Virus record (IMG/VR): IMGVR_UViG_3300045988_154892
Source of the DNA: a virus
DNA length: 64,000 bases
Reading direction: 5' to 3' (one strand)
In this document: piece after piece, positions 1 to 64,000 of the stretch
How positions within the stretch are numbered: the first letter of the stretch is position 1
Layout of the letters: each line of letters opens with the position of its first letter
Made by a program: the position numbers and the translations under genes
The notes under the pieces: generated by a model
What the model was told of the DNA's origin: nothing
What the model saw: the letters and a program-made list of their open reading frames with translations, nothing else
Databases searched by the model: none

Positions 1-3000
1 TCATTGTTGTAGCATCTGATTTCATAGTATTAATATCGCCTTGTGCATTAGAAATACTCTTTTGTAGCCCAGAAGCTGTCGCTTGTAATGAACTTACGTC
101 TCCTTGTGTATTGCTTAAATCCGTTCTGATGCCTGTTGCTGTTTGTTCCACTTTTGTAATAGCAGAGCTTGTATCTTCTGGAGCCGGACTCCATTCGGAA
201 TGACGATTTCCCTTTTCGACTTTGAACATTTTCCATCGAACAGTTCCACTTTGGACATAATCATGTCTTAGATTAACAAACCAATATGAATTTTTTATCT
301 GGTCTGCAGAAACGGTTGTCGTATATAAAAATTCTTTCGTTCCGCTTCCAGAAATAGCAATGCTTGGACTTGATGGAAATGCTCCAGAACTCCATCCCGT
401 TACATTTCCACTACCTTGTATCCATACTTTGGCAGTTTGCCCAGTAGCAGCAACAATATTTGAATAATTGTAATATAGATAAATCGTAATTTCATCACCT
501 GCAGCAAGACCATCTGTTAGAACGGTTGCAACTGATGGGCAGATATTTTCTGCACCACTAAAACCAGAAAACTCAGAAGAATAAGAACTGGATGTATTTC
601 GAGCAAGATTTCTGCCTCCAATATAAAGAGAATTGAAATCTGTTTGTTTTGTATATGTTTTAGATACTTCTTGTGTGATGCTATCTGCTTTCACTTTAAT
701 AGCACTATTCATTTCTGTTGTTGTAGAATAATTGGCAAATTTACCATTAATCTCTTTTTTTACTTGATCTAACTGCACATTGGTAGCACGTAAAGAAATA
801 TCATTTGTATTTTGCTGAATTGCTGTTTCAGCAGAAGATATTCTTGTTTCCATCGCCTTAATACGAGATACAATCACATTGCGAATTTTTAATGTTCCTG
901 AAAAATTTCCCCAACTTTCAGTTTGAAGGAATACTCGAAAATATCTTGAATTTACTGGAACGCTAACTACAGAACTAATTTTTGTAGCTGTTGCTGCGGC
1001 AGTAGCAGTTGTTCTTGTGCTATAATTAATACCAACGCTTTGTTTTTGAGCATTAAATCCATATAAGCCGATCGCAGTACCTTTATAAGTACTATCTGTT
1101 CCTTCATTCGTTGAGTTGCCTTTTACAGAAGTAGAGATTTCAAACTCTATATTAAATGATTCTCCACCCATGCATTCATAATATCCAGAAATAAATTTAT
1201 CCCTTGACAAAGTTTTTACTGTATACCATTTACCATCTGCCGTATTATCATATGTAAAACCAAAATAATCTGCAGTGTCTTCTTTTAATTGTGAGTAATT
1301 CATTGGATCGCGGCTAAGAATATTAATATTAGTATTATTATTTGTTATTTGCGACTGAAGGTTTGTTGACGTCCTTTGTAATTCAGAAATATTGCCTTTT
1401 GCATCCGAAATATCTGATTTCATTGTCTTTGCATCGGATTTTAAAGTGTTAACATCTCCCTGGGCATTCGTGATTTTTGTTGAAAGACCAGACGCGTCAG
1501 ATTTTAAAGTCGTGATATCACCTTCAGCAGTTTTAAGTTCTGCTTTAATTTCTGTATCTGTTTGAGATAAGGTAGTAACATTTCCTTGAAGTGTTTTGAC
1601 ATTAGTTTCGATTTTTCCAGCACGTTGGTCAAAACTTGAATATTTGCTCGTTGCGTCATTTTTAGTTTCATATGTAGATGCAACTGTTTGTTTGAATCCT
1701 GTAGCATCTTGTTTTATAGAAGCAATGTCTTTTTGGACACTTGCTTGATTATTTTTGACTGTGGTTTTAACATCGGATACTTCCGAGGTTATTTCGCCAA
1801 TCTTAGTTTCTTGCGAACTCACTTGATCCCGAAGAGATTTAACGGTTGTGCCATCATAATTATTTACTGCGGTTGTAATATCTGTTTGCCAAACCTTGTT
1901 TGTAATTTTCTTGTCAATACCATCCACTTTGCTAGATACACCATTAACTCTGGTAGTTACAGTAGTCAAGGCATCCTTCATTTTGTCATCAGATAATACG
2001 ATAACCGTCTGTCTGTCTAGCACAACAGATACTTTGTCAGTTTGACTTAATGTACATCGTACACTTTTAATGTTATTTGACGTTGGGGTATAAGTTAAAG
2101 ATGATTCATTTTTTGAAGAAAGATATGTGGATTTGAAATCACTTCCTGTTGTCGATTCTTCTATTGTAAAAAGACCATGATACGGAATTCTATCGCTTCC
2201 ATCTTTCTGATAATAAGCATTAAATGTAATAGAAGCAGGAGAGAGTGTTCCATCATATGTTTTGTTTATTACATATGATGATGGTTCTATGGAGTAGATA
2301 TAGGACAACCCACCATCTTTAGATTTTGTCCAGGTAAAGTTTTTAACTAATGTTTTTCCATTTATACTAAATGTTAAGACTATATTTCCAGTTAATGTTG
2401 ATTCAGTGCCAAGTGTAGCATTTTTTACGATATTCAAAATTATCGATCCATCATTAGATATTGTACAATTCTCAGTTGACCCAAGGGTCATTCCAGATGG
2501 AAGAGTGCCGACTGCTACACTACATGGTGTTCTTGTTAAACCTCGATACCCTACAAATGATATCTCTATTAACATATCATTAATGACATGTCCATCATAT
2601 GTACATGGAATATTTTGTGATTCGTTTCCAAGAGATATACTTAAAGCAGGTTCGCCAGGATTTCCCTGACCACCAACTGCACCCGCTTTTGCAAGTGACC
2701 AAGAAACTTCTTTCTTAAATACTAATCCATTTACAGAAATTGGTATGGAGAATTTTCCGTAATCTGCTTCAATTTTATTTCCAGCCTCGACAGAAAATGT
2801 GATTGTATTATTTTTTTGTGTTACCGAAATTCCATTTTTACTTTCAACTGTTCCAATAGTGAAATTACTAACTGCATCTGTACCTTTGAATACCACAACA
2901 GAAGTATCAAAAGATTGATCCATTAAAGCAATATTATTTTGATTAGAAACAGAGAATGTTATATTTTCATTTTGAAGAATAACAGTATATGCCGACTCTC

Positions 3001-3232
3001 CATCGTTACCTTTGATTCTTGTCCATGTATAATCGTTAGGATTATCGGATTCATGTTTTTCAGTTTTGTTATAAGCAATGCCTATATAAACTGCATTTGT
3101 TGGATCGTCCGTTAAGCCAGTTCCATTTTCATCTTGTGCATACTTCACCCAGATATATTTGGAATCTGCGGATGTTCCATCTTTTCCATGTTGCAAAATC
3201 AACATGTCTAATTCGTTGCTTGATAGTAACAT
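1..3232 (-). CDS. Tail fibre / receptor-binding protein, first ~1077 codons (gene continues past left edge)
   Basis: ATG at 3232-3230 follows AAGGAGGTG. My - strand translation stays open to position 1; the codon at 235-233 is in frame with 3232. It is absent from the ORF track because there is no stop in the window. Motifs: SADSKYIWVKYAQDENGTGLTDDP..YIGIAYNKT..NDYTWTRIKG, a heptad-rich middle, and WKMFKVEKGNRHSEWSPAPEDT, typical of Gram-positive phage fibres. It lies downstream of Dit/Tal. Confidence 0.6.
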   Translation of the reverse strand, partial: MLLSSNELDMLILQHGKDGTSADSKYIWVKYAQDENGTGLTDDPTNAVYIGIAYNKTEKHESDNPNDYTWTRIKGNDGESAYTVILQNENITFSVSNQNNIALMDQSFDTSVVVFKGTDAVSNFTIGTVESKNGISVTQKNNTITFSVEAGNKIEADYGKFSIPISVNGLVFKKEVSWSLAKAGAVGGQGNPGEPALSISLGNESQNIPCTYDGHVINDMLIEISFVGYRGLTRTPCSVAVGTLPSGMTLGSTENCTISNDGSIILNIVKNATLGTESTLTGNIVLTFSINGKTLVKNFTWTKSKDGGLSYIYSIEPSSYVINKTYDGTLSPASITFNAYYQKDGSDRIPYHGLFTIEESTTGSDFKSTYLSSKNESSLTYTPTSNNIKSVRCTLSQTDKVSVVLDRQTVIVLSDDKMKDALTTVTTRVNGVSSKVDGIDKKITNKVWQTDITTAVNNYDGTTVKSLRDQVSSQETKIGEITSEVSDVKTTVKNNQASVQKDIASIKQDATGFKQTVASTYETKNDATSKYSSFDQRAGKIETNVKTLQGNVTTLSQTDTEIKAELKTAEGDITTLKSDASGLSTKITNAQGDVNTLKSDAKTMKSDISDAKGNISELQRTSTNLQSQITNNNTNINILSRDPMNYSQLKEDTADYFGFTYDNTADGKWYTVKTLSRDKFISGYYECMGGESFNIEFEISTSVKGNSTNEGTDSTYKGTAIGLYGFNAQKQSVGINYSTRTTATAAATATKISSVVSVPVNSRYFRVFLQTESWGNFSGTLKIRNVIVSRIKAMETRISSAETAIQQNTNDISLRATNVQLDQVKKEINGKFANYSTTTEMNSAIKVKADSITQEVSKTYTKQTDFNSLYIGGRNLARNTSSSYSSEFSGFSGAENICPSVATVLTDGLAAGDEITIYLYYNYSNIVAATGQTAKVWIQGSGNVTGWSSGAFPSSPSIAISGSGTKEFLYTTTVSADQIKNSYWFVNLRHDYVQSGTVRWKMFKVEKGNRHSEWSPAPEDTSSAITKVEQTATGIRTDLSNTQGDVSSLQATASGLQKSISNAQGDINTMKSDATTM

Positions 3233-3253
3233 TGCCCACCTCCTTTTTATGTG

Positions 3254-6200
3254 TTACATTTTTTCGATTAATGTATCGATATCTTTATCTGTTAATATAT
3301 TCGCATTTTCCTTGATTGCATCGATAACGGTTGTTCCAATCTCTTCATAAGATTTGCTGAGTAATTTATTTAAAATTGCATCTGCTAATAAATCATAATT
3401 TATCTGTTTAAGAGATTTTCCACTATTGACAAATACGCTATCAGAAGAATCAAGCACTTCAGTTGTATTTACATCAATAATATTTTTGCTCGAAGCAGAA
3501 GTATCTGATGCTGCTTCAACGGAATATAGACTAATTCCATTTTCATCTTGCAATGTATTTGATTGCTCATCCGTAATTGACACTTGTGCTACGTCTCCAA
3601 TATCAACTAGACAACGAATTCTCTTACGTATAATTGATTTATCAACATTAATTGTCAATGTTTTATTATTTCCAACCGTTTTCCAACCACCTGACTCGTT
3701 ATTTATAATTTGCCATTTGTAAGATATCGGTTCCATAGGCGTAGCACCTTTATATACTTGACATGCACATATAGTACTCGTAATTGTTGTATCATCATCA
3801 AACACTACTCCTTTTTCGCTGGTGATAATTACAGAAATAGAAGGCTGTCCATCGACTCCATTTAAACTATCCAAAATATGTACAGTTAATACATCGTATA
3901 ATTTTTTTGTGGAATCTTCGACTTTAATAACTAAAGATTTTTTTGTTGATGGTAATGTTGCAATATAAGAAGATGGTATTGTGATTGAAGTTTTATCCGT
4001 AGATACATATCTTGTATTTTCTGCATTATCTATATACCATTTACCGATTTTAACATCATTTCTATATTTTGCCGTTATAGTTATATTGTTTGGAGATATA
4101 ACACCATCTATTTTTCGAAATATCTGTTCACCATATAAGTCTAGCGTACCGATTTTATCTTCTACATTTTCAATTTGATCAGTAATTTGTTTTTTAATTG
4201 AGACGAACTCTGCATCAACTCCATGCCCATTAACAATGACTTTTGTAGCATCAACATTTCCATTTTTATCTGCTTCAACAATATTAAAATTTAATTTATC
4301 CTTAGAAAGAGTACCATCTGCAACCATATCATTTTTGATTAATCCATCAGCAATAGCAGACTCCTTGATTCCTTTTGAATCAATTAATATACCTTTTCCA
4401 GTCTCGTCATATAAAGTAAACGTAAAATTGTCCTTTGCATCACGACCAATTTGAATACGTACATTATTATTTTTGTCTTTAAATTGCATTGTGTTACCAA
4501 CGATAGTAAGTCCACCATCGTCGGAAGCAATATTAAATTTATCGGCAGAAATAGTACTTGCCTTTAGCATTGCTACAGTAATATTTGCCGCAATCAAATC
4601 ACGAATTACTGCATCGTCAACAACAACATTACTGGCAGTAAGATGAATAAGGTGTCCAAGTTCTGCAGAAATATTTCCAGCCAATAAACTATCAATCGCA
4701 GCAACAACTGCGGATAATTCCTTAAAATTACCACTACCTGCGACAATTTTATCAGCAGAAATTAATTTTGACTGTAGATATTCGAAATATCCATTCTCAC
4801 CATATAGATCAGTAACTTTAATCAACTTGGCATTTAATTCTTGTAATGATATAGAACCACTACCAAGCATACCTGCGAATTCATTATTTATAATGGAAGA
4901 AACTTTATTGCTGAATGCACCAGAGGATAAAAGCTTTTGGATTAGCCCAGATGTAAGAGTGATGCCTTCATTGTTTAAGAAATTATTAGATGAACCAGAT
5001 GCGGAAGATTTACTACCACCAGATGAATTATCCAGAAGATAAGAAATATCAGAAAATCCATTTTTGGTTCGAGTCATATTGGAAAATGTTAATTCGATAT
5101 TGTTGTCCATTGTTAATGGATTGTATGTCATTTCAATTAAACGCAGTTTTATAACATTACTATTTCCAATCGTTAAATACAAATAATCTCCACGGTTGAT
5201 GTTTTTTGTATAATCTTTATATTCACTTTTCGCTAAAAAGTTATCTAATGATGTTGTATATTGATATTGTGGGTGAGAAGATATGTATAAATCATCAGAT
5301 GCAGCGTCCAGCAATTTTAGTTGCTCATCAATTGCAGAAACTTGCTCATCAGAATCTGTGAGAAACATATTATCATTTGAATATGTTCCATCATAATAAA
5401 CCTTAGATAGTTCTAATAAATCTTTTGTCGAAAATGAAATTGTATCAGATAGCGATGAGATATTTCGATTGGATTCATCAGTGATATAATTTGCATTCTC
5501 ATCAGTAATAGAAACATTAGTTTGATGAACCCAAGTTTCTTTGTTTACTTGTTGAGTTAATTGAACTCGTGTTTTATTATATCCATTTAAAACATCATTG
5601 GCTGCATCAATTTCAGATTGTCTCTGATCATATGCTTCCTGGCATCCTCCTACATAATTAGAATCTAATTGATTTTGAGCGTCCAGATATTTTGTATACA
5701 TCTTATCATGAATGTCTTTAGTGTGAGAAGAATCTTCAGAATATGGTTTATCGTAACCGCCCTTTTTACAAGTTTCAATTGTGTTTTTATACTCTTGCAG
5801 CTTTACTTTTAATTCGTCTAATCCGTATAACTTCCAATCGGTTTTATAAGAGTCTACGTAATCTGCATTGTCATCGTCAGTAGGTAATTGACGATTATCT
5901 ATTTCGATTTGAATAGATGGAAGAATTACATCTCGAATTTGATAATAATCATTAGCATCCGAAGACTTTTTCAAGGCATCCTCATCAAACTTGCCATCGC
6001 TATCTACATAGAATTGTTCATAACCCTTGAGTTGGGCCTGGTAATTTGCTTGTGCTTCCTTTAATTCATCATCTGTAAATGTACTCCAATCTGTAGAGCA
6101 ATCATCCAAAGGAACACGATCATACAATTCTGTGATAACTTTCATCTGTTGATTATATTTTCTAGTCGCTTCAATATAATCAATTCTACAGTTTTCCATA

Positions 6201-7195
6201 TCTTGTTTCCAAAGATTGTATTTTTGAATAAAAGCAGAAGAGAAGTACTTTTCGTTTAAATAATAATCAATATTTTCAATATAATTCGAGCCAAAATTTA
6301 CATAAGTGATACCAAGATCATCTGATCCTTGTACATAATAACGTGTAAACATCTTGCCATCGTCAACAGATATATCTTGAGATTGCTGTAAGTTTTTAAA
6401 GTTAATATTTACATTGGTATTTTCTCCGTAATTTTCAGGATGATAAGCATTAATTTTCATATGTAAAAAATCAAAAACAAAAATACATTGAAAATACTGT
6501 GCCATATCCTGTGTGAAAAAAGAATAAACATCCTGACTCTCAATATCAAATGCGCCTATTTCATCAGATAATAGAGTAGAAGTCTCAACATATTTACCAT
6601 CTTTATATGTACGATATGTTTTTGGAATAGTATCTATTTCCCCTATTGACCAACCATAGACACCACCAGCCTTAAGAACAAGATCTAACAGACTTAATTG
6701 TGGATTATTTGGATTATAAAACTTGATTTGCTCTTTTGCGAATTCTACGTCCCCTATTTTCTCAACATTGTTATCCGCAAGCATTTCATACGAATCTGTT
6801 GTCCCTTGATTAATTTTAAAATTTTTTAAATCATGTTGCTCCATTTCTATCTCTGCTGAGTGACAGGTGATAGTTTTAACCTCTTTGATTCCATCGTGTG
6901 ATATTTTAGGTGCGTCCATGATAAACCATCCAACATTATCGACATATACTCGCATAAGCCAAGCAACTAAATCATATACGTTGGAATGTACTAATTTTGA
7001 TAAACCATATTCATCTTCGATTAAAATATTTTCATTGATATCGAATGTTAATTCATATGTATTAATGAATTTGGAAGTAAGCTGAAATGTACTTTCTTCG
7101 ATTCCGTTGATAGCGCATAGAATTTTATTGTTTGGTGTACCTAAATACACATGACTTTGTATTGGTTGGTTATACCGATCATAAACAATGTTCAA
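3254..7195 (-). CDS. Tail-associated baseplate hub / minor structural protein (Tal-like), 1313 aa
   Basis: Long ORF directly after the Dit-like gene, in the canonical TMP-Dit-Tal-fibre order. The N-terminus (MNIVYDRYNQPIQSHVYLGTPNNKILCAINGIEE...) resembles the phage minor structural protein N-terminal region as I recall it. Confidence 0.55.
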   Translation of the reverse strand: MNIVYDRYNQPIQSHVYLGTPNNKILCAINGIEESTFQLTSKFINTYELTFDINENILIEDEYGLSKLVHSNVYDLVAWLMRVYVDNVGWFIMDAPKISHDGIKEVKTITCHSAEIEMEQHDLKNFKINQGTTDSYEMLADNNVEKIGDVEFAKEQIKFYNPNNPQLSLLDLVLKAGGVYGWSIGEIDTIPKTYRTYKDGKYVETSTLLSDEIGAFDIESQDVYSFFTQDMAQYFQCIFVFDFLHMKINAYHPENYGENTNVNINFKNLQQSQDISVDDGKMFTRYYVQGSDDLGITYVNFGSNYIENIDYYLNEKYFSSAFIQKYNLWKQDMENCRIDYIEATRKYNQQMKVITELYDRVPLDDCSTDWSTFTDDELKEAQANYQAQLKGYEQFYVDSDGKFDEDALKKSSDANDYYQIRDVILPSIQIEIDNRQLPTDDDNADYVDSYKTDWKLYGLDELKVKLQEYKNTIETCKKGGYDKPYSEDSSHTKDIHDKMYTKYLDAQNQLDSNYVGGCQEAYDQRQSEIDAANDVLNGYNKTRVQLTQQVNKETWVHQTNVSITDENANYITDESNRNISSLSDTISFSTKDLLELSKVYYDGTYSNDNMFLTDSDEQVSAIDEQLKLLDAASDDLYISSHPQYQYTTSLDNFLAKSEYKDYTKNINRGDYLYLTIGNSNVIKLRLIEMTYNPLTMDNNIELTFSNMTRTKNGFSDISYLLDNSSGGSKSSASGSSNNFLNNEGITLTSGLIQKLLSSGAFSNKVSSIINNEFAGMLGSGSISLQELNAKLIKVTDLYGENGYFEYLQSKLISADKIVAGSGNFKELSAVVAAIDSLLAGNISAELGHLIHLTASNVVVDDAVIRDLIAANITVAMLKASTISADKFNIASDDGGLTIVGNTMQFKDKNNNVRIQIGRDAKDNFTFTLYDETGKGILIDSKGIKESAIADGLIKNDMVADGTLSKDKLNFNIVEADKNGNVDATKVIVNGHGVDAEFVSIKKQITDQIENVEDKIGTLDLYGEQIFRKIDGVISPNNITITAKYRNDVKIGKWYIDNAENTRYVSTDKTSITIPSSYIATLPSTKKSLVIKVEDSTKKLYDVLTVHILDSLNGVDGQPSISVIITSEKGVVFDDDTTITSTICACQVYKGATPMEPISYKWQIINNESGGWKTVGNNKTLTINVDKSIIRKRIRCLVDIGDVAQVSITDEQSNTLQDENGISLYSVEAASDTSASSKNIIDVNTTEVLDSSDSVFVNSGKSLKQINYDLLADAILNKLLSKSYEEIGTTVIDAIKENANILTDKDIDTLIEKM

Positions 7196-7197
7196 AA

Positions 7198-8286
7198 TTA
7201 TTCACCAACCTTTCGTGCCTCAATATGTTTTATACGAAAATCACAATTACCATAAAATAAGAAAGAATTATTCCCGTGAACTAATTGTATCCAATACATA
7301 TGAGCGACATTATTGATGCCTAATTTATCATATCTTACCATCCGTCCAAGCTCATCATTAATTGTTAATTTCTGGCAATCCATAGATATATTTAAATCTT
7401 TTGAAACAGACAAAACCATAATGCCATTTTCGATGATATAATATACTTTTGAATCTGTTCTATAAAAAACCGTACATGCTGTTTCATTTCCATATGCATC
7501 AATTAATTTAAATTGAGTCAATGTATTATCGCATCTCCAATTAATATCTTTGGTTTCTTCTGAAATGTCAAATTGTGCAGTACATGCATTTGATTTTGCA
7601 TATAATTCAACATAAGAAATTAATTGTCCCATATAATTTGTATTAGAGGAAGATAGTGTTCCTGTTTCGCAAATCGTACAATCAGACATATTACAAATTA
7701 CAATATCCCCATTTGCTTTTGGAAAAATATCAATCGTTGGATACACATAACTATTTAATTCATCACTGTTATTTGCGATTAGAATATTTTTATATGTTGA
7801 ACATGATACGTTAGTTGTAATATCGTCGGTATAACCAAACGGGGTTGTGCATTTAAAATATAATTTTAATCCAAAGGTTTGAGAATTTACCGAATACGAT
7901 TCAATATTATTAAACCATCCAAAATAACGAATTGTATCATCAGCAGAATCATCGGTTCCAGAAAATGTCAGCCATTCTGGAAAATGAGAAGAAGTGAGCC
8001 ATTTGGTAATTTCTCGACGCTCAGACTTTGTGATAATAGAATCACTTTGACTTAAATATGTGCATGGGTCTTTGATAATATCTAACTCAAATTCTAATGT
8101 GTCATTCCACTTATCATAGAAATAATTTGGTTCCGTTTTATAGCGATTTGCATCACCTGTCTCCATATCCCTATCCATTGCCATATTTACATCTGATCCA
8201 CCTTCAAAATCCACGGATACATATTTCACACTTAAATCACTCAGTTTCTTTCCCATAAACGTAAAATCTTTAAATTCTTTTGCCAT
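7198..8286 (-). CDS. Distal tail protein (Dit-like), 362 aa
   Basis: First ORF after the tape-measure stop. The start (FKDFTFMGKKLSDL...VSVDFEGG) resembles siphovirus tail-component family proteins. The call rests mainly on position. Confidence 0.5.
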   Translation of the reverse strand: MAKEFKDFTFMGKKLSDLSVKYVSVDFEGGSDVNMAMDRDMETGDANRYKTEPNYFYDKWNDTLEFELDIIKDPCTYLSQSDSIITKSERREITKWLTSSHFPEWLTFSGTDDSADDTIRYFGWFNNIESYSVNSQTFGLKLYFKCTTPFGYTDDITTNVSCSTYKNILIANNSDELNSYVYPTIDIFPKANGDIVICNMSDCTICETGTLSSSNTNYMGQLISYVELYAKSNACTAQFDISEETKDINWRCDNTLTQFKLIDAYGNETACTVFYRTDSKVYYIIENGIMVLSVSKDLNISMDCQKLTINDELGRMVRYDKLGINNVAHMYWIQLVHGNNSFLFYGNCDFRIKHIEARKVGE

Positions 8287-8324
8287 TTTCTCACCTCCAA
8301 AAATTTGTTATAGTTATAGAAATA

Positions 8325-8350
8325 GGAGAGTACCTTTGACAGTACCCTCC
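8325..8350 (-). terminator. Hairpin after the TMP stop (attenuator or terminator)
   Basis: On the - strand, GGAGGGUAC-UGUCAAAG-GUACUCUCC is followed by UAUUUCUAUA. The U tract is weak. Confidence 0.4.
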
Positions 8351-8358
8351 CATAAAAA

Positions 8359-9838
8359 TTACATAATTATCTTGTGTCCAAGTCTTCCGTATTCGTCAGC
8401 CAACTTTTTCGTTGTATACGTATACGATTTTTCCAGTATTTTCTGCAATCCAGGCAGAGCATCCCTGTCAACATTACCTTCAACTGTGAGTAATGAATCA
8501 TAATGATTTGTTACCGTTACATTTCCGACATTGCTGATATTCTGAGGAATACTATTGTAGATAACATTGGCAGCATTAGCACCAAAGCTATTCGGATCAG
8601 TAGTACCCCATGTCATGAGATTGCTTACAAAATCCGCTGGTATTACAGAATCGCCTTTATTCACGCGAGTAAGCACAGCACCATCGTCACGAACAATAGT
8701 TTCTGGTATATCATCATGTTTCGTATAACGATTCTCATCAGTCCAAGCCAACTGATCTTTATCCGCATTAACGACACCATTCTCGTAACCACTAATCTGA
8801 CTAAGACGTACCCATCCAAGATCACTATAATTAGGATCATGCGCACTTTTGATATGGATCTTAAAATCACCAGTAGTACGTCCATTTCCGCCATATTCCC
8901 TAGCAGTGTAAGAGTCAATAACAACAGCACCAGGCTGACCGGAAAATCTATTACCCTTTGGAGACATACCCCAAGAGTCATTGTAATAAGATCCCGTGAA
9001 CGTTACGACATCGCCAACACGAGGAATGCCATCGCCGCCTGTCTTAGCAGGTTGTGGTTTTGGGGTAGGAGCCGGTGGTTTCGGCTTCGCATTGACCTTA
9101 ATTGATACTTTTGCAGACAGTCCACTTCCATCGGTAGTGGTAGCAGTAATCGTACAAGAGCCAGGTTTCTTCGCTTTTACCGTGCCATTTGATACAGTAG
9201 CAATTGATTCATTACTTGATTTCCAAGCAAGAGTTTTATTGGCTGCATCGTTCGGTCTGATTGTAGCAGTAATACTTGTGGATTTGCCCTCTTCCAGTGT
9301 AGTAGAAGTAGGAGACACCTTTAGTTCCGCAACCTTACGATTCGTTGTATCTTCCGGTTTGACTAATTGATCCGCAAGATCACTGTTTGCTTTTGAATTA
9401 CTGTTTATTGGATCAGTTTTTGTACCAGATGCGGTACTGGATGGATTTTTATTTGCACTGGACTGAGACTGTGATGCGTTGGAATTTTGATTCTTAACAC
9501 CTATCTCTGTGCCTAGATCAGACTGGGTATTGTTAAAATCTGTACTACCTACCCAGCCAGTATTTTTGATGATAGAATTGATTTTCCCATATGCTTCTTG
9601 ATAAGAGGACACGGCTTTGTCAAGCATAGAATTAATGATCTCAAGTTGTTTGTCGGCATTATGACTGATTTCGTACTCGGTGTTGTCCAACGTCTCTTGT
9701 AAATCCGAAGAAAGCTTGTCGAAACCTTGAGACTGCATATCATAAGCATGGTCACGCTTCGTATCATCAAGATCTTGCTCTGCAGTTTCCAGTTCGGCCC
9801 TTAATTTTCGTAATTTGCTTTGTGACTCTAGATTATTT
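8359..9838 (-). CDS. Tape measure protein, exon 7 (C-terminal 492 aa; Ig-like Big_2-type and SH3-like segments)
   Basis: The frame of ORF 8359..9738 stays open upstream to 9838 (..NNLESQSKLRKLRAELETAEQDLDDTKRDHAYDMQSQGF). The ATG at 9738 has no SD. The coiled-coil sequence continues that of exon 6. Also contains VSPTSTTLEEGKSTSITATIRPNDAANKTLAWKSSNESIATV, which is Big_2-like. Confidence 0.75.
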
Positions 9839-11534
9839 CATTATTTCTTTTCACTTATTCGCTACATAAGTGAGAGAGTAAAACTCTCCTCATATTTTCA
9901 TATGAGATTAGACTATATCTTCTGTTTATTAATCTAACTTATTTTATGGAAAATGTATTTCATTTTTGGGCGTTTAAAAGTAAGTTTCAATTCTTCTATG
10001 AGAATTTTTTCTAAATTATCAATTTCCCAATAGGGCATACGTAAAAGTTCTATATTATTATTTTTACAAAATTCGTTTTTGATATTATCATGTTTTTGAA
10101 CCCATTCTAAATTCTTTATTGCATCTTGTTCTGTCATCGATGATGTACGTTTAATTGGCTCATAATGATGAATACCATCAAATTCTATACATTTATTATA
10201 TGTAGGTAAATAAAAATCAAAAGGCAATGAATTCTTATCATGGCAATCATCAAATTTAAAACCTCTATAGTATTCTACATTATAATTATTTAAAATCTCT
10301 GCTATGATAGTTTCTCCAACGCTATTACTTGAACAATTTGGACATTTCCCGTCATAGTATTTTCTGCAATAATTACTAAAAGAAGAATAAAATATATTAT
10401 TACAGCTACCACATAAAATTTCTAATTTACTGTGACTTTTCTCATAAACTTCTGACAATAATTTATTATTATTTTTACTTTCAACATAATTTTTGACATA
10501 ATCATAACTTAGTCTAATTGCATTTCCAATTGCTTTATTTGAACATTGCGGACACCCATATTTTGCTCTTTTAAAATTACTTAGAGATGTAATGTATGTA
10601 TGACCACATTGCTTATTTTTAAAAACAAGATTTGATATTTTACAATTTACATAATCATTAGGATTTAATATGTCACAATTCTTTTTATTTGCAATGCTTA
10701 TTAGATCTTCTACAGAAATTCTTCTTTCCTCTGATATTTTTTCTAAAATACAATCATGACATATTGAATTACCGTATATAATAGAACTGGCAAGCATTTT
10801 TTGATCTCCATGCTTTTGACATTTAAACTCTACAAAACTCTTAACCCCAGTATAATCTTCAAATGAAGTCAATGGGATATAATTATACTGATTACAAAAG
10901 TTTAAATATTCGTTATAAGAATCAACATATTTATCATTTTTGATATCAGCAATCTTTTGCACTTTACATTCTTTTTTATTACAGCAGCTTTTAGTGATTT
11001 TTTGAAGACCCTTTTGATAGCCACCATAATTCGTTTTAAATATCTCTCCACAGTAATCACATGTCACTTGTACCAATACTTTACAAGTTGGCATAAGATC
11101 TTCTGCTTTGCACATAAATAAATCCCCAGTTTTTGTATATGTATAACCCTTTCCTACATACCATTTAACGTTATGCGCATTCCATTTTACTTCAACTTTT
11201 TGATTTTCTACTAACATATTCACCTCCAATCTTTTATTCTCTTCTTGTAAAATTGCACAACAAAAAATCACGTATCTTTCAACGTGATTAAATCCATAAA
11301 AATAATTATATTTAATAAACAGTTTGTATTTTTCGAGTTGCCAATCGCTTGCAACCCTATGGTGGTACACTCATCCCACCTAGTCGTTGAACGTTCTCCT
11401 ATTCGGAGTTTCGCTGCTGATTGTCCAATCTATATATTTTTCAAGCATTCACGTTTTGCTTTATTTCATGCATCCGTTGTAGCATATATAGCTCTAAGGA
11501 TATTCCAGCATTTAAACAAATTCGGCAAATATTC
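9839..11534 (-). mobile_element. Group I-type intron (TMP intron 6), 1696 nt, carrying a homing-endonuclease gene
   Basis: The 5' exon ends ..UCGGU and intron nt 9-13 GCCGA form a 5-bp P1 with a U.G pair. The intron ends ..AGAAAUAAUG. Splicing restores the frame (..AQIMALESV|NNLESQSKL..). The 3' part has three hairpins, including a GAAA loop and a GUAGCGAA loop. The core block GACAAUCAGCAG..AACGUUCAACGA is shared with the 39.3-kb intron. Confidence 0.7.
9934..11217 (-). CDS. Intron-encoded homing endonuclease (Cys-rich Zn-finger N-terminal modules + PD-(D/E)XK, Vsr/DUF559-like C-terminus)
   Basis: The likely start is the internal ATG at 11217 after GGAGGTGAAT; the track ORF extends to 11370 through intron RNA. 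The N-terminus VEVKWNAHNVKWYVGKGYTYTK..VQVTCDYCG matches the HNH protein at 55688. The C-terminus LPFDFYLPTYNKCIEFDGIHHYEP is a restriction-endonuclease-like motif. Confidence 0.7.
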   Translation of the reverse strand: MLVENQKVEVKWNAHNVKWYVGKGYTYTKTGDLFMCKAEDLMPTCKVLVQVTCDYCGEIFKTNYGGYQKGLQKITKSCCNKKECKVQKIADIKNDKYVDSYNEYLNFCNQYNYIPLTSFEDYTGVKSFVEFKCQKHGDQKMLASSIIYGNSICHDCILEKISEERRISVEDLISIANKKNCDILNPNDYVNCKISNLVFKNKQCGHTYITSLSNFKRAKYGCPQCSNKAIGNAIRLSYDYVKNYVESKNNNKLLSEVYEKSHSKLEILCGSCNNIFYSSFSNYCRKYYDGKCPNCSSNSVGETIIAEILNNYNVEYYRGFKFDDCHDKNSLPFDFYLPTYNKCIEFDGIHHYEPIKRTSSMTEQDAIKNLEWVQKHDNIKNEFCKNNNIELLRMPYWEIDNLEKILIEELKLTFKRPKMKYIFHKIS

Positions 11535-14500
11535 ACCGATTCTAAAGCCATGATTTGTGCTTTAAGGCTATTTATGTTGTTATTCTGAGAATTAATCTTC
11601 TTAGAATAGTCGTACATATCCTTCTGCTGTGTCAGGGCTTCTTTTCTCTTGCTGATTATTTTATCAAGATAATCAACCTCTGTACTCATAGCATTCTTAT
11701 ACAGATCAACCAGACTGTCCTGATATGATTTCACATCTGCAATCGAACCTTGAATACCTTCACGGTAATCTTTTGACTTGTCATTATATTCCGTTAAGGA
11801 AATAACCCCATTGTCATAAGACTCTTTTAGTTTTTGCAGACCCGTGGTATAATCTGCAATTTTTTGTTTTGCCGTACCAATACTCTGCTGTAAGAGAGCA
11901 ATCTGTGCCAGTCCCTCTTCCGTGATACGTCCTTGTTTATCAAGGAATGCATCATCGTTCAGAAGGTCGCGGAAACTTTTCAGCTCATCTTCAAGGTCAC
12001 TATATTTCTGGATGGCATCGTCAAGTGGCTTAAAACGTAGTTCATAGATACTATCTTGAAGAGATTCATTGTCCGTAATCAGTTCCAGAGTATTTTCTTT
12101 TAGCGTTTGAATCTTTTCTGCATAATCTTGATACGATTTAGAATTGACATCAAGAACCGCCTGTTTCTGCCGGTATATTTCCATCTGCTTTAGATTCTGC
12201 TGTACCTGAGCGTTATTATTATCTATACGGTCAGTGTATAGATTCTCTGGCACATCACGATTCTGGGATTGCAGGTAAGAAATATATTTCTCCGTAATAT
12301 CCGAATTACGTTTGATTCCGTCAATTACATTCTGAATAGTATCAATTTTAATCTGATCCAATTTATCCCGTAGTTCAAGAAGGCTGGTAGAAGCATCATA
12401 AATCTTAGCTGTGAAATCTTGAATATTTTTCATAGCAGATTGATAAGCTTCGGAACCTTTCTTAAGATAACCACTGGAAAGCTGTGAATCTACTTCTTTC
12501 TGATAATCGGAAAGCTTTTTGGTAAGCTGATTATAAGTATCTTCCTGTGCTTTGATGGATTTATTGATGCTTGCATAGTTGTCTGGATTGTCGATAGCTA
12601 CGCCTAGAGCATCATTCAAGGATATTTTGGAATTTGCTACGTCTTTGATTTTATCATTGATGTCTACGATCGCATCATATTCTTTTTCAATGATTTCCAG
12701 ACGTTTCTCAGCAAGTTCGGTAATTTTATCTTCGAGCTTGGCTACGTTATCAGCAGCGGATTCATATTTACTGTAGTAGTCCTTATACTCATCAATCTTT
12801 TTCTTCAGATCCTCGTTGGTTACTTTTTCCACATCAAGTGTGCCATTCTGGATTTTAGAGATATAAGAAGGATCAAGCCCCACGTTCGCCGCAAGCTGTA
12901 AATACTTGTTGGCTGACTGCTGATTTGCAGTTAATTCCTGCTGAACTTTACTGATAGCGTCATATGCTTTTGTCTGCTTCTGTGCCAGACCGATAGCACG
13001 ATCAATGTTATCAACTGCAATCTCAGTAGCACGAGACATTTCCTTAAGAAATACTTCTATCCAGTCGAAGGTTTCCTCGGTTGCTTCTTTGGTGGAAGAA
13101 CCACCGGATGAGGATCGAGTTGAATCACCAGAAGATGATCGAGAATTAGAAGAGGCGCGTGTAGACGATCCGGAGCTACTTGAACCTGAAGAGGATTTGG
13201 AAGAACTTGTCTTATCTTTGTTCTTCTCTGATGTCATCACACCAGTATTCTTATGAATACCAGGAGAACCATTTCCAAGTACCAATGCTGTACCAGATGC
13301 GAAAGATCCGCCTTGTATTTTTCCCCTTCCACCACCAGACGTTACATAGCCGTTCTTAAGCAATTCTTCTGACTGACGATTATTGAATACAATTTGACCT
13401 TTCTTGATATTAACAAACTCAGCGCCATTATCACCAACGGTTCTCCATGTACTCGTAGCTGGATCAACAACAATCTCAGTACCTAATTCTCCGACAAGAG
13501 AAGTGCTTGACTCTTTTGCTCCCCAATTGCCCGATGCATATGCCGTTCCAAGAGAATGAGCCGTGCCGTTTACTTTGTGTTTTCCAAAACCAAATATATT
13601 AGCACCAACAGAAACAACTTTAGATACAACTCCTTTAATAGCAGATGCAAGTAAAGATACTTCGCCAGTACCGAACACATTGGCACCAACAGAAACAGTT
13701 TTTGATTTTACACCAGATATTGCATTGAATAAAGCATCAACAAGATCTGTCCCTTTAACATTTCCTGTAACATCTACATCTTTATTCTTAACATTATCTA
13801 TCGAATCACTTAGCTCAGATACCTGATCCTGTCCTGTCACGGTGGCATTAACTGATAGATCTGTATTTTTTGCAAGAAGATCATTAAGCCAATCAAAAAA
13901 TTGCGAAACTTGTGTCCCGTCAAGCTTCGGTGACATTGTAACAGTTTTCTCTGCTGGAACACTGTTCTCCATAGCCGCATCTAACTTAGATGTATCTCCA
14001 TCGACATGCATCTTGATTTCTTTTTCAGACAGTTTATCTAATGACTGCTCAAAAGAATTAACATCATCAGTGTTGATATTAAGGCTTGCCACAAGATCAT
14101 TGTCCTTTAGATCAGAGTATAAATCCTGTACTTTTTTCTCTGCTTCTGATGTGTCAATGTCAAAGCCCATATCTTTCATTTGATTCTGGGCATTCAAATC
14201 CTCATAAGCCTTTTGGAATTCCTGGAGCTTATTGATTGTCTCAGTAGATTCTTCGGAAAATTTACTTGTATCAATTGTCATTACTGCAGGTTGTTCCAAT
14301 TCCTGCTTCTCGATTAGCAAATCTTTTAAAGCATTGTATGCTTGTAAGACATTGATATTTCCTAAATCTAATGTACCATCGTCATTCTTTAGATTCTCTA
14401 AAGCCGTCTTTGCATTTTCAATATTTGCATCAATATCAATCGTTGTTGATTTATTATCTGTAGCTTCTGTTAAATTATCAACCTTTTCTTTTGCTTTGGT

Positions 14501-17221
14501 TGTATCTGCATCGACATCGATAACACCATTAGCATGTAATTGATCTCCAAAATTCTTATAGTCAGATTTATATTGATCACTCTGATAATATTCTGCCCAG
14601 GACTTTCCAGAATCAATAAATGCATCATTCATATATTTCATAGCGTCATAAACACTAGAAATTTGTCTTTGAATTGCATTCTTTGTGTTTTCATCTGTAG
14701 CATTCGACAGATTCGCTTTTAGTTCATCAATATAAGAAGCAGCTTCCTTATATGCGTCAAGATTTGCAACATCACTCGTATTAGCGCTTTCTGCTTGTTT
14801 AAGATATTGTTTCTTAGATGCATTTAATTCTGCCCAGGTTTGATTATCCCCACCTTCGTCAGCAGTATTCTGCAACTCGTCAATCTGCTGCTGAATAGAA
14901 GCAAGACTGTATTGAAATTGAATATTAACAACAACATCATGATCTGTTAATGTTGAAAGATCATTTTCATATCCCGCTAATTCTTCATCCCATCCGTCAA
15001 TAAGTTTTTTATACCGATCTTTTGTAGCTCCTTCTTCCATAGAATCATAAATAGTTTTGATTCCATTTAAAGCTGACTTGTATTGATCTAACTCATCACC
15101 AGACCAAACCATATCATTAAATTCTGCACCGTAAGCCTCCAGATTATGCATCAAAACTTCTACGGCGCTTACGCTTATTCCTAATTTGTCGGCAGCGTCA
15201 GCACTGCTGTTAAAATTCTCCGTCCATTGAAAATCATTATTACCATCTGCAATAGCAAGACCAACATTCTGAAGATCCGTTAAGAAATTTTCTGCACTCT
15301 GGAATTGATCCTCATTGTCAAAATATCTCTTAACTTTGTCCTGCGCTTCTTTCCAAGCTGCTTCATAAGCCTGTGCATCAAAAGTGAATCCATCGTCTGG
15401 ATTAATTTTCTTTTGAGTCATGAACTGGGCCGCTTCTTTAAAATCATCCGTGCCAATCTGACCATTCGCAAACAATTCGTCAGCTTGAGCAAGATATTCC
15501 GCCATTGTTTTCCAGGATTTATCTTGATTATCCGTATTAAAAGCAGTTGTAACACTTGACAGACTTCCTTCTACGGTGTCAATTGCATCAGCAGCATCTT
15601 CAGCAGCCGATGCGGTTTCTTGAAGATAAGATTGTAAATCAGAAATATTATCAATTCCAAGATCGTCTAATGTAAGACCCATGCCAGCAAGAGCTTTTTG
15701 CAATTCTTCAGCGCTGCCAGCAGATTCTTTTAATTCTGCTTTAAGAGCATTCTTGCCAAAAGAACCATCGAAGAAATCACTGAGAGAATTTAATGCTTTC
15801 TGTGCGTCTGTAAGATCTTTATCAGTAATTGAACGAAGCATCTTCCTGACTTTTTCAAAATACGGCTCGTAACCAGATAGTGCAGTCAAACCCTCTCCAT
15901 TTACAGAAAAAGCATTTAATATATCTGTAAAATCAGATGCCTTATCTTGAAGTTCATCTTCAATAGAATCTACCATTTTTTGAAGTTTTGCTTCATCCTT
16001 TTCGGCTTTCTTTCTGTCTTTTTCAGATATACCTTTTTGTCCCTGTTTTTCTATTGCTTTATCTAAAAGATTTTGGTATTCTTGGTAATATGCCAAGTAA
16101 GACTCAAGAGAGCCTTTAGTATAATTAATGTCATCCTCAGTATACTTTTCTACATCAACACCAGGATTTTTAAAGAAATCTTTCATCTCTTTATTAAGAG
16201 ATTTTGTACTTAGGCTCCACAATTGCTCTGGCATATCCATATATTCAGCTTTTTCTAACAAATCTTTTGCGTCATTAGCTGCTTTTCTTTGTTCTGATGT
16301 CACGAGCTGTTCTTTTAGATTTAATGTTCTTTCTAATTCGTCATTGCCAAGCTGAATTTTTTCTATTTCAGTCTGATCAACTAAAGTAAGTTGTATGTCA
16401 TTGGCGGATTGGATTTTATCAATCATCTCATCAACAGATTCGGTACCTTCTAATGCAACATTATAATTAGAAGCTATTTCCTGAAGAGTCTGTTTATATT
16501 GATCAGCCTTTGCATTTAGATTTTCTACTTCTTTTTGAGCATTTTGTAAGTTTGTAACATGCTCTTTAACATTTTTCAGGTTTGTATCATATGTAAGATT
16601 GTACTTATTATCTGCCCATTTAAATAGTTGATAAGCAGCAATTGCCGTGCCGACAGCCGCAATAATTGGAAGCATTGTTTTCAGAGTAGCAAGCAATCCT
16701 TTGAAATAATTCGAAAGATTAGAAAAAGCTGTGCCAGCTTTTGATGCAGATTCTGGGAGTTCAACGATAGAGTCACCTAATTCTGCATTTGCATTAATAA
16801 TCTTTTTTACTTGCTCGTTATATTCTGCGGAACCTTCTTTTAGTTTTCCTAATAAATCTTCTTGTTCTAAAGTTAACTTGCCTTGATTTTGTAGAGCCTT
16901 TACTAATACTGGAGCATTATTTGCAGAATCTTTTATAGCATCTGCATAAGTTAGTTTGCCAGTTGCAGCTTTGGCAGAAAGCGTCGCATCGCTTGCTAAA
17001 GCTAAAGCTTGGCTCCTTAATTCTTTATTTAATCCTAAAACATTTGCTTTTGCTTCTATTTGCTCTGAATTAAATTTACTAATTCCGTCTGATCCAACAC
17101 CGAAAGTTGCATTAAATGAATCTTTTAAATAATTCTGAAAATCATCATATGATCCTGCTTTTTTAAAACGTTTTCCACTTAGATCACCAAAACTGCCAAA
17201 TATATTTCCCAGATCTTTAAA
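11535..17221 (-). CDS. Tape measure protein, exon 6 (about 1895 codons)
   Basis: Huge coiled-coil-rich ORF with a hydrophobic segment (LLATLKTMLPIIAAVGTAIAAYQLF) and a Ser-rich linker. The track start is a TTG at 17257 with no SD. The last 46 track residues (VNICRICLNAG...) are intron read-through. The upstream boundary (17221-17254) is uncertain. Confidence 0.7.
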
Positions 17222-17244
17222 CTGCAAATTAATTGTTAATAATG

Positions 17245-17273
17245 TTGGATTTATCAAACAATTATGATATAAT
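17245..17273 (+). promoter_or_regulatory. Sigma-70-type promoter with extended -10, for the zinc-ribbon gene at 17301
   Basis: TTGGAT, a 17-nt spacer, then TGaTATAAT. About 37 nt are near-identical to the second copy at 18098-18135. It overlaps the putative 3' end of TMP intron 5 on the other strand. Confidence 0.6.
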
Positions 17274-17300
17274 ATAGGAAATATTGACGGAGGTGATAGT

Positions 17301-17879
17301 ATGTCAAAAGTATTTTGCCCAGAATGTCAAAATATAGTAAGCAGTTATGCTGAGACATGTCCTGATTGTGGATTTCCGATTTCAAAATATATAAAAGATG
17401 CAAAACTTAATGATTTTTCAAAAACGTTTGTATGTCCAAAATGTGGATCGTTTAGCACAGCAACAGATGTAGTAGCAACTATTCAATGTGATTTCTGTGG
17501 TACGCCAATGTTTCAAACGTCTGAGTCAACGACAATTACAATTTCAAATACATCATGGCCTAAAACAGAAGACGAAATTGATTCATATATTTATTCTCTT
17601 CTCGAAAAATGTGACAAAGTAGAGGAGTATGATATAGAAGCGCATCGAATTTACAAACAAAAATTAAGAGAGAGGGTAATGGCTCGTCGCAAGCAACAAT
17701 CTAATCAGCAATCCCCTGCACCACCATCCACTAATCAACCTCACTGTCCAGTATGCCAATCCACAAATATCGAGAAGATTGGCATGTTTAAGCGTATGCT
17801 TTCTACCAGCATGTTTGGAATTGCATCTGATAAGGTAGGGAAGCAGTGGCATTGTAAAAATTGTGGGAATAATTTTTAG
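17301..17879 (+). CDS. Triple zinc-ribbon protein, paralog 1 (192 aa)
   Basis: SD GGAGGTG. Motifs CPECx10CPDCG, CPKCGx17CDFCG, a Q/P/S linker and a C-terminal HCPVCQST..HCKNCG. Paralog of 20330..20917 along its whole length. Confidence 0.75.
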   Translation: MSKVFCPECQNIVSSYAETCPDCGFPISKYIKDAKLNDFSKTFVCPKCGSFSTATDVVATIQCDFCGTPMFQTSESTTITISNTSWPKTEDEIDSYIYSLLEKCDKVEEYDIEAHRIYKQKLRERVMARRKQQSNQQSPAPPSTNQPHCPVCQSTNIEKIGMFKRMLSTSMFGIASDKVGKQWHCKNCGNNF

Positions 17880-17881
17880 GA

Positions 17882-18082
17882 TTACTCCTTGTCTATCTTC
17901 AATTGTTCCACAAGACATTTCATTTTCTCCTGCAATATACGCTGCTCTTCAGTAAGAGTAGATGGATCAGTATATATGGAAGGATAATCAGTCTGCGGAA
18001 ATGGATAATCTATGATTGAATTTGCCATAACATATTTGTGGAATTTTTCAAGCCCATAATCAATTAAAATACTATCGTACAT
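17882..18082 (-). CDS. Hypothetical 66-aa protein (convergent with 17301..17879)
   Basis: Internal ATG at 18082 follows GAGGTGAATATAAA. The track ORF begins earlier, at 18121. No recognisable family. Confidence 0.45.
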   Translation of the reverse strand: MYDSILIDYGLEKFHKYVMANSIIDYPFPQTDYPSIYTDPSTLTEEQRILQEKMKCLVEQLKIDKE

Positions 18083-18104
18083 TTTATATTCACCTCTAGA
18101 AATG

Positions 18105-18133
18105 TTGGATTTATATAACAATTGTGGTATAAT
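18105..18133 (+). promoter_or_regulatory. Sigma-70-type promoter with extended -10, for the lipoprotein gene
   Basis: TTGGAT, a 17-nt spacer, then TGgTATAAT. Duplicate of the 17245 promoter. Confidence 0.6.
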
Positions 18134-18162
18134 TTAAAATTATCAAATATATAAATAAGCGG

Positions 18163-19263
18163 ATGGGAAAATACATGAAAAGAAAACACACAATACGGAT
18201 AACAGGTCTTTTATGCTTTTCTTTTTTTATTACAAGTTGTGGACAATCATCTGCAACATCAGCTTCTAGTGTAATCAAAGAGGCAGTTAATACTGATAGC
18301 ATCAAACAGATTATTTCAGAAGATAATGAAACGACTGACACAGCTATAGACGTTTCAGATCAATCAAGCAATTTAACAACAGATAAAGTGTCAAATGTAA
18401 CATGCTCATGGGAAGATAGTGAAGTACCAATAGAAGTTGGAAATGATAATTCAAAAGCACTAATTAAAGATACAAGAATTGTTAATTCTTCATATGGCAC
18501 ATTACTGATTATGGATTTTACATATACCAACAATACTGCGCAAGCATCAGATTTTATTAATGATAGCAATTGTGATGTAAAACCATATCAAAATGGTATA
18601 GAATTAGATAGACCAGGGATAACATCCGAAGCGGGTGTTTATGATTATAGTGATGCATTTACAAATGTAAAAGATGGAGGAATAATAAATACGCAACTTG
18701 TATGGGTTCTTAAAGATACGATGAACCCAGTTGAAATTGATTTTGGAATAGATTCAAATTACAATCCTGCATATTCAAAGACATTAACTTTAACTGTCGG
18801 CAAAGACATTGAAGATAAACAAGATGAATCGCAAGAAACAAAAGAATCCGATTATAATATATCGTGGCTGAATGACAATGTACCAGAAAAAATTGGAAAT
18901 GATAATTCGTATGCAATATTAAAAAATACATCTGTTTTGAAATCCCCGTCATATGGAATCGTATTAGTAATGGATTTTGAATACACAAATAATCTGGATA
19001 AAGCTAGAAATTTTATCAATAACACACCATGCCTTGTAAAGATTTATCAAAATGGTGTTGAATTAGATAGTCCTGGAAATACATCGGAACAAGGAATATT
19101 CGATTATTCTAATGCGTTTACTGGTGTAAAAAATGGTGGAACATTAAAAACACAGTTGGTTTGGGTTTTACCAGATGATAAAAGTCCCGTAGAAGTCGAA
19201 TTTGGTTTGGATAATAATTATAAACCACAATATGATTGTACATTAAACATTTCTGAAAAATAA
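18163..19263 (+). CDS. Lipoprotein with two tandem ~140-aa beta-rich repeats (DUF4352/DUF5067-like)
   Basis: Signal peptide plus lipobox (LLCFSFFITSC|GQ). Clear internal duplication: SWEDSEVPIEVGNDNSKALIKDT..MDFTYTNN..YQNGIELD..QLVWVL versus SWLNDNVPEKIGNDNSYAILKNT..MDFEYTNN..YQNGVELD..QLVWVL. The start could be 18163 or 18175. Confidence 0.75.
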   Translation: MGKYMKRKHTIRITGLLCFSFFITSCGQSSATSASSVIKEAVNTDSIKQIISEDNETTDTAIDVSDQSSNLTTDKVSNVTCSWEDSEVPIEVGNDNSKALIKDTRIVNSSYGTLLIMDFTYTNNTAQASDFINDSNCDVKPYQNGIELDRPGITSEAGVYDYSDAFTNVKDGGIINTQLVWVLKDTMNPVEIDFGIDSNYNPAYSKTLTLTVGKDIEDKQDESQETKESDYNISWLNDNVPEKIGNDNSYAILKNTSVLKSPSYGIVLVMDFEYTNNLDKARNFINNTPCLVKIYQNGVELDSPGNTSEQGIFDYSNAFTGVKNGGTLKTQLVWVLPDDKSPVEVEFGLDNNYKPQYDCTLNISEK

Positions 19264-19306
19264 ATTGGTTCACAATATTTAGTATAATGTGGGGAGGGAA
19301 AACTAC

Positions 19307-19924
19307 ATGGCATTAATCAAATGTCCAAAATGTGGTCGTGAAAATGTTTCTAATTCTGCTGAAAGGTGTCCGTCATGCGGATACAATATTAAGGAATACT
19401 ATGACAAGTCGCATGAAAAAGACAATGAAAATAAAAGAATTGTATTAGGTATAGGTATAGTAATATTAGTCTTTGCAGTCCTTTTCCTTAAGAAAGAATC
19501 GTTCACTACTCATGACGCTGATCCTTTTAAAAAATATTATTCGAACTTTGGAAAGGATATTTCGACTGTTAATAAATCTAAAAAATACATAATAAGTTCA
19601 ACATCTGACCATAAAGGAATGTTGGTAAACAATTCTGTTAAAATATGGAATATAGATGGAAAGTTATTATTGGTAGCTAACGACCAAGATGATGATGAAC
19701 TAGGACTTTTAATATGGAGTGCGGAAAATGTTGAATTAGATAATACTCAATTAGATCATATAATTGAAAAAATGGATAAATTATATGGTAAAAACACTTA
19801 TCATTACGATATTGAAAATGATTTAAAAGTATATGATTGGGATGAACTATCCAATATGAAAATTGAATTGTTTTATCGTCCCTGTATTAAAACGATGATG
19901 ATAAGTTTTTCAACAAATGAATGA
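19307..19924 (+). CDS. Zinc-ribbon membrane protein (205 aa)
   Basis: ATG at 19307 follows GGAGGG. CPKCGx11CPSCG is followed by one TM helix (IVLGIGIVILVFAVLFL) and an extracytoplasmic domain. A TATAAT lies at 19283-19288. Confidence 0.65.
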   Translation: MALIKCPKCGRENVSNSAERCPSCGYNIKEYYDKSHEKDNENKRIVLGIGIVILVFAVLFLKKESFTTHDADPFKKYYSNFGKDISTVNKSKKYIISSTSDHKGMLVNNSVKIWNIDGKLLLVANDQDDDELGLLIWSAENVELDNTQLDHIIEKMDKLYGKNTYHYDIENDLKVYDWDELSNMKIELFYRPCIKTMMISFSTNE

Positions 19925-19941
19925 TAAGGAGATTTAACGTT

Positions 19942-20277
19942 ATGAAATGTACAGAATGTGGCAAGGAATTAACAGCAGAAGAGCAGAGCCAAGGAACTTG
20001 TTCATCTTGCGGGAAAAAGATTGAAACTCCGGCAACATCCAATACATCGGAAGAAATTTATACAACGCTTGTTGGACAATCATTGAAGATTGTGGGAATA
20101 ATTGTTCTAGTAGGTGGTTTTATTGGATCTTTCTTAATAGGAAAAGATGATTATGGTTATCTTTCTTATTCTAGCTTTTTCTTTTATCTTTTTGTATCTG
20201 TTATCGGTGGTTTGCTGATTACAGGTATGGGCGAAATTGTTAATTTTCTATATACCATTTGCAAAAAGCTAAAGTGA
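19942..20277 (+). CDS. Zinc-ribbon membrane protein (111 aa)
   Basis: ATG at 19942 follows AAGGAG. CTECGx13CSSCG is followed by two hydrophobic helices. Confidence 0.6.
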   Translation: MKCTECGKELTAEEQSQGTCSSCGKKIETPATSNTSEEIYTTLVGQSLKIVGIIVLVGGFIGSFLIGKDDYGYLSYSSFFFYLFVSVIGGLLITGMGEIVNFLYTICKKLK

Positions 20278-20329
20278 TGTCGTATAGACTTCAACTCAAC
20301 TAGGAAATATTTACGGAGGTAATATCTAT

Positions 20330-20917
20330 ATGAGTAAAGTTTTTTGCCCTGAATGTGGAAAAATTTCAAGTCAATATGCAGAAACTTGTCCTGATTGTAG
20401 TTTCCCAATAGCCAAATACGTAAAAGACGCCAATCTTACAGACTTTTCAAAAACATTTGTATGCCCTAAATGCGGTTATTGGAGCGCCATGAATAGCATT
20501 GCTGGCGAAATTATGTGTGAATACTGCCATCTTCCTATGTTTCAAACAGATGAAGATGGCGATGTAACTCTAAAAGCAACGTTAAATATGAAATCAAATG
20601 AAGAAAAAGATGCTTATATTTATTCTCTTCTAGAACGTTGCGGTAAAACAGATGAATATAGTGAAGAAGCTCATCAAAATTTCCGCCGCAAATTACACGA
20701 ATGGGCAGAAGAGGAGCGTAAAAAACCGAGCCAACCAGTTTCGCAGCAGCAATCTACTCCTTCATCTACTAATCAACCTCACTGTCCGACTTGCGGTTCT
20801 ACCGACATCATCAAAATCTCAGCAGCTAAGAAAGCTGTAGGTGCTGGGCTGTTTGGCTTGTTCAGTAAAACTGCTAAGAGTCAGTTTGAATGTAAAAATT
20901 GTGGTTATAAGTGGTAA
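20330..20917 (+). CDS. Triple zinc-ribbon protein, paralog 2 (195 aa)
   Basis: SD GGAGGT. Begins MSKVFCPECG.. like paralog 1 and has the same three Cys4 modules. Ends ..HCPTCGSTDI..ECKNCGYKW. Confidence 0.75.
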   Translation: MSKVFCPECGKISSQYAETCPDCSFPIAKYVKDANLTDFSKTFVCPKCGYWSAMNSIAGEIMCEYCHLPMFQTDEDGDVTLKATLNMKSNEEKDAYIYSLLERCGKTDEYSEEAHQNFRRKLHEWAEEERKKPSQPVSQQQSTPSSTNQPHCPTCGSTDIIKISAAKKAVGAGLFGLFSKTAKSQFECKNCGYKW

Positions 20918-20951
20918 AATTATTCTACGTATGAAAAAAGCTAAGGAACAC

Positions 20952-21146
20952 TTAGACCTGATGCATTGGGAATTGTTCAAACATTTTGAATATTAATTCG
21001 ATATTAACTTTGTCTGATCCAGCAAAAAGTGGAGGTAGTGGTTTGCCGTTTTTATCATAAATTGTTTCACATAGAATAATATCATAATCGCCACATGATT
21101 CTTTTTTATTTGGATCAATATTTGACACATATGGTTTATTATTCAT
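20952..21146 (-). CDS. Hypothetical 64-aa protein (convergent with 20330..20917)
   Basis: ATG follows GAGGTAACAAAAA. No family recognised. Confidence 0.5.
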   Translation of the reverse strand: MNNKPYVSNIDPNKKESCGDYDIILCETIYDKNGKPLPPLFAGSDKVNIELIFKMFEQFPMHQV

Positions 21147-21186
21147 TTTTTGTTACCTCGGAAAACATAAAAGAAAATTTTATAGT

Positions 21187-21357
21187 AATAAAAACAAAAA
21201 CAGCAAACTTGCTATTCCACATTGCCCTGCATGTGGCAGCACAGATATAGAGAATATCAGCACGTTAAATAGAGCTGTATCAACTGCTATGGTAGACATT
21301 GCATCGAGCAAAATTGGCAAACAATTTCACTGTAAGAATTGTGGATATGATTTTTAA
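21187..21357 (+). pseudogene. Start-less fragment of a third zinc-ribbon paralog (C-terminal module only)
   Basis: My translation gives ..KNKNSKLAIPHCPACGSTDIENISTLNRAVSTAMVDIASSKIGKQFHCKNCGYDF*, homologous to the C-termini of 17301 and 20330. There is no in-frame ATG/GTG/TTG upstream back to the stop at 21085-21087, and no SD. Confidence 0.5.
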
Positions 21358-21390
21358 GATAACCATAAAACATAAGAGAGGAAAATTGAT

Positions 21391-22125
21391 ATGATTAGTG
21401 TAAATGACTTGAAATATACAACAGTATTTATTGCTGATAATACTGAAGAACCAAGACACTCTTTTACTGGTTTTATCATAAAATTAGCAACATCTCAAGG
21501 AGAATCATATTTCCTTTGTTCTTGCGGTCATTGTTTTGACAAAAATATTATGAATATATCTTTTGTTATATCCGCTATAGACGAAAACGAAGAAATGTCA
21601 GGTATAACTTTTAATATAACTGTCTCTCCTATAAAACATCCTTCTCTTGATATCGCCTATGTCGATATAACAAATACAATAATCAAGGCCTTGAATAAAT
21701 ACAATATAATTTTTCATTTTATAGAAGAATCAGACATTATTTTAAATGATGACAGATCAAGTTTTAATGATTTGGAAGATGTCTATCTCGTTGGCTATCA
21801 AGCAGCATTAGGGTACACAATCTTAGCGTATCCTTTTATTATTAAAGGAAATACTGCATCATCTATTCAGTTCAACTTTCAAAACGGATTCTTCACTTAT
21901 GCCAATACCAAAGAAGGTTTAAGTGGATGCCCAGTTTATATCAAAGTTAATGAAAAATACAAACTACTTGGCATACATCATTCTGCTAAAATACGTTCTC
22001 TTAAAATTACTACAGACGAATTTGAAAAGAAGTATGAAGAAAGTCTTGGTCTTTCTCAGGAAGTATATGCGTTTTATATACTTGATTTTATTAGAGAACA
22101 ATATCCTCTTGTGACGGAGAAGTAG
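21391..22125 (+). CDS. Trypsin/chymotrypsin-fold serine protease, cytoplasmic (244 aa)
   Basis: SD GAGAGG. Triad candidates are His in SCGHCF, Asp in LDIAYVDI and Ser in EGLSGCPVY, followed by LLGIHHSA. No signal peptide. Confidence 0.7.
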   Translation: MISVNDLKYTTVFIADNTEEPRHSFTGFIIKLATSQGESYFLCSCGHCFDKNIMNISFVISAIDENEEMSGITFNITVSPIKHPSLDIAYVDITNTIIKALNKYNIIFHFIEESDIILNDDRSSFNDLEDVYLVGYQAALGYTILAYPFIIKGNTASSIQFNFQNGFFTYANTKEGLSGCPVYIKVNEKYKLLGIHHSAKIRSLKITTDEFEKKYEESLGLSQEVYAFYILDFIREQYPLVTEK

Positions 22126-22432
22126 CTATTTGATAAACAGATTTAACACTTTGATCACCACAAACTAGATGAGTAATAGTATCTGAAGCTTTTGTCATTT
22201 TTAAATTAGTAATTGTAATTTTTGGCTTTTTCATAAAATGATTTTTTGCATTGGAGAAAATTTTATATGGGACAATTTCCTTATCAATCAGTCCATAGTT
22301 ATATAAAGACTCCATATTTTCAAAAAAATATTTGATTGTATTATACTCATTAGTGGTTAATTCTATTGTGTGTATTGTTTGTATAGATTCCTGATGATCT
22401 GTTTTGTTTGCTGTTTGATTGATAATAATCAC
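22091..22432 (-). CDS. Hypothetical 113-aa ORF, convergent with and overlapping the protease 3' end by 35 nt
   Basis: Fills the whole gap between the two protease genes. GTG start with no good SD. The first 10 codons and 5' leader are conserved with 23099..23422 (MIIINQTANK). Confidence 0.4.
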   Translation of the reverse strand: MIIINQTANKTDHQESIQTIHTIELTTNEYNTIKYFFENMESLYNYGLIDKEIVPYKIFSNAKNHFMKKPKITITNLKMTKASDTITHLVCGDQSVKSVYQIATSPSQEDIVL

Positions 22433-22460
22433 CTGCTTTCTAATTAAGGAGAAGTAAAAT

Positions 22461-23129
22461 ATGCTTACAAAAGAGAATTTGATTCATACTGTAACAAAAA
22501 TTACTGTATTAAAAGAAAATGATGAATGTAAAATTGGTACAGGATTTTTCTATAAATACCATGCAAATAATCGAGAAAATTATGCATTAGTCTCGAATAG
22601 GCATATATTTGAGAATATGAAAAACGCTTTGTTTTCTGTCCCTATTGAGCAAAACGATCAAGTGAATCTTCTAAACAATGAAATACGTATCCAACCATAT
22701 TTACATCCACAATATGACGTTGCAGTAATTGGAATAAATGATCTAATCGATTCACCAGAATATGTAGGAAAGCTAAAAATATCTTGGATTATAAAAGAAG
22801 ATATTATAACGGAAGATTTTCCAATATCTGCAATTGAATATGCGTTAATGATTGGATATCCGTTATCATTTCAGTCTGATAATTTTGTCACTCCACTTAT
22901 TCGAAGTGGCGTTATTGCGACACCTCTAAAATCAAAATTTAATGGATTGGAACGTTTCCTTGTGGATATGGAATGCTTTAGTGGATCAAGCGGATCACCA
23001 ATATTTATTAATCGTGATAGTCAATATTATTTAGTAGGGATTGAACAATCAAGCTATTCGTATAAAGAAAAAGAAGTTGGTCTTGGAGAATGCGAAAACT
23101 ACAATGTACTTTCTTCATTCTTGCCATAA
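22461..23129 (+). CDS. Trypsin/chymotrypsin-fold serine protease, second copy (222 aa)
   Basis: SD AAGGAG. His in VSNRHIF, Asp in YDVAVIGI, Ser in FSGSSGSPIF, then LVGIEQS. No signal peptide. Only distantly related to 21391. Confidence 0.7.
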   Translation: MLTKENLIHTVTKITVLKENDECKIGTGFFYKYHANNRENYALVSNRHIFENMKNALFSVPIEQNDQVNLLNNEIRIQPYLHPQYDVAVIGINDLIDSPEYVGKLKISWIIKEDIITEDFPISAIEYALMIGYPLSFQSDNFVTPLIRSGVIATPLKSKFNGLERFLVDMECFSGSSGSPIFINRDSQYYLVGIEQSSYSYKEKEVGLGECENYNVLSSFLP

Positions 23130-23422
23130 TATTTTACAAGAATTGTCTTATAGAGGGACTCAAATTGATTTTTAGATACTTGATTCGTTTTTAACGAGTC
23201 TACAATATCAAAATATGCCTTTTTAATACGACTATCGGTTTTTCTTTGCATTAATACAGCAGATAATATATCAATATCATTCCGTAGCATTCCTTCTCGT
23301 ATATATATTTGATTATCTGAATTAATATATACATATGACATATTTTGTGAATTTAATTTATCTGAAGACACAATTCTTGTTTCTATCTTGTTTGCTGTTT
23401 GCTGAATATTAATAATAATCAC
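23099..23422 (-). CDS. Hypothetical 107-aa ORF, convergent with and overlapping the second protease by 31 nt
   Basis: Same arrangement as 22091..22432. GTG start and the shared leader GAAAG(Y)AGGTGATTATTAT. Confidence 0.4.
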   Translation of the reverse strand: MIIINIQQTANKIETRIVSSDKLNSQNMSYVYINSDNQIYIREGMLRNDIDILSAVLMQRKTDSRIKKAYFDIVDSLKTNQVSKNQFESLYKTILVKYYGKNEESTL

Positions 23423-23460
23423 CTACTTTCATAAAAAATTTTAAGAAGAGGATAAAAGAT

Positions 23461-23559
23461 ATGTCATGGAAAGGTAGAGTCAGAAGAAGTATGCAGCCAT
23501 GGCCCTGGTGGGCTATAGCGTTGTTATTCTTTGTTGCATTTTTGTTGAAAATGTTTTAG
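23461..23559 (+). CDS. 32-aa basic/hydrophobic peptide (MSWKGRVRRSMQPWPWWAIALLFFVAFLLKMF)
   Basis: My own translation; the ORF is below the track cutoff. SD AGAGGA lies 8 nt upstream. One TM-like helix after an Arg-rich N-terminus. Confidence 0.45.
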   Translation: MSWKGRVRRSMQPWPWWAIALLFFVAFLLKMF

Positions 23560-23703
23560 AAGTGGAAGAGAAGAGTATTGGAAAGTTATATTTCCATATT
23601 CTCCTCAATTTAATGTTTACTGGCACATTTCAGCCCACGCACATCCTATAGACGTACTATATTTCGATATGGATATTTTATATGACTTCCATTTGTCAAT
23701 CAT

Positions 23704-23925
23704 CTATTTTACCGTTTTTCTGTTTTCGAAACGGTTAATAGCATCTATGCTAGATTTTACATTACGAGAGAAAAAATCATTTGCTTTTTTAGGATCTAAG
23801 ATAAATGCTTGATCAGAAGACTCATCTTTTACGTCTTTATTTCCAATTATAGTTACACATGCATCAATAATACCATCTGGATCAGATTCTAATATTTCAA
23901 ATACTAATTTAGATTTAGATTCCAT
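23704..23925 (-). CDS. Hypothetical acidic 73-aa protein
   Basis: ATG follows GAGGATGTGAAAGC. It lies immediately downstream of the structured 5' segment of intron 5. Confidence 0.5.
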   Translation of the reverse strand: MESKSKLVFEILESDPDGIIDACVTIIGNKDVKDESSDQAFILDPKKANDFFSRNVKSSIDAINRFENRKTVK

Positions 23926-24440
23926 GCTTTCACATCCTCTATTGTTATTCTGTAATTTGACGATAAATATCTATATAATTTTCCTATTATTTTCCAACAA
24001 CGCCAGAAATAGGATAAAAAGCTGGCGTGTGATGAGAAAGCATCACAACTTTCGCGTACCGTGGAACATGCATTCAACGCATATAAACTATGGCATTATA
24101 TACGCTGGAGGAAGGGTGTTCTCTCTACTCCTCCCAACTTTCATATGCTTCGCTCGTCATTATGATTTTATTTTTAATTTCATAATTGCTGCTAACGTTT
24201 CACATATTACTATACGTAGTTAGGTTGGCTCGTGCGTTCTCGCGGAATTTTCATCCATTTCACTGCATTATTGCAGAATAGCGAATTCGACGAATTGATC
24301 CTCTATTTATTTTTTACAAGCACTAATCTCCCTACGTTGAAATATCATTCCATTGCTATGATATTCTCCGCATTGATAAGCCAGTTTACGATAAACTATA
24401 GCCAGGATTTTGGCTAACCTATGCTTGATATAAATTTAAA
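23926..24440 (-). ncRNA. Structured ORF-free RNA segment, the putative 5' (core) part of TMP intron 5
   Basis: About 515 nt with many perfect hairpins on the - strand: UAGCCA-AAAUCC-UGGCUA, CUGCA-AUAA-UGCAG, GGAGGA..UCCUCC, GUGAUG-CUUUCU-CAUCAC, CGCCAG..CUGGCG, and a GCGAAAG element. Similar in size to ORF-less intron 4. P1 is not clearly canonical. Confidence 0.45.
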
Positions 24441-24614
24441 ACCACCAAGTGCTGTTAAAGCTGTGCCAAGTGGCCCAAGTGTTTCAGTAATTTTAGTAAG
24501 AATTTCTAAGAATTGTGTTCCGCTATCTATGACAGCCTTGAAAGTGTCTGATGATAGAACAGAAGTTGAAAATTCTTGGAATGTAGCCTTGAATCTTTCA
24601 AGACTGTAATCGAT
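24441..24614 (-). CDS. Tape measure protein, exon 5 (58 codons)
   Basis: My - strand translation is IDYSLERFKATFQEFSTSVLSSDTFKAVIDSGTQFLEILTKITETLGPLGTALTALGG, typical of the segment after the TP901 core. The frame stops 8 codons later (FKFISSIG*, stop at 24416-24414). The 3' boundary is either 24441 or 24417. Confidence 0.65.
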
Positions 24615-25157
24615 CGTTATATTAACAATAGTCGCTAATTATTGTTTTGTTGTATATTATATATAGGAATGATACACAATAAACTCATACCTTCGCATGA
24701 GAGTAGACTATTTCTTAACCACACTCTAAATAGAAGAGCAGCAGTCACACCTTTTCGATTTAAAGGGATCTCACCTACGTTTATAGCGATTACGCCCTAC
24801 GAGTATTGAATTAGATATTCGAGATTTCCACTCTTATTTTTAATATTCTCTGTATAAATAAGAATATTTTCTAATTCCCGACATGGCTCTAGTCGTTGAA
24901 GATTTTCCCTCGACTTAACTAACATTTGATCAATGTATAACGTTAGGGAACTTTCCTGCATGAACAGCAATTCCTGATTTATATAAAATCAGTAAACTTG
25001 ATACTTAGGCTTTTGACCATATATCATCCTTACGTTGTTTCTACTTTAGTCCCATCATAATATGATTTCTCCATTATTGTGGTGTAAGGCTTTACGCGTT
25101 ACCTGCAATTAAATGTGTTCTTTATGCACATTTCTGTACATACGGGTATACGAATTT
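24615..25157 (-). mobile_element. Group I-type intron (TMP intron 4), 543 nt, ORF-less
   Basis: The 5' exon ends ..AAGGGU and the intron ends ..AUAUAACG. Splicing joins ..ELANYQKG|IDYSLERF.. in frame. Hairpin-rich with no ORF. Its P1 candidate GGGU/ACCC at nt 11-14 has U-A instead of U.G. Confidence 0.6.
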
Positions 25158-25499
25158 ACCCTTTTGGTAATTAGCTAATTCCTTTTCGGCGGAGCCTTCG
25201 GAATTTTCCGCTGTTTGATATGCTGCCTTAATAACATCTACGTTATTCAGGGCGGCTGCCAGACTATTCGACTGATTTTTGCCGGCTAATATTTCAAGAA
25301 GTGAAGCACGGTTGATATCTGTCATATCTTGCCATTTTTCACCAATACCTACAACAATGTCATAAATATCCTTGAAATTATCTTTATCTTTCATGATGTC
25401 AAAGCCACCAGTTAATGCTTTGACTTTAGCTTGTAGTTTCGAAGTAGAAGTTACTAAACCTTCAGTATCTTCACCCATAGATTCAAGCTCGGTGTCTGC
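25158..25499 (-). CDS. Tape measure protein, exon 4 (114 codons, TP901-core segment)
   Basis: ADTELESMGEDTEGLVTSTSKLQAKVKALTGGFDIM..ASLLEILAGKNQSNSLAAALNN..ELANYQKG. The track ORF 25122..25523 adds intron read-through at both ends (TTG start, tail KFVYPYVQKCA). Confidence 0.75.
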
Positions 25500-27424
25500 C
25501 ATTCTGTTACTTTCATCTGACAAACAGATTACTGACCATAATATAATTATGGCGATACGTTATTTCTAGCGTATTCTCACGTTTCATATTTAAGGGAATT
25601 ATTGCGTGACGATTACAGTTATATTAACTATAAAAGAAATCTTATAGATTTGATCGGACTGTATATTATCGTTTCCTATTTATAAGGAGAGCGAGATAAC
25701 TTCAATTTATATGTTACCATATAAATCCTGCAGTCTCTTGGGATACTTATAATTTCACATATTATTTGTACTTATAATACCAATTATAACCACCAGAATA
25801 ATGTCTCCCAGAACAAAGTGCTGACGAAATATGTTTTGCTCCAGTGGCATCAATTGCTTCCTTAATCGTTGAGTATTCTGCAATGAAATTACCATTCTTA
25901 TCAAATTGAATTACTGGAGAATAATCTCTTCTTCTATAATTCTGAGGATATGTTGTTTTTCCATAATGAATTGCATCATATATACGGTGCTTCGTATAAC
26001 CAAGCATGTTTTCACAGTCAAAAACAGAATATCCTTGATTTAATAAAATTTGAACCTTTTGCTCATCTATTTTATTTGAATAATCGAGATCAATATATGA
26101 AGGCACAGATTGGATGTCAGGGAAAAATAATTGAATCATTTCCAAAACTGTATAATCTCTCTGATCTACTGCGTAAAAATTATATCCAATAGATTTCCAA
26201 TATTTTTCTTTGATTTTATCTTTTTGCTTTTGGTCTTCAAAGTCATGGAACCAACTCTGTATTTCAATTGCGATCTTTTGATTATGATTAACAATATCCG
26301 TTGGCAGTGGATGATTGGTATCTGGATTAACACATGATTTATCTTCAACAACAGTATCTGGAAATTCATGTAACCAAACTTGTTTTAAAACTAAAGCATG
26401 TGTTGATTCTAATTGGTTACATTCACAATGAGGACATTTTGCACCTGTTTTATTAGTAGATAAATTATCTTCACTTAAACATCTTTTTCTATTAATATTA
26501 TTCCAACTATTATAGAAGGTACGACCGCATTTCAAATGTTTTATCAGTAACTTTTCGTCTCTATTTTTAAAATGTTCCGATAAACAAATATATTCACCAT
26601 TTGTATTCTTATTGAGAAATGTATTTATATTTTGAATAGAATATTTATTCGACTTTGCTATTGGAAATGGATAACATTTATTCATTATTTGATTGTATAT
26701 CACATCATATAAATACCCATTATCGTCAAGACACGTTAAAGGTGATAGTGTTATCCCTTTAAAATCTGATTCTTTAATCTTAAGGTAAAATCCATGCATT
26801 GATAAATTATTCTTAATATCGTTATACGTCAGATTCTTAGTATATCCTGAACAAGTATCACACTTATTTTTATGTCCTTGTCTTACTGAGTCAAAAGTTG
26901 TTTGAAACAAATTTCCGCATTCACATCTAAATGTTAAAATACTATTTGAATTTTCATATTTTCCAGAAACATAAGTACATTTGCATTCTTCTTTATGCAA
27001 CTCTAAATAATGTTGGATATTGTATTCAATATCAGGATTCGATTTATGGAATCTAACCGGTTTCTTTGTTGTATGTTCTAGTTTGTTAAAACATGGATAT
27101 ACAATATACCCTTCCTGATCGTAACACCGAAATTTTGAATATGAATTTTTGTATTCTCCACTTATGTAAGTATATCCATATTGTTTTAAAAGTTCCACAA
27201 TATTTTCATCTTTATGTGATCTTTTGTCGTCCATTTAATTTTACCTTTCTTTTAATAATTCATTTTTATATTCTCTTAATGATTAGAAAGGTATTGATAA
27301 ATTTATTCTAAAATTATAAGTCTTTCCTACGTCTCTGGTGTTCCCTCACCATTTGACATATATAGTTATCCTCTATGCTATTTTTAAAGTGCTGCATAGC
27401 ATACAAACTTTCCTTGTATGGAGG
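25500..27424 (-). mobile_element. Group I-type intron (TMP intron 3), 1925 nt, with homing-endonuclease gene
   Basis: The 5' exon ends ..GAGGU and pairs with intron nt 10-14 GCCUC. The 3' end GAAAGUAACAGAAUG is identical to that of intron 2. Core blocks (GACUGCAGG..AUAUGGUAACAUAU..CUCUCCU, AGUCCGAUC, CACGCAAUAAU..AAACGUGAGAA) are shared with introns 1 and 2. Confidence 0.7.
25762..27234 (-). CDS. Intron-encoded homing endonuclease (Zn-finger modules + PD-(D/E)XK-like core + C-terminal IENR/NUMOD-like DNA-binding repeat), 490 aa
   Basis: SD AAAGG. Repeated Cys-rich YxxGxYxNS..F.C.CG modules. IAIEIQSWFHDFED is nuclease-like. The C-terminus VIQFDKNGNFIAEYSTIKEAIDATGAKHISSALCSGRHYSGGYNWYYK is an intron-endonuclease repeat type. 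Confidence 0.7.
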   Translation of the reverse strand: MDDKRSHKDENIVELLKQYGYTYISGEYKNSYSKFRCYDQEGYIVYPCFNKLEHTTKKPVRFHKSNPDIEYNIQHYLELHKEECKCTYVSGKYENSNSILTFRCECGNLFQTTFDSVRQGHKNKCDTCSGYTKNLTYNDIKNNLSMHGFYLKIKESDFKGITLSPLTCLDDNGYLYDVIYNQIMNKCYPFPIAKSNKYSIQNINTFLNKNTNGEYICLSEHFKNRDEKLLIKHLKCGRTFYNSWNNINRKRCLSEDNLSTNKTGAKCPHCECNQLESTHALVLKQVWLHEFPDTVVEDKSCVNPDTNHPLPTDIVNHNQKIAIEIQSWFHDFEDQKQKDKIKEKYWKSIGYNFYAVDQRDYTVLEMIQLFFPDIQSVPSYIDLDYSNKIDEQKVQILLNQGYSVFDCENMLGYTKHRIYDAIHYGKTTYPQNYRRRDYSPVIQFDKNGNFIAEYSTIKEAIDATGAKHISSALCSGRHYSGGYNWYYKYK

Positions 27425-27460
27425 CACAAAATTTACCTCTAAGTCTGGCACTTACGGTTT
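27425..27460 (-). CDS. Tape measure protein, exon 3 (36-nt micro-exon, NMWKTVSARLRG)
   Basis: It lies between two HEG-bearing introns and supplies the missing core segment: ..QDPDRVG|NMWKTVSARLRG|ADTELESMGEDTEG.., as in TP901-type TMP cores from memory. It ends in GGU. Confidence 0.65.
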
Positions 27461-28822
27461 TCCACATATTCATTCTGTTACTTTCCCATATGTGATATGG
27501 TACCGACTATATTCTCATATAGCGATTAGTCATTTCTGGCTAATTCCCACGTTTCATTATGTTATAGCGTGGCGACTATGATAAAATCATAGAAGTGTCT
27601 ATTGACAGTTCAGACTGGATCTTCATCCTATACAAAATAGGAGAGTAGCGAAACTCTATATGTTGCCATATAAAGTATTACAGTCGTTACGGTTATTTGT
27701 ATATTCTCTATAGCATAACCAAATGATTAGGCATTAGTCTATGCTGGTTTTTCTTTTAAAAAATATGGTTGGATTATTTCTGGATTAATTGATAGATTGT
27801 TATTTTCGATATGATAATTAAAAGAATTATAATTTTCTAAAACACCATGTCGGTCAACATATTTTTGAATTAACAATTTACAAAGATCTAAGTTATTATA
27901 AATATCATTCTCCCAAAGATATAGAACTTCGTATCCATAATTATTTTTAATATATGTATGTTTTGCTTTATCTTTTGGAATTCGTTTTATTTGAATACTT
28001 CTAGTCGGATATTCTGGGTATATAATAGGATTCGTATGCCAAAAATCTCCCATTACCTCTATTACTAGATTGAAATCGTCTAAGTAATTATCCAAAGAAT
28101 AGTATTTAATGTTCTTTTCGTTTGTAAATTTAATATTCATAGAAGATAATAAATCATTGATAATAACTTGAGGTTTCGTATTTGTATCAATTTCTTTGTT
28201 TTCTAAAATTTTGACCGCACGAATACGTGATTGCTCTTTCCAATTTTCATCTTGAGAATAAATATTTGTATACCAATCCTGTCTACATTTGGACGAGCAA
28301 AAATGATGAGAAAATCTATCTAGATTTGACTTTCCAACCGATATCTTTTTGCCACACCAATCACAATCACATACTTTCCCTTGGAATCGCACATTCTTTT
28401 CACCAACATTTGTTTTCTGCCATTCACTTTGGCATTTCATTGAACAAAATTGTTGATTTAATCTTTTCGGCGTTTCGAATTGTTTATTACATATTGGACA
28501 TATTCTATATTCATACGTCTGTTTATGCTGATATTCCATCTGGCATTTTGTACTACAAAAATGATGTTTTGCTTTATTGTATTGTGTTTTAGTTTGATAA
28601 ATTTCTTTTCCGCAAGTTTCACACGGAATAGTATAACCTGTTTTTGAACCCTTTTTAGGTATAAGATCATCTCCTTTATTATTTTATATAAACGTTCCCT
28701 TCCTAATTGAAACGTCATAAGAATATACAAATCTTACCTCGGTCTTGTCCACTTCTGGATATTAACCGATATAGCTACTTTTATTTTCATTACATTACTG
28801 CAAAGGTAGGCAATATGTTTCC
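27461..28822 (-). mobile_element. Group I-type intron (TMP intron 2), 1362 nt, with homing-endonuclease gene
   Basis: The 5' exon ends ..GUAGGU and pairs with intron nt 12-17 GCCUAC (6 bp, compensatory relative to introns 1 and 3). It ends GAAAGUAACAGAAUG. The core is homologous to introns 1 and 3. Confidence 0.7.
27739..28539 (-). CDS. Intron-encoded homing endonuclease, Vsr-like (EDxHD-type) PD-(D/E)XK, 266+ aa
   Basis: NLVIEVMGDFWHTNP..KDKAKHTYIKNNYGYEVLYLWENDI is Vsr-like. There are repeated CxxC...FCSxKCQxE(Y/W)Q zinc modules. The frame stays open about 150 nt upstream of the ATG (to ~28690) and encodes another such module without a canonical start. Confidence 0.65.
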   Translation of the reverse strand: MEYQHKQTYEYRICPICNKQFETPKRLNQQFCSMKCQSEWQKTNVGEKNVRFQGKVCDCDWCGKKISVGKSNLDRFSHHFCSSKCRQDWYTNIYSQDENWKEQSRIRAVKILENKEIDTNTKPQVIINDLLSSMNIKFTNEKNIKYYSLDNYLDDFNLVIEVMGDFWHTNPIIYPEYPTRSIQIKRIPKDKAKHTYIKNNYGYEVLYLWENDIYNNLDLCKLLIQKYVDRHGVLENYNSFNYHIENNNLSINPEIIQPYFLKEKPA

Positions 28823-28973
28823 ACCTACGCGGTCTGGGTCCTGTAGTGTTGTATTGGTTCCAGTGATTAAAGCAATTGATTTTGAGAGGCTCGTATGACT
28901 CGCATTAAATGAAGCTGCACTACGCTGCAACGCTTCACCAATACCGTCTGATCCAATTGCGAAATTATTTGCT
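28823..28973 (-). CDS. Tape measure protein, exon 2 (151 nt)
   Basis: My translation is (V)ANNFAIGSDGIGEALQRSAASFNASHTSLSKSIALITGTNTTLQDPDRVG, a hallmark TP901-family TMP core sequence. No start codon. A TGA lies in frame just upstream. Confidence 0.8.
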
Positions 28974-29281
28974 CATTAAATTTGTTACTTCTTTTATTCT
29001 CCACAAATAAAAAAGAGTAGGTCATTTCTGCCTACTTCTCACGTTTTAAAATATTCGATTATTGCGTGAGATCGGACTATATATTCTTCCTATTACAATA
29101 GGAGAGCAACTTCACTAAATTATGTCTCCATAATAAAGCCTGTAGTCTCTACGCATTCTTGATAAAAATCAAGTCTTTGCTCGGTCTTAGCTATCTCTAG
29201 CCTTTAACCGATATAGTTGCTATCAATATGTATTAAGCACATAAAGCATATACATTACTGCATATGGAGGCAGCTATGTTT
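28974..29281 (-). mobile_element. Group I-type intron (TMP intron 1), 308 nt, ORF-less
   Basis: The 5' exon ends ..GAGGU and pairs with intron nt 11-15 GCCUC. The intron ends ..GUAACAAAUUUAAUG. Splicing gives ..VDKFNEV|ANNFAIG.. The core is homologous to introns 2 and 3. Confidence 0.7.
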
Positions 29282-31857
29282 ACCTCATTAAATTTATCCA
29301 CAATTGATTCAGCCTCATCAGCTTGCATATTAAAACCTTGTAACGTAGAAACCAAACTTTCTGAAGCCGATTCCTGCGTCATATTATCTCCAACTCTCTG
29401 ATACAAGGTTGTAACATCAGAAAGTTTCTTGGCATCGTCAAGCGACCAACCCAACTTTGACCAATCCGCAGTACTACTAATTACATCACTAACTGTAGCA
29501 CCATATTTCTTGGCACTTTCAGCAGCCTGATCCCAGTACTGACTTAATTGGCTCTCCGATGCGTCACTTGCGACTTTTGCCAGCTCAATCTGAGCATCAT
29601 TAATTTCCTTTACATTAGAAACAACCTTTGATGGAATTTCCATAACGACATTCTGTAACATGCCGTAAATTCCCGTAAACTGAGCAATTTGATTAACAGC
29701 ACGTTTTGTATCTTGCCAAAAACTTGCACCTGTTAATCCTTCGGCAGAAATTTTTGCCTTCAAATCTCGTGCTTTAGCATCAACTTCTAGCTTTTGTCCT
29801 TCTGTTGTTACATTTTTATAAGCATCACGGACTTCTTCAAGCTGTGCCTTATATTTCTTCCATGCCTTGCTATTGTTGTTGATATAAGATTGCATCTCGT
29901 TTGACGCACGTAAAGCGACACCAGGTGCGAGAGTAGCAGTTTCCTCTGCCTTGACCTGTTTTATCGCTGTCTTATATTTTTCTTCCTCTTCAGTCATCTT
30001 CTGAAGATTCTTACTTAAACGTTCAACCTCTTCGTCACTAAGATCAGAAACCTTAGTGTCTTTCATAGACTTTTCAAAGTCTTCACGGATCTCTTTGAAT
30101 TGTTTTAAGTTTTCTCTTGCACGAGTTAGAGATTCAGAAGTCTGCCCTTCATATTTAGAGAGATCATTTTTATAACCAGCTTCCGTTGCAGAATATTTGC
30201 CTGTTGCTAACTCTTTTTGAACTTCCGCGAGCTTTTTGCGCGCATTAATTTCCTGCTCGATATTAGCAATGGTTTTTGAATTGTCATAATCAACAGCCTT
30301 TGTAATTCCAGAATCCTTTGATGTATAAGCCGTTCTCAACTCATCCAGTTTATCTAATTGTGATTTACTTGCAAAACCATCAGAACTTTGTACGAGCTTG
30401 TCGATTTTATCAATAGTTTTCTGAAGTGATGTGCTGTCAAGATTTTTAGATAAAGAATCGCCAAGTGTTTTTGCAGTTGTTTCGACTTCACTTAGTTTTG
30501 AATTTAAAATATCCGCATCCGCAGCGATTTGAGTTAAGTTACTATCCGATCTTTTTGACAATTCCGTTTTAATACTGTTTTGCTTTTCGTGAATGGTTTT
30601 AACGGCAGCGTCAAATGAGTCTAATATGTTTTCTGACCCTTTTTGTCCGGCATATTTTGATCTTATTTTTTCAAACTTGGCATCCAACTGTTGAATAGAC
30701 GCATCTGAAACTAACTCTTTAACTTGAGCTACTTTCTTTTCAAGAGACTCTTGTGTTTTCTTAGCGGTTTTATCCACGGCAGAAGAACTGTTTTTAGAAG
30801 TCTTTTCCATTGTGCTATTGACAAGTGTCATTACATTTTTAAACTCTTGCCCAGCAGATGTACATTCATCAAACTTTGCAGTGATCTGATCCATTGATGC
30901 GCCAGAATTAACAAGATCCGACAATTCCTTTTCAAGCGACGTTATAGTTGAGTCAAGCGTCCGCGCTCTTTCAATGGCTTCTGTTGATTGTCCAGAATAA
31001 TTATTTAACTGCTTTGTTCGTAACCCTTGACGAATAGCAGTATTGTCATCATTCCCGTAAGCTTTTATGGTATTATCATTTTCTTTTCTGTAACTATTGT
31101 ATCCATTCGACTTTCGTTGGAAATGAGCTAAAGATTTTTGCTCAAGTTCGTCATTGTAAAATCCTAATTTTCTTGCATCAGAAATGTTTGTTCGAATTTG
31201 AGTCATTTCGTCTCGCAAATCAGAAATTCTACCTTTTACATAAGCTTGATCTCCAGTAGCAACTTTACCTTTAGCAGATTTCGTTTTTAGAGAGTAATAC
31301 TCTGTAATATCCTTATTTAACTGAGAATATGCTTTACGAAGATCAACTACGGTGGCTGTTTCAGATTTTAATTCGCCTTTATCATTATAATTTTGTTGTA
31401 CTCCGTTTGACTTTGTATAACTATGAGATGTAGAGGACTTGCCGTTTTTTCCATAACGAGTAGATCGTACAACTTTGTCAGCATTTATTCCATCAAGCTG
31501 ATCTTTATCATCCGCAGTTTTTTTTGATGATTTTGTCTTAGTTGTTGATTTCTTAGACTTTTTTTTGATCTTTTTATCTAGATCATCTATTTTCTTTTCT
31601 GCAGTAGACGAAACATCTGTATCAACCGAAATTTTTCTCTTTTTTTTTACTTTTTTATCTAACTTATCAAGTTCAGAATCATCAACCTTTGGCTTAATAT
31701 TTGTGCCAGCAAGTTCTTGAAGAGCTTTATTTGTTGCCTCCAAAGTCTCTTTTAGATTTTTTGTATCATTGGTAATCTCTTTAATACCTTGACTGATTTT
31801 GTCTTCCATTTCGGCTCTGATTTTTACTTCGCCTATATATTGTTTTGAGTCAGACAT
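29282..31857 (-). CDS. Tape measure protein, exon 1 (858 codons + 2 nt)
   Basis: ATG follows GGAGG. Lys-rich, coiled-coil N-terminal region ending in the TP901 core start (..ESIVDKFNEV). The track tail NIAASICSNVYALCA is intron read-through. Confidence 0.8.
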
Positions 31858-31870
31858 TTATACCTCCAAT

Positions 31871-32401
31871 CTAATCATCATTTAATATATCATTGATTCG
31901 TTTTTCAATTGCTATATTAATATAAGGGGACAACCGTCCAGATTCTATCTGTTGTTGAATGTATTCTTCTGGTGTCGGAGATGTATTTGGCGTCAATAGC
32001 CATCTGCCTTCGCCGTGCTTTCCCTCTTTGAAAAACTTATCAAAAGCATCTGCAGCAGGTAACGAACTTCCACCAAAAAAACTTGGATAATCGCTCATTC
32101 CTCCTTCATTTGTTATAGCATACAAACCAGAACCTTCGGATGATACCGACGTTTTAACCCCAGTTTTGAAATTATTTGTTCTTTTATAAACAGATCCTTC
32201 ATCATGTTTATAATATTCTGCTAATGCCTCATCTTTTAATTCATTCATTTTTGGCTGTAAATCTATAGCAACTTGATTTGCAATTTCTGAAGAAATGTTA
32301 TTTAATCTTTTTACTTTTTTTTCGTTTTTTTCAATTGCTTCTTCACATTCTTTCAATAAGTCATTGATCGAATTAAAAAGTCCATCCATAGATATAGACA
32401 T
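31871..32401 (-). CDS. Hypothetical protein (176 aa); position fits a tail assembly chaperone
   Basis: Immediately upstream of the TMP. No motif recognised. Confidence 0.3.
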   Translation of the reverse strand: MSISMDGLFNSINDLLKECEEAIEKNEKKVKRLNNISSEIANQVAIDLQPKMNELKDEALAEYYKHDEGSVYKRTNNFKTGVKTSVSSEGSGLYAITNEGGMSDYPSFFGGSSLPAADAFDKFFKEGKHGEGRWLLTPNTSPTPEEYIQQQIESGRLSPYINIAIEKRINDILNDD

Positions 32402-32472
32402 GATATATATCTCCTTGTTATAGAAAAATCTTCTGACATTTGACTGCCAGAAGATTTAATTAATTCTTATTT

Positions 32473-33081
32473 TTATTTATTCTTTTCTGTCATTCTTTTC
32501 TGTACATCCATTACGGTATCAACCATCACATCTCGAATTGCTTTTGCGTTAAGCATTTTACTTTCATTCATTTTTTTAAGAATATTCATAATCATTCCAA
32601 TGCTTTCTGGATTTTCAAGAATAGGTTTTGCGGCAACCTGAACATTTCGTCCAATATTTGCTACAGCATTTGCCATTTCTGCAATTTCCGTATACATTTC
32701 ATGTTTTTCATCCGTACAATGAATCATCTTTTGTAGTTTAAAATCTACAATCTTTTGTACACTTTCCATCACATGGTTTTTGGTATTAATGTATGTAAAA
32801 TTAATATCATTTTTCTTATCTGATTTATCTACATTGTAAAAAAATTTATTTACATGTGCGTGAAGATTTTTATCTTGCATAACACAATCATAGATTACAT
32901 CGTCTTTTTCAAATTCGACACCTTCAATAAAATATGAAGCAATTGCCACGATAAGTGCAGCTTCCTTATTCCACGGTGTATACTCACCGCCTTCAAACAT
33001 ATAATCTACAATGAAGTCAATTGCATTTTTCTCATCTGCAAGTGTAATAACCGGTTTGATTTTTACATATTTTGTAATCAT
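32473..33081 (-). CDS. Hypothetical protein (202 aa); position fits a tail assembly chaperone
   Basis: Second ORF upstream of the TMP. No slippery-site frameshift was seen. Confidence 0.3.
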   Translation of the reverse strand: MITKYVKIKPVITLADEKNAIDFIVDYMFEGGEYTPWNKEAALIVAIASYFIEGVEFEKDDVIYDCVMQDKNLHAHVNKFFYNVDKSDKKNDINFTYINTKNHVMESVQKIVDFKLQKMIHCTDEKHEMYTEIAEMANAVANIGRNVQVAAKPILENPESIGMIMNILKKMNESKMLNAKAIRDVMVDTVMDVQKRMTEKNK

Positions 33082-33281
33082 TTATTTTCTCCTTTTTGTT
33101 CCTGATAAACTCTAACTTCCCAATGATATCCGTCATCTGTATGAATACTATATTTATCAGAATAAGCATCATACTTCACCTGACAGATCTGGGAAGAGTT
33201 TTCTACTATTTTGAAATACAAGTGTGACGGCAAACAATAATTTCTCTTTTTTAAAATATCATCTATTTCACTGGAGTACAT
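33078..33281 (-). CDS. Hypothetical 67-aa protein
   Basis: Its start and stop overlap both neighbours, suggesting translational coupling. Confidence 0.4.
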   Translation of the reverse strand: MYSSEIDDILKKRNYCLPSHLYFKIVENSSQICQVKYDAYSDKYSIHTDDGYHWEVRVYQEQKGENK

Positions 33282-33792
33282 TGTTTACCTCGCATGTATC
33301 TTTTATAAACTGCTTAACGTCATAAGAATAATTTACCTTTTTAATGTGTGACTGCACACGTACAGTATCGTATTTTGCTAAATCCTTTTGATTAAAAGAC
33401 TTTTTGCCTATTTCTGAAATCATCTTGTTAAATTCCTGAATACTCATAAAATATGTATCATTGTTTTCTGTTCGAAAATTGAATAAAAATCCTGCAATTA
33501 AATTATGTTCGCTTGCGTCCGTAAGCTCATCAATTTGATTCTTTCGAATCATGCTTAGTGGGATACTTGTACCCTTAGTTGATTTTTGCTCTAAACAATA
33601 GAGTGTTTTTGACTTGTCATCTAAAACCAAACAATCACACATGTTATGACTTGCAAATCTTGTATTTTCACCAGATGCAAAGCTGGCTGCATTATCTTTC
33701 AAGCGATAGTACCAAACGTCTGGTAATTTATTAACAGAGTTTTTCCAATCAGCTTCAAATTGTTTTCCTGCGTTAATGGCGATTAAAATCAC
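33268..33792 (-). CDS. RecU-like Holliday-junction resolvase / PD-(D/E)XK nuclease (174 aa)
   Basis: GKQFEADW..YYRLKD..CDCLVLDD..LYCLEQKSTKG..IRKNQIDEL..AGFLFNF resembles the RecU core motifs (D..E.K) as I recall them. Confidence 0.45.
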   Translation of the reverse strand: MILIAINAGKQFEADWKNSVNKLPDVWYYRLKDNAASFASGENTRFASHNMCDCLVLDDKSKTLYCLEQKSTKGTSIPLSMIRKNQIDELTDASEHNLIAGFLFNFRTENNDTYFMSIQEFNKMISEIGKKSFNQKDLAKYDTVRVQSHIKKVNYSYDVKQFIKDTCEVNNVLQ

Positions 33793-33973
33793 TTCCTTCT
33801 ATATACAATAAAGCGGGAGAGTAGTGTTCAGTCATTTCTACTCTCCACAAAGAAAATGCCCTTACCAGGCGACTGAACTTTGGTCTAGTAAAAGCATTTT
33901 GGATGTGTTATAATAGTTAAACGGTCACAAGTTCTTAGTCTGTAATTTCAGAAGAAAGTTCTTGGTGATATCT

Positions 33974-34084
33974 ATGTTCTATGAAATGTATCCATTTCTC
34001 GTTCACGTATGTGCTTATTGGCGCTTCCGTCTTAATAGATGGGAATACGTTAGGGAGCACTGGCGTTCTTATCCTTCCCGATAG
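33974..34084 (+). CDS. W/R-rich 36-aa peptide, cassette A (MFYEMYPFLVHVCAYWRFRLNRWEYVREHWRSYPSR)
   Basis: My own translation. Paralog of 59089..59205; the differences are mostly synonymous (CGC/CGT, CTT/CTA, GTT/GTC, AGG/CGT, CAC/CAT, TCT/TCG). An extended -10 TGtTATAAT lies at 33906-33914. A 13-bp stem joins 33922-33934 to 34164-34176 and is followed by CUUUUUU. Confidence 0.6.
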   Translation: MFYEMYPFLVHVCAYWRFRLNRWEYVREHWRSYPSR

Positions 34085-34209
34085 GATAGAACACCACGCT
34101 TTGTAATTTTCCAGTAGAACCAGGGTTGAGCTTTCTGATAAAAACTTAACACGTCTATTGTGGGAACCTGTGACCGCTTTTTTACTTTCAATGAAATTCA
34201 TCTTTCAAA

Positions 34210-34887
34210 TTATTTCTTTTCATTGAATTTTAATTTTACTTCAACTGGTAATACAGGGAGATGCTCCATACAATAGTTAAACTTTGCATCTCCCGTATGG
34301 TTTCCGCCTATGGCGTTGTACGTTGCGTGAATACTGATAAACTCCTCAACCTCATCTTCTGGAATTCCATTATTAGCCAAATAAAATTTATATTTTTGGT
34401 TAATGCGATCCGCCAAAGATTCTTTTTGAGCTTGAATTAAATTTTTGATTTGTTCTTGTTCTTTTTCATCTGATTTAACAATTTGAGATATATTATCTTT
34501 TAATTCTTGCTGGATTTGTAAACTTTGTTTTCTATCATGGATTCTATTCTCAGAATATGTATTCACAATATTTTGCGTATCCGTGATAGCTTTACGGATC
34601 TCTTCCAGATATTGATCTAGATTTTCTTGTATTTTCTTATCATGTTTTATTGATTGACTGACATCTTCTTCACGTTGTTTTGAAAGTTCTTTTACCTCTT
34701 TTGCTGTATTTATAAGCAATTCATGTTCTTCTTTTTTCTCGCGCATTGCTTTTGTTTCAATGCCCAAGAATTCAAATAAAAACCAATGTAATACTTGAAT
34801 AATTGCCTGAAATCCTAGCAACGCTACAAAGATTGTTATTCCGAACGCCTTCCAGTCTATGCCAAAAAAGTCACGTATAGGTTCCAC
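34210..34887 (-). CDS. Membrane-anchored coiled-coil protein (225 aa)
   Basis: N-terminal TM helix (ITIFVALLGFQAIIQVLHWFLF) followed by a charged coiled coil. Adjacent to the holin. Confidence 0.5.
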   Translation of the reverse strand: MEPIRDFFGIDWKAFGITIFVALLGFQAIIQVLHWFLFEFLGIETKAMREKKEEHELLINTAKEVKELSKQREEDVSQSIKHDKKIQENLDQYLEEIRKAITDTQNIVNTYSENRIHDRKQSLQIQQELKDNISQIVKSDEKEQEQIKNLIQAQKESLADRINQKYKFYLANNGIPEDEVEEFISIHATYNAIGGNHTGDAKFNYCMEHLPVLPVEVKLKFNEKK

Positions 34888-34903
34888 ATTGCACCTACAC
34901 TTT

Positions 34904-35164
34904 CTAAGCCTTTGGCTCTGTGTAAGTCATAGCATTCTCTGAATCGCCAGCACCAGCAGTAGTAGGATCAATAACAATACCTAAAATAGCGAGCACAACG
35001 AATGCCGCATTAACAACATTTACAAGGTTATTTCCAAGTTCACTCAGATCAATCGTAAATCCAAACACTGCAGCAACAGCCTGGATTAATACAATAACTG
35101 CTGGAATTAGAGAAATCCAGAACATTTTATTTTTTGCTCTTACGAGCCAGTTAATATTTTTCAT
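34904..35164 (-). CDS. Holin (phi LC3 / LL-H-type), 86 aa
   Basis: MKNINWLVRAKNKMFWISLIPAVIVLIQAVAAVFGF..VVLAILGIVIDPTTAGAGDSENAMTYTEP matches the characteristic INW..R.KNK.FW...DPTT.G..DS pattern of this holin family. Confidence 0.8.
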   Translation of the reverse strand: MKNINWLVRAKNKMFWISLIPAVIVLIQAVAAVFGFTIDLSELGNNLVNVVNAAFVVLAILGIVIDPTTAGAGDSENAMTYTEPKA

Positions 35165-35169
35165 ATTCG

Positions 35170-35418
35170 TTACCCTCCATAGTTTTTGATCAGGTCGTAT
35201 GATATTCTCAATGGAACAACGAAAAAATAAGTATCATTGTCTTTCGTATCATGCCGGTAATATTGAATATATTTGTTTGCTAATTTTTGACTTGAAAACT
35301 TTGTGCATGATTCGATATCCGAGAAACAATATGATCCCATGTGGAGAGATTTAAGATATGTTCCATCAGCAGTCGCTAATACATATCTAAAAATTTCTTT
35401 TTCTTGTATATATTCCAT
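35170..35418 (-). CDS. Hypothetical 82-aa protein
   Basis: Tightly packed ORF with no recognised motif. Confidence 0.4.
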   Translation of the reverse strand: MEYIQEKEIFRYVLATADGTYLKSLHMGSYCFSDIESCTKFSSQKLANKYIQYYRHDTKDNDTYFFVVPLRISYDLIKNYGG

Positions 35419-35421
35419 ATG

Positions 35422-35646
35422 TTATTCCAATTCATAATTACACCACTGCTGGTATACTTGTGCAGAATCCTTTCTTGAAAAAATCATCACAATAATATTT
35501 CGATCATTTTTTGGATCTACGCTCGTATAAATATCAATTGGAAATACTCCGTTTTTGATATACAAAAGATATTGCTTCGGATTTACAATCCTGCAGACAT
35601 CTTTTTCAGAATAATCATACGGCTTTAAGTGTGTTTCAATTTTCAT
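35422..35646 (-). CDS. Hypothetical 74-aa protein
   Basis: Tightly packed ORF with no recognised motif. Confidence 0.4.
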   Translation of the reverse strand: MKIETHLKPYDYSEKDVCRIVNPKQYLLYIKNGVFPIDIYTSVDPKNDRNIIVMIFSRKDSAQVYQQWCNYELE

Positions 35647-35746
35647 CCTTTTTCTCCTGTTTAAATAGCGTAAAAAATAGGGATATACAAATTGAATAGT
35701 GGTAAATTTATTTGTATATCCCTAAAAATTAAATCACTATTCAAAA

Positions 35747-36064
35747 TCATTTTTTATCTCCTTCTGCAGGAGTCTTATTGACAGTTTTCTTTGCTATTTC
35801 TTTCTTTGTTAACTCTGTCAATACCGTTGTAATGTCATCAGAATATTTATCTATTTCCAATTTACAATTAGAAATCATATCTTTTGCATATTCCTTATTG
35901 TAGACGCCATCTTTGTATCCTGTAACGGCATCAAAAATATCATGGCAGTCCTTTGAGTCAAAGATTAACATCCAAGACGGTTTTGCTGCATCGTCCTCAC
36001 AAACAGGACAATATGTATATTCTTTTCCACAGACAATACAATTTCTTTTAATCTTTTTTGCCAT
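35747..36064 (-). CDS. Small zinc-ribbon protein (105 aa)
   Basis: CIVCGx7CPVC near the N-terminus. Confidence 0.45.
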   Translation of the reverse strand: MAKKIKRNCIVCGKEYTYCPVCEDDAAKPSWMLIFDSKDCHDIFDAVTGYKDGVYNKEYAKDMISNCKLEIDKYSDDITTVLTELTKKEIAKKTVNKTPAEGDKK

Positions 36065-36115
36065 TAATTCTCCTTAATAAAACGGCTGGCATATTTCAGC
36101 CAGCCATATCATTTA

Positions 36116-36907
36116 TCACTCGTCCTCTTCAATATCATCTTCTGCCATATAGAATTCATACAGAGATTTATCAGTAGAGCAGTAGTCTACCTGGAGATCT
36201 CCTTTGTATTCTAGCTGTGCATCAGTGGTAAGCTGCAGAGAAATCTCTGGGGATACCTGGAAAGATGGAAGCACAATATAGCAAGCACGAAGAGTGTCAA
36301 CAGAACATGGATCTACGCACAGAGCCTTAAGAGTAAGGCGTACGGTAGATGGGAATTTGTCTGCTTTGTTCTTAATCGCAAAACCGCTAGTAACATCACG
36401 ATCATATTTAACAATAAATAGTGTAGTGCTATCATCGGTCGGTAGATCAAGTTTCTTAGATGCGGTAGTATAACCAAATTCAGTAGCAGACGCCGCAGTA
36501 CTTTGTTTATAAGCTTTGCCCATAGAGCCATTTGCGCCCCATGCATTTACTTTAATTGTACCTTCTTTTGCATCTGTAAGAGTAAGAGCTGTACCAGCTT
36601 TTACAGTCATGATTTTTGGCATAGTAATCTTTGCAGAAGCAGAAGCTTCTTGTACACCAGTACCTGCAGCAGCACCAACAATATTAGTGTTGATCATCGC
36701 ATTATTTGCAGTATATGTACCAGTTTTTCCTTGCCAGAATTTCTTAATCAGAGTACCTCTTTGGTCAGTGGCATCTTTAGATTCAGCAGAAATATCAATG
36801 GTAGAATCGGCTAACTGGGACAGAGCATACAGAGGGTTGCCGTCTAAGGACTCTGCATAACCAGTTAGAATTCTATCAATGATAATATCACCTAACATAA
36901 AACTCAT
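36116..36907 (-). CDS. Major tail protein (263 aa)
   Basis: True start is MSFMLGD at 36907 after AAGGAGGAAAACACT. Ala/Thr/Gly-rich beta-type sequence with an acidic C-terminus. It sits between the connector genes and the chaperones/TMP. Confidence 0.55.
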   Translation of the reverse strand: MSFMLGDIIIDRILTGYAESLDGNPLYALSQLADSTIDISAESKDATDQRGTLIKKFWQGKTGTYTANNAMINTNIVGAAAGTGVQEASASAKITMPKIMTVKAGTALTLTDAKEGTIKVNAWGANGSMGKAYKQSTAASATEFGYTTASKKLDLPTDDSTTLFIVKYDRDVTSGFAIKNKADKFPSTVRLTLKALCVDPCSVDTLRACYIVLPSFQVSPEISLQLTTDAQLEYKGDLQVDYCSTDKSLYEFYMAEDDIEEDE

Positions 36908-36953
36908 AGTGTTTTCCTCCTTATTTTGTTTTTGTAAAATAAAAGACCAGGAA

Positions 36954-37829
36954 TTATTTCCTGATCTGTTTAATACGTTCATTTATTTTCGACCGATCAG
37001 AATTGACCTGTTCGGTTTTATTTTCATTTTGTTTTTGTGGTAGAACTTTTTTAGGCGTTGTCGAACGCATAAAATTAAATTGCTCCTTTGGGATTTTTTT
37101 CGTATCACAGAATCCGCTGTAAGATCCGCCTAGAAGTGCATGTGTAGCTTCATAGATTTGTAGTCGCTGAACACTATCCATGAATTCATAAATACCAACA
37201 TTTTTTAACTGTTCCGTCGTGTATTTAAATCCAGGGTGATTAACACAAAAAGAAATCATCGGTAGAAGAGTAGATTCATTTTGATTATTAGCAGCAGCCT
37301 TTTTCATTTGAATAGCTAGATTCTGTTCATCTTCATCAATGATGGCTTCTTTTGTAGCTCGTCCTTTTGCTTTTTCTACTTTTGGATGTCGATTAAACAT
37401 TGTCCGTAAATATTGAGCCATATATTGATATATAGCCTCATCCAAAACAACGTTTTGATCTTGATCACAAAGCACAATATTCTCTTCTTTATCAACATAT
37501 TGAATCAACTGAGAAAAATCATAACCATCAAAAACCAACTCTGTAATTTCTGGTTGTAAGCTACGATACGTCATCAAAAAGAGTTGATATTCAGAAAGTT
37601 TGTTCCAATCTATACCAGCTTTCCATAAATATAACCTATGAGTCGTTGGATTGGTAACAAACGGCGAGATAGAAGCATTCAGTTTATCTTCTCCAAAAGA
37701 TACAATATTCCCTATTGTTGGTTGCACAATTTTAATAATATTATTTACTACAAGATCTTCTGCAAAATATAATTTAAGCTGATCAAATTTAAAATCATAT
37801 TTTTTTGTGTCTTTGTTTGTTTCAGTCAT
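36954..37829 (-). CDS. Hypothetical structural-module protein (291 aa)
   Basis: ORF coupled by ATGA overlap to the upstream gene. No motif recognised. Confidence 0.4.
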   Translation of the reverse strand: MTETNKDTKKYDFKFDQLKLYFAEDLVVNNIIKIVQPTIGNIVSFGEDKLNASISPFVTNPTTHRLYLWKAGIDWNKLSEYQLFLMTYRSLQPEITELVFDGYDFSQLIQYVDKEENIVLCDQDQNVVLDEAIYQYMAQYLRTMFNRHPKVEKAKGRATKEAIIDEDEQNLAIQMKKAAANNQNESTLLPMISFCVNHPGFKYTTEQLKNVGIYEFMDSVQRLQIYEATHALLGGSYSGFCDTKKIPKEQFNFMRSTTPKKVLPQKQNENKTEQVNSDRSKINERIKQIRK

Positions 37830-38476
37830 TAGACACTCCGAAATTTATTAATCATCTGTGTCTTACCATTGATTGTTTTTGTAAGAGCGTTCGTATTTGT
37901 TGCTTCAAATACCACCTTACGAACAACATAGTTAGTGTCAGATGTATATTCAGAATTTAGACTCATGGAACATTGTGTTCCTAAAATATTCGACCAGTTG
38001 AATTTCTCTCTTAGAATGCTGGCTATAAGATCATGTCTTGGAATACCTGTAGGTTCATCGATCGTGTCTTTTGTATGAATAAAAATAAGCATTGTTAAAG
38101 ATGCATATTTTTCAACTGAATTATATTTTGGAGTATCCTTAAATCCCGTCTGATAGCATAGAAAATTTCTAGCATGATCCTGAACTTCAGGAAAGAACAG
38201 ATATGGTCTAATATTTCCATTTGCTCCAAAATAACGATCCCATTCACCTAAAGGTTCTCCATTCTCGTCAACATTGAGATTTCCATCATCATCAAATAAC
38301 TCATCTTCAAGATCTGTCTCGTGGAGAGCATATAACAACTCTGGACAGTGAAGAAGAGCGTTTTTTACTTTTTCTTTTACACGAATGTTTTCGTCATCCT
38401 GTGTTTCTGCATAAGATTGTAATTTATTTAGAAGACCTTTTCTGTCTTCAAAATCATAGATATATTTTTCCGACAT
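37829..38476 (-). CDS. Hypothetical structural-module protein (215 aa)
   Basis: ORF in the head-tail joining region. Confidence 0.4.
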   Translation of the reverse strand: MSEKYIYDFEDRKGLLNKLQSYAETQDDENIRVKEKVKNALLHCPELLYALHETDLEDELFDDDGNLNVDENGEPLGEWDRYFGANGNIRPYLFFPEVQDHARNFLCYQTGFKDTPKYNSVEKYASLTMLIFIHTKDTIDEPTGIPRHDLIASILREKFNWSNILGTQCSMSLNSEYTSDTNYVVRKVVFEATNTNALTKTINGKTQMINKFRSV

Positions 38477-38484
38477 AAAACCTC

Positions 38485-39171
38485 CTAAATTGAAATTTCA
38501 TATTGCGTTGTAGTTTCAAAAGATTGTCCATCTTTTTCAACAGTGCATACAATATCAAGTATATGATCTAAATAAGTTCTATCATTTGGAAATTTAATTT
38601 TGATTTGATTGTTAGATTTAACTACAAACCATGTAACCTTTTCAGTTAAGTCTTCTTCATCGACCGAACATTTCCATGAAAAAGTTGCATTAGAATAGTT
38701 GTCCGTTATCTCATTATGATCATCGTCATAAATCTTTAACGTTAATAACTTATAAGTGCCTCCAACTTTAATTTTTGGAGTAGAAGATATGATTTCAGAA
38801 TTTAATTTATTTGTAATAGGATCTGGTTCGATTGGCTCAATATCAGAATCATAATAATCAGCCCACATTCCTATAATATTTCCATCAGAATCTTTTTCAA
38901 TATAATCTTTGTTTTGATCAAAATAATCCTGATAGATAACAAGCTTCTGAATACCAATTGGTTGCGCATTTTCCACTTTACTGATTTTCCATGCTACAGG
39001 ATGATCGGTATAGGCACTAACTAAAACACGCATATTTTTGTTTTGGTCTGTTGAATACCAGATTTTTTCTGTAATACGGTTAAGAGGAAGCCAGATTTTA
39101 TCCTGGTTCTCTTGTTTTGTCATATATGTATCAGTCCAAAGGCCGCTGTTGTCTTGTAATGTGTTACTTTG
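38485..39171 (-). CDS. Structural-module gene, exon 2 (the 5' boundary is either 39171 or 39152)
   Basis: The track start is a TTG with no SD, and the frame is open upstream to a TAA inside intron-like RNA. The encoded sequence continues as ..QSNTLQDNSGLWTDTYMTKQENQ.. Confidence 0.55.
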   Translation of the reverse strand, partial: QSNTLQDNSGLWTDTYMTKQENQDKIWLPLNRITEKIWYSTDQNKNMRVLVSAYTDHPVAWKISKVENAQPIGIQKLVIYQDYFDQNKDYIEKDSDGNIIGMWADYYDSDIEPIEPDPITNKLNSEIISSTPKIKVGGTYKLLTLKIYDDDHNEITDNYSNATFSWKCSVDEEDLTEKVTWFVVKSNNQIKIKFPNDRTYLDHILDIVCTVEKDGQSFETTTQYEISI

Positions 39172-39427
39172 CAAACACGCTACGTTTACAAAGAATTATT
39201 TATAAAATAATTTTTCTCTATGTCTCCATAGAGTTCAGAGCACATCAACACCATATCTAAAAAGACTTAGGTGGTTCCCATTAACCCGCTTGGGTACTTG
39301 CTCGTTGAACGTTCTTCCTACATAAATAAGAAGCTTCACTGCTGATTGTCTCTATTTATCAGATTGTCACACTTAACTGTACTGATAACCTAACAAGATT
39401 TCCCAGCATAAAGAGAACTTTCGACAT
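39172..39427 (-). mobile_element. ORF-less group I-type intron splitting a structural gene (minimal extent; possibly 39153-39459)
   Basis: Shares a core block with TMP intron 6: GACAAUCAGCAG(Y)GAA..hairpin..GAACGUUCAACGA. It has a terminal hairpin with a GUAGCG loop and an AAAGUAACA motif near its 3' end, as in introns 1-3. Two in-frame splice-site pairs are possible. Confidence 0.55.
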
Positions 39428-40024
39428 ACCGTTTCCGATATGAAGCGCACAACTATACGAACTTTGCATTCTCAAGACTGCCCACATTTTCCTCTTAATT
39501 TTTCTATGACCATCTCGTTCAACCCATTCCAACTGATAATTGCATGGAAGGACAGAATATTTAATGAATTGATTCCCTATGTTTTTTGAAACAATCATCC
39601 ATTTTTCATAGACGCCCATATCATTGGGTAAATCCACGTAAAAACCGATCGGAAATTGCGTTTTGAATTTCCTGTGATAATCTGTTTCAAAATAATATAA
39701 GTCATCATTTTCTTCAAAGGTAAGTTTTTGTCTTGGACGAAATTGTAAATGATATTCGACTTGATCTTGTGATATTGATCCATACTGAGTTACAATAAAT
39801 TTTGCATCAATAGGTGTTTTAGTTGTATTTTCATAGGTCATATTCTGATTTTTATCTGGCTGGTCATCATGGTAAAAATCATAGATATAACACTTTTTGG
39901 ATTGGATATCGTTATCCCAGGTAAGATCCATAAGGTCATCAGATATGTTTTTCAGATTTTCGCCTACAGTACCAGATATCCCTACTGCTTGATACATTTT
40001 TTGCATTTCTTCAAATGAAGGCAT
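39428..40024 (-). CDS. Structural-module gene, exon 1 (3' boundary 39428, or 39460 under the alternative splice pair)
   Basis: True start is MPSFEEMQKMYQ at 40024 after GAGGAGGTG. The track tail (..MSKVLFMLGNLVRLSVQLSVTI) is intron read-through. Confidence 0.55.
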
Positions 40025-40028
40025 AGTA

Positions 40029-40358
40029 TTACACCTCCTCAATCTTAAGAACTGCCATTCCAGCATCCAATATTAGTTTTCTATATTTCCAGTATTTAAA
40101 CATTGGACTGTTGTAAAGATTTTGAGCTGCTTGCAACAAACTCATTGTGTCCGCAATAGCGAGAGGATATAGTAGAAGAGTGTTGTACCCATCTAATTTA
40201 TCCAACAAATTCTCAAAAGTTTTATTGACATCGACATTTGGATAGCTATCCGCTGTTTTTGGATCTACACACAATAATAAAAAGAAAATTGATCCACGAA
40301 TTGATTTTTGAATCTCTTCAACTTGATTATGAGGTATATTGCCATATAAATATTTCAT
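40029..40358 (-). CDS. Hypothetical head-tail module protein (109 aa)
   Basis: Tightly coupled ORF. Confidence 0.4.
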   Translation of the reverse strand: MKYLYGNIPHNQVEEIQKSIRGSIFFLLLCVDPKTADSYPNVDVNKTFENLLDKLDGYNTLLLYPLAIADTMSLLQAAQNLYNSPMFKYWKYRKLILDAGMAVLKIEEV

Positions 40359-40813
40359 GTTGTACCTCCGTCAAGATAAGAATTATATTCGTATCCATGA
40401 TCTCGAATGTATTTTCTGAGATTTCTTTTTAACTGTTCCAATCGATCAATATTATTCTTATAATTAGACTGCAATTTCTTTTCTTCTTTTCCACCGATCA
40501 TCATAGAAATATTTAAAATACTTTCTACTTGTGGTTGCATCCAAGAAATAACCATATATTGTGTTAAAATACTAAAAACAAATTCTTTATCTGATTCTTC
40601 GTCGATTGAATTATCTAACTCGAAAGTTATTTCTTCCATATCATCATCTAAACTAATTTGAGAAAATATTTTTCGAATATAAGGCTCTGCCACAGCATTA
40701 TGTAGCCAACCAGCCATTAGATTTGTCACATATGATTTTTGCAATCTGTAGAAATTTGGATCTGTTATAAGAGGATAAAATCGTTCAAATATATTTTCAT
40801 AATCGTAGGTCAT
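40355..40813 (-). CDS. Hypothetical head-tail connector candidate (152 aa)
   Basis: Called on position after the capsid genes only. Confidence 0.3.
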   Translation of the reverse strand: MTYDYENIFERFYPLITDPNFYRLQKSYVTNLMAGWLHNAVAEPYIRKIFSQISLDDDMEEITFELDNSIDEESDKEFVFSILTQYMVISWMQPQVESILNISMMIGGKEEKKLQSNYKNNIDRLEQLKRNLRKYIRDHGYEYNSYLDGGTT

Positions 40814-40835
40814 AATTCACCTCCGATCTTACTAA

Positions 40836-41492
40836 TTACATTTTTAGATCAAAACGAGTACCACAAACTTTGTCAATGATTTTCGCTTTGTTCCAATGTT
40901 CAAATGTACCATTTTCCATCTGAGTAGCGTAAATACCAATAATTCTATTTTTGGCGGTAATTGGTAACTGAATAAAAGCTGTTTCAAAATCACTATTAGG
41001 AAGATTCATAACTTTCTGAATATCTTCCTCGTTAAACATGCTTTCATAAACATCTTTTACTTCAAACCAATGATCATCATTAATTAGGTTTTCATCTTCG
41101 ATAATAATGTCTGGGTTAAAAATAGAACCTTTATGCTGAATCATTGCAGCTTTTAGATCTTGATATTCTACATTTCTGCGATCACCAGGGCCATTAAATG
41201 GATACACCATATGCGTATGATCCCCACTAAACAAGAAAACGCCTGGAAAAAGAGATCTGCAAGGAATCATCTCATCTGGCTTATAATCAGCATCTTTTTT
41301 TGATGTTTTCATCTGCTCAACTGAATCCATTTTTTTATTTACAGGTTGAATATAATTTGCCTTGACCATTTCTACAACATCATCGTCAAGGTTAGCCATA
41401 TGACTTTTGATACTAATGTCATTTTCCTGTAAAAGCTTAACGATATCAGAACTTGGTACATTAATTTGTTTTGCAAGTTCATAAACTTTCAT
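40836..41492 (-). CDS. Hypothetical protein with an N-terminal helical DNA/RNA-binding-like motif (218 aa)
   Basis: MKVYELAKQINVPSSDIVKLLQENDISIKSHM resembles IF2-N/Rho-N-type helical modules. Confidence 0.35.
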   Translation of the reverse strand: MKVYELAKQINVPSSDIVKLLQENDISIKSHMANLDDDVVEMVKANYIQPVNKKMDSVEQMKTSKKDADYKPDEMIPCRSLFPGVFLFSGDHTHMVYPFNGPGDRRNVEYQDLKAAMIQHKGSIFNPDIIIEDENLINDDHWFEVKDVYESMFNEEDIQKVMNLPNSDFETAFIQLPITAKNRIIGIYATQMENGTFEHWNKAKIIDKVCGTRFDLKM

Positions 41493-41520
41493 AGTTATTT
41501 ATCCTTTCATTCATAAAAAT

Positions 41521-41545
41521 AGGAGTGCAGTCAATCCACACTCCT
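41521..41545 (-). terminator. Rho-independent terminator after the capsid gene
   Basis: On the - strand, AGGAGUG-UGGAUUGACUG-CACUCCU is followed by AUUUUUAU. Confidence 0.7.
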
Positions 41546-41564
41546 AAAATAATTATACTTAAGA

Positions 41565-42668
41565 TCAGGTTCCAATCTCCCAGGTACCAAAGCGTACATT
41601 GGTCATAGTTTCAAGACCCATGCATGTTCTAATCTTATAATCCTTGGTTTCGTCTCCTGTGTCGCCCATTTCGTTTCTTTCAAATGTAGCGTCTGATCCT
41701 TCGTATACAAATTTGATGAATTTATCAATGTTATTTGGCATAACGAGAAGTTTTGTATCATCCTCAAGATATTTAGTTACATCATTGTAGGCAAATGCCT
41801 GTGGAATCTCAACAAGATCGGTGCCTTCGAAAGTACCAAGACGGCCCATTCTATATAAATCGCTTTTTGCTTCGGTGGATGCCCATTGAACATTACCAAA
41901 GTTTACAAGCTCGCCCAGGGCTACTTCTGTACCCATAATTACGGCTTTGGAACCAGTAGCAAGTTGTACATCAGAAATAAGTCTCTTAAGTTTTGCTTTA
42001 TTTTCTGGTTTTGCCTCACCTTTAATATTCCATTTAGTTGGAACTGGGAGCTGTTTTGAAGCAGACATAACTGCATCATGAAGCATTGTATTTGTATAAC
42101 GATTGAAAGCTTCTGTAATTTTATTCAGAAGTTCATTCCAATCTTCAACACCCTGCATGAATCTTGTTAAGTCAACATATACGGACATACCATAGTATCC
42201 AGTGCTTACGGTTCTTGTCTGTCCACCAGCGAGTCTCTGACGTTCAATCGCATGATGACCATTTGCAATTTTTGCAACAGTTAGAATACAATCATCTTTG
42301 ACATAAAAACTGTTCTTCTCGCCAATAGCAACATTTTTGAAATCAACATATTTTCTGAAGAATGGATCAGCTGACCATCCAGTAACAAGAGTGTCATCAA
42401 GTGTATCTTCGATAATTTCAAATAAAGCTTCTCTAACGGATGTTCTGCCTAATGCTCGTTTGATTTGATGGTCTGTTGGATTCTCAGGTAGACCGGCAAT
42501 ATTTATAAATTTCTTTCTAATAACAACATTGGCATCGGCCTGAGATTGTCCTTGAAGTCTATCATTATATGTATCAATACAGATTTTTGTGAACGTTCTA
42601 ACGTCATTCATATCTGCAAACTTTTCCTGATTTAAATCAGTATATTCATTAAAAAATAGTTTTCTCAT
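41565..42668 (-). CDS. Major capsid protein candidate (367 aa)
   Basis: It lies after the scaffold-like gene, is followed by a strong terminator, and has a size typical of HK97-fold capsid proteins. Confidence 0.55.
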   Translation of the reverse strand: MRKLFFNEYTDLNQEKFADMNDVRTFTKICIDTYNDRLQGQSQADANVVIRKKFINIAGLPENPTDHQIKRALGRTSVREALFEIIEDTLDDTLVTGWSADPFFRKYVDFKNVAIGEKNSFYVKDDCILTVAKIANGHHAIERQRLAGGQTRTVSTGYYGMSVYVDLTRFMQGVEDWNELLNKITEAFNRYTNTMLHDAVMSASKQLPVPTKWNIKGEAKPENKAKLKRLISDVQLATGSKAVIMGTEVALGELVNFGNVQWASTEAKSDLYRMGRLGTFEGTDLVEIPQAFAYNDVTKYLEDDTKLLVMPNNIDKFIKFVYEGSDATFERNEMGDTGDETKDYKIRTCMGLETMTNVRFGTWEIGT

Positions 42669-42688
42669 AATTTAATCTACCTCCTTTC

Positions 42689-43237
42689 CTATGCTTCTAC
42701 TGCGCGATTACGTTTTACGAATACTGCGTACTCGCCATTTGGCCATTGTTTGTAAATATATCCAACAAAACCATTTGTTGGATTGGTTGCATTCGGATCT
42801 GCAGCAACGGTCGTAAGTTTGAATCCAGAACCATCTACAACAACATACTTGCCTACGGCAAGTTCTGCATTATCTTTAAATGCTTCCTTGGAAAGACTAA
42901 ATCTATCTGTCTCAAATACTTCAAAAGCACGAATAATTTCACCTTTTCCGTTGTAGAATTGAGACTCTTCCTGCATTCTCTTTGTGTATTCCTCATAAAT
43001 TTTTACTGGATTTGCAAGAATAACAATTTTATCAGTTACTGCTGGTGCTGTACCGACTTTAAATACATCGCTTTCTTTATAATTTTCAGGTTTAAGAACT
43101 GCTACAGAACCATTGTCCATATCAGCACCATCATTAACCATGTTATAAAATGCGTTTGGAATATCTGTTGCGTGCATTAAAGTGCTATGAAATACGCCAT
43201 GTTTTTTATAAGCATAAGTATCAAAATTTGATGCCAT
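42689..43237 (-). CDS. Hypothetical head protein (decoration/auxiliary candidate), 182 aa
   Basis: It lies between the scaffold-like and capsid genes. Confidence 0.3.
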   Translation of the reverse strand: MASNFDTYAYKKHGVFHSTLMHATDIPNAFYNMVNDGADMDNGSVAVLKPENYKESDVFKVGTAPAVTDKIVILANPVKIYEEYTKRMQEESQFYNGKGEIIRAFEVFETDRFSLSKEAFKDNAELAVGKYVVVDGSGFKLTTVAADPNATNPTNGFVGYIYKQWPNGEYAVFVKRNRAVEA

Positions 43238-43312
43238 TTAAATTTTCCTCCTTTTGAAATTTTGAATAATAAAAAGAACCAATGCTCAATTGGTTCAGAA
43301 ATAACATTTCAA

Positions 43313-45124
43313 TTATTTTTTAAGAGATTTAAAATAATCTCCATATGGTGACTTTTCGTCATCTACAGTAGATCCTTCAGAATCTACTCCGAATCGCATT
43401 CCACCATTGAATTTCTTTTTTGTTTCTTTTTCTGGATTTTTTGCAGAGAAAGTTTCTGCATGAGATGTGATATAATCCGCAAAAATTACTTTTGCTTCTT
43501 TTTCGAGATCAACCAGATTGTATTTATCCATATTCTCAACTAGAGATTTGAACTCATCTGTATCTTTCAGAACAGCATATTTTTCTGCACTTAGAATTTC
43601 TTCTCTTTGAGAATGAAGTTTAGAAAATTCTGCGTTGCTTTTATACTCAACAAGTGCTGCATAATTATTTCTCATTTCATCGAGTTCGTTAAGCTCTTCT
43701 TGAGTAAGATATGTAGCAAACACTTCGACGCGATCACCGGTAAGAGAGAAGTTATCTCCATCTTGAGAATACGTTTGTTTGTACGCAATACCCGTCCAAT
43801 AATCAGACATAACCAGATATTTTTCATAAACTTTTACAGAATACCAACAATTATCTGATTCACCATACTGAGTATTTACCAGATTAGATAATGCAAAAAT
43901 TTTATCATCTAAAGCCACTTCAAAAGATTTTATATTGCCATCAATGTCAATTGAATATTTTTTCTTTTTCTTTTCACCTGTAGTTGATGTAACATCAGAT
44001 TCAGGGTCATCTTCGGATGATTTTTCACTATCAGACTCCTCTGGATTTTCATGACTGTTATCATTGTTTTTGCCGTCTGTCGTCGATTCAGCAGCATCTG
44101 AATTCTGTTCTGTATTCTGATTGCCTTCTTCTGCATTTGACTCTGGTGCCGAATTATCATCTTGATTTTCCAAAGTACTATCCGTATTACTATCGGTTGC
44201 GTCTGTACCCTCGAACTTTTCTTTAAATTTCGCTTCTAGTTCTCCATCAGATAATCCTTCGTAATCAAAATCAATATCTTCTTTTTTTACATTATATTTC
44301 TTTAACAATTCTTCGAATTTCAACAAATTTCCTCCTTTCGTAGAATTTTTATCATTGAAACAAACCTGCTCTAATCTGGATTCCAAATTAGAAATTCTGG
44401 TTTGCAAATCAATCAAAACTGAATTATGTTCTTCGCTAAAATCTACAATATCAGCTCTAGAACCTTCCATGCCTTCTCCTATTTCGGTTCCATCATTACG
44501 AGATCCCAAAAAAGTCGAGGCGTTTACATAGAAATTTTCCAGATCAAGTACTTTTTCTTTTGAATCATAAGATAATTCCTCAATAACAAGTTCGCAGCTA
44601 TTCTTTGTTCCATTTTTATTTTTTAAAATTGATACAGCCTTTGTATAATCTTCTGCAATGTAAGCATAAGCACACACAAAATCCTTATCTAACTTATCAT
44701 CATGTTCCCAAAAAGCTGGTTCAGAAGAAAACGAACCGATTTGGGATTCAATATATACATTTTCCTTTTCGCCTGTTTCTTCATTAACAACTGTTTTTAT
44801 CTCATGACCTTCAAAATCCCAAGAGCCATCGTCTAACTGATGAATTGCTCCAAGCACAGGCCTATCTGGAATTGTCTTCATTGCGCGTTCAGCAGATTCT
44901 TTTGAAACGCGCGATTTATTTCTGTTTTTCCCTGTATGGAAAATTTTAATTTTGACTTTTTGCATACCACGATGGTTTTCATCAACTGAATCCTCGGACT
45001 CAAATGTTGTCGGAACTTTCACTGCAAGTTTGTATCCAGTATCTTCTGAACTAAATTTTGCAAATTTTTGTTCCTCACAAAATTTAACTAAATCATCAAT
45101 GGTAAGCATTGTTTTATTACGCAT
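43313..45124 (-). CDS. Scaffold / prohead-protease-like fusion protein (603 aa)
   Basis: It lies after the portal gene. It has an N-terminal globular part (..RPVLGAIHQLDDGSWDFEGHE..), a long acidic low-complexity middle and a helical C-terminus. Confidence 0.4.
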   Translation of the reverse strand: MRNKTMLTIDDLVKFCEEQKFAKFSSEDTGYKLAVKVPTTFESEDSVDENHRGMQKVKIKIFHTGKNRNKSRVSKESAERAMKTIPDRPVLGAIHQLDDGSWDFEGHEIKTVVNEETGEKENVYIESQIGSFSSEPAFWEHDDKLDKDFVCAYAYIAEDYTKAVSILKNKNGTKNSCELVIEELSYDSKEKVLDLENFYVNASTFLGSRNDGTEIGEGMEGSRADIVDFSEEHNSVLIDLQTRISNLESRLEQVCFNDKNSTKGGNLLKFEELLKKYNVKKEDIDFDYEGLSDGELEAKFKEKFEGTDATDSNTDSTLENQDDNSAPESNAEEGNQNTEQNSDAAESTTDGKNNDNSHENPEESDSEKSSEDDPESDVTSTTGEKKKKKYSIDIDGNIKSFEVALDDKIFALSNLVNTQYGESDNCWYSVKVYEKYLVMSDYWTGIAYKQTYSQDGDNFSLTGDRVEVFATYLTQEELNELDEMRNNYAALVEYKSNAEFSKLHSQREEILSAEKYAVLKDTDEFKSLVENMDKYNLVDLEKEAKVIFADYITSHAETFSAKNPEKETKKKFNGGMRFGVDSEGSTVDDEKSPYGDYFKSLKK

Positions 45125-45183
45125 CCTATTGTCTACCTCCTTTCTTCAGAATATAAAAAATCCCATCCTGAAAGATGAGATAG

Positions 45184-45363
45184 TTAAACGTAAAGAATAT
45201 TACTATATTGAATTTTTGATAAATCTAAATCATCGGAAAAATATAGTTTATCATCATTTAAAAATGTATAGACGCCGTTTTGCGTATCAATAATTTGATA
45301 TCCCGATTTTACAAGCGTCTTCATTGTATCTATATCAGACACTTTAATAAAATTTTTCTTCAT
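45184..45363 (-). CDS. Hypothetical 59-aa protein
   Basis: My own translation (MKKNFIKVSDIDTMKTLVKSGYQIIDTQNG...) after AGGAG; below the track cutoff. Confidence 0.45.
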   Translation of the reverse strand: MKKNFIKVSDIDTMKTLVKSGYQIIDTQNGVYTFLNDDKLYFSDDLDLSKIQYSNILYV

Positions 45364-45380
45364 ATAAGTATCAGCTCCTA

Positions 45381-47048
45381 TTACATATTATTTTTATCTT
45401 GTTCACGAGTATCTGAGCCACTGTCTGTCAAATCTGTTGCATCAGATTCTGGCCTTCCTCCAGATATAGGATCTGTTCCAGAGCTTGTTTGAGTATAGCT
45501 TGTATTTAATGGAGTCATAAGATTTGATAATCCGAGTGCATTTTCAAGATACAACGCAGATAATTGTTCAAGCTGCGTATCGCCGTCGAGAATACCAATT
45601 TTCATTTTTGCAAATCCATTTTGAGCTGATTCAAGATACTCTTTCCTTTTGGATTTTCTTGTATACGGGCAGACACCTTCGAGGTATTTGATAGAAGCGT
45701 GATCTGTTCCAATAACATAATTAAAATACAGATTTAGATAACGATTAATTTGTGGAACCAGCGTACTATGCGCAATTTCCATGTCTGCGATAATTTGCGC
45801 TTCATAAATAGTAGATCCTGTTTTGTCATTATCAAGAATAACACCACCAATTCTCTTAAACAGATTTGATAAAGAACTAGAGATCATATCTGTATCATCG
45901 GTTGTATTAAGATCCTTAAATTCAATTGGCTCTATTGGAATAGGAGATAGACATGCGTTTACGCATTCAGGGAGTTTTTCAGCAAACTTATTATAATATT
46001 GAAGCGCAGTTACTGGATCAACTTCAAAATTATCTGGTTCATCAGATCCAGATATAGGCTTAAGTCTTGCAACAAGTAGTTTATATGCACTCAATTGATC
46101 TTTAGCCGTCTTTAAGGCTTGTAAATCAATGTTAGAAATTATGCTTTCAAATAACGAAGCAAACGGTGGATAATCCATAGTTGGATCATCAGAATTTATC
46201 TTGAAACAAATTTGCCTTTCTGGCTCCAGCTCTTGCCAACGAAAAGTAGAATCTTTTTGATAAGCTTCATATTTAGATTTAAATTCACTATCCCAATATT
46301 CGAGATAAGCTTCATGTGAACGAAAATACGAGAAATCAAACGCGAATCGAAATACACCGGCTTCGATCGAAGAAATTCTGCAATAATCTCCATCTAGGAT
46401 TTGGTAGAAACACGTACCACCTTCTTGGTCAGAATCATCATAGACATATGCATATACTGTATCTTCGCGCCATGCTACTAATAAAAGTTTTGTGATTTCA
46501 TCTTTGAAATCTAATCGCTGCCATCGAACTAGGGTTTCATAATACTTCTGTACAATTTCATTATTATTTATTGGTTGTGTTAAGTCGACAAGTGGAGTGA
46601 TATTAAAAGCGTCTCCACATATCATCCTGGCATAAAAATTACAAATACGACGATATTCATAACATAATCTATACAAATATCTACTTAAATTTCTAATTTG
46701 AGATTCATAGGATTTTGGGGATTTAAGATATGTACGAAGTGTTTCTCTAGAATAAGTCTGAAATGTTCTGTTTTCTGTTTTTGATAAGTCAACCAGCTGC
46801 AGTGCATCAAGCATCGCTTTAGTTGTTGCAAACATTTCATTTACGCGTTCTTGCTTAGTAAGCGTTGTACTGATTTCTTTAACGGTCTTTGCACCTTGCG
46901 GAGTACTCACTGTTGGTTTGATAGATTTTCTTGCATTCGCAAGTAATTTATCTACTTTATCCGTCTTTTTGCTTTGTGTTGTATTAGAAATGGGAGGTGT
47001 ATTATCTAACACCTTCGGTTTGTTTTTTGATCCTTTAGGTCTACCCAA
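45381..47048 (-). CDS. Portal protein (555 aa)
   Basis: Immediately downstream of the large terminase, with typical size and a basic N-terminus and acidic C-terminus. Confidence 0.65.
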   Translation of the reverse strand: MGRPKGSKNKPKVLDNTPPISNTTQSKKTDKVDKLLANARKSIKPTVSTPQGAKTVKEISTTLTKQERVNEMFATTKAMLDALQLVDLSKTENRTFQTYSRETLRTYLKSPKSYESQIRNLSRYLYRLCYEYRRICNFYARMICGDAFNITPLVDLTQPINNNEIVQKYYETLVRWQRLDFKDEITKLLLVAWREDTVYAYVYDDSDQEGGTCFYQILDGDYCRISSIEAGVFRFAFDFSYFRSHEAYLEYWDSEFKSKYEAYQKDSTFRWQELEPERQICFKINSDDPTMDYPPFASLFESIISNIDLQALKTAKDQLSAYKLLVARLKPISGSDEPDNFEVDPVTALQYYNKFAEKLPECVNACLSPIPIEPIEFKDLNTTDDTDMISSSLSNLFKRIGGVILDNDKTGSTIYEAQIIADMEIAHSTLVPQINRYLNLYFNYVIGTDHASIKYLEGVCPYTRKSKRKEYLESAQNGFAKMKIGILDGDTQLEQLSALYLENALGLSNLMTPLNTSYTQTSSGTDPISGGRPESDATDLTDSGSDTREQDKNNM

Positions 47049-47115
47049 TGATACACCTTCCTTTCGTAAAATTTATATTTTTAATTGGAGAATAAGAGAG
47101 AAGTGTGGGATAAAT

Positions 47116-49140
47116 TTAGTCAAAATATGAAAATGTTTTTGCTGTTTGAATTGGTAGCATATCGACGAGATTAGAAGAAGAGATAGATTTCTTCTTTTTA
47201 TTTTTAATATGTTCAAGTCTTTTTTCCGATAGGAACCAGCCTAACATTGCTAAGACATATGCCCTATCGTCGTGCATAGTTGCTTCAGAATTCCCCGTAT
47301 CCGCATCTTTATGTGGAGGAAGTTTAAAACTATCTTTTCCACCTTCTCTTTTTGTTCTGCAAATATTCACAATTTCTTCCTTCATGGCATCGATTTGAAC
47401 TAACGCCACCTCTTCATCCAAAGATAATTTATATGTAGTGGTTTTCGCTGATTCTATTTCAGATAATCTTTCTTCTAATTGTTCTTCATATTCACTGATA
47501 TCCAAATTCATTTTATCTAATTCAGCGCGAATACTTTCTTCAGACTTATGCATTAGCTCATCATCGACTTCCAGTATATTTAAGTAACCTTTATTGTCAT
47601 ATTTTTCAGTGAAATGAATTTTATTTGCTTCAACCATTTTTATCAAAGCTTCAAACATCTCTGATTTATATTTTGATGGTTCAATCAATTTTAACTTATT
47701 AACTGCTTCTGGATATCTCTTTGAATAGATATCTCCGTTTGTATAGTCTTTGTCAATTAATCCATGATGATTTTTCCCTGTTTTGTCTTTCCATTCCTCA
47801 ATTAGACTATCTCTAACCCAAGAGTTTCCACCTCCACCAGATCCTGCATCTGCCAAAACCAATTCGATGTTATCATAATCTAACGCATCACCATTGTAAT
47901 CCAACAGAAGATTATGCAATTCACGTATCTGGTCTTGTGTCATCATAGGAGTTTTCCTTCGAAGGCCTAAATCAGAAAATGAAATAACATTTACAATATC
48001 CATTGTGTACCCATCTTCTTCGTTGTATAATAGTTCTCCGATACCTAAAATTGAATTATCAGTAGATCTTGCTGGGTCATATGCAAATACAAATTTTCTT
48101 TCATTTGTATCATTATATAAAACAGGAGGCCTGTTATAAGAATTTCGAACAATTAGCGCACGTTTAATAATTTGTCCAACTCCACCATCTTGCGTAAATT
48201 GGTTATAATATTCTCGCATAGCTTTTTCAGGATTGTTTCTGATTTCATTCTCGATTGTTTCTCTATTTAACAATGAAGCAGGATAAGGTTTTCCGTGAAA
48301 AGTAGTGTTTATTACTATATCACAATTCAGATCCGCAACAAAATATCTTGGATCACCTAAAAACATTTTCTTTGAAAAGTCACGATATTTCTGATAAAAT
48401 GCAGTATCTACAGAAGATGCAGAGGATGCATATAATAATTGATGAGGGAATTCTTTTGGAACTGTGGCGACATCAATATCTCCGCCAAGTTTAAAGTCTG
48501 CACTCTGAGTTGTAAACGCACCAATAACATTGAATTCTTCTTCAGAAAGCCATCCTCCCTCATCAAAATAGACGGCCTCTGCACGTTTACCTCTTTTCGC
48601 ATTAATATTACTATTTAAGGTCTTCACAAAACTGCCATTATAAAGTTTATACGTGAATCCCATTGGATTATGGACAAAACCGGATGAATTCGCCTGAGAT
48701 ATTTCCACTTCATTTCTAAATACATCCGTAAGACCAGTCATTGATTCAATATTTTTCATTGCAATATCTTCAATTTTTCTAAATGTTTCTTGTGACTGAT
48801 CTGCAGTTCCAGAACAAATATATATTCTATAATTATTATGTAAAAGTCCACGAAGCATTGCATACAACGCTAATTTTGTTGTCTTACCAGCATTTCGACT
48901 TTCTAGCCATAGGACATACGGTCTTGTCCAGCTCATCATGAATGTATATTCCTGTGAATCTAATAAATCTACGCCCACGAATTCTGATAAAAATTTCGTT
49001 GGATATCGTAATCCCCATTGTTTTATTTCAGCTAATTTTTGATAACTTTCTAATTTTCTCTGAGATATTTCACGTTCTGTTGGTTTTACATAGATTTGGT
49101 AATTATTCGGCAATAAGATTCCAGAGTCTGTCTCAAGCAT
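47116..49140 (-). CDS. terL: Terminase large subunit (674 aa)
   Basis: Walker A-like ESRNAGKTTK, Walker B-like AVYFDEGGW, and a C-terminal nuclease-sized domain with acidic motifs. Confidence 0.8.
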   Translation of the reverse strand: MLETDSGILLPNNYQIYVKPTEREISQRKLESYQKLAEIKQWGLRYPTKFLSEFVGVDLLDSQEYTFMMSWTRPYVLWLESRNAGKTTKLALYAMLRGLLHNNYRIYICSGTADQSQETFRKIEDIAMKNIESMTGLTDVFRNEVEISQANSSGFVHNPMGFTYKLYNGSFVKTLNSNINAKRGKRAEAVYFDEGGWLSEEEFNVIGAFTTQSADFKLGGDIDVATVPKEFPHQLLYASSASSVDTAFYQKYRDFSKKMFLGDPRYFVADLNCDIVINTTFHGKPYPASLLNRETIENEIRNNPEKAMREYYNQFTQDGGVGQIIKRALIVRNSYNRPPVLYNDTNERKFVFAYDPARSTDNSILGIGELLYNEEDGYTMDIVNVISFSDLGLRRKTPMMTQDQIRELHNLLLDYNGDALDYDNIELVLADAGSGGGGNSWVRDSLIEEWKDKTGKNHHGLIDKDYTNGDIYSKRYPEAVNKLKLIEPSKYKSEMFEALIKMVEANKIHFTEKYDNKGYLNILEVDDELMHKSEESIRAELDKMNLDISEYEEQLEERLSEIESAKTTTYKLSLDEEVALVQIDAMKEEIVNICRTKREGGKDSFKLPPHKDADTGNSEATMHDDRAYVLAMLGWFLSEKRLEHIKNKKKKSISSSNLVDMLPIQTAKTFSYFD

Positions 49141-50335
49141 TGTTTGTTTCCACCAAATCTATGTTATTATCTTTTAAAAGTGATTTTAAATCATAATTTT
49201 CTTTAAGAAGAATTCTTGATTTTTCTTCACTTTCATCGGATTTCTTTTTATATTTATTTATCAATTCTCTTTGCTGAATAATCATATCATTATAGTCGTT
49301 TTCATCTAATCGAATCTGTTTTAAAATAGCTGCATCACTAATTTCAGCTACTTGTTGTAAACCGGCAGAATATTCAATATTATATAAATTTGTTTCAGCT
49401 TCAGACAGATTCATTTCTTTCATTTTCCGAACTTTACCAGTCCATGTATTTTCACCTTTTGAAGCGTTGACAGAGTGTTTTAAGCTGATTCCGTTATCTT
49501 TTGCCAAATTTAATACAGAAGAAGTTATTTTGTTTTTTGTATCTTCTAGGTTCTTTATTGTAGATATGTTTTTCTCCATATTTTTTACATCAGACATTAA
49601 CGAAGTAATTACATCGTTTATCTTCTCAATGTGACTAAAACTTTTTACGATTTCAATAGAAGAAGATGTTTTAAGTCTATCTTCATTTGCATCTTCGCTA
49701 GAATCTAAATAACCAATAAGACTTGCATATAGATATGGTTGATCACCAGGTTGTTCTTTTTCAAAGGGATCATATCCTAATAAACGAATTACATCTTTTT
49801 TATTTTGTGTAAACGTATCTAACAAATCTTTATTAACAGAAAAAGAATTTGATGTATCATCTATATTGTCATTTTTTTCATCTTTTTTCGAATAATAAAA
49901 ATCACTATCTGAGAACGTTTTGCAATTATATTGCCCCATCGCAACGTTTTTAATATATGCATTCCAAGGGTTAGATTTAACTCTTCCAGAAGCTAGATTA
50001 TCTGCTTCTAATACACTAGCATCCCACAAATCATTTAAAAAAGGCTTGTCCAAATACTTAAGGGCTAATATAACAGAATCTTTGTCTGGTTCATGTTCTA
50101 CTTTATCTTTCCCAATTTTTAACGCTATTTTTTTTGCACAATCCTTGCAAATAGGTGTAAGCCCACTTTTATTTAAAGGATCTGTACTTACATAAAATTT
50201 GTCTCTTGATTTATGAGTATCACACATATAGCACCAGGCACCATTTTTTAATGAATCAACTTTATCCTCTAATCGAATAATTTTGTCTTTCATTTGAGCA
50301 GCCGTTAATTTCGGCGCAGTTGTTTTTGTAGCCAA
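49133..50335 (-). CDS. Hypothetical protein in the small-terminase position (400 aa), with a Cys4 motif
   Basis: Overlaps the terL start. Contains CYMCD..CKDCAKK. Function is not recognisable. Confidence 0.3.
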   Translation of the reverse strand: MATKTTAPKLTAAQMKDKIIRLEDKVDSLKNGAWCYMCDTHKSRDKFYVSTDPLNKSGLTPICKDCAKKIALKIGKDKVEHEPDKDSVILALKYLDKPFLNDLWDASVLEADNLASGRVKSNPWNAYIKNVAMGQYNCKTFSDSDFYYSKKDEKNDNIDDTSNSFSVNKDLLDTFTQNKKDVIRLLGYDPFEKEQPGDQPYLYASLIGYLDSSEDANEDRLKTSSSIEIVKSFSHIEKINDVITSLMSDVKNMEKNISTIKNLEDTKNKITSSVLNLAKDNGISLKHSVNASKGENTWTGKVRKMKEMNLSEAETNLYNIEYSAGLQQVAEISDAAILKQIRLDENDYNDMIIQQRELINKYKKKSDESEEKSRILLKENYDLKSLLKDNNIDLVETNNA

Positions 50336-50366
50336 TTAACAGCCACCTCCTTTTTTGCATAATAAA

Positions 50367-51623
50367 TTAAGCACTTTCCGCAAGAACTGACAAAGTACTT
50401 TCTAAATATTCTACATATTCATAATTTATATTTACTTGCAAATTATTTTCCGTGAACCAAGTATCAAATTCTCCAGTATCGATTCTGTATAAAAAAGCCA
50501 AAAAGTCAAATGGAGAGAATTTTATATATCCATAATTGTCATGGAATAATTTATGTACCTCTTTGTTTATACATGCTCCATACCCATATAACATATGCAA
50601 ATCTTTTAATGTTAATCTTAATTCATCGAAATCTTCTTTGTTATAATCACATACTTGCTGTTTTACTTCTATTCCTGTTATTTTAAAAACTTCATCAACG
50701 ATATCTCTAAATGCTGTTGTATGATGTACATTATCAAATTCACTGCCAGTTATAACGCATTTATAATTACAAAATTCCATTGAATCATTGAACCAACTTT
50801 TTGTATCAGATCTTAACTCGACATAAGTAGAATTAATTCCACCTTTCCAACGACCATTTTCTTCGCCAACTAATGGATTTAAATGTCTTGGATTTTTATC
50901 TCCAGCCCATTTTCCCTTTTGCCTTTCGCTTATCATTTTGCATTGTTCTGGGCTACGTCTTTTACCTTTCCACCATCCATTATGAGTCTTAAAATATTCT
51001 CTTTTTGTTTCAGAAATTTTCTTTCTGGATTCTTCAGATAATGCTCGTCCTTTCAACTTTTCACTATTTTTTATACTTCTAGACAAATTAGCTCTAACTT
51101 GTGCATCGTAATTCTTGCCTTGCAGACCAAGAAGCGCTGCATGACATTCTATAGATCTAACGGTTCTATTTGGCAAAAATAAATTATGCAATTCTTCGCC
51201 AGTAAAATCTTTATATTTTTCTAACAATACATTATTTTCTTCATCCGTCCATTTTTCGGAAACTGTATAATCGGGGTCAAGAAAACCAGATTCCTTTTTG
51301 CTGCATTCTCTACATACATTTCTTAAACCATCAATACAAGATAGATCGATAGGAAAATATAATTTATTATTTGGTAAATCTCTATTGCATTTTTTACAAT
51401 GTCGTGTCCCTGAATAAAATAAATCTTTATTTTTGTTTTTCTCAATAATCTTCAGACGCTTTTCTTTATTAATTATTTTTTGACATTCTTTACATAAAGC
51501 ATTTAATCGTCCAAGTTTTTTATTTGCATAAGCAAAGAATTCATTTGTATTCGGGAATTCTTTTCCACATTTTGTACAAATTCTTGTTTTTGATTCAATA
51601 CTTGTTCCATGAGTATATCCCAT
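50367..51623 (-). CDS. Free-standing HNH (His-Me finger) homing endonuclease with Zn-ribbon, Myb/SANT-like and NUMOD3-like modules (418 aa)
   Basis: Likely start is MGYTHG at 51623. Contains CTKCG..CKECQ and CKKCN..CRECS. KWTDEENNVLLEKY is Myb-like. Repeated S.E.R.KIS..G..NP motifs. DNVHHTTAF..INKEVHKLFHDNYG is HNH-like. Confidence 0.65.
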   Translation of the reverse strand: MGYTHGTSIESKTRICTKCGKEFPNTNEFFAYANKKLGRLNALCKECQKIINKEKRLKIIEKNKNKDLFYSGTRHCKKCNRDLPNNKLYFPIDLSCIDGLRNVCRECSKKESGFLDPDYTVSEKWTDEENNVLLEKYKDFTGEELHNLFLPNRTVRSIECHAALLGLQGKNYDAQVRANLSRSIKNSEKLKGRALSEESRKKISETKREYFKTHNGWWKGKRRSPEQCKMISERQKGKWAGDKNPRHLNPLVGEENGRWKGGINSTYVELRSDTKSWFNDSMEFCNYKCVITGSEFDNVHHTTAFRDIVDEVFKITGIEVKQQVCDYNKEDFDELRLTLKDLHMLYGYGACINKEVHKLFHDNYGYIKFSPFDFLAFLYRIDTGEFDTWFTENNLQVNINYEYVEYLESTLSVLAESA

Positions 51624-51727
51624 TTTTATCGTCTCGCTTTCCACTCGCATAACAATTAAAAAGAGTAGGAAAGTAGTGCGAGTATCTACTATGCCAAAGC
51701 TCATGACTTCTCTGGTTTCCTACTCCC
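51624..51727 (-). promoter_or_regulatory. Structured 5' leader of the HNH endonuclease gene (copy X)
   Basis: GAGUAGGAAA pairs with UUUCCUACUC around a hairpin CCAGAG-AAGUCAUGAG-CUUUGG. CUCGC can pair with either of two GCGAG copies next to the start. Homologous to 56729-56828, with compensatory changes. Confidence 0.5.
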
Positions 51728-51853
51728 AAAAAATTAATCACGCTCCACTGACAGATCAATAAACACCAAACTGCTTATGATTACTTATTCTCCAATGAAT
51801 TTAAAGAGAATAAAAATATAAAACATGAAACAAAATAAAGAAAGGTGATTTAA

Positions 51854-52345
51854 ATGTGTAAAACTATAACAACATCAGATGGTAAAGTATTAGAACCAAT
51901 AACTCCATCTGAAGATCTCCAAAAACTACAGGAATTTTCTGATAAATTAATATCTGACACGAGTTATCAACAAATGCTGAATAGCAATATTAACATAAAT
52001 ATGTTTAAGAACATGCCCAAATTTCCATCTCCAGAAGAACGTTTAAAATTCCTTACTGACAAAATGGACTCTATGCAATCTGAGCTTGAAAGTCAGACAG
52101 AAGCTATGAGAAAAATTCAGTACGAAAACATGAAATTGAATGCACAAACTGAGATACAGAATAAAACATTAGATTCTAATTTGAAAGAATTGAATGAACT
52201 AAGAAATGTAAATGCAGAATTGAAAGCAGTGAATAAAAATCTTGAAAATAGCAATAGACACTATTGGCGAAATACCGCAATTACCGCAATTGTTTCATTT
52301 GTAGTTGCTTTAATATTTTATTTATTAGGATTTATAACGCCTTAA
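51854..52345 (+). CDS. Tail-anchored coiled-coil membrane protein (163 aa)
   Basis: SD AAAGGTG. Long coiled coil and a C-terminal TM helix (AITAIVSFVVALIFYLLGFI). Confidence 0.55.
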   Translation: MCKTITTSDGKVLEPITPSEDLQKLQEFSDKLISDTSYQQMLNSNININMFKNMPKFPSPEERLKFLTDKMDSMQSELESQTEAMRKIQYENMKLNAQTEIQNKTLDSNLKELNELRNVNAELKAVNKNLENSNRHYWRNTAITAIVSFVVALIFYLLGFITP

Positions 52346-52440
52346 AACAATAGAATCCGAAGTAGAATACCAGTGCATCCACCAAGAATTCCACCAAACA
52401 ACGCAGGATTAATTCTGTAAATTCCAGTCATACCTTTCAT
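52342..52440 (-). CDS. 32-aa glycine-zipper hydrophobic peptide (MKGMTGIYRINPALFGGILGGCTGILLRILLF)
   Basis: My own translation. GGAG lies 8 nt upstream. The track ORF 52342..52572 extends it artificially through tRNA-Leu. Confidence 0.4.
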   Translation of the reverse strand: MKGMTGIYRINPALFGGILGGCTGILLRILLF

Positions 52441-52468
52441 ATGTATGTCTCCTTTTATAAAAAAATAA

Positions 52469-52551
52469 TACCGGCAGCGAGACTCGAACTCGCACTGCTC
52501 ATAACAATCTGGGCTTAAACCAGATGTGTCTACCAATTCCACCATACCGGC
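52469..52551 (-). tRNA. tRNA-Leu (anticodon UAA), class II
   Basis: GCCGGTATGGTGGAATTGGTAGACAC..TCTGG-TTTAAGC-CCAGA, a long variable arm, then GCGAG-TTCGAGT-CTCGC. Two G.U pairs in the acceptor stem. No encoded CCA. Confidence 0.8.
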
Positions 52552-52586
52552 ATACGGAGGCACTGCCTCCATTCGCTAATTATATA

Positions 52587-52676
52587 CGGAGCCTGTGGGA
52601 TTCGAACCCACGCGCCGTTGTTAGCGGCCTGTCAGTTTTCAGGACTGATCTCTTCATCCAACTTGAGTAAAGCTCC
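52587..52676 (-). tRNA. tRNA-Ser (anticodon UGA), class II
   Basis: GGAGCTT..TCAGT-CCTGAAA-ACTGA, a long variable arm, then GTGGG-TTCGAAT-CCCAC-AGGCTCC. As I fold it, the anticodon loop has C rather than U at position 33. Confidence 0.7.
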
Positions 52677-52686
52677 AAAACAAAAA

Positions 52687-52770
52687 TGAGCAGAGTAGGA
52701 GTCGAACCTACGGTGTTTCTAATGTGACGGATTTACAGTCCGTTGCTATCGCCACTAAGCACATCTGCCC
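52687..52770 (-). tRNA. tRNA-Tyr (anticodon GUA), class II
   Basis: GGGCAGA..ACGGA-CTGTAAA-TCCGT, a long variable arm, then GTAGG-TTCGACT-CCTAC-TCTGCTC. Confidence 0.8.
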
Positions 52771-52779
52771 ATAAAAATA

Positions 52780-52802
52780 GGAGAGTAGATTGCTCCACTC
52801 TC
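52780..52802. terminator. Bidirectional-looking terminator hairpin between the DUF262 gene and the tRNA cluster
   Basis: The GGAGAGT..ACTCTCC stem is flanked by A/T runs on both sides. Confidence 0.5.
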
Positions 52803-52838
52803 CATAATAAAAATCATATTAAATTATTTCACAAAAAA

Positions 52839-53816
52839 TTATAGATTATCTACGACTTTATTCCAATACTGTAGACGAGCTTTAACGCCAGCAGAAGCAG
52901 TAGTTCCAGACTGTACGAGCTGTTTATATGCTTCATTGGAATCATAATTCTCAGCAAACTCATTTACCGCAGCTTCGAATTTTCTAAAATCTTTTCCGTC
53001 TTTAATACATTTATAACCGCCATACAGGATCATTGGGATAGAAGTAGATTTTACCTTGATTACTTCATCGCCTGTATTGAAAGCATCTAATACATCTGTT
53101 AATATACTGATATCAGTAGCATTGATATTTTCATCATACCAAACAACAAAACTGTCAATATCTTTCGCTCTAAATGATGTAAAATCATTTTCTTCATTTG
53201 TATTAATCAGCATAAGGGTTTCGCGGATCAGATCACGCTGAACATCTTTCTTATATTGTGCATCAGTAAGGATTTTCTCAAAGAACTCATGATCTGCAAA
53301 ATTAAAGATAACGTCACTTACTTTTTCACTCTCGATTGCTGTACGTTTTTGAGTATTGTTTAATGGTTTACCATTATTCTGACGAGTAAACATTTCTCGA
53401 ATATCTTCCCCAGTACAATCAGTAAACACATAGATTGTCATCTCATAATCATTTAATTTATCTTGTACAGCCTCATCAAGCTGTGCATATTTTTTACCAG
53501 CAATTTCATATACATCGCCATCAACTGTAACTGGTTTTAAATTTTTAGCCAATCTAAAACCATCTTTTTTAAAAAAGTCTCTTACTGTGGTAGCTCGCTG
53601 AACACCATCAAAAATTCTTCTTACATCGTCAGATCCGACTTCGCATCTAATTGGATCAATTGGATACGGACGAAGCATAGAGTCAATCAGTAAACTTTTC
53701 TGACGATTGCCCCACTGATTTTCCTGGCGTTGAAACTTGTGTTTCATACTGTATTTTCCTTTTGTGATATCTTTCGCAAAGTTCTTTGCACTCTGTCTTT
53801 TTACTACATAGTCCAT
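52839..53816 (-). CDS. DUF262 (ParB/GmrSD N-terminal-like) domain protein, 325 aa
   Basis: FQRQENQWGNRQKSLLIDSMLRPYPIDPI....IFDGVQRATTV is the DUF262 signature (QR..W......LIDS...DGQQR). No DUF1524/HNH half is present. It has its own promoter-like TTTACA..TGtGATAAT at about 53850-53885. Confidence 0.7.
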   Translation of the reverse strand: MDYVVKRQSAKNFAKDITKGKYSMKHKFQRQENQWGNRQKSLLIDSMLRPYPIDPIRCEVGSDDVRRIFDGVQRATTVRDFFKKDGFRLAKNLKPVTVDGDVYEIAGKKYAQLDEAVQDKLNDYEMTIYVFTDCTGEDIREMFTRQNNGKPLNNTQKRTAIESEKVSDVIFNFADHEFFEKILTDAQYKKDVQRDLIRETLMLINTNEENDFTSFRAKDIDSFVVWYDENINATDISILTDVLDAFNTGDEVIKVKSTSIPMILYGGYKCIKDGKDFRKFEAAVNEFAENYDSNEAYKQLVQSGTTASAGVKARLQYWNKVVDNL

Positions 53817-54025
53817 ACAAAATTACCTCCTGGATTTGATAATTTCACATTATCACAATAGGTAAATTTTGTAAAGGTACAGCACGTCCTTTTTATAAAT
53901 ATTTTTGCGATTTTTTGTATTTTTTGACGTCGCACATTTTCTCAGACATGTGCCATCACCGATTCCTAGACGTCAGTAGGAGATTGCAGTTTACGTGTTG
54001 CTGCACAACCGTCCATATTTTACTA

Positions 54026-54054
54026 TTGACAGATTTTTCCTCTTGCCATATAAT
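54026..54054 (+). promoter_or_regulatory. Consensus sigma-70 promoter (TTGACA-17-TATAAT)
   Basis: Exact consensus hexamers with a 17-nt spacer. It drives a ~390-nt + strand RNA ending at the 54421 terminator. Confidence 0.75.
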
Positions 54055-54219
54055 CTATATGTGAGAGTCCACCCAGGCGTTTCGTTTACGGCTGGATAAG
54101 ATGTTAAGGATTTTTCAGAGTCGCATCAGGATAGTGATATCCTGTTTAAATATACCCTTGCTAAGAAAGGAGGGTGATGCGATACGGATTTATTTCTTAA
54201 ATTTTTTAGAGATACATAC

Positions 54220-54315
54220 ATGGTCGTGAATGATAGTAACCTACTATCTACGATCGTTGCCGGGGTAGTTCTGTTGTTTTTACAGAATGTAATCCCAACG
54301 AAAAAAGACCGCTAG
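54220..54315 (+). CDS. 31-aa hydrophobic peptide, type I toxin-like (MVVNDSNLLSTIVAGVVLLFLQNVIPTKKDR)
   Basis: My own translation. It is preceded by a 7-codon mini-ORF (54177-54200) with a strong SD AAAGGAGGG. An 8-bp pairing joins the RNA 5' end (54070-54077) to its 3' end (54378-54385). Confidence 0.45.
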   Translation: MVVNDSNLLSTIVAGVVLLFLQNVIPTKKDR

Positions 54316-54420
54316 TTAAGCGATCCTTTTCGTAAGAAATTCAAATCAGCCGTCGTCCTTCGGCTCTGAGAAATCCACCTGGGTGAACATCTCAATTCTA
54401 TATATTCGATTTATTGGAAG

Positions 54421-54450
54421 CCACTTGATGTTCAAGTGGTTATTTTTATT
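54421..54450 (+). terminator. Rho-independent terminator
   Basis: CCACUUG-AUGU-UCAAGUGG followed by UUAUUUUUAUU. Confidence 0.7.
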
Positions 54451-54480
54451 ATTGTGATTGCTATGTAGTTCACTAAATCA

Positions 54481-54520
54481 CTCTACATTGCTCTACTTCA
54501 GTCTACTTTGCCTTACTTAC
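54481..54520. repeat. Four phased ~10-bp direct repeats (CTCTACATTG CTCTACTTCA GTCTACTTTG CCTTACTTAC)
   Basis: Seen directly in the sequence. They lie about 130 nt from the integrase stop and could be arm-type or iteron-like sites. Confidence 0.5.
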
Positions 54521-54526
54521 AAATGT

Positions 54527-54555
54527 AATATACCTTAATTTTTGAGGAATGTCAA
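54527..54555 (-). promoter_or_regulatory. Sigma-70-type promoter reading leftward (TTGACA-17-TATATT), antisense to the 54-kb small RNA
   Basis: The hexamers are read on the - strand. It is embedded in the palindrome GTCAAGTCAAGTCTTGAC. A back-to-back + strand TTGACA-16-TAAACT lies at 54564-54591. Confidence 0.45.
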
Positions 54556-54651
54556 GTCAAGTCTTGACAATTGGTAAATTTGTAGTAAACTGGTACGGTT
54601 GTCACAAAATCAAAATACGATCTATATATGTATTATTCTCCGGATGGAAGA

Positions 54652-55659
54652 TTAAATTCCAAACATAGAATTGATTGTATCTTCCGAATGATCCTTTAAA
54701 TATCCCTGGGTAGTACTTGGATCTGAATGGTGTGCAAAAATTTGCACCTGTTCCAAAGGATATTTTCTAGGATTACCATTTTCATCAAGTAATCTTAAAT
54801 CTGTTCCTTGTGATAAACACTCAAGTCTACTATGTCGCATGGTATGAGTGAAAATATTACATGGTTCTCCACGAACCTCCGACAATATTTTTGAGATACT
54901 TACAATCCGATCATAAAGAACAGAAGAATCCGAAATTGATTGTTTATTTTCGCCGCTTCCTTTGATCCATAGAGAGTCAATATCATCATCTCCGCGCAAT
55001 TCAAGATATTTTCTAATTAATTCTCTTGTATCATCTAAGTATACTAAAGGAAACTTTTTGCCTCGTTTTCCGACAACTACATTAGTTTTGTTTCCATCTA
55101 ACAATCCGTACTTTTGGATTTGAAATAATTCATTTTTTCTGCCAGCAGAATCAAAACCAATACTCCATAAAACTGCAAGCTGCCATTTTTCTTGTTGTAC
55201 TAAAATATCTCTTACTTTAATAAATTCATCATATGTAAAGAAAAAGTCATCTTCATTATCTTTTACAGGTGATTTTGGTATTCCATGTACTTTTTTTGCA
55301 TAATTAATTTCATAATCATAATCATCATCGTCTTCGCAAAAAGTAAGAAGACTATTAATGGCACTTTTTAATCTATTTGTTCTTGCAGCAGACATTTCGC
55401 ATTCTTCAGTAAAATATAAACTAAGATTTCTAAAATCTTTTTTCTTCAAATCTAATACGCAACGATTGTCCAATTCTTTTAATATATAAATCATAATAAT
55501 ACGAAGATCATTGTGATAACCAGCAATGGTTCCTTTGCTCTTTTTTCTCTGTTTATATTCTTGAAGAAAATCATTCATTATACGTTTATTCTCTTTATTA
55601 ACTTGCGCCCATAATTCTTCTGTATAAAAATTATGATAAATTCGACCTCTACTAGCCAT
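54652..55659 (-). CDS. int: Tyrosine recombinase / phage integrase (335 aa)
   Basis: C-terminal catalytic motifs: ..FDSAGRKNE.. (Arg), HTMRHSRLECL (H-x-x-R), and AHHSDPSTTQGYL (His and Tyr nucleophile). ATG at 55659 follows AAGGAAG. Confidence 0.8.
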   Translation of the reverse strand: MASRGRIYHNFYTEELWAQVNKENKRIMNDFLQEYKQRKKSKGTIAGYHNDLRIIMIYILKELDNRCVLDLKKKDFRNLSLYFTEECEMSAARTNRLKSAINSLLTFCEDDDDYDYEINYAKKVHGIPKSPVKDNEDDFFFTYDEFIKVRDILVQQEKWQLAVLWSIGFDSAGRKNELFQIQKYGLLDGNKTNVVVGKRGKKFPLVYLDDTRELIRKYLELRGDDDIDSLWIKGSGENKQSISDSSVLYDRIVSISKILSEVRGEPCNIFTHTMRHSRLECLSQGTDLRLLDENGNPRKYPLEQVQIFAHHSDPSTTQGYLKDHSEDTINSMFGI

Positions 55660-55687
55660 CCAACTCACTTCCTTTCAATATAAATTA

Positions 55688-56728
55688 TTAACAATCTATA
55701 TTTTTAGTGTTTTTATAATTTTGTATAAATTCTTGTATCTGTTCTGGAGTATTATTTTTTTCTCCATATAAAGAATGAAAACTATTTGGGTATTTTATAA
55801 GGTGACATGCTTCACATAATGTAATACCATTGTTTATATCGTATCTTAAGTCTGGATAATCTGAAAAATTATATAAATGATGGGCGTTTAAATTACTACC
55901 ACGTTTCCCACAGCATTGACATGTATAATTATCCCTATCAAATACTTTTCTAACCCACTCTTTGTAGTATGTATTATTTCTTGCCATATGCTGTTCTGTT
56001 GTCGAAAATCCATCAAATTCATCTAATGGAATACCTCGTTGTCTACATGACGATTTAATACGACCTTGCAACGTAGATTGTGACTCACGTACTTTTCTAT
56101 AACCATCTTTTTCTTCATAATAAACAGAAAGTAGTTCACTTCTTGTTGGAATAGTGTAACCATATTCTTTTATTAAAGAAATTACGGTATTACCTGTTGT
56201 ATTATATTGTTTTGCAATCTCTTCAGATGTCATATGCTTAATAAAATACATCATATATAAGATTTCTTTTGGTAATATGTTTTTCAAATTTCCATATTTT
56301 GAAATATTGAATTTTGAAATCCATCCACGCAATGTTCGTGTATTTATATCGCATTCTTTTGCAATATCTTCAGCATTCTTATTTTTTACTATATATTCGT
56401 TATACAGCCATTCTTTATTTCTGTAAGGGATTTCTATAAAATATAATTTCCCATTTTCATCTCTATATTTCTTTTTATGGCTTAAACATTCTTGGCAACA
56501 ATAAAGATCTGATCGTAAATTCAAATAATCTTTATAAGGCATCTTTTTTATTTGATTACAGAAATCACATTGCACATCAACATTAAGCGTCGATCCAGAT
56601 GTTAAATCTTGAACATTTACAAAAAACTCATCTAAATGTTTTGTATAAATATAACCTTTATTTTCATAATGTTTTCTTGTATTTCCAGTCCATTTTATTT
56701 TAACTTGTTGTGGCAATACTAATCCCAT
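55688..56728 (-). CDS. Free-standing HNH homing endonuclease (346 aa)
   Basis: C-terminus CQCCGKRGSNLNAHHLYNFSDYPDLRYDINNGITLCEACH is an HNH motif. The N-terminus VKIKWTGNTRKHYENKGYIYTK..VDVQCDFCN matches the N-terminus of the intron-6 endonuclease. There are central HTH-like repeats. Confidence 0.8.
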   Translation of the reverse strand: MGLVLPQQVKIKWTGNTRKHYENKGYIYTKHLDEFFVNVQDLTSGSTLNVDVQCDFCNQIKKMPYKDYLNLRSDLYCCQECLSHKKKYRDENGKLYFIEIPYRNKEWLYNEYIVKNKNAEDIAKECDINTRTLRGWISKFNISKYGNLKNILPKEILYMMYFIKHMTSEEIAKQYNTTGNTVISLIKEYGYTIPTRSELLSVYYEEKDGYRKVRESQSTLQGRIKSSCRQRGIPLDEFDGFSTTEQHMARNNTYYKEWVRKVFDRDNYTCQCCGKRGSNLNAHHLYNFSDYPDLRYDINNGITLCEACHLIKYPNSFHSLYGEKNNTPEQIQEFIQNYKNTKNIDC

Positions 56729-56828
56729 TTTTCCTACTTTCCCACCTACATAAAACTATATAAAAATAGAATGGGAGAGAGGTAGGTGACTCTACTCTAT
56801 TGGCTCATGACTTCCAATAGTCCCATTC
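56729..56828 (-). promoter_or_regulatory. Structured 5' leader of the HNH endonuclease gene (copy Y)
   Basis: GAAUGGGA pairs with UCCCAUUC around the hairpin CUAUUGG-AAGUCAUGAG-CCAAUAG, which has the same 10-nt loop as copy X. CCUAC can pair with either GUAGG copy next to the start. Confidence 0.5.
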
Positions 56829-56904
56829 CATTAATTCTCTCAATCAGCTATGACACCGATCGAGAGATCTATTTATCTTATTCTCTATTACAAATAGCAC
56901 ATTA

Positions 56905-57672
56905 TTATGTAGCAGAAATATTCTTTACCCACTGATCATAATTTTCGATAATCCATTTTCTACCTTTTTCAGTCCATTTCAGACATGGAGCAGCATTCTT
57001 TGCAGTATAACTCTGATAATCTGCATATCCTTCTATAATTAGCCATTCATATTCAGCATATGGACACCATGTTCCAGATTGATTCTTAAAAATAATATGA
57101 TTAAGATTCATAATCTCATTAAGTTTTTGAGCACTTCTATAACCAAGATCCTTTGCTACAACGGTAGTAGTAATTAATCCGTCTTTATTAAGAACTTCAT
57201 CATGATATTCAACTTTTGGTTTCTGTTCCTCAATTTCTGCAACAAGTGGAGCAGTTTCGATCTCAACAAGCCGTTTATGGGCATAAGCGACTTCACTTGG
57301 GTCTTTACTAAACAACTGTAATTTTAAACGTTCTTCTTCAGAAAGTGTTGTCCCAGATTTTAACGTTTCTTCCATGGCGTTGAATGCATTAATATATTTA
57401 AGTTTCCATTCAAGAGCCTTCTTACCAGTAAATCCCATTGCAAGTAATGAAAACCCATCACGATTAACAAGAAAACAACGATATTCTTTTCCACGAGAAT
57501 TTACATATGTAGATTCATTAAACATTTCACTCCACAAAATTGTGGAGTCAGATTTTAACATGTTATCGATATCTCTTAAAACTTGATCATGCCTTTTGCC
57601 AAATTTTTCTGCAATATCATTGCTACTTGCTACCACTTGCCCTTTTTCTTCTTTTAAAATAATTTCGTTCAT
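56905..57672 (-). CDS. Antirepressor: Rha-family N-terminal domain + KilAC C-terminal domain (255 aa)
   Basis: VVASSNDIAEKFGKRHDQVLRDIDNM..YVNSRGKEYRCFLVNRDGFSLLAMGFTG is Rha-like. LITTTVVAKDLGYRSAQKLNEIMN..IEGYADYQSY is KilAC-like. Confidence 0.7.
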   Translation of the reverse strand: MNEIILKEEKGQVVASSNDIAEKFGKRHDQVLRDIDNMLKSDSTILWSEMFNESTYVNSRGKEYRCFLVNRDGFSLLAMGFTGKKALEWKLKYINAFNAMEETLKSGTTLSEEERLKLQLFSKDPSEVAYAHKRLVEIETAPLVAEIEEQKPKVEYHDEVLNKDGLITTTVVAKDLGYRSAQKLNEIMNLNHIIFKNQSGTWCPYAEYEWLIIEGYADYQSYTAKNAAPCLKWTEKGRKWIIENYDQWVKNISAT

Positions 57673-57718
57673 TATATTTTGGTTTCTCCTTTTGCTAAGA
57701 AATATATTTTTTAGAAAA

Positions 57719-57754
57719 GGAGAACTGGTTGGTAATTATCCAACAAAGTTCTCC
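57719..57754 (-). terminator. Rho-independent terminator upstream of the antirepressor gene
   Basis: On the - strand, GGAGAACU..UUGGAUAAUUACCAA..AGUUCUCC is followed by UUUUCUAAAAAA. Confidence 0.65.
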
Positions 57755-57905
57755 ATTGCTGGTGCGATAGGAACATACCCTATACATTCGTTCCACCAAT
57801 AAAGATGAGATAGGAGAGTATTAACCATCCTATATTACTCATTATCAGGTTATCCACCCGTCTCTAATCATTTATTCTCTGCATTCGTTTGCAGAAAATT
57901 GTAAA

Positions 57906-57977
57906 CAGGAAGTCAGGGATTCGAACCCTGATTGACAGTTTTGGAGACTGTCGTGTTGCCAATTACACTAACGACCT
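57906..57977 (-). tRNA. tRNA-Trp (anticodon CCA) with two acceptor-stem mismatches
   Basis: AGGTCGT-TA-GTGT-AATTGGCA-ACAC-G-ACAGT-CTCCAAA-ACTGT-CAAT-CAGGG-TTCGAAT-CCCTG-ACTTCCT-G. Positions 4:69 (U-U) and 5:68 (C-U) do not pair. Confidence 0.6.
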
Positions 57978-58019
57978 GTATTTGAGTGCGTAAGCTGCAG
58001 TCTTACACACTCAACAAAA

Positions 58020-58622
58020 TTATAAATAAAAACTTTTCAAAATCTCAGATAGACGATTCTTATCAACCTGTTCAGATGACCAATATGAAATAGAACTATA
58101 TCCATTCTTATCATGCTTGCTACATGTAAATCCCTGTCCATCATCAGAGAAATCTACATCCATAGAATCGTCTTTGGATCGTGAATCACAGTCGTAGTCA
58201 TCACAATCATGGTTGTCGATCATATGATCAGGTTCATTACATTCTTCTTCATCTGTAAGCTGAAATTCATATTTCATATCCGATTCAAAATATTTAACGC
58301 ATTTAGAATTTGCATTTTCATCAAAAAATACAAATTTGGGAGATAACATACAATATCTTCCGTCCAATTTTAGCTTCTCGCAAAATATTTCATCACACAC
58401 AATACTGATAACATATTCGTCTTCATAGTTATCCCACTCAGGGTCTGCCAACTCAACAAATTTTAGATCATAATCGTAAAATACCAATTCTCTCAAAATT
58501 TCTTTTGCATGATCATACTTAGCAACAAAACTTACGTTTCGATCACAATCATGTAGTAGCTCATAAGTCTCGACAACTACTTCGACCAACTCTTCAATAC
58601 TTTTACATTTCAGTGTATGCAT
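58020..58622 (-). CDS. Hypothetical acidic Cys/Asp-rich protein (200 aa)
   Basis: ORF only; no family recognised. Confidence 0.45.
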   Translation of the reverse strand: MHTLKCKSIEELVEVVVETYELLHDCDRNVSFVAKYDHAKEILRELVFYDYDLKFVELADPEWDNYEDEYVISIVCDEIFCEKLKLDGRYCMLSPKFVFFDENANSKCVKYFESDMKYEFQLTDEEECNEPDHMIDNHDCDDYDCDSRSKDDSMDVDFSDDGQGFTCSKHDKNGYSSISYWSSEQVDKNRLSEILKSFYL

Positions 58623-58640
58623 AAAATCACCACCGATCTA

Positions 58641-58916
58641 TTAGAGAACAGCCTCTTTAAGAGCAGTAGCTGCCTTGAATTTCGGTGCTTTATGAGCGGC
58701 AACCATAATTGTTTCACCAGTCTGAGGATTACGTCTCTTAGATTCTGCCTTTTCTACAACCTCGAATTTTCCAAATCCTGCGATATTTACAGATTCTCCA
58801 TCAGCCATTGCATCTTTGATGGTAACGAAAACGGCATCTACATATTTTGCTGCATCTTTCTGAGTTACTTCTAGGTTTGCTGCTACGGTTTTAATAATAT
58901 CTTGTTTGTTCATCAT
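58641..58916 (-). CDS. HU/IHF-family DNA-binding protein (91 aa)
   Basis: MNKQDIIKTVAANLEVTQKDAAKYVDAVF..GFGKFEVVEKAESKRRNPQTGETIMVAAHKAPKFKA is a classic HU signature. The start at 58916 follows AAGGAGA; the track ORF begins earlier. Confidence 0.85.
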   Translation of the reverse strand: MMNKQDIIKTVAANLEVTQKDAAKYVDAVFVTIKDAMADGESVNIAGFGKFEVVEKAESKRRNPQTGETIMVAAHKAPKFKAATALKEAVL

Positions 58917-59088
58917 TTTAATATTCTCCTTTTGTTCAAATAAATTTTGCACTTATGAAGTGCTTGTCTAATTTTTTATAATGTGTTATTCTCTATAAGT
59001 ACGGAGCATCTTCCGTATTCTTGGTCATCGGCTTTTTCCCGAGTTTTGTACATTTGTTGTATAACAACGGAAAGGCAGGTGAAGTAAC

Positions 59089-59205
59089 ATGGCTATGTCA
59101 TATTCGATATTAACGCCAGTTCACGTTAATGCTTATTGGCGTTTCCGTCTAAATAGATGGGAATTTGTCCGTGAGCATTGGCGTTCGCTACCTCGACCAC
59201 GATAA
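59089..59205 (+). CDS. W/R-rich 38-aa peptide, cassette B (MAMSYSILTPVHVNAYWRFRLNRWEFVREHWRSLPRPR)
   Basis: Paralog of 33974..34084. TATAAT lies at 58977-58982. An 11-bp perfect stem joins 59023-59033 to 59281-59291. A terminator lies at 59304. Confidence 0.6.
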   Translation: MAMSYSILTPVHVNAYWRFRLNRWEFVREHWRSLPRPR

Positions 59206-59303
59206 AAACCGAGGAGCGCACCACGCAACGTCCAGATGGATCAGGCTCTCTGATAAGAGTTCTTGTATTCAATTCTAGGTAGCCGATGACCTTCTTTATA
59301 TGT

Positions 59304-59331
59304 AAGTACAGATGTATCTGTACTTATTTTT
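59304..59331 (+). terminator. Rho-independent terminator of cassette B
   Basis: AAGUACAGAU-GU-AUCUGUACUU followed by AUUUUU on the + strand. There is no U tract on the - strand. Confidence 0.65.
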
Positions 59332-59512
59332 CTACTTCAGCAGGATTTTGTAATTCAATAATTCCTACTTTGATCATGTATTCTGTTTCAAGATCCAGTA
59401 CATTAGCTACCGTATCATAATCTAAACCAGTTCGACCTTGAATGTATGAATTAAGTTCGTCATAATCCAATACTGGATTTTCGTCAATTTCTCCCATAAT
59501 TGTATTCTCCAT
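59324..59512 (-). CDS. Hypothetical acidic 62-aa protein
   Basis: ORF coupled to the upstream phosphoesterase gene. Confidence 0.45.
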   Translation of the reverse strand: MENTIMGEIDENPVLDYDELNSYIQGRTGLDYDTVANVLDLETEYMIKVGIIELQNPAEVEK

Positions 59513-60612
59513 TAATTAAGCTTAATTGAATGTTGTGTTGTAAGCCCTTGTCCAAGCTCGAACTCAAATAAACTCGCGCCAGGGTTAGATGTCTTCCTTA
59601 GAGACATCCCATATGGATCGACGCCAATAATAGATCTGACAGTAAGACATTCTGCATCAATTCCAACTTCCACATTCGTTTTATGATGGCAATGAGCGCC
59701 AATCAAATAATCAAAATGTGTTTGATAAGCTCGCGCATATTCATCAATTGCAGTTTTAATGTTCGGGACTTCGCCATGAATACCTAATACTGCATATGTG
59801 CTTAGTACGGAATAATCCATTCCAGTTGGATTTTCAAGAATTACAATATTCTTATTGTATTTAAGCCGTTCTTTAATTAATACAAGCATTGATTTACTCA
59901 TATTTTCATCTACGAATGCATTTTTCGGCGCACCGCAAATTCTAAGCTGATTATGATTTGAATCAATCACCATTTGAAATTTAATTCGTACATATTTACT
60001 AAGTTCATTTAACCAATTTGCAAGGAAATTGGCATACAGAATAGAAGAGTCGATAATACCATATCTAAGCTTCATAAGTTGGGAATTTAAACGCAAGACA
60101 CCCTGCAGTCCATCGCCTAACTCCCAAACATTTAATTCTGTAATATGTTCTTTATTCACAATCTGAACAACTTTATTTAAAAGATTCCACATACGTGTTT
60201 CGAAGATCTCTGGACTATATTCATTGATAATATTTCCAAACAAATCTTTAATCTCAAATTCAATCCCATAATGAGCATCAGCTAAACACAGAAGATATGA
60301 TTTATGATCATGTATAGGCGGAATATATTCCGGAATATCCAATGTTTTTAATTCACGAACTGCATTGCAAATTTTTTCTGTAACCATTTCAGCTCTTGCA
60401 TCTTCGCGTAGCCATTTTGAATATTCTAGTTTTTCTGTTTGGATTTTCTTACGAGTTTTTTCTAACTCTCTTTGCGCGATCCGGATATCCCGCAACTGTT
60501 TATCAGAATCAACAAACATATCACGATTTGCATTCAGCATTCGATCAAATGTCGCTTTATCCTTCCGAAATTTTGATTCTCCATAATGAGTTCCAAGTAA
60601 CTCATTAAGCAC
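59512..60612 (-). CDS. Calcineurin-like metallophosphoesterase (366+ aa)
   Basis: Motifs LADAHYG (D-x-H), ELGDGLQG (GD), DSNHNQ (GNH-type) and LGIHGE (GH). The frame is open about 105 nt upstream of the GTG start. Confidence 0.65.
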   Translation of the reverse strand: MLNELLGTHYGESKFRKDKATFDRMLNANRDMFVDSDKQLRDIRIAQRELEKTRKKIQTEKLEYSKWLREDARAEMVTEKICNAVRELKTLDIPEYIPPIHDHKSYLLCLADAHYGIEFEIKDLFGNIINEYSPEIFETRMWNLLNKVVQIVNKEHITELNVWELGDGLQGVLRLNSQLMKLRYGIIDSSILYANFLANWLNELSKYVRIKFQMVIDSNHNQLRICGAPKNAFVDENMSKSMLVLIKERLKYNKNIVILENPTGMDYSVLSTYAVLGIHGEVPNIKTAIDEYARAYQTHFDYLIGAHCHHKTNVEVGIDAECLTVRSIIGVDPYGMSLRKTSNPGASLFEFELGQGLTTQHSIKLN

Positions 60613-60731
60613 GTCAGCTACATCGTTCCAGGAACCGATTAAATCTTTATCATTGGTAACTCTATAGATGAGTTGATCATCTGTTTCGCCAGGTAATCTT
60701 TTATAGGAAGTAATAGTAGGTCACTCCCTTC

Positions 60732-60935
60732 TTACTCAACATCAACTGGCTCATCCAGCTCTTCTTCGTCCTTGACCTTAATATTGATTTCTACTGGCAT
60801 GTTTGCGAAGTCACGTAGAAGAGTAGAAAGTTGCTTATCTTCTCCATCAACATTAATTACCATTGTCTGTGGATTTAAAATACCAGTAACTTTCATTGAA
60901 GTTGTCGATGTTTTCTTATAAGTAAATGCTGCCAT
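60732..60935 (-). CDS. Hypothetical 67-aa protein
   Basis: ATG at 60935 follows AAAGGAGAATTATACGAT. The track ORF starts earlier. Confidence 0.45.
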   Translation of the reverse strand: MAAFTYKKTSTTSMKVTGILNPQTMVINVDGEDKQLSTLLRDFANMPVEINIKVKDEEELDEPVDVE

Positions 60936-60980
60936 ATCGTATAATTCTCCTTTTAATCCTAAAAATTTGTATAAAAAATA

Positions 60981-61000
60981 GAAGAGTAGCAAACTCTTCC
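60981..61000 (-). terminator. Rho-independent terminator after the ClpP-like gene
   Basis: On the - strand, GGAAGAGU-UUGC-UACUCUUC is followed by UAUUUUUUAUAC. Confidence 0.6.
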
Positions 61001-61660
61001 TTAAATAATTTCATCTAAACTTGTGATAATTTTATCAGCAACACCATATTTAATAGCTTCTTTCGCAGATAAATACCAGTCATTTTCAAAGTTTTCATTA
61101 AATACATCTTCTGGAATCTTTGTTCTAGATAAAACAAAGTCACCAAGTTCTTCGATTTGTCGTTGATAATTTAAAATTGCTGCAACTACATCATTGTATG
61201 TCCCAGCAAATTGACCAGCTCCCTTATGGATGAGGAATTCTGCCGTTGGAAATGTAAAACGCTCATGACATGCTAAATAAATAAAGCATCCACTTGATGC
61301 AGCAATACCAACATTAATTCCAATAACTTTTGTTTGGCTTAGTTGAATTGTATCAACCAAACAGTTATTTACCTCTAAATCGCCACCAGGACTAAAGAAG
61401 ATTACTTTAATTGGTTTACGTTCTTCTACTGGAATATTATTTTTCTTATCTTCCGAATTCCACTGCATAATCATCTTTGCATATTCCAAAGTCATGGTTG
61501 TAATTTCATCATCAATCCAAATAATTCTATCATCGTAATTTTTATAAAATTGTAATAGCGTAGGATCTGGCAACTGTAAATTTTCTACATTACTTGGGAT
61601 TGCAATGTCTAAATATGTTGCTTCTAATTTTTTCTTGAGTTCCTTTTTCTCCATTGGCAA
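61001..61660 (-). CDS. clpP: ClpP-family (S14) serine protease (219 aa)
   Basis: IKVIFFSPGGDLEVNNCLVDTI..VGIAASSGCFIYLACHERFTFPTAEFLIHKG matches the ClpP Ser/His region (S.GG...G.AAS.G..L.....R......IHQP pattern). Confidence 0.7.
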   Translation of the reverse strand: MPMEKKELKKKLEATYLDIAIPSNVENLQLPDPTLLQFYKNYDDRIIWIDDEITTMTLEYAKMIMQWNSEDKKNNIPVEERKPIKVIFFSPGGDLEVNNCLVDTIQLSQTKVIGINVGIAASSGCFIYLACHERFTFPTAEFLIHKGAGQFAGTYNDVVAAILNYQRQIEELGDFVLSRTKIPEDVFNENFENDWYLSAKEAIKYGVADKIITSLDEII

Positions 61661-61696
61661 TATGCCTCGTGCTTTCGTAATATTTCCATAAAAGGA

Positions 61697-62935
61697 TTAA
61701 TCTAATAAATCTGCCATAGCTGCAGTTTCACTTCGTTCTGTTTTCTGAAGCTGTACATAACCAAATTTTGTATGTCCTGCAAGTTTTTGTACAGTGGATA
61801 GTAAACCATTATTCATTCTAAAAAGAGTAGAATCTGTTTGTTTAAAATCTCCGTTCATCCAAAGAGCAGATCCTTCACCAACTCGTCCAATAAGAAGCTG
61901 GACATGTTCTTTTGTTAGATTTTCTGCTTCACTAACGTAGATAATCGCATTTTTAATATCTCGTCCTCGAATATAACCGAGATGTTCAACTTCAATATTT
62001 CCTGCCATAATCTGCATTTCCAGACCATTTTCTCCACCAAGGTGATCTGCTAACGGCATTGCAAATGGCAAAATCTTCTCAAATTTAGTACCAGGTAAGA
62101 AACCAACCTCATTTGCATCTTTTACGCCAATTGCATTTCTGACATAAATTAATTTCTCAAATTTTCCTTCTTCGATTAATTTGATAGCATTTGCAATCAT
62201 GAGATAGTCTTTTCCACTACCAAATCTACCTGAGATAACTTTGATTGTCTCTTCTTTGTCCTGTAGCATATCAAATGCTAAAACCTGTTGTGGGTTTCTT
62301 GGTTTGATTTTGCCCATAAAATGACTATTGATTTGTTTATAAGAAATAGGATGATATTCTTGTCCATTCCATTTTCTGTAATCAACAACCTCACCATCAT
62401 TCTTTCGAATTATCAGATATTCATTCAGAAGTGAATCATATTGATTTTCATTTAAATGTAAATAAAAATAACTCATTTCCTCATCAGAAAGAGTTACATC
62501 TTTGTATCCTGTATATTCATCAATATTTTTAACAAGATTTATTTCATTTACACCTTTAGTTGGTAGTTTAAAAATATTTTTTGAAATAAATTTACAATTG
62601 AGATCGTCTGTACAAACAATGACAGGAGATACATTTCGATTATATAAAACTGCTGATGCAAGAATAATGTTATCAGGTGTTTCCTCTAAGTAATATCCTG
62701 CAAGAATATTTTTTACATCTGTGTTAGTTGCGACAACCTCATATTCTCCATAATGCTCATCCAGCATATGAGCCGTTTGTCTGGCTTTGTATTTAACTTC
62801 ATTATCTTTATGACCTGAAGTCTTAATACTTTCAATCTCTTCAAGCGTCTTCTGTGAGATAATAAAGGGTTCTTTAAAAGCTTCCCTTTGCAAATTCAGA
62901 AGAGCATTGGTATCTAGGAATAATTTAAATTCCAA
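61697..62935 (-). CDS. phoH: PhoH-like ATPase with an N-terminal PIN domain (412 aa)
   Basis: N-terminus FLDTNALLNL is the PIN acidic motif. The P-loop is ISGRFGSGKDYL. IYVSEAENL is Walker B-like. RSETAAMADLL is the typical PhoH C-terminus. Confidence 0.7.
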   Translation of the reverse strand: MEFKLFLDTNALLNLQREAFKEPFIISQKTLEEIESIKTSGHKDNEVKYKARQTAHMLDEHYGEYEVVATNTDVKNILAGYYLEETPDNIILASAVLYNRNVSPVIVCTDDLNCKFISKNIFKLPTKGVNEINLVKNIDEYTGYKDVTLSDEEMSYFYLHLNENQYDSLLNEYLIIRKNDGEVVDYRKWNGQEYHPISYKQINSHFMGKIKPRNPQQVLAFDMLQDKEETIKVISGRFGSGKDYLMIANAIKLIEEGKFEKLIYVRNAIGVKDANEVGFLPGTKFEKILPFAMPLADHLGGENGLEMQIMAGNIEVEHLGYIRGRDIKNAIIYVSEAENLTKEHVQLLIGRVGEGSALWMNGDFKQTDSTLFRMNNGLLSTVQKLAGHTKFGYVQLQKTERSETAAMADLLD

Positions 62936-62968
62936 TAATTGATACCACCTTTCTCATTAAATTTCGCA

Positions 62969-63172
62969 TTAGCGATGATATAATTTTTTTCTATAATTTT
63001 CGAGTAGTCTCATATTATGAGGAGTCTCACACAAATAGAATTTTTTACGTTTATGACATGATTCCGAATGGGATACGCCGCCTTCCGCATAAGGAACTCC
63101 ATGCTTTACTAAATATTCTTTCTCTTGTTTAGTAATGAGTACTATATTAATGCACACCTTTCGTTTTAAATT
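62969..63172 (-). CDS. Hypothetical small basic protein (about 67 aa; start uncertain)
   Basis: The C-terminal two-thirds of track ORF 62969..63259 (..ITKQEKEYLVKHGVPYAEGGVSHSESCHKRKKFYLCETPHNMRLLENY..) looks coding. The N-terminal part of the track ORF overlaps tRNA-Ile and is rejected. Confidence 0.35.
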   Translation of the reverse strand, partial: NLKRKVCINIVLITKQEKEYLVKHGVPYAEGGVSHSESCHKRKKFYLCETPHNMRLLENYRKKLYHR

Positions 63173-63200
63173 TCTTTGCATTTGCCACAAAGATAAATAG

Positions 63201-63274
63201 TTGGGGTGGTAGGACTCGAACCCACGACCGTTCGGATATAAGCCGAATGCTCTCACCAACTGAGCTACACCGCA
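63201..63274 (-). tRNA. tRNA-Ile (anticodon UAU)
   Basis: TGCGGTG-TA-GCTC-AGTTGGTGA-GAGC-A-TTCGG-CTTATAT-CCGAA-CGGTC-GTGGG-TTCGAGT-CCTAC-CACCCCA-A. Pair 1:72 is U-A and there is one C-C mismatch at 3:70. Confidence 0.7.
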
Positions 63275-63289
63275 ATAATGCTACATAAG

Positions 63290-64000
63290 TAGCAAAATAA
63301 GTACGCTGAGATTAAACGTATCTTCGGAAACCTTTACCGACATTATTTTTTCTTCGGTTATCCACTATATGTTGCTTGCGCACACATATAGTATCTTCCA
63401 CAACCGCCTTTTAAGAAGAGGCTTATCTTCTTTGCTGTATGACTACTCAAGTTTCATCATTCCATTAACACTGCCGTGCTACAAATCTCTGCTAAGAGAA
63501 CTGTGCAGAATCCGCTTAACACATCCAGATATTGCGTATCTTTCAGTGTGTGTATTACCTCAAAAGAGATTACACATTTTGGCTGCTTACACCATACAGA
63601 GGTACAGACTTTCGCTTGTATAATTTGTTTACCTTTTGCATTAAACCAATTTTTATATTCTTCCTGAATATACTAATTAATAGAAACGAAATTGAATACA
63701 GAAGACGCGCTGCACCAGATGTTTCGTTATCTTTTGGATAACAAAATCCATCACGCCTTCGTAGCTTTCGGTTATAATCCCTACTCGCATCCTGCATAAG
63801 CTAATTTGGCATCTCTACCAATTCACTTACCCAAATGGACATCGCACTTGTCTAATAAGGACTCGCACTATATATCCTCCTAATTCCCCATCATATCTTC
63901 ATAGGTTCGCGTGAGCTATTCTGTTGCGCAGAAAAATGATTCTCAGCGGTTGCCCCTGAATCACCTTGTTGCTCCCTATTTCCTGACACTATTTCCACAC
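63290..64000. ncRNA. ORF-free, structure-rich region next to tRNA-Ile; candidate large ncRNA (runs off right edge)
   Basis: No credible ORF on either strand over more than 700 nt in an otherwise tightly packed genome. Base composition looks richer in G+C than the flanks. On the - strand there are many GNRA-type loops (GCGAAAG, CCGAAAG, GCGCAAG, CCGAAGA) and local stems. Confidence 0.4.

What the first reader, a model, noticed from the sequence alone, without database searches (positions are those of the whole stretch)
8359..31857. Tape-measure gene is a seven-exon mosaic interrupted by six group-I-type introns
The track shows TMP-like ORFs (29233-31857, 25122-25523, 11441-17257, 8359-9738), each ending in junk tails or starting without ATG/SD. 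Translating the gaps by eye recovers the missing TP901-core pieces as start-less exons at 28823-28973, 27425-27460 and 24441-24614.

Joining them gives ..DKFNEV|ANNFAIGSDGIGEALQRSAAS..QDPDRVG|NMWKTVSARLRG|ADTELESMGEDTEG..YQKG|IDYSLERFKATFQEF.., and the exon lengths sum to 10446 nt, exactly 3482 codons.

Every 5' exon ends in GGU and every intron ends in G. In introns 1, 2, 3 and 6 a GCC-containing guide 8-11 nt into the intron pairs with the exon end, with compensatory changes: GAGGU/GCCUC, GUAGGU/GCCUAC and UCGGU/GCCGA. Introns 1-3 share core blocks.

From memory, the most fragmented phage genes I know of (phage Twort) have about three introns. Six in a structural gene of about 3500 codons would be exceptional.
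Basis: partly seen in the sequence, partly recalled or inferred. Interest (0 to 1): 0.8.

Follow-up and report, generated by a model that had tools for sequence, protein, structure and literature searches.

The report
Six-intron tape-measure gene, one giant intron
The tail-length ("tape measure") gene of this roughly 200-kb gut phage is cut into seven pieces by six self-splicing group I introns, and one of them is a 7.2-kb giant that carries about ten unrelated genes, including candidate anti-phage defence genes, which has no precedent that I know of or could find.

Summary
On the minus strand of 8359-31857, seven exons join into one 10,473-nt reading frame of 3,490 codons with a single terminal stop. 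The joined product matches the whole tape-measure core domain (PF10145 2-201/201, 74 bits). Exon 1 alone matches only 2-85.

Each of the six junctions is gapless against relatives that lack that intron. All six 5' exons end in GGU and all six introns end in G. Introns 1, 2, 3 and 6 have a guide sequence forming P1 with a U.G pair at the splice site. Introns 1, 4 and 6 give weak Rfam group I hits. Introns 2, 3 and 6 carry homing-endonuclease-like ORFs.

The main surprise is intron 5 (17225-24416, 7,192 nt). A group I core fills its first 440 nt or so. One guide region pairs with the 5' exon (P1) and, right next to it, with the 3' exon 7.2 kb away (P10), and both pairings co-vary across lineages. 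Between core and 3' tail lies a variable 3-8 kb gene cargo. Splicing has not been shown experimentally.

The parts
29282..31857 (-). Exon 1 of the tape-measure gene (2,576 nt; starts at ATG 31857, ends ..GAGGU).
   Evidence: ORF with a junk tail after ..DKFNEV. PF10145 positions 2-85 only. Boundary.
28974..29281 (-). Intron 1, 308 nt, no ORF. IGS GCCUC pairs with exon GAGGU. P7 AGACUA/UAUAGUC. Ends AAUG.
   Evidence: Rfam Intron_gpI full-length alignment, 20.6 bits, E 0.0034 in a 336-nt search, below the gathering score. Absent in L005-L027 and L038, which are colinear across aa 859.
28823..28973 (-). Exon 2 (151 nt; ANNFAIGSDG..QDPDRVG).
27471..28822 (-). Intron 2, 1,352 nt. IGS GCCUAC pairs with exon GUAGGU. 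P10 ACAUAUU pairs with the start of exon 3, AAUAUGU. ORF 27739-28539 (266 aa).
   Evidence: Homologous to intron 1 in both the 5' and the 3' part. The ORF hits PHROG endonuclease families and, weakly, Pfam Vsr. P0002 and L005 are colinear across the site.
27435..27470 (-). Exon 3 (36 nt; NMWKTVSARLRG).
25500..27434 (-). Intron 3, 1,935 nt. IGS GCCUC pairs with exon GAGGU. ORF 25762-27234 (490 aa, NUMOD1).
   Evidence: Homologous to introns 1 and 2. The ORF hits phrog_559 at E 1.9e-21. L008 and others are colinear across aa 921.
25158..25499 (-). Exon 4 (342 nt; ADTELES..ANYQKG).
24615..25157 (-). Intron 4, 543 nt, no ORF. Exon GGGU pairs with ACCC (U-A rather than U.G). J8/7-P7 is AAGAAAUAGUCU. 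Ends AACG.
   Evidence: Rfam Intron_gpI 22.6 bits, E 0.0028 in a 1.1-kb search, below the gathering score. L005 and P0001 are colinear across aa 1035.
24417..24614 (-). Exon 5 (198 nt; IDYSLERF..TALGGFKFISSIG, ends AUAGGU).
   Evidence: Homology to relatives runs to the last codon. P1 pairing is given.
23977..24416 (-). Intron 5 ribozyme core, about 440 nt.
- Optional P1-loop hairpin 24416-24399.
- P10 element UAAACUG 24388-24382.
- IGS GCUUAU 24381-24376.
- P7 24121-24116 / 24068-24063.
- P8 24104-24078.
- P9 24046-24029.
- P9.1 24013-23983, with loop UGUUGGA at 23999-23993.
   Evidence: Conserved non-coding block shared with distant relatives. Covarying helices. P1 and P10 table. Coordinates. 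Rfam does not detect it.
17291..23976 (.). Cargo of intron 5: about ten genes, mostly antisense to the TMP.
- Zn-ribbon proteins at 17301-17879, 19289-19924, 19921-20277 and 20330-20917.
- DUF5067 lipoprotein at 18163-19263.
- Two trypsin-like proteases at 21391-22125 and 22461-23129, each convergent with a small ORF on the TMP strand (22091-22432, 23099-23422).
   Evidence: Pfam. PADLOC candidate system PDC-S45 at E 4.7e-40 and 8.8e-19. Cargo size in relatives is about 3-8 kb, with different genes.
17225..17290 (-). 3' tail of intron 5. UCCAACA at 17249-17243 pairs with the P9.1 loop. The terminal G is at 17225.
   Evidence: The G is conserved even where the preceding codon is not a start codon (UCG in L024 and L034, CAG in L066).
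11535..17224 (-). Exon 6 (5,690 nt; starts CAGUUUAAAG = QFKDLG.., ends ..UCGGU).
   Evidence: No Shine-Dalgarno sequence upstream in any relative. P10 pairs with intron 5 nt 29-35. P0149, P0193 and L047 are fused across the junction.
9839..11534 (-). Intron 6, 1,696 nt. IGS GCCGA pairs with exon UCGGU. P7 ACGACUA / AUAGUCU. ORF 9934-11217/11370. Ends AAUG.
   Evidence: Rfam Intron_gpI 32.9 bits, E 4.9e-5, model positions 48-158. The ORF hits phrog_559 at E 6.6e-58 and 'homing/intron-encoded nuclease' PHROGs. The homolog P0193 ends in a junk tail at the same site.
8359..9838 (-). Exon 7 (1,480 nt including the stop; NNLESQSKLRKL.. with a Big_2 domain).
   Evidence: The frame is open from 9837. 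Gapless alignment across the junction with the uninterrupted P0153, E 3e-42. Big_2.

Best explanation
The window comes from a phage of about 200 kb with SPbeta-like tail-gene homologs (Pfam YomU/YomV/YomW/YonB families in relatives). Its relatives sit in Lachnospiraceae and Ruminococcus genomes. Its tape-measure protein (3,490 aa) is encoded by seven exons separated by six group I introns.

Introns 1-4 and 6 are ordinary phage group I introns of 308-1,935 nt:
- A guide sequence 8-11 nt into introns 1, 2, 3 and 6 pairs with the end of the upstream exon (P1), with a U.G pair at the splice site. Intron 4 has only a GGGU/ACCC match with a U-A pair.
- The intron ends in G.
- Three of them carry homing-endonuclease-like genes, which would explain their patchy presence among relatives.

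Intron 5 is a group I intron whose catalytic core lies entirely in its first 440 nt or so.
- Its guide region pairs with the last six bases of exon 5 (AUAGGU/GCUUAU).
- Immediately 5' of that, it pairs with the first seven bases of exon 6 (CAGUUUA/UAAACUG), which lie 7.2 kb downstream.
- A second contact joins the loop of the last core hairpin to a motif 25 nt before the 3' splice site. This would help bring the distant 3' end to the core.
- The 6.7 kb in between is a variable cargo of accessory genes, some resembling candidate defence genes, and mostly on the opposite strand.

Inferred, not shown: late transcription reads through the cargo. The intron then excises itself, in cis or possibly from two transcripts, and the ribosome makes one full-length tape measure. 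Unspliced RNA would yield only the 1,101-aa N-terminal part, because the intron begins with UAG.
For: Coding evidence:
- The spliced frame is 10,473 nt with one stop.
- The PF10145 match becomes complete only after joining.
- Junctions are gapless against uninterrupted relatives: P0001 and L038 for introns 1-4, where L038's core is 97% identical; P0149, P0193 and L047 for intron 5; P0153 for intron 6.
- L047 has an uninterrupted open frame of 3,720 codons spanning the N and C parts of the gene.

RNA evidence for introns 1-4 and 6:
- GGU|...G boundaries.
- P1 pairings.
- Rfam Intron_gpI hits on the correct strand at the expected place, with E 5e-5 to 3e-3 in restricted searches.
- Introns 1-3 are homologous, with compensatory changes.
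- Endonuclease ORFs.

Intron 5:
- A conserved non-coding block starts exactly at the exon end.
- P7 is GAACA/UGUUC in some lineages and GACUA/UAGUC in others. P8 has 9 different sequences: six pair fully, one has a single mismatch, and two (L002, L064) as entered pair at only 8/13 and 8/11. P9 and P9.1 each have 5 variants.
- P1 and P10 are adjacent in the canonical order in ten lineages (P1 read by hand for the window and L004). P10 occurs in four sequence versions.
- For L064 and L052 the 3' exon sequence was predicted from the intron. It was then found 4.6 and 4.8 kb downstream, preceded by G and followed by an ORF of more than 900 aa.
- The loop-tail pairing co-varies: UGUUGGA/UCCAACA, AUUGGCA/UGCCAAU and UUAUUGGCA/UGCCAAUAA.
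- No Shine-Dalgarno sequence precedes exon 6.
- In L024, L034 and L066 there is no start codon, only the terminal G.
- No recombinase gene in the cargo and no strong terminator on the TMP strand.
Against: - No Rfam hit reaches the gathering score. The best is 32.9 bits against 50, and the intron 5 core is not detected at all.
- P3 and the P4-P6 domain of intron 5 were not resolved in the window's lineage.
- Intron 4's P1 has a U-A pair, not the canonical U.G pair, at the splice site.
- Nearly all of 139 representatives of the C-piece family are called as separate ORFs starting at exactly this residue. That would also fit a naturally split gene.
- I know of no described group I intron that splices across 7 kb of mostly antisense genes.
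- No RNA or protein data were available.
Confidence: 0.8

Rival explanations
1. Five introns are real, but 'intron 5' no longer splices. An old intron was swamped by inserted genes. The tape measure is now made as two proteins: N, 1,101 aa, ending at the TAG at 24416-24414; and C, 2,389 aa, starting at the TTG at 17227. The two work together in the tail.
For: - The split is present in all 27 related loci where both ends could be mapped.
- Nearly all 139 family representatives are called as ORFs starting at this residue.
- A TTG or ATG precedes exon 6 in most lineages.
- Rfam does not see the core.
Against: - P10 between the intron's 5' region and exon 6 co-varies in four versions, and P1 co-varies too. 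A dead intron would not keep this.
- Core helices co-vary.
- There is no Shine-Dalgarno sequence in any lineage.
- L024 and L034 have UCG, and L066 has CAG, in place of a start codon.
- Read-through tails after FKNLD differ in length, as they do at the other introns.
Confidence: 0.1
2. Intron 5 splices in trans. One transcript carries exons 1-5 plus the core. A second transcript starts just upstream of the 3' tail and carries the tail plus exons 6-7. The two associate through P10 and the loop-tail pairing.
For: - The two contacts with the 3' part are intermolecular-style pairings, not a stem that closes over the cargo.
- A promoter-like site (TTGACA, 16 nt spacer, AATATT) lies at 17307-17280 on the TMP strand.
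- A conserved UAUAUCAU motif lies about 45 nt upstream of the 3' splice site.
- Most cargo genes are antisense, so read-through would collide with their transcription.
Against: - Promoter-like sites in the region are no more frequent than in shuffled sequence: 35 found against 42.8 expected.
- There are no strong terminators on the TMP strand inside the cargo.
- Some cargo genes lie on the TMP strand, as in L007.
Confidence: 0.1

Closest known systems
Group I introns TMP-IVS1, -IVS2 and -IVS3 in the tape-measure genes of Bacillus cereus-group prophages (Tourasse and Kolsto 2008, PMC2504315)
   Same: Subgroup IA-type group I introns inserted in a phage tape-measure gene. There are several alternative insertion sites, related introns re-targeted through P1/P10, and patchy presence among related phages.
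   Different: That case has three sites in all, and the strains described there carry one or two of these introns per TMP gene. The introns are small and some lack a complete endonuclease gene. Here there are six in one gene, about ten or more sites across the family, and one intron with a multi-gene cargo.
Staphylococcus phage Twort orf142 with three group I introns (from my own knowledge, not checked here)
   Same: Several self-splicing group I introns in one phage gene. Closely related introns sit at neighbouring sites.
   Different: Three introns, all small. Here there are six, with exons as short as 36 nt.
Phage T4 sunY (nrdD) intron (from my own knowledge, not checked here)
   Same: The catalytic core lies upstream of the inserted ORF. 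The 3' splice site lies far downstream and is recruited by short pairings (P9.0/P10).
   Different: The T4 insert is one endonuclease ORF of about 0.8 kb on the same strand. Here the insert is 3-8 kb, holds about ten genes, is mostly antisense, and varies between relatives.
Introns and intein in the ribonucleotide reductase genes of Bacillus phage SPbeta (Lazarevic 2001, seen only as a reference in PMC6145125; otherwise from my own knowledge)
   Same: SPbeta-type large temperate phages of Firmicutes are known hosts of group I introns. This phage family shares SPbeta-like tail gene families (YomU/YomV/YomW/YonB).
   Different: Those introns are in nucleotide-metabolism genes, not in the tape measure, and carry no cargo.
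[quoted passage not shown]
   Same: The ORFs of introns 2, 3 and 6 have repeated zinc-finger modules. They also have weak Vsr-like or treble-clef hits and hits to phage 'homing/intron-encoded nuclease' PHROGs.
   Different: Membership in that family was not tested. No PDB relative was found by sequence.

Membership tests
Group I intron (introns 1, 2, 3, 4, 6) | The 5' exon ends in U, and that U pairs with a G of an internal guide sequence (P1). | tested here: met
   GAGGU/GCCUC (introns 1 and 3), GUAGGU/GCCUAC (intron 2) and UCGGU/GCCGA (intron 6). Intron 4 is the exception: GGGU/ACCC gives a U-A pair.
Group I intron (all six) | The last intron nucleotide is G (omega-G). | tested here: met
   The endings are AAUG, AAUG, AAUG, AACG, UUUG and AAUG. 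For intron 5 the G is kept in every lineage, including three that have no start codon there.
Group I intron (Rfam RF00028) | The covariance model scores at or above the curated gathering score of 50 bits. | tested here: not met
   There is no hit at gathering in the window. The best scores are 32.9 bits for intron 6, 22.6 for intron 4 and 20.6 for intron 1. Introns 2 and 3 are split by ORFs. The intron 5 core is not detected.
Group I intron (all six) | Precise removal restores a colinear gene, and alleles without the intron exist. | tested here: met
   Gapless junctions against P0001, L038, P0149, P0193, L047 and P0153.
Group I intron (intron 5) | P1 and P10 are formed by adjacent parts of one guide region, with the P10 part 5' of the P1 part. 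| tested here: met
   Window: UAAACUG (nt 29-35) and GCUUAU (nt 36-41) pair with CAGUUUA and AUAGGU. The same layout holds in ten lineages (the script was off by one base for the window and L004, whose P1 was read by hand). There are four P10 versions, two of them predicted before being found.
Group I intron (intron 5) | A conserved catalytic core: P3-P8, with P7 and J8/7. | tested here: inconclusive
   P7, P8, P9 and P9.1 are supported by covariation. Relatives L027, L050 and L066 carry consensus-like UAAUUGCUGGGAA, CAGAGACUAC and AAUGUAUAGUCC. P3 and P4-P6 were not resolved in the window's lineage.
Group I intron | Self-splicing started by guanosine. | not testable with these tools
   This needs in vitro transcription with GTP, or RNA from infected cells.
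Phage tape measure protein (Pfam PF10145 PhageMin_Tail) | A full-length domain match above the curated cut-off of 33.2 bits. | tested here: met
   The spliced product matches 2-201/201 at 74.4 bits. Unspliced exon 1 matches 2-85/201 at 29.7 bits, below the cut-off.
Homing endonuclease genes (ORFs of introns 2, 3, 6) | A recognised nuclease family with catalytic motifs. | tested here: inconclusive
   PHROG families annotated HNH, homing or intron-encoded nuclease, with E from 2e-10 to 7e-58. Pfam gives only NUMOD1, a treble-clef zinc finger and a weak Vsr hit. No PDB relative was found for the intron 2 and intron 6 ORFs; the intron 3 ORF was not searched.
PADLOC candidate defence system PDC-S45 (cargo proteases) | A match to the system's protein model. 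| tested here: met
   E 4.7e-40 for 22461-23129 and 8.8e-19 for 21391-22125. Defence activity is untested.

The most novel reading that the evidence does not exclude
Intron 5 is a domesticated group I intron that serves this phage family as a safe harbour for swappable accessory and defence gene cassettes in the middle of an essential late gene. The cassettes are mostly antisense and could be expressed from the prophage. RNA splicing across 3-8 kb, guided by P10 and a loop-tail contact, would rebuild the tape-measure message during lytic growth. If so, self-splicing introns can act as gene-cargo carriers, not only as vehicles for a single endonuclease gene.
Probability: 0.5. Interest if true: 0.9.

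Novelty: new variant of a known kind. Interest (0 to 1): 0.82.

Why it matters
Group I introns in phage tape-measure genes are known. Six in one gene, with exons as short as 12 codons, would be among the most fragmented bacterial-virus genes I know of. It shows that the conserved core of this protein is a hotspot with about ten or more alternative insertion sites.

The larger point is intron 5. To my knowledge, described group I introns carry at most one or two endonuclease or maturase ORFs. Here the same RNA machinery appears to bridge 3-8 kb of unrelated genes whose content changes from phage to phage.

If splicing is confirmed, three things follow:
- It gives a new way for phages to carry accessory or defence genes inside an operon without breaking it.
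- It is a natural example of very long-range, or possibly trans, group I splicing.
- It is a warning for annotation. Gene callers split these tape-measure genes into several ORFs: the protein searches returned the exon-1 ORF of this phage as a separate protein (P0112), and the C-terminal piece is almost always called as a separate ORF starting at the intron 5 junction. One source names the exon-1 ORF 'SbcCD ATPase'. The Rfam model misses the introns at its curated threshold.

Tried and rejected
- **Rfam at gathering** on the whole window finds no intron. Permissive scans give only sub-threshold hits for introns 1, 4 and 6, and nothing for the intron 5 core in the window, L027 or L036.
- **Megablast** of the whole region against GenBank phages gives no match. 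tblastn of the exon 5/6 junction against the same collection gives only distant TMP cores and no fused relative.
- **An automatic search for the loop-tail pairing** is confounded by AT-rich chance duplexes. That pairing therefore rests on six lineages read by eye. L004 and L064 could not be fitted.
- **Group II intron:** rejected. No GUGYG...AY boundaries, and the Rfam scans gave no group II hit.
- **Intein:** rejected, because the inserts have in-frame stops.
- **DNA-level excision of the 7.2-kb insert:** considered unlikely. There is no recombinase in the cargo, and the two ends are linked by RNA-type complementarity rather than by direct repeats.
- **More introns elsewhere in the window:** the motif hits at 2386 and 60221 lie inside long ORFs and are chance.
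- **PDB sequence searches** for the intron 2 and intron 6 endonuclease ORFs found nothing useful.
- **P3 of intron 5** could not be placed with confidence.


Full report
**1. What is in the sequence**

On the minus strand between 31857 and 8359 there are four large ORFs with tape-measure (TMP) character. Each ends in a short unconserved tail, or starts without a start codon or ribosome-binding site. Exons 1-5 joined give 3,279 nt with no stop.

Pfam PF10145 matches exon 1 only over positions 2-85 of 201, at 29.7 bits, which is below its cut-off. It matches the joined product over 2-201, at 74.4 bits. With the final boundaries the seven exons sum to 10,473 nt, that is 3,490 codons and a single terminal stop.

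- Exon 3 is 27435-27470.
- Exon 5 ends at 24417.
- Exon 6 starts at 17224.
- Exon 7 starts at 9838.

**2. Junctions checked against relatives**

A protein search and three scans for related loci gave more than 70 related loci. They come from phage contigs of about 100-240 kb in human-gut metagenomes and from Lachnospiraceae and Ruminococcus genomes. Their tail genes belong to SPbeta-like families (YomU/V/W, YonB).

- P0001 is colinear across all four junctions of the N-terminal part.
- L038 is 97% identical over the core and has none of introns 1-4.
- P0002 lacks introns 1 and 2 but reads into an intron-3-like tail.
- P0153, an uninterrupted 2,544-aa TMP, aligns without a gap across the exon 6/7 junction (E 3e-42).
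- P0193 stops in a junk tail at exactly that site.

Mapping by tblastn shows about ten alternative intron sites in the N-terminal core among relatives, near aa 803, 859, 898, 909, 914, 921, 959, 986/994 and 1035. The positions are approximate. Each relative has one to three of them in that core. The window has four there, plus introns 5 and 6.

**3. Introns 1-4 and 6 as group I introns**

All six upstream exons end in GGU and all six introns end in G. Introns 1, 2, 3 and 6 have a guide sequence 8-11 nt inside the intron that pairs with the exon end, with U.G at the splice site: GAGGU/GCCUC, GUAGGU/GCCUAC, GAGGU/GCCUC and UCGGU/GCCGA. Read directly from the sequences, P10 is clear for intron 2 (ACAUAUU/AAUAUGU) and intron 6 (UAUUU/AAAUA). 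Intron 4 has only GGGU/ACCC, with a U-A pair.

Rfam finds nothing at its curated threshold. In restricted searches it aligns the group I model:
- to intron 6: 32.9 bits, E 4.9e-5;
- to intron 1 over the full model: 20.6 bits, E 0.0034;
- to intron 4: 22.6 bits, E 0.0028.

Each hit is on the correct strand and starts at the predicted 5' splice site. Introns 1-3 are homologous in both halves, with compensatory changes. The ORFs in introns 2, 3 and 6 match phage endonuclease PHROGs, with E down to 7e-58.

**4. Intron 5**

The gap between exon 5 and exon 6 is 7,192 nt and holds about ten genes, mostly on the other strand. I first doubted that it was an intron, but the evidence points the other way.

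(a) *The boundaries are fixed.* In all 27 related loci where both ends could be mapped, the N-terminal piece ends at the same residue. The C-terminal piece starts at the same residue, with 3,070-7,081 nt between them. L004 and L064 extend the range to about 8 kb.

(b) *Uninterrupted alleles exist.* P0149 (..AFFKNLD|SLKDVGNLF..) and P0193 (..GLFKNRD|TLTDIGSVF..) are fused across the junction. L047 is too, with a single open frame of 3,720 codons. All three align without a gap to ..FISSIG|QFKDLGNIF...

(c) *The core is conserved and co-varies.* The roughly 440 nt after exon 5 are conserved non-coding sequence, even where the flanking proteins are only about 50% identical. Across ten or so lineages the helices co-vary:
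- P7: GAACA/UGUUC against GACUA/UAGUC.
- P8: nine different sequences. Six pair fully and one has a single mismatch. Two (L002, L064) as entered pair at only 8/13 and 8/11.
- P9 and P9.1: five variants each.

Some lineages carry consensus-like J3/4-P4 (UAAUUGCUGGGAA), J6/7-P7 (CAGAGACUAC) and J8/7-P7 (AAUGUAUAGUCC).

(d) *P1 and P10.* One guide region pairs with both exons in the canonical order. In the window UAAACUG (nt 29-35) pairs with the first seven bases of exon 6. The adjacent GCUUAU (nt 36-41) pairs with the last six bases of exon 5, with U.G at the splice site. A script run on ten lineages finds the same layout in all of them. In every case the best duplex with the 3' exon begins at exon base 1 and abuts the guide. 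The script's 5'-exon slices for the window and L004 were off by one base, so I read P1 for those two by hand. L006 and L008, which share the window's sequence here, confirm it. The P10 versions are:
- CAGUUUA/UAAACUG;
- CAAUUUAAA/UUUAAAUUG;
- CAAGUUAA/UUAACUUG;
- UCACU/AGUGA.

For L064 and L052 I predicted the 3' exon from the intron. I then found it 4.6 and 4.8 kb downstream, preceded by G and followed by an ORF of more than 900 aa.

(e) *A second long-range contact co-varies.* The P9.1 loop pairs with a motif about 25 nt before the 3' splice site:
- UGUUGGA/UCCAACA;
- AUUGGCA/UGCCAAU;
- UUAUUGGCA/UGCCAAUAA;
- UAUUGGC/GCCAAUA.

(f) *Exon 6 has no translation start signals.* It has no Shine-Dalgarno sequence in any lineage. 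L024 and L034 have UCG, and L066 has CAG, where others have TTG or ATG. Only the terminal G is conserved.

(g) *No sign of DNA-level excision or termination.* The cargo has no recombinase gene, and there is no strong terminator on the TMP strand.

Rfam does not detect this core. I could not place P3 or P4-P6 in the window's lineage.

**5. The cargo**

In the window the cargo encodes:
- four zinc-ribbon proteins;
- a DUF5067 lipoprotein;
- two trypsin-like proteases, each convergent with a small ORF.

The proteases match the PADLOC candidate defence system PDC-S45 (E 4.7e-40 and 8.8e-19). The 3.07-kb cargo of L007 holds a SocA/Panacea antitoxin-like gene instead. An antisense zinc-ribbon gene abuts the 3' tail in the window, L002, L004 and L007.

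**6. Mechanism**

Shown by sequence comparison: exon colinearity, the splice-site signatures, P1 and P10, and core covariation.

Inferred: that late transcripts run through the cargo and the intron excises itself. Trans-splicing from two transcripts is possible but less likely. Because intron 5 starts with UAG, unspliced RNA would give only the 1,101-aa N-terminal part.

At about 1.5 angstrom per residue (my own knowledge), a 3,490-aa TMP implies a tail of roughly 500 nm.

**7. Comparison with what is known**

Group I introns in TMP genes were described in Bacillus cereus-group prophages, at three sites, and the strains described there carry one or two of these introns per TMP gene (PMC2504315). 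Phage Twort has three introns in one gene, and the T4 sunY intron has its core upstream of its ORF (both from my own knowledge). Six full-text searches found no report of six introns in one phage gene, nor of a group I intron with a multi-gene cargo. The library does not cover most subscription journals.

**8. Verdict**

This is a new variant of a known kind. Intron 5 is the part that would surprise a specialist. The remaining uncertainty is experimental: whether splicing occurs, and whether in cis or in trans.

Noticed in passing
window 63303-63761 (-), next to a tRNA at 63201-63274 (-): A GOLLD RNA (Rfam RF02032) at 195.9 bits, above its gathering score of 150. So this phage also carries one of the very large structured non-coding RNAs of unknown function, directly beside a tRNA gene.
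   Followed up: no
window 52469-52770 (-) and 57906-57977 (-): A cluster of three tRNA genes, and one further tRNA gene, all on the minus strand.
   Followed up: no
window 21391-23422: A duplicated two-gene module inside the intron 5 cargo. Each copy is a trypsin-like protease (21391-22125 and 22461-23129, + strand). Each is convergent with a small ORF starting MIIIN.. on the other strand (22091-22432 and 23099-23422). The proteases hit the PADLOC candidate defence system PDC-S45 and, weakly, LmuA.
   Followed up: partly
window 17301-17879 (+); also L002 15418-15999, L004 19847-20338, L007 16274-16846: A double zinc-ribbon protein gene always sits antisense and directly next to the 3' tail of intron 5, whatever the rest of the cargo is. 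It may be part of the intron's biology rather than cargo.
   Followed up: no
window 29284-29295 and 28972-28983 (-): The 12-nt string AAATTTAATGAG occurs at the end of exon 1 and again across the 3' splice site of intron 1. It could be a trace of the homing event or an alternative pairing. I did not pursue it.
   Followed up: no
window 24399-24416 (-): The 18-nt hairpin UAGCCAAAAUCCUGGCUA at the very start of intron 5 is absent in lineages L027, L050 and L066, so it is an optional insert in the P1 loop. The terminator scan flags it as weakly terminator-like. Its UAG is the stop codon that ends the unspliced N-terminal product.
   Followed up: partly
L047 6545-17704: A related metagenomic contig has a single uninterrupted open reading frame of 3,720 codons covering the whole tape-measure gene, with none of the introns. 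It is a useful intron-free reference for the family.
   Followed up: partly
L002 18209-20625: In the Ruminococcus genome copy the C-terminal TMP piece is cut short (463 aa and 268 aa ORFs). It is followed by TnsB/TniB-like transposition genes, and the N-terminal piece is preceded by opposite-strand Thy1 and dUTPase genes. This looks like a rearranged or decaying prophage.
   Followed up: no
L065 4853-20547: The TMP match in this locus is broken into many short overlapping pieces with frame changes. This probably reflects assembly or sequencing errors rather than biology.
   Followed up: no

Follow-up and report, generated by a model that had tools for sequence, protein, structure and literature searches.

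A putative giant group I intron with exchangeable gene cargo in the tape-measure gene of an SPbeta-like gut phage

The intron of T4 nrdD/sunY, which carries I-TevII, exemplifies those group I introns of phages in which a loop of the P9 region contains an ORF; to our knowledge, phage introns of this P9-loop type hold one sense-strand homing endonuclease gene (<1 kb). Phage accessory-gene ("moron") and defence hot spots combine a fixed position with hypervariable accessory content, and those known to us lie between genes. Trans-spliced cox1 introns are natural cases from organelles. Introns are also present in capsid and tail genes of Cluster J mycobacteriophages (PMC3706429). Gene-bearing group I introns of 18-19 kb are found in coral mitochondria, where the ND5-717 intron of hexacorals and corallimorpharians reaches 18.1-19.3 kb and contains many functional genes (PMC6545197). 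Aeromonas phage Aeh1 has a split nrdA, the two polypeptides of which are separately translated and then assembled (PMC3045599). A preceding sequence-only reading of the locus described here knew of no precedent for it. As far as we found, this holds for phages but not in general, in view of the hexacoral ND5-717 intron: we found gene-carrying giant group I introns described for coral mitochondria only, and none for phages or bacteria.

The window, i.e., the whole 64,000-nt stretch of DNA analysed, is an SPbeta-like phage from the human gut, the host of which is probably a member of the Lachnospiraceae. Its tape-measure gene contains a 7,192-nt insert on the - strand (24416->17225), which is, in our opinion, likely a single group I intron with exchangeable cargo in a peripheral loop. 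The gene features at its edges are as follows.

24417..24614, - strand: tape-measure exon 5 (IDYSLERFKATF..TALTALGGFKFISSIG), closing with U at 24417, the 5' splice site
17225..24416, - strand: putative group I intron, 7,192 nt, starting UAG and ending ..AAUUUG, with terminal G at 17225
17225..17241, - strand: intron 3' tail ..UAUUAACAAUUAAUUUG, ending in the terminal G
11441..17224, - strand: tape-measure exon 6 (QFKDLGNIFGSFG..); proteins of relatives start at the same residue

As the sequence-only reading had it, exon 5 runs through ..TALTALGG to 24441 and meets a TAG 8 codons on: the frame continues as FKFISSIG to the TAG at 24416-24414, which is at once the first intron triplet and the stop codon of the unspliced frame. 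The downstream frame (FKDLGNIFGSFG.. from 17221) was likewise read correctly; it lies within ORF 11441-17257, for which the TTG at 17257 is the listed start. The last codons of exon 6 appear to run into a further intron, and exons 4 and 5 are uninterrupted in L001, L002 and L004.

At the level of sequence comparison, the boundaries of the insert and its optional presence are shown by two insert-free alleles, L084 and L085, both contiguous over the site. Related phages had been pointed to as a source of such alleles, and these two define the insertion point. L084 reads ..CTGGAT|TCATTGAAA.. without interruption, while L105-L109, ~90% identical to it, read ..CTGGAT|CGGGG..(3.4 kb)..GAAAAG|TCACTTAAA... 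In the alignment, exon 5 ends at the position that ..FKNLD| marks in the insert-free allele. In every lineage U is the last base of the 5' exon, and the last base of the insert is G in 26/26 lineages, in which the two bases ahead of it vary (TTG, ATG, CAG, TCG, AAG, ACG, TAG). The insert-free alleles, the guide-sequence pairing described below and the invariant G together place the junction at 24417|17224, joining ..FKFISSIG (GGT 24419-24417) to QFKDLG.. (CAG 17224-17222). The junction proposed previously, 24441|17221, was thus misplaced, being 8 codons away from the 5' splice site and 1 codon away from the 3' one. The 3'-end sequence ..UUAACAAUUAAUUUGCAG noted previously is present; the true terminal G of the insert belongs to "UUG" and not to "CAG". 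The TTTAAA noted at both edges is confined to the window; since the 5' edge reads TTCAAA in relatives, it does not represent a target-site duplication.

Exactly the same site is filled with 0.84-9.05 kb in >30 SPbeta-like gut phages, the inserts ranging from 841 nt (L082) to 9,052 nt. L115 has an insert of 3,419 nt, compared with 7,192 nt in the window, and a downstream tape-measure part that is 99% identical. With the N-terminal 330 aa of exon 6 as query, 142 representatives (clusters at 50% identity) were obtained, and most of these proteins begin at the residue following the splice site; in dozens of relatives that are 30-40% identical, the protein begins precisely at the first exon 6 residue. 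Moreover, the 5' element retains ~97% identity among phages that share only 40% in exon 6, and is therefore counted as better conserved than its host gene. The ~515 nt past exon 5 are conserved in relatives to the same degree as the exons. The description of this segment as ORF-free stands, in that it lacks a - strand ORF, while its supposed density of hairpins is weakly supported by folding energy (z = -1.92).

Comparison shows the predicted layout of the first ~425 nt to be P1 with its guide, P3, the P4-P6 region, P7, P8 and two P9 hairpins; the cargo loop of ~6.7 kb follows, and then only ~17 nt and the terminal G. The elements are listed in intron order.

24399..24416, - strand: P1-extension hairpin UAGCCA-AAAUCC-UGGCUA, adjoining the 5' splice site
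24376..24388, - strand: internal guide 5'-UAAACUG|GCUUAU-3', one contiguous sequence that pairs both exon ends
24299..24303, - strand: P3 5' strand GAGGA, pairing with UCCUC 24111-24107
24107..24128, - strand: R-like element GUAGAGAGAACACCCUUCCUCC, comprising J6/7, the P7 5' strand and the P3 3' strand
24076..24106, - strand: P8 hairpin (CGUAUAUA..UAUAUGCG), read from the sequences outside the formal count
24063..24075, - strand: S-like element GAAUGCAU-GUUCC, comprising J8/7 and the P7 3' strand
24002..24055, - strand: two P9-region hairpins, UGUGAUG/CAUCACA and GCCAG/CUGGC, read from the sequences
23993..24001, - strand: cargo-loop closing helix, 5' strand GUUGUUGGA, pairing with UCCAACA(U) 17249-17242
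17242..17249, - strand: closing helix, 3' strand UCCAACAU; the + strand of the same stretch is the -35 box TTGGAT

In P1, GCUUAU of the guide is paired with AUAGGU at the end of exon 5, with a U.G at the splice site; in P10, UAAACUG of the guide is paired with CAGUUUA, the start of exon 6. The window's P1 is short, with many G.U pairs; a P10 of the window's length occurs at only 0.38% of control positions (fractions by lineage, 0.00015 to 0.029). Across lineages P10 takes five compensatory states, each matching its own exon 6 start. The guides read UUAACUUG|GUCUA in L006, UUAAGUGG|GUCUA in L105 and L150, AAUCG|GUCUA in L151 and UUUUGAAUAU|GCC in L009, while those of L103 and L118 are a longer form of the window's state (UCUUUAAACUG, UUAAACUG). 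One contiguous guide thus covaries with both exons over 3-9 kb of insert, which implies continuing selection for exon ligation. In L082, P1 has 7 bp and a P10 is not recognisable. The P1-extension hairpin shows a compensatory change to UAACCAA/UUGGUUA in L006 and L007. A simple scan scores this hairpin as terminator-like.

Three relatives with inserts at the same site (L118, L104 and L149) possess textbook P, Q, R and S elements, which align with the R-like and S-like elements of the window; the R-like element corresponds to GUUCAGAGACUACCGAUCCUC of L118. P3 covaries (GAAGA/UCUUC in L104 and L149). P7, the 5' strand of which is G[A]GAAC with a bulged A, is 100% paired, with compensatory changes in 4/6 pairs. 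Hairpins of differing sequence occupy the place of P8 in L006, L105 and L118, and stems of differing sequence that of the P9 region in L006 and L103. A formal count over 10 lineages, for which registers were picked by hand from these same sequences, shows the predicted pairings and their covariation: 87% of cells are paired, compared with 33-44% with partners slid, and both sides change in 15 pairs, compared with 2-4 in the slid controls. The closing helix contributes both-side changes in 5/10 pairs, part of the conservation of which could be a DNA-level feature because its 3' strand doubles as the -35 box of an antisense promoter. For P4-P6 of the window, a convincing assignment was not reached. 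The covariance-model approach that had been proposed gave no match of Rfam RF00028 to the element of the window, even with a cut-off as lax as E <= 10; this negative is weak, since the model also misses the textbook core of L118 and matches the bona fide intron 1 of the same gene at only 20.6 bits. Intron 1 is one of four further introns in the tape-measure gene: intron-less alleles of introns 1 and 4 exist in relatives, and introns 2 and 3 contain ORFs resembling homing endonucleases.

We infer catalysis, splicing in cis and the timing of cargo expression from these sequence features. Late transcription would continue through from exon 5; GCUUAU of the guide would bind AUAGGU, and guanosine would attack after U24417. 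UAAACUG would then bind CAGUUUA, while the closing helix would carry G17225 to the core. Exon ligation would yield ..FKFISSIG-QFKDLG..; with the remaining introns of the gene removed as well, the tape-measure protein would be uninterrupted, whereas translation of unspliced RNA would end at the UAG. Cargo genes would be expressed from their own promoters, mostly antisense. With insertions tolerated without harm to the host gene, the loop behaves like a hot spot of accessory genes, candidate defence genes among them. With antisense transcription running head-on and 7 kb separating the core from the 3' splice site, cis splicing would be slow and leaky.

The contents of the loop are listed below.

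17250..23992, both strands: variable cargo loop, i.e., the island proper; content and size differ between relatives
17245..17273, + strand: promoter-like site, TTGGAT (17245-17250), 17-nt spacer, TG-extended TATAAT (17268-17273)
17301..17879, + strand: antisense zinc-ribbon gene, 192 aa (Pfam Zn_ribbon_3)
18163..19263, + strand: protein with two DUF5067 repeats (E = 3.4e-27) and a lipoprotein-like N-terminus
19289-19924 and 19921-20277, + strand: a pair of small zinc-ribbon proteins, both containing a hydrophobic stretch
20330..20917, + strand: paralogue of the anchor zinc-ribbon gene (17301..17879), by internal similarity
21391-22125 and 22461-23129, + strand: two trypsin-like protease genes (Pfam Trypsin_2)
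22091-22432 and 23099-23422, - strand: two paralogous small ORFs, each convergent with one protease gene
23704..23925, - strand: 73-aa ORF with a Shine-Dalgarno motif, the first sense-strand gene past the intron core

The mixed-strand character reported for the island is evident: seven + strand ORFs have at least 118 aa, and the - strand ORFs have 73, 107 and 113 aa, besides smaller ones. Across phages the cargo amounts to 0.3-8.5 kb, with as many as a dozen or so genes, most of them antisense. The antisense zinc-ribbon gene is invariably the last gene ahead of the 3' splice site, with homologues sharing C-terminal motif and position in L006, L007, L009 and L082; in the minimal, 841-nt insert of L082, a 97-aa zinc-ribbon protein is encoded by the single antisense ORF. 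Both proteases match the candidate defence family PDC-S45 (E = 8.8e-19 and 4.7e-40), and the cargo of L009 includes a GmrSD_N protein. The two paralogous - strand ORFs matched no family; Pfam recognises no homing endonuclease in the cargo. The + strand promoter proposed at 17245-17273 is borne out as a promoter-like site that serves the antisense zinc-ribbon gene, lying upstream of ATG 17301, and that is kept in relatives, its motif TATGATATAAT being retained in divergent lineages. In the island as a whole, the number of promoter-like sites is not above chance (36 vs 46.8 +/- 6.4 in shuffles). "Lysogenic expression" is unsupported: a relative was found in only 1/185,579 species genomes.

Three readings had been offered: a giant cargo-carrying group I intron, two polypeptides and trans-splicing. 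The intron is the best supported by comparison, apart from the splice junction as first placed; it is favoured by the insert-free alleles, the U/G boundary rule, guide covariation, P3/P7 covariation, the P8 hairpin, the closing helix and the lack of a downstream start or Shine-Dalgarno motif. Trans-splicing is a sub-variant of it that we consider unlikely. The island would break transcription into two RNAs, one with exon 5 and the ~425-nt core and another with a short 3' segment and exon 6, which would associate via P10 and the closing helix and be ligated by the same group I chemistry. The pairings of the intron model would hold two RNAs together equally well, inserts reach 9 kb, the conserved antisense promoter points head-on at the late transcript, and organelles offer natural examples of group I introns that are trans-spliced or back-spliced (PMC6545197). 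On the other hand, the - strand of the window's cargo is free of predicted intrinsic terminators, and no conserved sense promoter was found upstream of the 3' segment, a region that is antisense coding. The small L082 insert with its one antisense ORF also indicates that an ordinary cis intron is the ancestral state.

A permanently split gene, in which an N-terminal protein ending ..FISSIG and a C-terminal protein starting at TTG co-assemble and the intron-like features are relics, is very improbable. A stop codon does directly follow exon 5, the boundary triplet is ATG or TTG in many lineages, and nrdA of Aeh1 is a known phage gene that a mobile element has divided and whose product comes together again from separate polypeptides (PMC3045599). 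Nevertheless, counting from the nearest upstream stop, an in-frame start codon is wholly absent in 5 lineages, and the boundary triplet is TAG in one. A Shine-Dalgarno-like motif precedes the downstream part in 0/26 lineages, compared with 23/41 long window ORFs and 8% of random positions; in agreement with the sequence-only reading, none precedes the TTG at 17257, nor does one precede a second TTG at 17227-17225. The read-through residues after the break are conserved in neither length nor sequence, Met is absent from the junction in the insert-free protein, and two polypeptides would leave the guide covariation, with the selection for ligation that it implies, unexplained. Excision at the DNA level, by site-specific recombination via flanking repeats before late expression, as in elements interrupting sporulation genes, is scarcely credible. 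It could draw on the TTTAAA edges and on an inverted repeat, TTGGA/TCCAA, on both sides of the cargo; however, TTTAAA is not conserved, no recombinase domain was found in the cargo, and the minimal L082 insert encodes only its zinc-ribbon protein. Recombination at inverted repeats would, moreover, invert rather than remove the cargo, and the ~425-nt core would stay in the gene.

The putative giant intron shares with ND5-717 a location in an essential host gene, a size far above the ordinary and a peripheral segment holding genes unrelated to intron mobility. It differs in that its loop follows P9, its host is a phage, and its cargo is accessory, lies on both strands, has promoters of its own and varies from one phage to a near-identical one. 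In the T4 nrdD/sunY type, too, a full core comes first, a loop with an ORF follows P7, and a short 3' tail closes with G, and presence is optional between relatives; here, however, the loop would hold up to ~12 genes (0.3-8.5 kb), mostly antisense and with no homing endonuclease recognised by Pfam. Self-splicing introns in late structural genes, several per gene, are a feature common to the Cluster J phages and introns 1-4 of the same tape-measure gene, but those are small or have a homing endonuclease as sole cargo. Mobile DNA interrupts an essential phage gene also in Aeh1 nrdA; here, in contrast, the downstream part lacks a start codon and Shine-Dalgarno motif, and RNA-level guide pairings are conserved. 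Finally, the locus resembles moron and defence hot spots in its fixed position and its hypervariable content, which includes candidate defence genes under promoters of their own (PDC-S45 in the window, GmrSD_N in L009). Unlike them, the island is embedded in the coding sequence of an essential gene, where it would be tolerated only because the intron frame removes it from the mRNA.

The late genes of the window are on the - strand; among them, the tape-measure gene begins at 31857 and is interrupted several times. Its parts, with the elements of the insert that follows exon 5, are as follows:

Features of the tape-measure gene and its large insert
end at 29281, - strand: exon 1, last residues ..IVDKFNEV
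~28972-28823, - strand: exon 2
27470-27435 (36 nt), - strand: exon 3, NMWKTVSARLRG
end at 25158, - strand: exon 4, last residues ..ELANYQKG
24614-24417, - strand: exon 5
24416-17225, - strand: insert of 7,192 nt between exons 5 and 6
23992-17250, both strands: loop of the insert that holds the cargo genes
17301-17879, + strand: zinc-ribbon gene adjoining the 3' splice site (anchor gene)
17257-11441, - strand: ORF in which the tape-measure sequence resumes

The sequence-only reading described this region correctly in its essentials: past exon 5 the frame runs through FKFISSIG to a TAG at 24416-24414, and it is taken up again 7.2 kb further on. Four more introns lie upstream of the insert, within 24615-29280 (-). 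Introns 2 and 3 hold ORFs of 266 and 490 aa resembling homing endonucleases (treble-clef domain, NUMOD1), while introns 1 and 4 are missing in some relatives, in which the flanking exons abut exactly. At the other end of exon 6 (9934-11470 region, -) there is apparent read-through sequence, ..ICRICLNAGISLELYML.., and 3' of it lie a 478-aa treble-clef (DUF4379) ORF at 9934-11370 and a 459-aa ORF at 8359-9738. There is probably at least one further intron downstream of exon 6, and exons 1-6 may not account for the whole tape-measure protein.

The insert is optional. When the first 330 residues past the break were searched, without a profile, against 1.84 billion representative proteins, 142 matches were obtained; in the majority, the first query residue aligned with protein residue 2, and many begin MQFK[ED][LI]G... 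Two matched proteins run uninterrupted across the break, namely P0052 (..VAFFKNLD-SLKDVGNLFEGF..) and P0084 (..GLFKNRD-TLTDIGSVFGG..). The related phage loci encoding them, L084 and L085, are contiguous across the site and are the island-free alleles that the sequence-only reading had proposed to look for. The L084 DNA reads ..AAGAACCTGGAT|TCATTGAAAGAT.., while relatives about 90% identical to it (L105-L109) read ..AAGAACCTGGAT|CGGGGAAAATCC..(3.4 kb)..GTATGAAAAG|TCACTTAAATCA... Inserts range from 841 nt (L082) to 9,052 nt (L089, L102) and occupy the same codon boundary in more than 30 loci. Gene content at this fixed position differs among close relatives: L115, whose exon 6 is 99% identical to that of the window, has an insert of 3,419 nt as against 7,192 nt. 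The 5' element (~515 nt) and exon 5 are 94-99% identical to those of the window even where the head of exon 6 is only ~40% identical; such divergent heads accompany a ~97% identical 5' element and exon 5 in L088-L102 and L113. The intron frame therefore marks a sharp boundary of intragenic recombination. Other marks of insertion were considered and rejected. The FK[ND]LG repeat is neither an attachment-site core nor a duplication made by insertion, since the uninterrupted protein already has both copies in tandem. The hexamer TTTAAA is not conserved, which speaks against both a target-site duplication and a translational hop site; for the latter, 7 kb would also be far past any known bypass.

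If the insert merely separated two polypeptides, the downstream part would be a gene with a start of its own, and the boundary triplet is indeed TTG or ATG in many lineages. A comparison of 26 lineages at the 3' boundary of the insert argues otherwise. The base preceding the first exon 6 codon is G in 26/26, a boundary that the insert-free allele confirms, and the two bases before it are variable:

Boundary triplets other than TTG and ATG
CAG: L118
TCG: L097, L100, L129
AAG: L105-type loci, L151
ACG: L149
TAG: L152

In five lineages the stretch from the nearest upstream stop to the conserved first residue lacks any start codon in frame. A Shine-Dalgarno-like motif precedes the downstream part in none of the 26 lineages; in the control, it was found at 23 of the 41 long ATG-started ORFs of the window and at 8% of random positions. 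Thus, the "start" chosen by gene callers is the terminal G of an intron together with two arbitrary bases and, judged from these comparisons, what lies downstream cannot be a gene in its own right. Introns 1-3 of the tape-measure gene likewise terminate in ..AAUG. The read-through tails past exon 5 differ in length and sequence among lineages, which argues that the C-terminus of the truncated product is not under selection of its own. For annotation, this means that gene callers cut the tape-measure protein into two or more "genes", and the reported "MQFK.." N-termini are probably never made.

Both splice sites can be placed by a guide sequence. In group I introns the guide strands of P10 and P1 are contiguous. 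About 36 nt inside the insert of the window, at 24388-24376, lies 5'-UAAACUG|GCUUAU-3', of which GCUUAU pairs with the end of exon 5, AUAGGU (P1), leaving a U.G wobble at the splice site, and UAAACUG is complementary to CAGUUUA, the seven bases with which exon 6 opens (P10). Other lineages have the identical layout with different sequences, each fitting its own exons:

Guide sequences (P10 strand / P1 strand) and 3' exon starts
window: UAAACUG / GCUUAU; CAGUUUA
L006, L007: UUAACUUG / GUCUA; CAAGUUAA
L103: UCUUUAAACUG / GUCUA; CAGUUUAAAGA
L105, L150: UUAAGUGG / GUCUA; UCACUUAA, CCACUUAA
L151: AAUCG / GUCUA; CGAUU
L009: UUUUGAAUAU / GCC; AUAUUCAAAA
L118: UUAAACUG / GUCUA; CAGUUUAA

The U.G pair is present at the 5' splice site in 10/10 lineages; P1 has 5-6 bp in most, with one compensatory pair. 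P10, present in 9 of 10 lineage types, is 5-11 bp long and occurs in five covarying sequence states. When all other positions of the insert and the next 6 kb were taken as mock exon starts, a P10 matching the real one in length arose at a fraction of only 0.00015-0.029 of them per lineage. No P10 was found in L082, whose P1 is 7 bp long (GUCGGU/GCCGAC(A)). The pairing of the guide with both exons fixes the junction at 24417|17224, not at 24441|17221 as proposed in the sequence-only reading; the predicted spliced sequence is ..AGCATAGGT|CAGTTTAAAGAT.., encoding ..FKFISSIG-QFKDLG... Early splice-site models (GGUGGU| with GCCA; a GUUUAU guide; P/Q elements at AAUGCGGAG/AAUUCCGCG) were dropped because they were not supported by covariation in L006 and because the contiguous guide explained both exons. 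It should be noted that only position-anchored pairing tests were informative: an unrestricted search for complementarity between the 5' element and the 3' segment was drowned by A+T-rich chance helices.

The insert also contains a conserved group I core, comprising a P3/P7 pseudoknot, the bulged P7 base, and P8. P7, G[A]GAAC/GUUCC, has the customary bulge beside a G-C pair; its pairing is complete (100%), with compensatory changes at 4 of the 6 pairs. P3 changes from GAGGA/UCCUC in the window to GAAGA/UCUUC in L104, and P8 is the hairpin between the 3' strands of P3 and P7. In L118, which has its insert at the same site, the P and Q elements (AAUUGCUGGGAAGCC and GAUCAGCAGC) are textbook cases, as are R and S; the L118 sequences GUUCAGAGACUACCGAUCCUC and AUGUAUAGUCC align with GUAGAGAGAACACCCUUCCUCC (24128-24107) and GAAUGCAUGUUCC (24075-24063) of the window. 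A closing helix encloses all the cargo: GUUGUUGGA (24001-23993), 3' of two P9 hairpins, pairs with UCCAACA (17249-17243). It has 5 compensatory pairs, the pair beside UUGG/CCAA being G-C, A-U or U-A by lineage, and P10 has 3 in the same 10-lineage count. In that count, made on segments hand-registered in alignment A3 with registers chosen from these same sequences, 87.2% of cells form a standard pair in the proposed structure vs 33-44% with partners slid by 1-3 columns; 15 vs 2-4 pairs are changed on both sides, and the covariation score is 0.337 vs at most 0.088. The sister lineages L118, L104, L081 and L082 show P4-P6 clearly; the window candidate, UUCGUC/GACGAG, shows partial covariation by reading of the sequences, with inconsistent registers in L080. 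A local hairpin, GGAGGAG/UUCCUCC, was rejected, as 3 of its 7 pairs are broken in L006; UUCCUC is instead the 3' strand of P3. The folding-energy z-score of the element is only -1.92.

The Rfam model RF00028 gave no match to the window element at E <= 10 or at the gathering threshold, and it also fails to detect L082, L083 and the textbook L118. Intron 1 of the gene matches it over its full length, but weakly (20.6 bits; gathering score 50). Since the model misses L118 and gives intron 1 so low a score, its sensitivity is poor here and the negative is uninformative.

The gene adjoining the 3' splice site is always the antisense anchor gene (17301-17879 in the window), which is the only gene in the L082 insert. 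Its product has zinc ribbons as its only domains, with a conserved C-terminal motif (CPxCxSxNIxKIS..GLFG..KQxHCxxCxxxW), and NCBIfam and PHROGs assign it no function. A promoter-like site at 17245-17273 (TTGGAT, 17-nt spacer, TG-extended TATAAT) precedes the gene, overlapping both the closing helix and the region of the 3' splice site. The antisense -35 box (TTGGAT or TTGGCA) and the 3' strand of this helix are reverse complements, a caveat for the helix, and the 5' strand (UUGGA, 23993-24001) could serve as a -35 box for cargo genes on the sense strand. At these strands (17245-17250, 23993-24001) a function in RNA may coincide with one in DNA. Besides the anchor gene and a paralogue of it, the cargo of the window encodes two small zinc-ribbon proteins, a protein with DUF5067 in two copies, a 73-aa sense-strand ORF, and two trypsin-like proteins matching PDC-S45, a candidate defence family (E = 4.7e-40 and 8.8e-19). 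Relatives carry a GmrSD_N protein (L009), Bro-N/ANT, PadR and Spo0A_C proteins, and a metallo-beta-lactamase-fold protein; the PDC-S45 matches and the GmrSD_N protein are candidate defence genes of the hot spot. None of the 10 cargo proteins of the window has a homing-endonuclease domain (LAGLIDADG, GIY-YIG, HNH, His-Cys, PD-(D/E)xK), and no recombinase domain was found in this cargo. At 21391-23422 two paralogous modules stand in tandem, each a + strand PDC-S45-type gene whose 3' end overlaps a convergent - strand ORF of ~110 aa beginning MIIIN..QTANK; the arrangement suggests that a two-gene system has been duplicated.

The relatives encode the Pfam families YomU_Tube, YomV, YomW, YomX and YonB and are therefore SPbeta-like phages. 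Their contigs (50-216 kb) come from human gut metagenomes, in which the intron family is widespread, so that the window intron is not a lone curiosity. Among 185,579 species genomes the sole match is Lachnospiraceae bacterium MD308, and one protein match is annotated as Blautia wexlerae; the host is probably one of the Lachnospiraceae. Megablast of 15000-27000 against public phage genomes gave no matches, and in tblastn the spliced junction found nothing beyond the generic tape-measure core. Directly upstream of the tape-measure gene L082 has a tyrosine integrase (5922-6995), and upstream of that of L080 lies an IS605-type TnpA/TnpB pair (6917-8442). Elsewhere in the window a full-length GOLLD RNA (63303-63761, -; RF02032, 195.9 bits vs gathering score 150) adjoins a tRNA (63201-63274); four more tRNAs, all -, lie at 57906-57977, 52469-52551, 52587-52676 and 52687-52770.

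Of the explanations offered by the sequence-only reading, a giant cargo-carrying group I intron is the best supported, with insert-free alleles, a terminal G, guide pairing and a P3/P7 core all found; such an intron would splice itself in a guanosine-dependent way. That the element is a group I intron and that exons 5 and 6 are ligated is, in our opinion, very probable. Translation of unspliced RNA would stop at the UAG with which the intron begins. The exons might also be joined from two separate transcripts, as in a trans-spliced group I intron. We consider this quite improbable: the cargo of the window has no predicted intrinsic terminator on its - strand, so read-through and splicing in cis are possible, and the minimal relative L082 is clearly a cis intron. 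The L082 form would be an intron of the usual cis-spliced kind, its post-P9 loop holding a single antisense ORF, and the window form would be the same frame with a far larger loop.

It is doubtful, if conceivable, that the loop of this intron does more than tolerate inserted genes and acts as a regulated switch, making expression of the cargo and its defence genes and production of full-length tape-measure protein mutually exclusive. Head-on transcription from the conserved anchor promoter would then gate the completion and splicing of the 7-kb intron or, alternatively, antisense transcription would force splicing from two transcripts. Such a switch, if real, would amount to a group I intron that is naturally bipartite, or gated by antisense transcription, linking defence-gene expression to virion assembly.

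If confirmed, the giant intron would show that a self-splicing element can shelter kilobases of accessory and defence genes, open to exchange, within an essential structural gene, a new class of hot spot in phage genome architecture. It would also widen, roughly ten-fold, the range of size and content of group I introns from bacteria and phages, taking typical phage intron sizes as the measure, and would offer a system for studying how a ribozyme reaches its 3' splice site across 3-9 kb against antisense transcription. Phage introns with an ORF in the P9 loop are known, e.g., that of T4 nrdD. Introns in phage tail genes are already known as well (PMC3706429). No phage or bacterial group I intron with variable, multi-gene cargo on two strands was found in the portion of the literature covered. 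To this extent the absence of precedent asserted in the sequence-only reading holds for phages and bacteria, but not for mitochondria. The closest analogue of the window intron is the gene-bearing ND5-717 intron of corallimorpharian mitochondria, which is 18.1-19.3 kb long, holds nearly the whole mitochondrial genome inside P8, and is removed by back-splicing (PMC6545197).

Follow-up and report, generated by a model that had tools for sequence, protein, structure and literature searches.

Two diverged copies of the candidate defence protease PDC-S45 beside convergent small ORFs in an accessory island of a large gut phage

Gene organization of the locus

The window is the whole 64,000-nucleotide stretch of viral DNA analysed here (IMG/VR record IMGVR_UViG_3300045988_154892). 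Two predicted protease genes (P1 and P2) lie on its plus strand, each meeting a small ORF (S1 and S2, respectively) on the minus strand. The features of the locus are listed below.

20841–20996: remnant of an HExxH cargo gene, next to o64
20952–21146, minus strand: o64, a small ORF on the main strand of the phage
21200–21357, plus strand: remnant of the 3′ end of a Zn-ribbon gene, immediately upstream of P1
21391–22125, plus strand: P1, predicted stand-alone trypsin-fold serine protease, 244 aa
22091–22432, minus strand: S1, probable small phage ORFan, 113 aa counted from GTG
22398–22440, minus strand: leader copy 1, predicted extended Shine-Dalgarno (AGAAAGCAGGTGAT) plus the first ~10 codons of S1
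22461–23129, plus strand: P2, predicted stand-alone trypsin-fold serine protease, 222 aa
23099–23422, minus strand: S2, probable small clade-restricted ORFan, 107 aa counted from GTG
23382–23430, minus strand: leader copy 2, forming with copy 1 a direct repeat that brackets the P2+S2 cassette
23461–23559, plus strand: putative coding ORF of 32 aa, hydrophobic (MSWKGRVRRSMQPWPWWAIALLFFVAFLLKMF), adjoining the last leader copy

The four ORFs with convergent overlaps described in the initial annotation were confirmed, and the 3′ overlaps are tail-to-tail, with lengths of 35 nt for P1/S1 and 31 nt for P2/S2. S1 fills the whole gap to P2, because only 28 nt remain between its edge and the P2 ATG. 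The strand of S1 and S2 is the main strand of the phage, which carries the structural genes, and P1 and P2 are opposite to it. The island that contains them is located between the tape-measure gene and a giant distal tail gene, both of which are on the minus strand.

The phage and its accessory cassettes

The relatives of this element are viral contigs of 199–216 kb (IMG/VR) and human-gut metagenome contigs. No relatives of P2 were found in 185,579 species-representative genomes, and a megablast search with the island found nothing similar among GenBank phages. The prophage origin proposed earlier is thus unsupported, and the element resembles a human-gut phage of ~200 kb, without any sign of being a prophage. 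The island is a hypervariable accessory region, and the phage has Firmicute-type ribosome-binding sites.

Among otherwise near-identical phages, the P1+S1 cassette occurs alone in L016, L035, L041, and L042, and the P2+S2 cassette alone in L001–9, L022–23, L026–30, and L032, while others contain both or neither (L019). Neighbourhood comparison, as recommended in the initial annotation, therefore revealed that each protease is gained and lost together with its own small ORF in close relatives. By presence/absence polymorphism and distinct orientation, P1+S1 and P2+S2 are phage moron or accessory cassettes. Further similarities to phage morons and hyperplastic accessory regions include reverse-oriented cargo amid tail genes, short direct repeats at the cassette joint, and gene remnants. 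However, the island differs from them in that shuffling uses a translation-initiation region (extended Shine-Dalgarno plus first codons) of small forward genes as its joint, and in that the cargo alternates strictly with small forward genes.

Two gene remnants lie upstream of P1. The sequence at 21200–21357 closely resembles, when compared by eye, the C-terminus of a 315-aa Zn-ribbon protein of L011, and intact Zn-ribbon genes are located upstream of the protease in L011 and L045. In relatives, o64 is convergent with a 250-aa HExxH cargo gene, with an overlap of 45 nt. This HExxH gene is deleted here, and o64 is kept in the window though its neighbour is a remnant. Convergent small ORFs are also found beside cargo genes other than proteases, namely the HExxH (250/252 aa) and Zn-ribbon (315 aa) genes.

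P1 and P2 as members of a candidate defence protease family

The His/Asp/Ser triads proposed for both proteins fall on conserved positions. The triad is H47/D87/S178 in P1 (own numbering, counted from the sequence) and H48/D86/S177 in P2, and the corresponding columns are invariant in an alignment of 25 family sequences that includes P1 and P2. The columns of G175, G178, and P180 (P2 numbering) are invariant too, giving a GxSGxP nucleophile motif. Neither N-terminus contains, by reading, a hydrophobic signal-like stretch, in line with the earlier statement that signal peptides are lacking.

Both proteins matched the PADLOC model PDC-S45 (HMM PDLC05022), P2 with an E-value of 4.7e-40 (135 bits) and P1 with an E-value of 8.8e-19 (65.5 bits), the matches covering positions 17–216 of 293. 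Both also matched phrog_7688 (E 6e-11 for P1 and 5.7e-33 for P2). Among other PADLOC models, the LmuA protease domain was matched by both proteins, more weakly than PDC-S45, and RT-protease XI and Avs2 were matched by P2 only. In Pfam, P2 scored 28.7 bits for Trypsin_2, barely above the gathering cut-off of 27.6, and P1 had no Trypsin_2 match and only a sub-threshold Peptidase_C3 match. P1 is placed in the family because it matches the PADLOC and PHROG models and shares 27% identity with P2 (E 5e-16). Among solved structures, the S1B proteases SplE and V8 come closest (E about 1e-3). The assignment of P1 and P2 as cytoplasmic trypsin-fold serine proteases of the candidate defence family PDC-S45 is supported by these comparisons, and judged by their sequences they are two anciently diverged paralogues of the stand-alone protease family PDC-S45/PHROG 7688. 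The earlier impression that no described system was involved was wrong for the proteases, since PDC-S45 is a listed candidate; the one paper found treats it as hypothetical, and it is a candidate defence gene only.

P1 and P2 resemble PDC-S45/PHROG 7688 proteins in their strong HMM matches across the protease core, in the invariant H/D/S triad with the GSSGSP motif, and in being stand-alone, on mobile elements, and without a conserved neighbour. Unlike the typical members, they are short forms (222–244 aa versus about 270–300 aa) in which a ~17-residue loop following the catalytic Ser and a helical extension at the C-terminus are missing, and they are tandem diverged copies on a ~200 kb phage rather than on a bacterial chromosome or small prophage. 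The last ~10 residues of P1 (REQYPLVTEK) run past the family C-terminus and make up the S1 overlap.

Ordinary phage prohead (maturation) proteases, mentioned in the initial annotation as a possible identity, were rejected: the sole significant PHROG match is phrog_7688, to which no function is assigned, and by position P1 and P2, on the opposite strand, are flanked by the tape-measure and tail genes. The idea that S1 and S2 represent the missing C-terminal domain of the proteases, which fall ~75 residues short of the PDC-S45 model, was rejected as well, because the shortfall consists of loops and the helix extension, other short forms exist, and S1 and S2 do not match the PDC-S45 model. An invertible domain was rejected because flanking inverted repeats were not found.

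Coding signal and homology of S1 and S2

Relative to its 83%-identical copy in L011, S1 has accumulated 52 substitutions and no stops, with a dN/dS of 0.25. S2 has 15 homologues, all at least 88% identical, and a dN/dS of about 0.26–0.41, on few substitutions. The dN/dS is lowest in the annotated frame. All four indels that distinguish the S1 homologues preserve the frame (3, 1, 10, and 3 codons). The codon scores of S1 (0.22) and S2 (0.19) are within ~1 SD of the mean of real genes (0.28 ± 0.09) and ~4 SD above the best antisense frames (−0.27 ± 0.12). Two S2 variants with altered C-termini, P0130 and P0131, reflect the end of a contig and a lone deletion variant and are uninformative. The homologues and the coding signal, whose absence the initial annotation had regarded as decisive against the small ORFs, were thus both found, and S1 and S2 are probably real small phage genes (ORFans) on the main strand.

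As stated earlier, S1 and S2 are unrelated except for the leader: they have no mutual BLASTP similarity and a 5′ stretch of ~45 nt in common. Neither had a significant match in Pfam, PADLOC, PHROG, NCBIfam, or PDB (best sub-threshold E 0.015); the profile search gave chance hits only in PDB and nothing in NCBIfam. Among 1.84 billion cluster representatives, no further relatives of S2 were detected, only members of its clade. No obvious transmembrane or amphipathic pore features were read from the two sequences. The AlphaFold2 models of S1 and S2 were of low confidence (pLDDT 53.5 and 50.3, respectively), and a fold search was dropped because these values were too poor.

A shared leader that is also a cassette joint

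The stretch common to S1 (22398–22440) and S2 (23382–23430) contains a 19-nt core, GAAAGYAGGTGATTATTAT, that occurs exactly twice in the window, where 0.08 occurrences are expected for matches with up to three mismatches. The leader agrees at 13 of 15 bases in S1 and 12 of 15 in S2 with AGAAAGGAGGUGAUC, the canonical Firmicute anti-Shine-Dalgarno complement, which may not be that of the host. In o58 of L011–L014, the same Shine-Dalgarno and a TATT spacer are followed by ATG, and o94 of L011 carries the leader variant GAAAGTAGGTGTTCATT plus ATG. The position of this ATG is occupied by ATC in S1 and ATT in S2, and the annotated GTG "start" of both ORFs sits inside the Shine-Dalgarno. The likely initiation positions are the ATC at 22423–22421 for S1 and the ATT at 23413–23411 for S2. 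By these comparisons, the leader is an extended Shine-Dalgarno that precedes several of the small genes in these islands.

The 32-aa plus-strand ORF located next to the S2 leader in the window directly adjoins the S1 leader in L035 and L041. This ORF is kept at the same joint in both loci, and L016 has ATA for its ATG. The ~45 nt version of the leader shared by S1 and S2 is a short-homology joint for the gain and loss of the P2+S2 cassette.

The same leader could also be read from the other strand, as a regulatory element (promoter or operator) for P2 and the 32-aa ORF, with S1 and S2 as untranslated accidents of an AT-rich spacer. The leader indeed lies 20–30 nt upstream of the ATG of the next plus-strand gene, the position defined by the Shine-Dalgarno has no canonical start codon, S2 relatives are confined to a single phage clade, and the structure models are of low confidence. 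This reading is highly improbable given that the dN/dS of S1 is lowest in the annotated frame with no stop, that all four S1 indels are in frame, that codon usage is gene-like, and that an identical leader followed by ATG is found in other small genes.

Relationship between the proteases and the small ORFs

In three contigs and four loci (L011/L015, L019, and L020), the same syntenic slot contains an S1 homologue of about 80% identity but no protease; in L015, L019, and L020, this slot follows the same pair of a DUF6864 gene and a 112-aa gene. L019 and L016 share 96% identity across 2 kb, a match that extends to within 2 nt of the P1 stop codon, and because homology breaks at this codon the P1/S1 overlap is interpreted as an insertion joint. 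The P2 relatives P0005 (50% identical) and P0006 (45% identical) are followed by unrelated ORFs of 58 and 85 aa, respectively. In L010, a P2 of the window type (99%) is combined with the S2 allele found in L001; the P2 of L001 itself has only 82% identity. A trimmed alignment was used for the family profile scan, and near the distant family members, at 49 non-redundant loci, there was no conserved partner: the downstream genes (recombinase, Mob_Pre, Schlafen, GTPase, and others) are mutually unrelated, and only 13 of the 49 loci, mostly in GC-rich DNA, had any convergent ORF of 50 aa or more close to the stop. The metagenome scan with P1 returned near-identical copies only and therefore no P1 lineage with a different context. 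With S1 occurring without a protease and P2 relatives having unrelated neighbours, the dedicated protease-partner module initially proposed is not supported, and there is no sign that S1 and S2 are dedicated partners. The accompanying suggestion of protease-based defence holds as far as the protease family is of a defence type, but not for a toxin-antitoxin or partner system.

A functional two-gene module, in which the small protein would either block the protease, as its inhibitor or antitoxin, or be a latent effector that the protease activates by cleavage, would still account for some of the regularities. Across about 40 related loci, P1 was never found without S1 nor P2 without S2, and the pairs move as cassettes. 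All four protease lineages (P1, P2, P0005, and P0006) have a convergent small ORF directly at the 3′ end, which random insertion does not fully explain. As genes for antitoxins or immunity proteins often occur as orphans, the occurrence of S1 without P1 does not exclude that P1 needs S1. However, the co-inheritance is trivial because the cassette joints lie in the leaders, P2 and S2 alleles are shuffled, S1 persists in the same slot without a protease, and related proteases are accompanied by small ORFs that bear no relation to one another, so there is no co-evolution.

Activation of small proteins (~117 aa) by a trypsin-like protease encoded next to them has been documented as a defence logic (PMC12642450). 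[quoted passage not shown] P1+S1 and P2+S2 resemble such modules in having a defence-type trypsin-like protease, related to the LmuA protease (both) and, for P2 only, to that of Avs2, beside a small protein (~110 aa) to which no enzymatic function is assigned. The known modules, however, are co-directional with a sensor-fused protease, whereas P1 and P2 consist of the protease domain only, stand alone, and are convergent with their neighbours; no sensor (STAND, Hachiman, RT, or others) is fused to them and no sensor gene is present in the island. S1 and S2 also lack homology to any known family among the searched models and obvious transmembrane or pore features, show no co-evolution with the proteases, and in the case of S1 occur alone. 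Similarly, a potentially toxic enzyme beside a small protein on a mobile element recalls type II toxin-antitoxin systems, but the genes overlap convergently at the 3′ ends instead of forming a co-directional operon, S1 and S2 have no recognised DNA-binding or antitoxin domain, and the small ORF is not kept beside related proteases. Such a module is thus quite unlikely. It is more doubtful still that the alternation itself is functional, with a small protein that evolves too rapidly to be recognised restraining the protease or serving as its cleavage-activated substrate in a new phage-borne conflict module; translation of the small protein would be kept deliberately low by an AUU/AUC start placed after an exceptionally long Shine-Dalgarno.

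The arrangement could alternatively couple the genes through RNA. Main-strand transcription through S2 and S1 would be antisense to P2 and P1, and the reverse, so that forward expression would silence the proteases by transcriptional interference or duplex formation, irrespective of any role of the S proteins. The alternating strands with 28-nt divergent gaps and 31–35 nt convergent overlaps fit this view, as do two plus-strand genes at the island start with their own perfect TGnTATAAT boxes. No intrinsic terminator-like site was found on either strand from 17000 to 24200, so a transcript of one strand must cover the genes of the other. However, the argument is purely architectural: the promoter and terminator scans and the count of TGNTATAAT were at chance level. 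In addition, a terminator-like hairpin directly follows the tape-measure stop (24416–24399), which means that read-through from the structural operon is not assured, and the position of the overlaps is explained by an insertion joint. Antisense coupling is considered unlikely.

Proposed origin and significance of the arrangement

The reading we favour, with a probability of roughly 60%, is that P1 and P2 are PDC-S45 cargo, that S1 and S2 are genuine ORFans rather than partners, and that the regular layout arose from cargo insertion. P1 and P2 would be reverse-oriented cargo in the hypervariable island of a ~200 kb gut phage, and such backward genes would have entered a row of small forward genes, landing between them and in part inside their 3′ ends, which would produce the picture of a protease plus a convergent ORF. 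The overlaps of 31–35 nt would then be insertion joints, at which the reading frame runs into the antisense of the neighbour until a stop codon is met. The leader would serve both as an extended Shine-Dalgarno and as the short-homology joint that moves the P2+S2 cassette. Because related protease domains occur in Avs2, Lamassu, and RT-protease systems, we infer that P1 and P2 may act by proteolysis in phage-phage or phage-host conflict, for example by excluding competitors or cleaving host factors.

The locus illustrates in detail how a conspicuous "gene pair" layout may arise from cassette insertion without functional coupling, the insertions lying at a shared translation-initiation sequence of a hypervariable phage island. 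If the proteases and small ORFs did form modules, they would represent a new kind of protease-partner module, encoded by the phage rather than by the host. A large gut phage thus carries two diverged copies of the uncharacterised candidate defence protease PDC-S45, and P1 and P2 offer a compact natural pair for testing the role of the family in competitor exclusion, host takeover, or self-regulation.

Two trypsin-fold proteases of candidate family PDC-S45

Within the plus-strand accessory island, two protease genes, P1 and P2, are overlapped at their 3' ends by small minus-strand ORFs, S1 (35 nt) and S2 (31 nt), and the gap between the starts of S1 and P2 is just 28 nt. All four ORFs lie where the initial annotation placed them.

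Features of the island (window coordinates)
17301 to about 23560, plus strand: island, between the tape-measure gene and a gene for 1938 aa
21391-22125, plus strand: P1, protease gene, 244 aa
22091-22432, minus strand: S1, small ORF, 113 aa
22398-22440, minus strand: leader copy 1, at S1
22461-23129, plus strand: P2, protease gene, 222 aa
23099-23422, minus strand: S2, small ORF, 107 aa
23382-23430, minus strand: leader copy 2, at S2 (the leader being a ~45 nt 5' segment common to S1 and S2)

The His/Asp/Ser motifs quoted in the initial annotation are true catalytic residues: H48, D86, and S177 (P2 numbering), with the glycines and proline of G-S-S-G-S-P, are invariant in a 25-sequence alignment including P1 and P2. 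The absence of signal peptides also held, both N-termini lacking a signal-like hydrophobic stretch. The PADLOC model PDC-S45, a candidate defence gene, matches P2 (E 4.7e-40) and P1 (E 8.8e-19); weaker PADLOC matches are the Lamassu LmuA protease domain for both and the RT-protease class XI and Avs2 protease domains for P2 only. Both proteins match PHROG 7688, whose function is not assigned in PHROG. P2 narrowly passes Pfam Trypsin_2 (28.7 bits vs a gathering threshold of 27.6), and P1 gave no match to this model. Among solved structures, sequence-profile comparison placed staphylococcal SplE and V8-type glutamyl endopeptidases nearest (E about 1e-3). On these matches, P1 and P2 are new tandem, phage-borne members of the known candidate family PDC-S45, which is a bioinformatic candidate only and is called hypothetical in the one paper found to mention it. 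Because their identity is just 27%, they are old paralogues rather than a recent duplication. Most family members have ~270-300 aa; two of their features, a loop following the catalytic serine and a helix extending the C-terminus, are absent from P1 and P2. A missing domain was ruled out because the family alignment contains further short forms.

Phage and island context

Close relatives of P1 and P2 come from IMG/VR viral contigs 199-216 kb long and from human-gut metagenome contigs, with none among 185,579 species-representative genomes; the element looks like a large phage, and nothing points to the prophage proposed earlier. Because almost every long ORF in the window, the flanking tail genes included, is on the minus strand, S1 and S2 share the orientation of the structural genes, and P1 and P2 run backwards. 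The minus-strand flanks include tape-measure pieces, minor-tail-like proteins, and HNH endonucleases; other island cargo comprises Zn-ribbon proteins and a DUF5067 lipoprotein. Cargo genes alternate strictly with small forward genes in the island.

The tape-measure gene (24417-31857, minus strand) is in pieces, with HNH endonuclease ORFs (25762-27234 and 27739-28539) between fragments. Its last part is split by a 543-nt ORF-less insertion (24615-25157), missing from the related locus L001, within which a group I intron model matches below threshold (24684-24869, 22.5 bits, E 0.016). The window also carries five tRNAs, namely Leu-taa, Ser-tga, and Tyr-gta in a cluster (52468-52771), Trp-cca (57905-57978), and tRNA-Ile (63200-63274), all on the minus strand, and a full-length GOLLD RNA (RF02032; 63303-63761, minus strand; 195.9 bits vs a gathering score of 150) directly adjoining tRNA-Ile.

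Two plus-strand gene remnants precede P1. One (20841-20996) is the C-terminal end of a 250-aa HExxH protein with intact copies in L001 and L010; the other (21200-21357) is the C-terminal Zn-ribbon from a gene intact in L011. Such a Zn-ribbon gene stands directly upstream of three protease lineages: P1 and P0005 and P0006, relatives of P2. In L002 (2710-3695), L011 (6318-7665), L015 (11540-12232), and L016 (4006-4698), the same slot carries other conflict-type cargo: SocA_Panacea (217 aa) plus a 110-aa gene, a 362-aa HTH_3 protein with an HExxH-like HEISH motif that is overlapped by a 98-aa ORF, or a DUF6864 (115 aa) plus 112-aa pair.

The small ORFs and their leader

S1 and S2 probably are real genes, judging from their substitution pattern and composition. 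Compared with an 83%-identical copy in L011, S1 has 52 substitutions, no stop codon, and a dN/dS of 0.25, the lowest of six frames, and all four indels among its homologues are multiples of three (3, 1, 10, and 3 codons). The dN/dS of S2 is about 0.26-0.41, on few substitutions. Log-odds of codon usage, with the long genes of the window as training set, are 0.22 for S1 and 0.19 for S2, compared with 0.28+/-0.09 for random 300-nt pieces of real genes and -0.27+/-0.12 for their best antisense frame. That these ORFs are non-coding is contradicted by all three lines and is highly improbable. Family and structure searches with S1 and S2 gave no match, no S2 relative outside the clade was found in 1.84 billion representatives, and the AlphaFold2 models are of low confidence (pLDDT 53.5 and 50.3). 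As first noted, no protein-level similarity between S1 and S2 was detected, and the two share the leader.

The 19-nt leader core has exactly two occurrences in the window, where 0.08 would be expected with up to 3 mismatches allowed. Since GAAAGCAGGTGAT-TATT directly precedes the ATG of another small gene, o58, in related loci, the leader is an extended Shine-Dalgarno (SD) plus spacer. A variant, GAAAGTAGGTGTTCATT, precedes the ATG of o94 in L011. Leader bases match AGAAAGGAGGUGAUC, the canonical Firmicute anti-SD complement, which may differ from the host's own, at 13 of 15 positions for S1 and 12 of 15 for S2. At the leader-defined ATG position, S1 has ATC (within 22421-22432) and S2 has ATT (within 23411-23422), both on the minus strand, and their only canonical start, the GTG chosen by ORF callers, falls within the SD itself. 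This pattern holds at all loci checked (S2, L001-L010; S1, L010, L011, L016, L035, and L041).

Inheritance of the protease and small-ORF pairs

Pairing was assessed by tblastn with reference proteins in 45 related loci and the window. S2 invariably follows a P2-type protease (at least 80% identical), as S1 does P1. P1+S1 occurs without P2+S2 in L016, L035, L041, and L042, and P2+S2 without P1+S1 in L001-9, L022-23, L026-30, and L032. The two leader copies delimit the P2+S2 indel: L035 and L041 have the S1 leader fused directly to a 32-aa plus-strand ORF, which in the window comes after the S2 leader. The pairs are cassettes, because each is present without the other and the indel has these bounds. 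The 32-aa ORF, which is hydrophobic (MSWKGRVRRSMQPWPWWAIALLFFVAFLLKMF; window 23461-23559, L035 1313-1408, L041 7090-7185), always lies just past the last leader copy; it is putative, and ATA replaces its ATG in L016.

Such strict co-inheritance, with a convergent ORF recurring at protease 3' ends, would fit a true protease-partner module in which S is an inhibitor or a cleavage-activated effector in the manner of Pepco/EACC1 (PMC12642450). The joint positions, however, account for the cassette make-up. In L015, L019, and L020, ~80% identical S1 follows the same DUF6864 plus 112-aa gene pair; no protease is present there, and small genes in the S1 orientation come next. L019 and L016 share 96% identity over 2 kb, and homology ends at most 2 nt from the P1 stop codon. 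In P1-bearing phages the last ~10 S1 codons are antisense of the P1 3' end, and the P1 tail REQYPLVTEK runs past the family C-terminus; the P1/S1 overlap is thus an insertion joint. Moreover, P0005 and P0006 (50% and 45% identical to P2) are followed by unrelated ORFs of 58 and 85 aa, and in L010 a window-type P2 (99%) stands beside the S2 allele found in L001, where P2 itself is just 82% identical. The convergent layout also occurs at non-protease cargo, namely a 250-aa HExxH gene with o64 (45-nt overlap), a 252-aa HExxH gene with o65, and a 315-aa Zn-ribbon gene with o66, and o64 persists in the window beside the HExxH remnant. Distant family members were compared at 49 non-redundant genomic loci: a convergent ORF of 50 aa or more lies near the stop in only 13, mostly in GC-rich DNA, and the downstream genes are mutually unrelated (serine recombinase, Mob_Pre, Schlafen/AlbA2, GTPase, and others). 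The system of protease plus convergent partner that the initial annotation suggested is therefore unsupported as a unit, given S1 without protease, unrelated neighbours, and shuffled alleles. Such a module is quite unlikely, and a fast-evolving partner protein for each protease very unlikely.

Distant proteases resembling PDC-S45 in MAGs of low-GC Clostridia and Bacilli (loci L050 3824-5053, L046 2804-4072, and L070 3844-5337) lie immediately upstream of serine recombinase, Mob_Pre relaxase, or Schlafen/AlbA2-HATPase genes, an adjacency that suggests carriage on small mobile elements.

Proposed role of the proteases

In the reading we favor, at a probability of roughly 60%, P1 and P2 would be stand-alone PDC-S45-type proteases, cargo carried backward in an island prone to recombination; S1 and S2 would be unrelated phage ORFans of the forward strand; and the leader would serve as a strong ribosome-binding site and also as a short-homology recombination joint. 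RNA-level antisense coupling of forward and backward transcription, proposed from the gene architecture, is compatible with this reading but seems unlikely; signal scans were at chance level. As for the stand-alone proteases, a related domain occurs in Avs2, Lamassu, and RT-protease systems, and from this analogy we infer that they may act by proteolysis in phage-phage or phage-host conflict.
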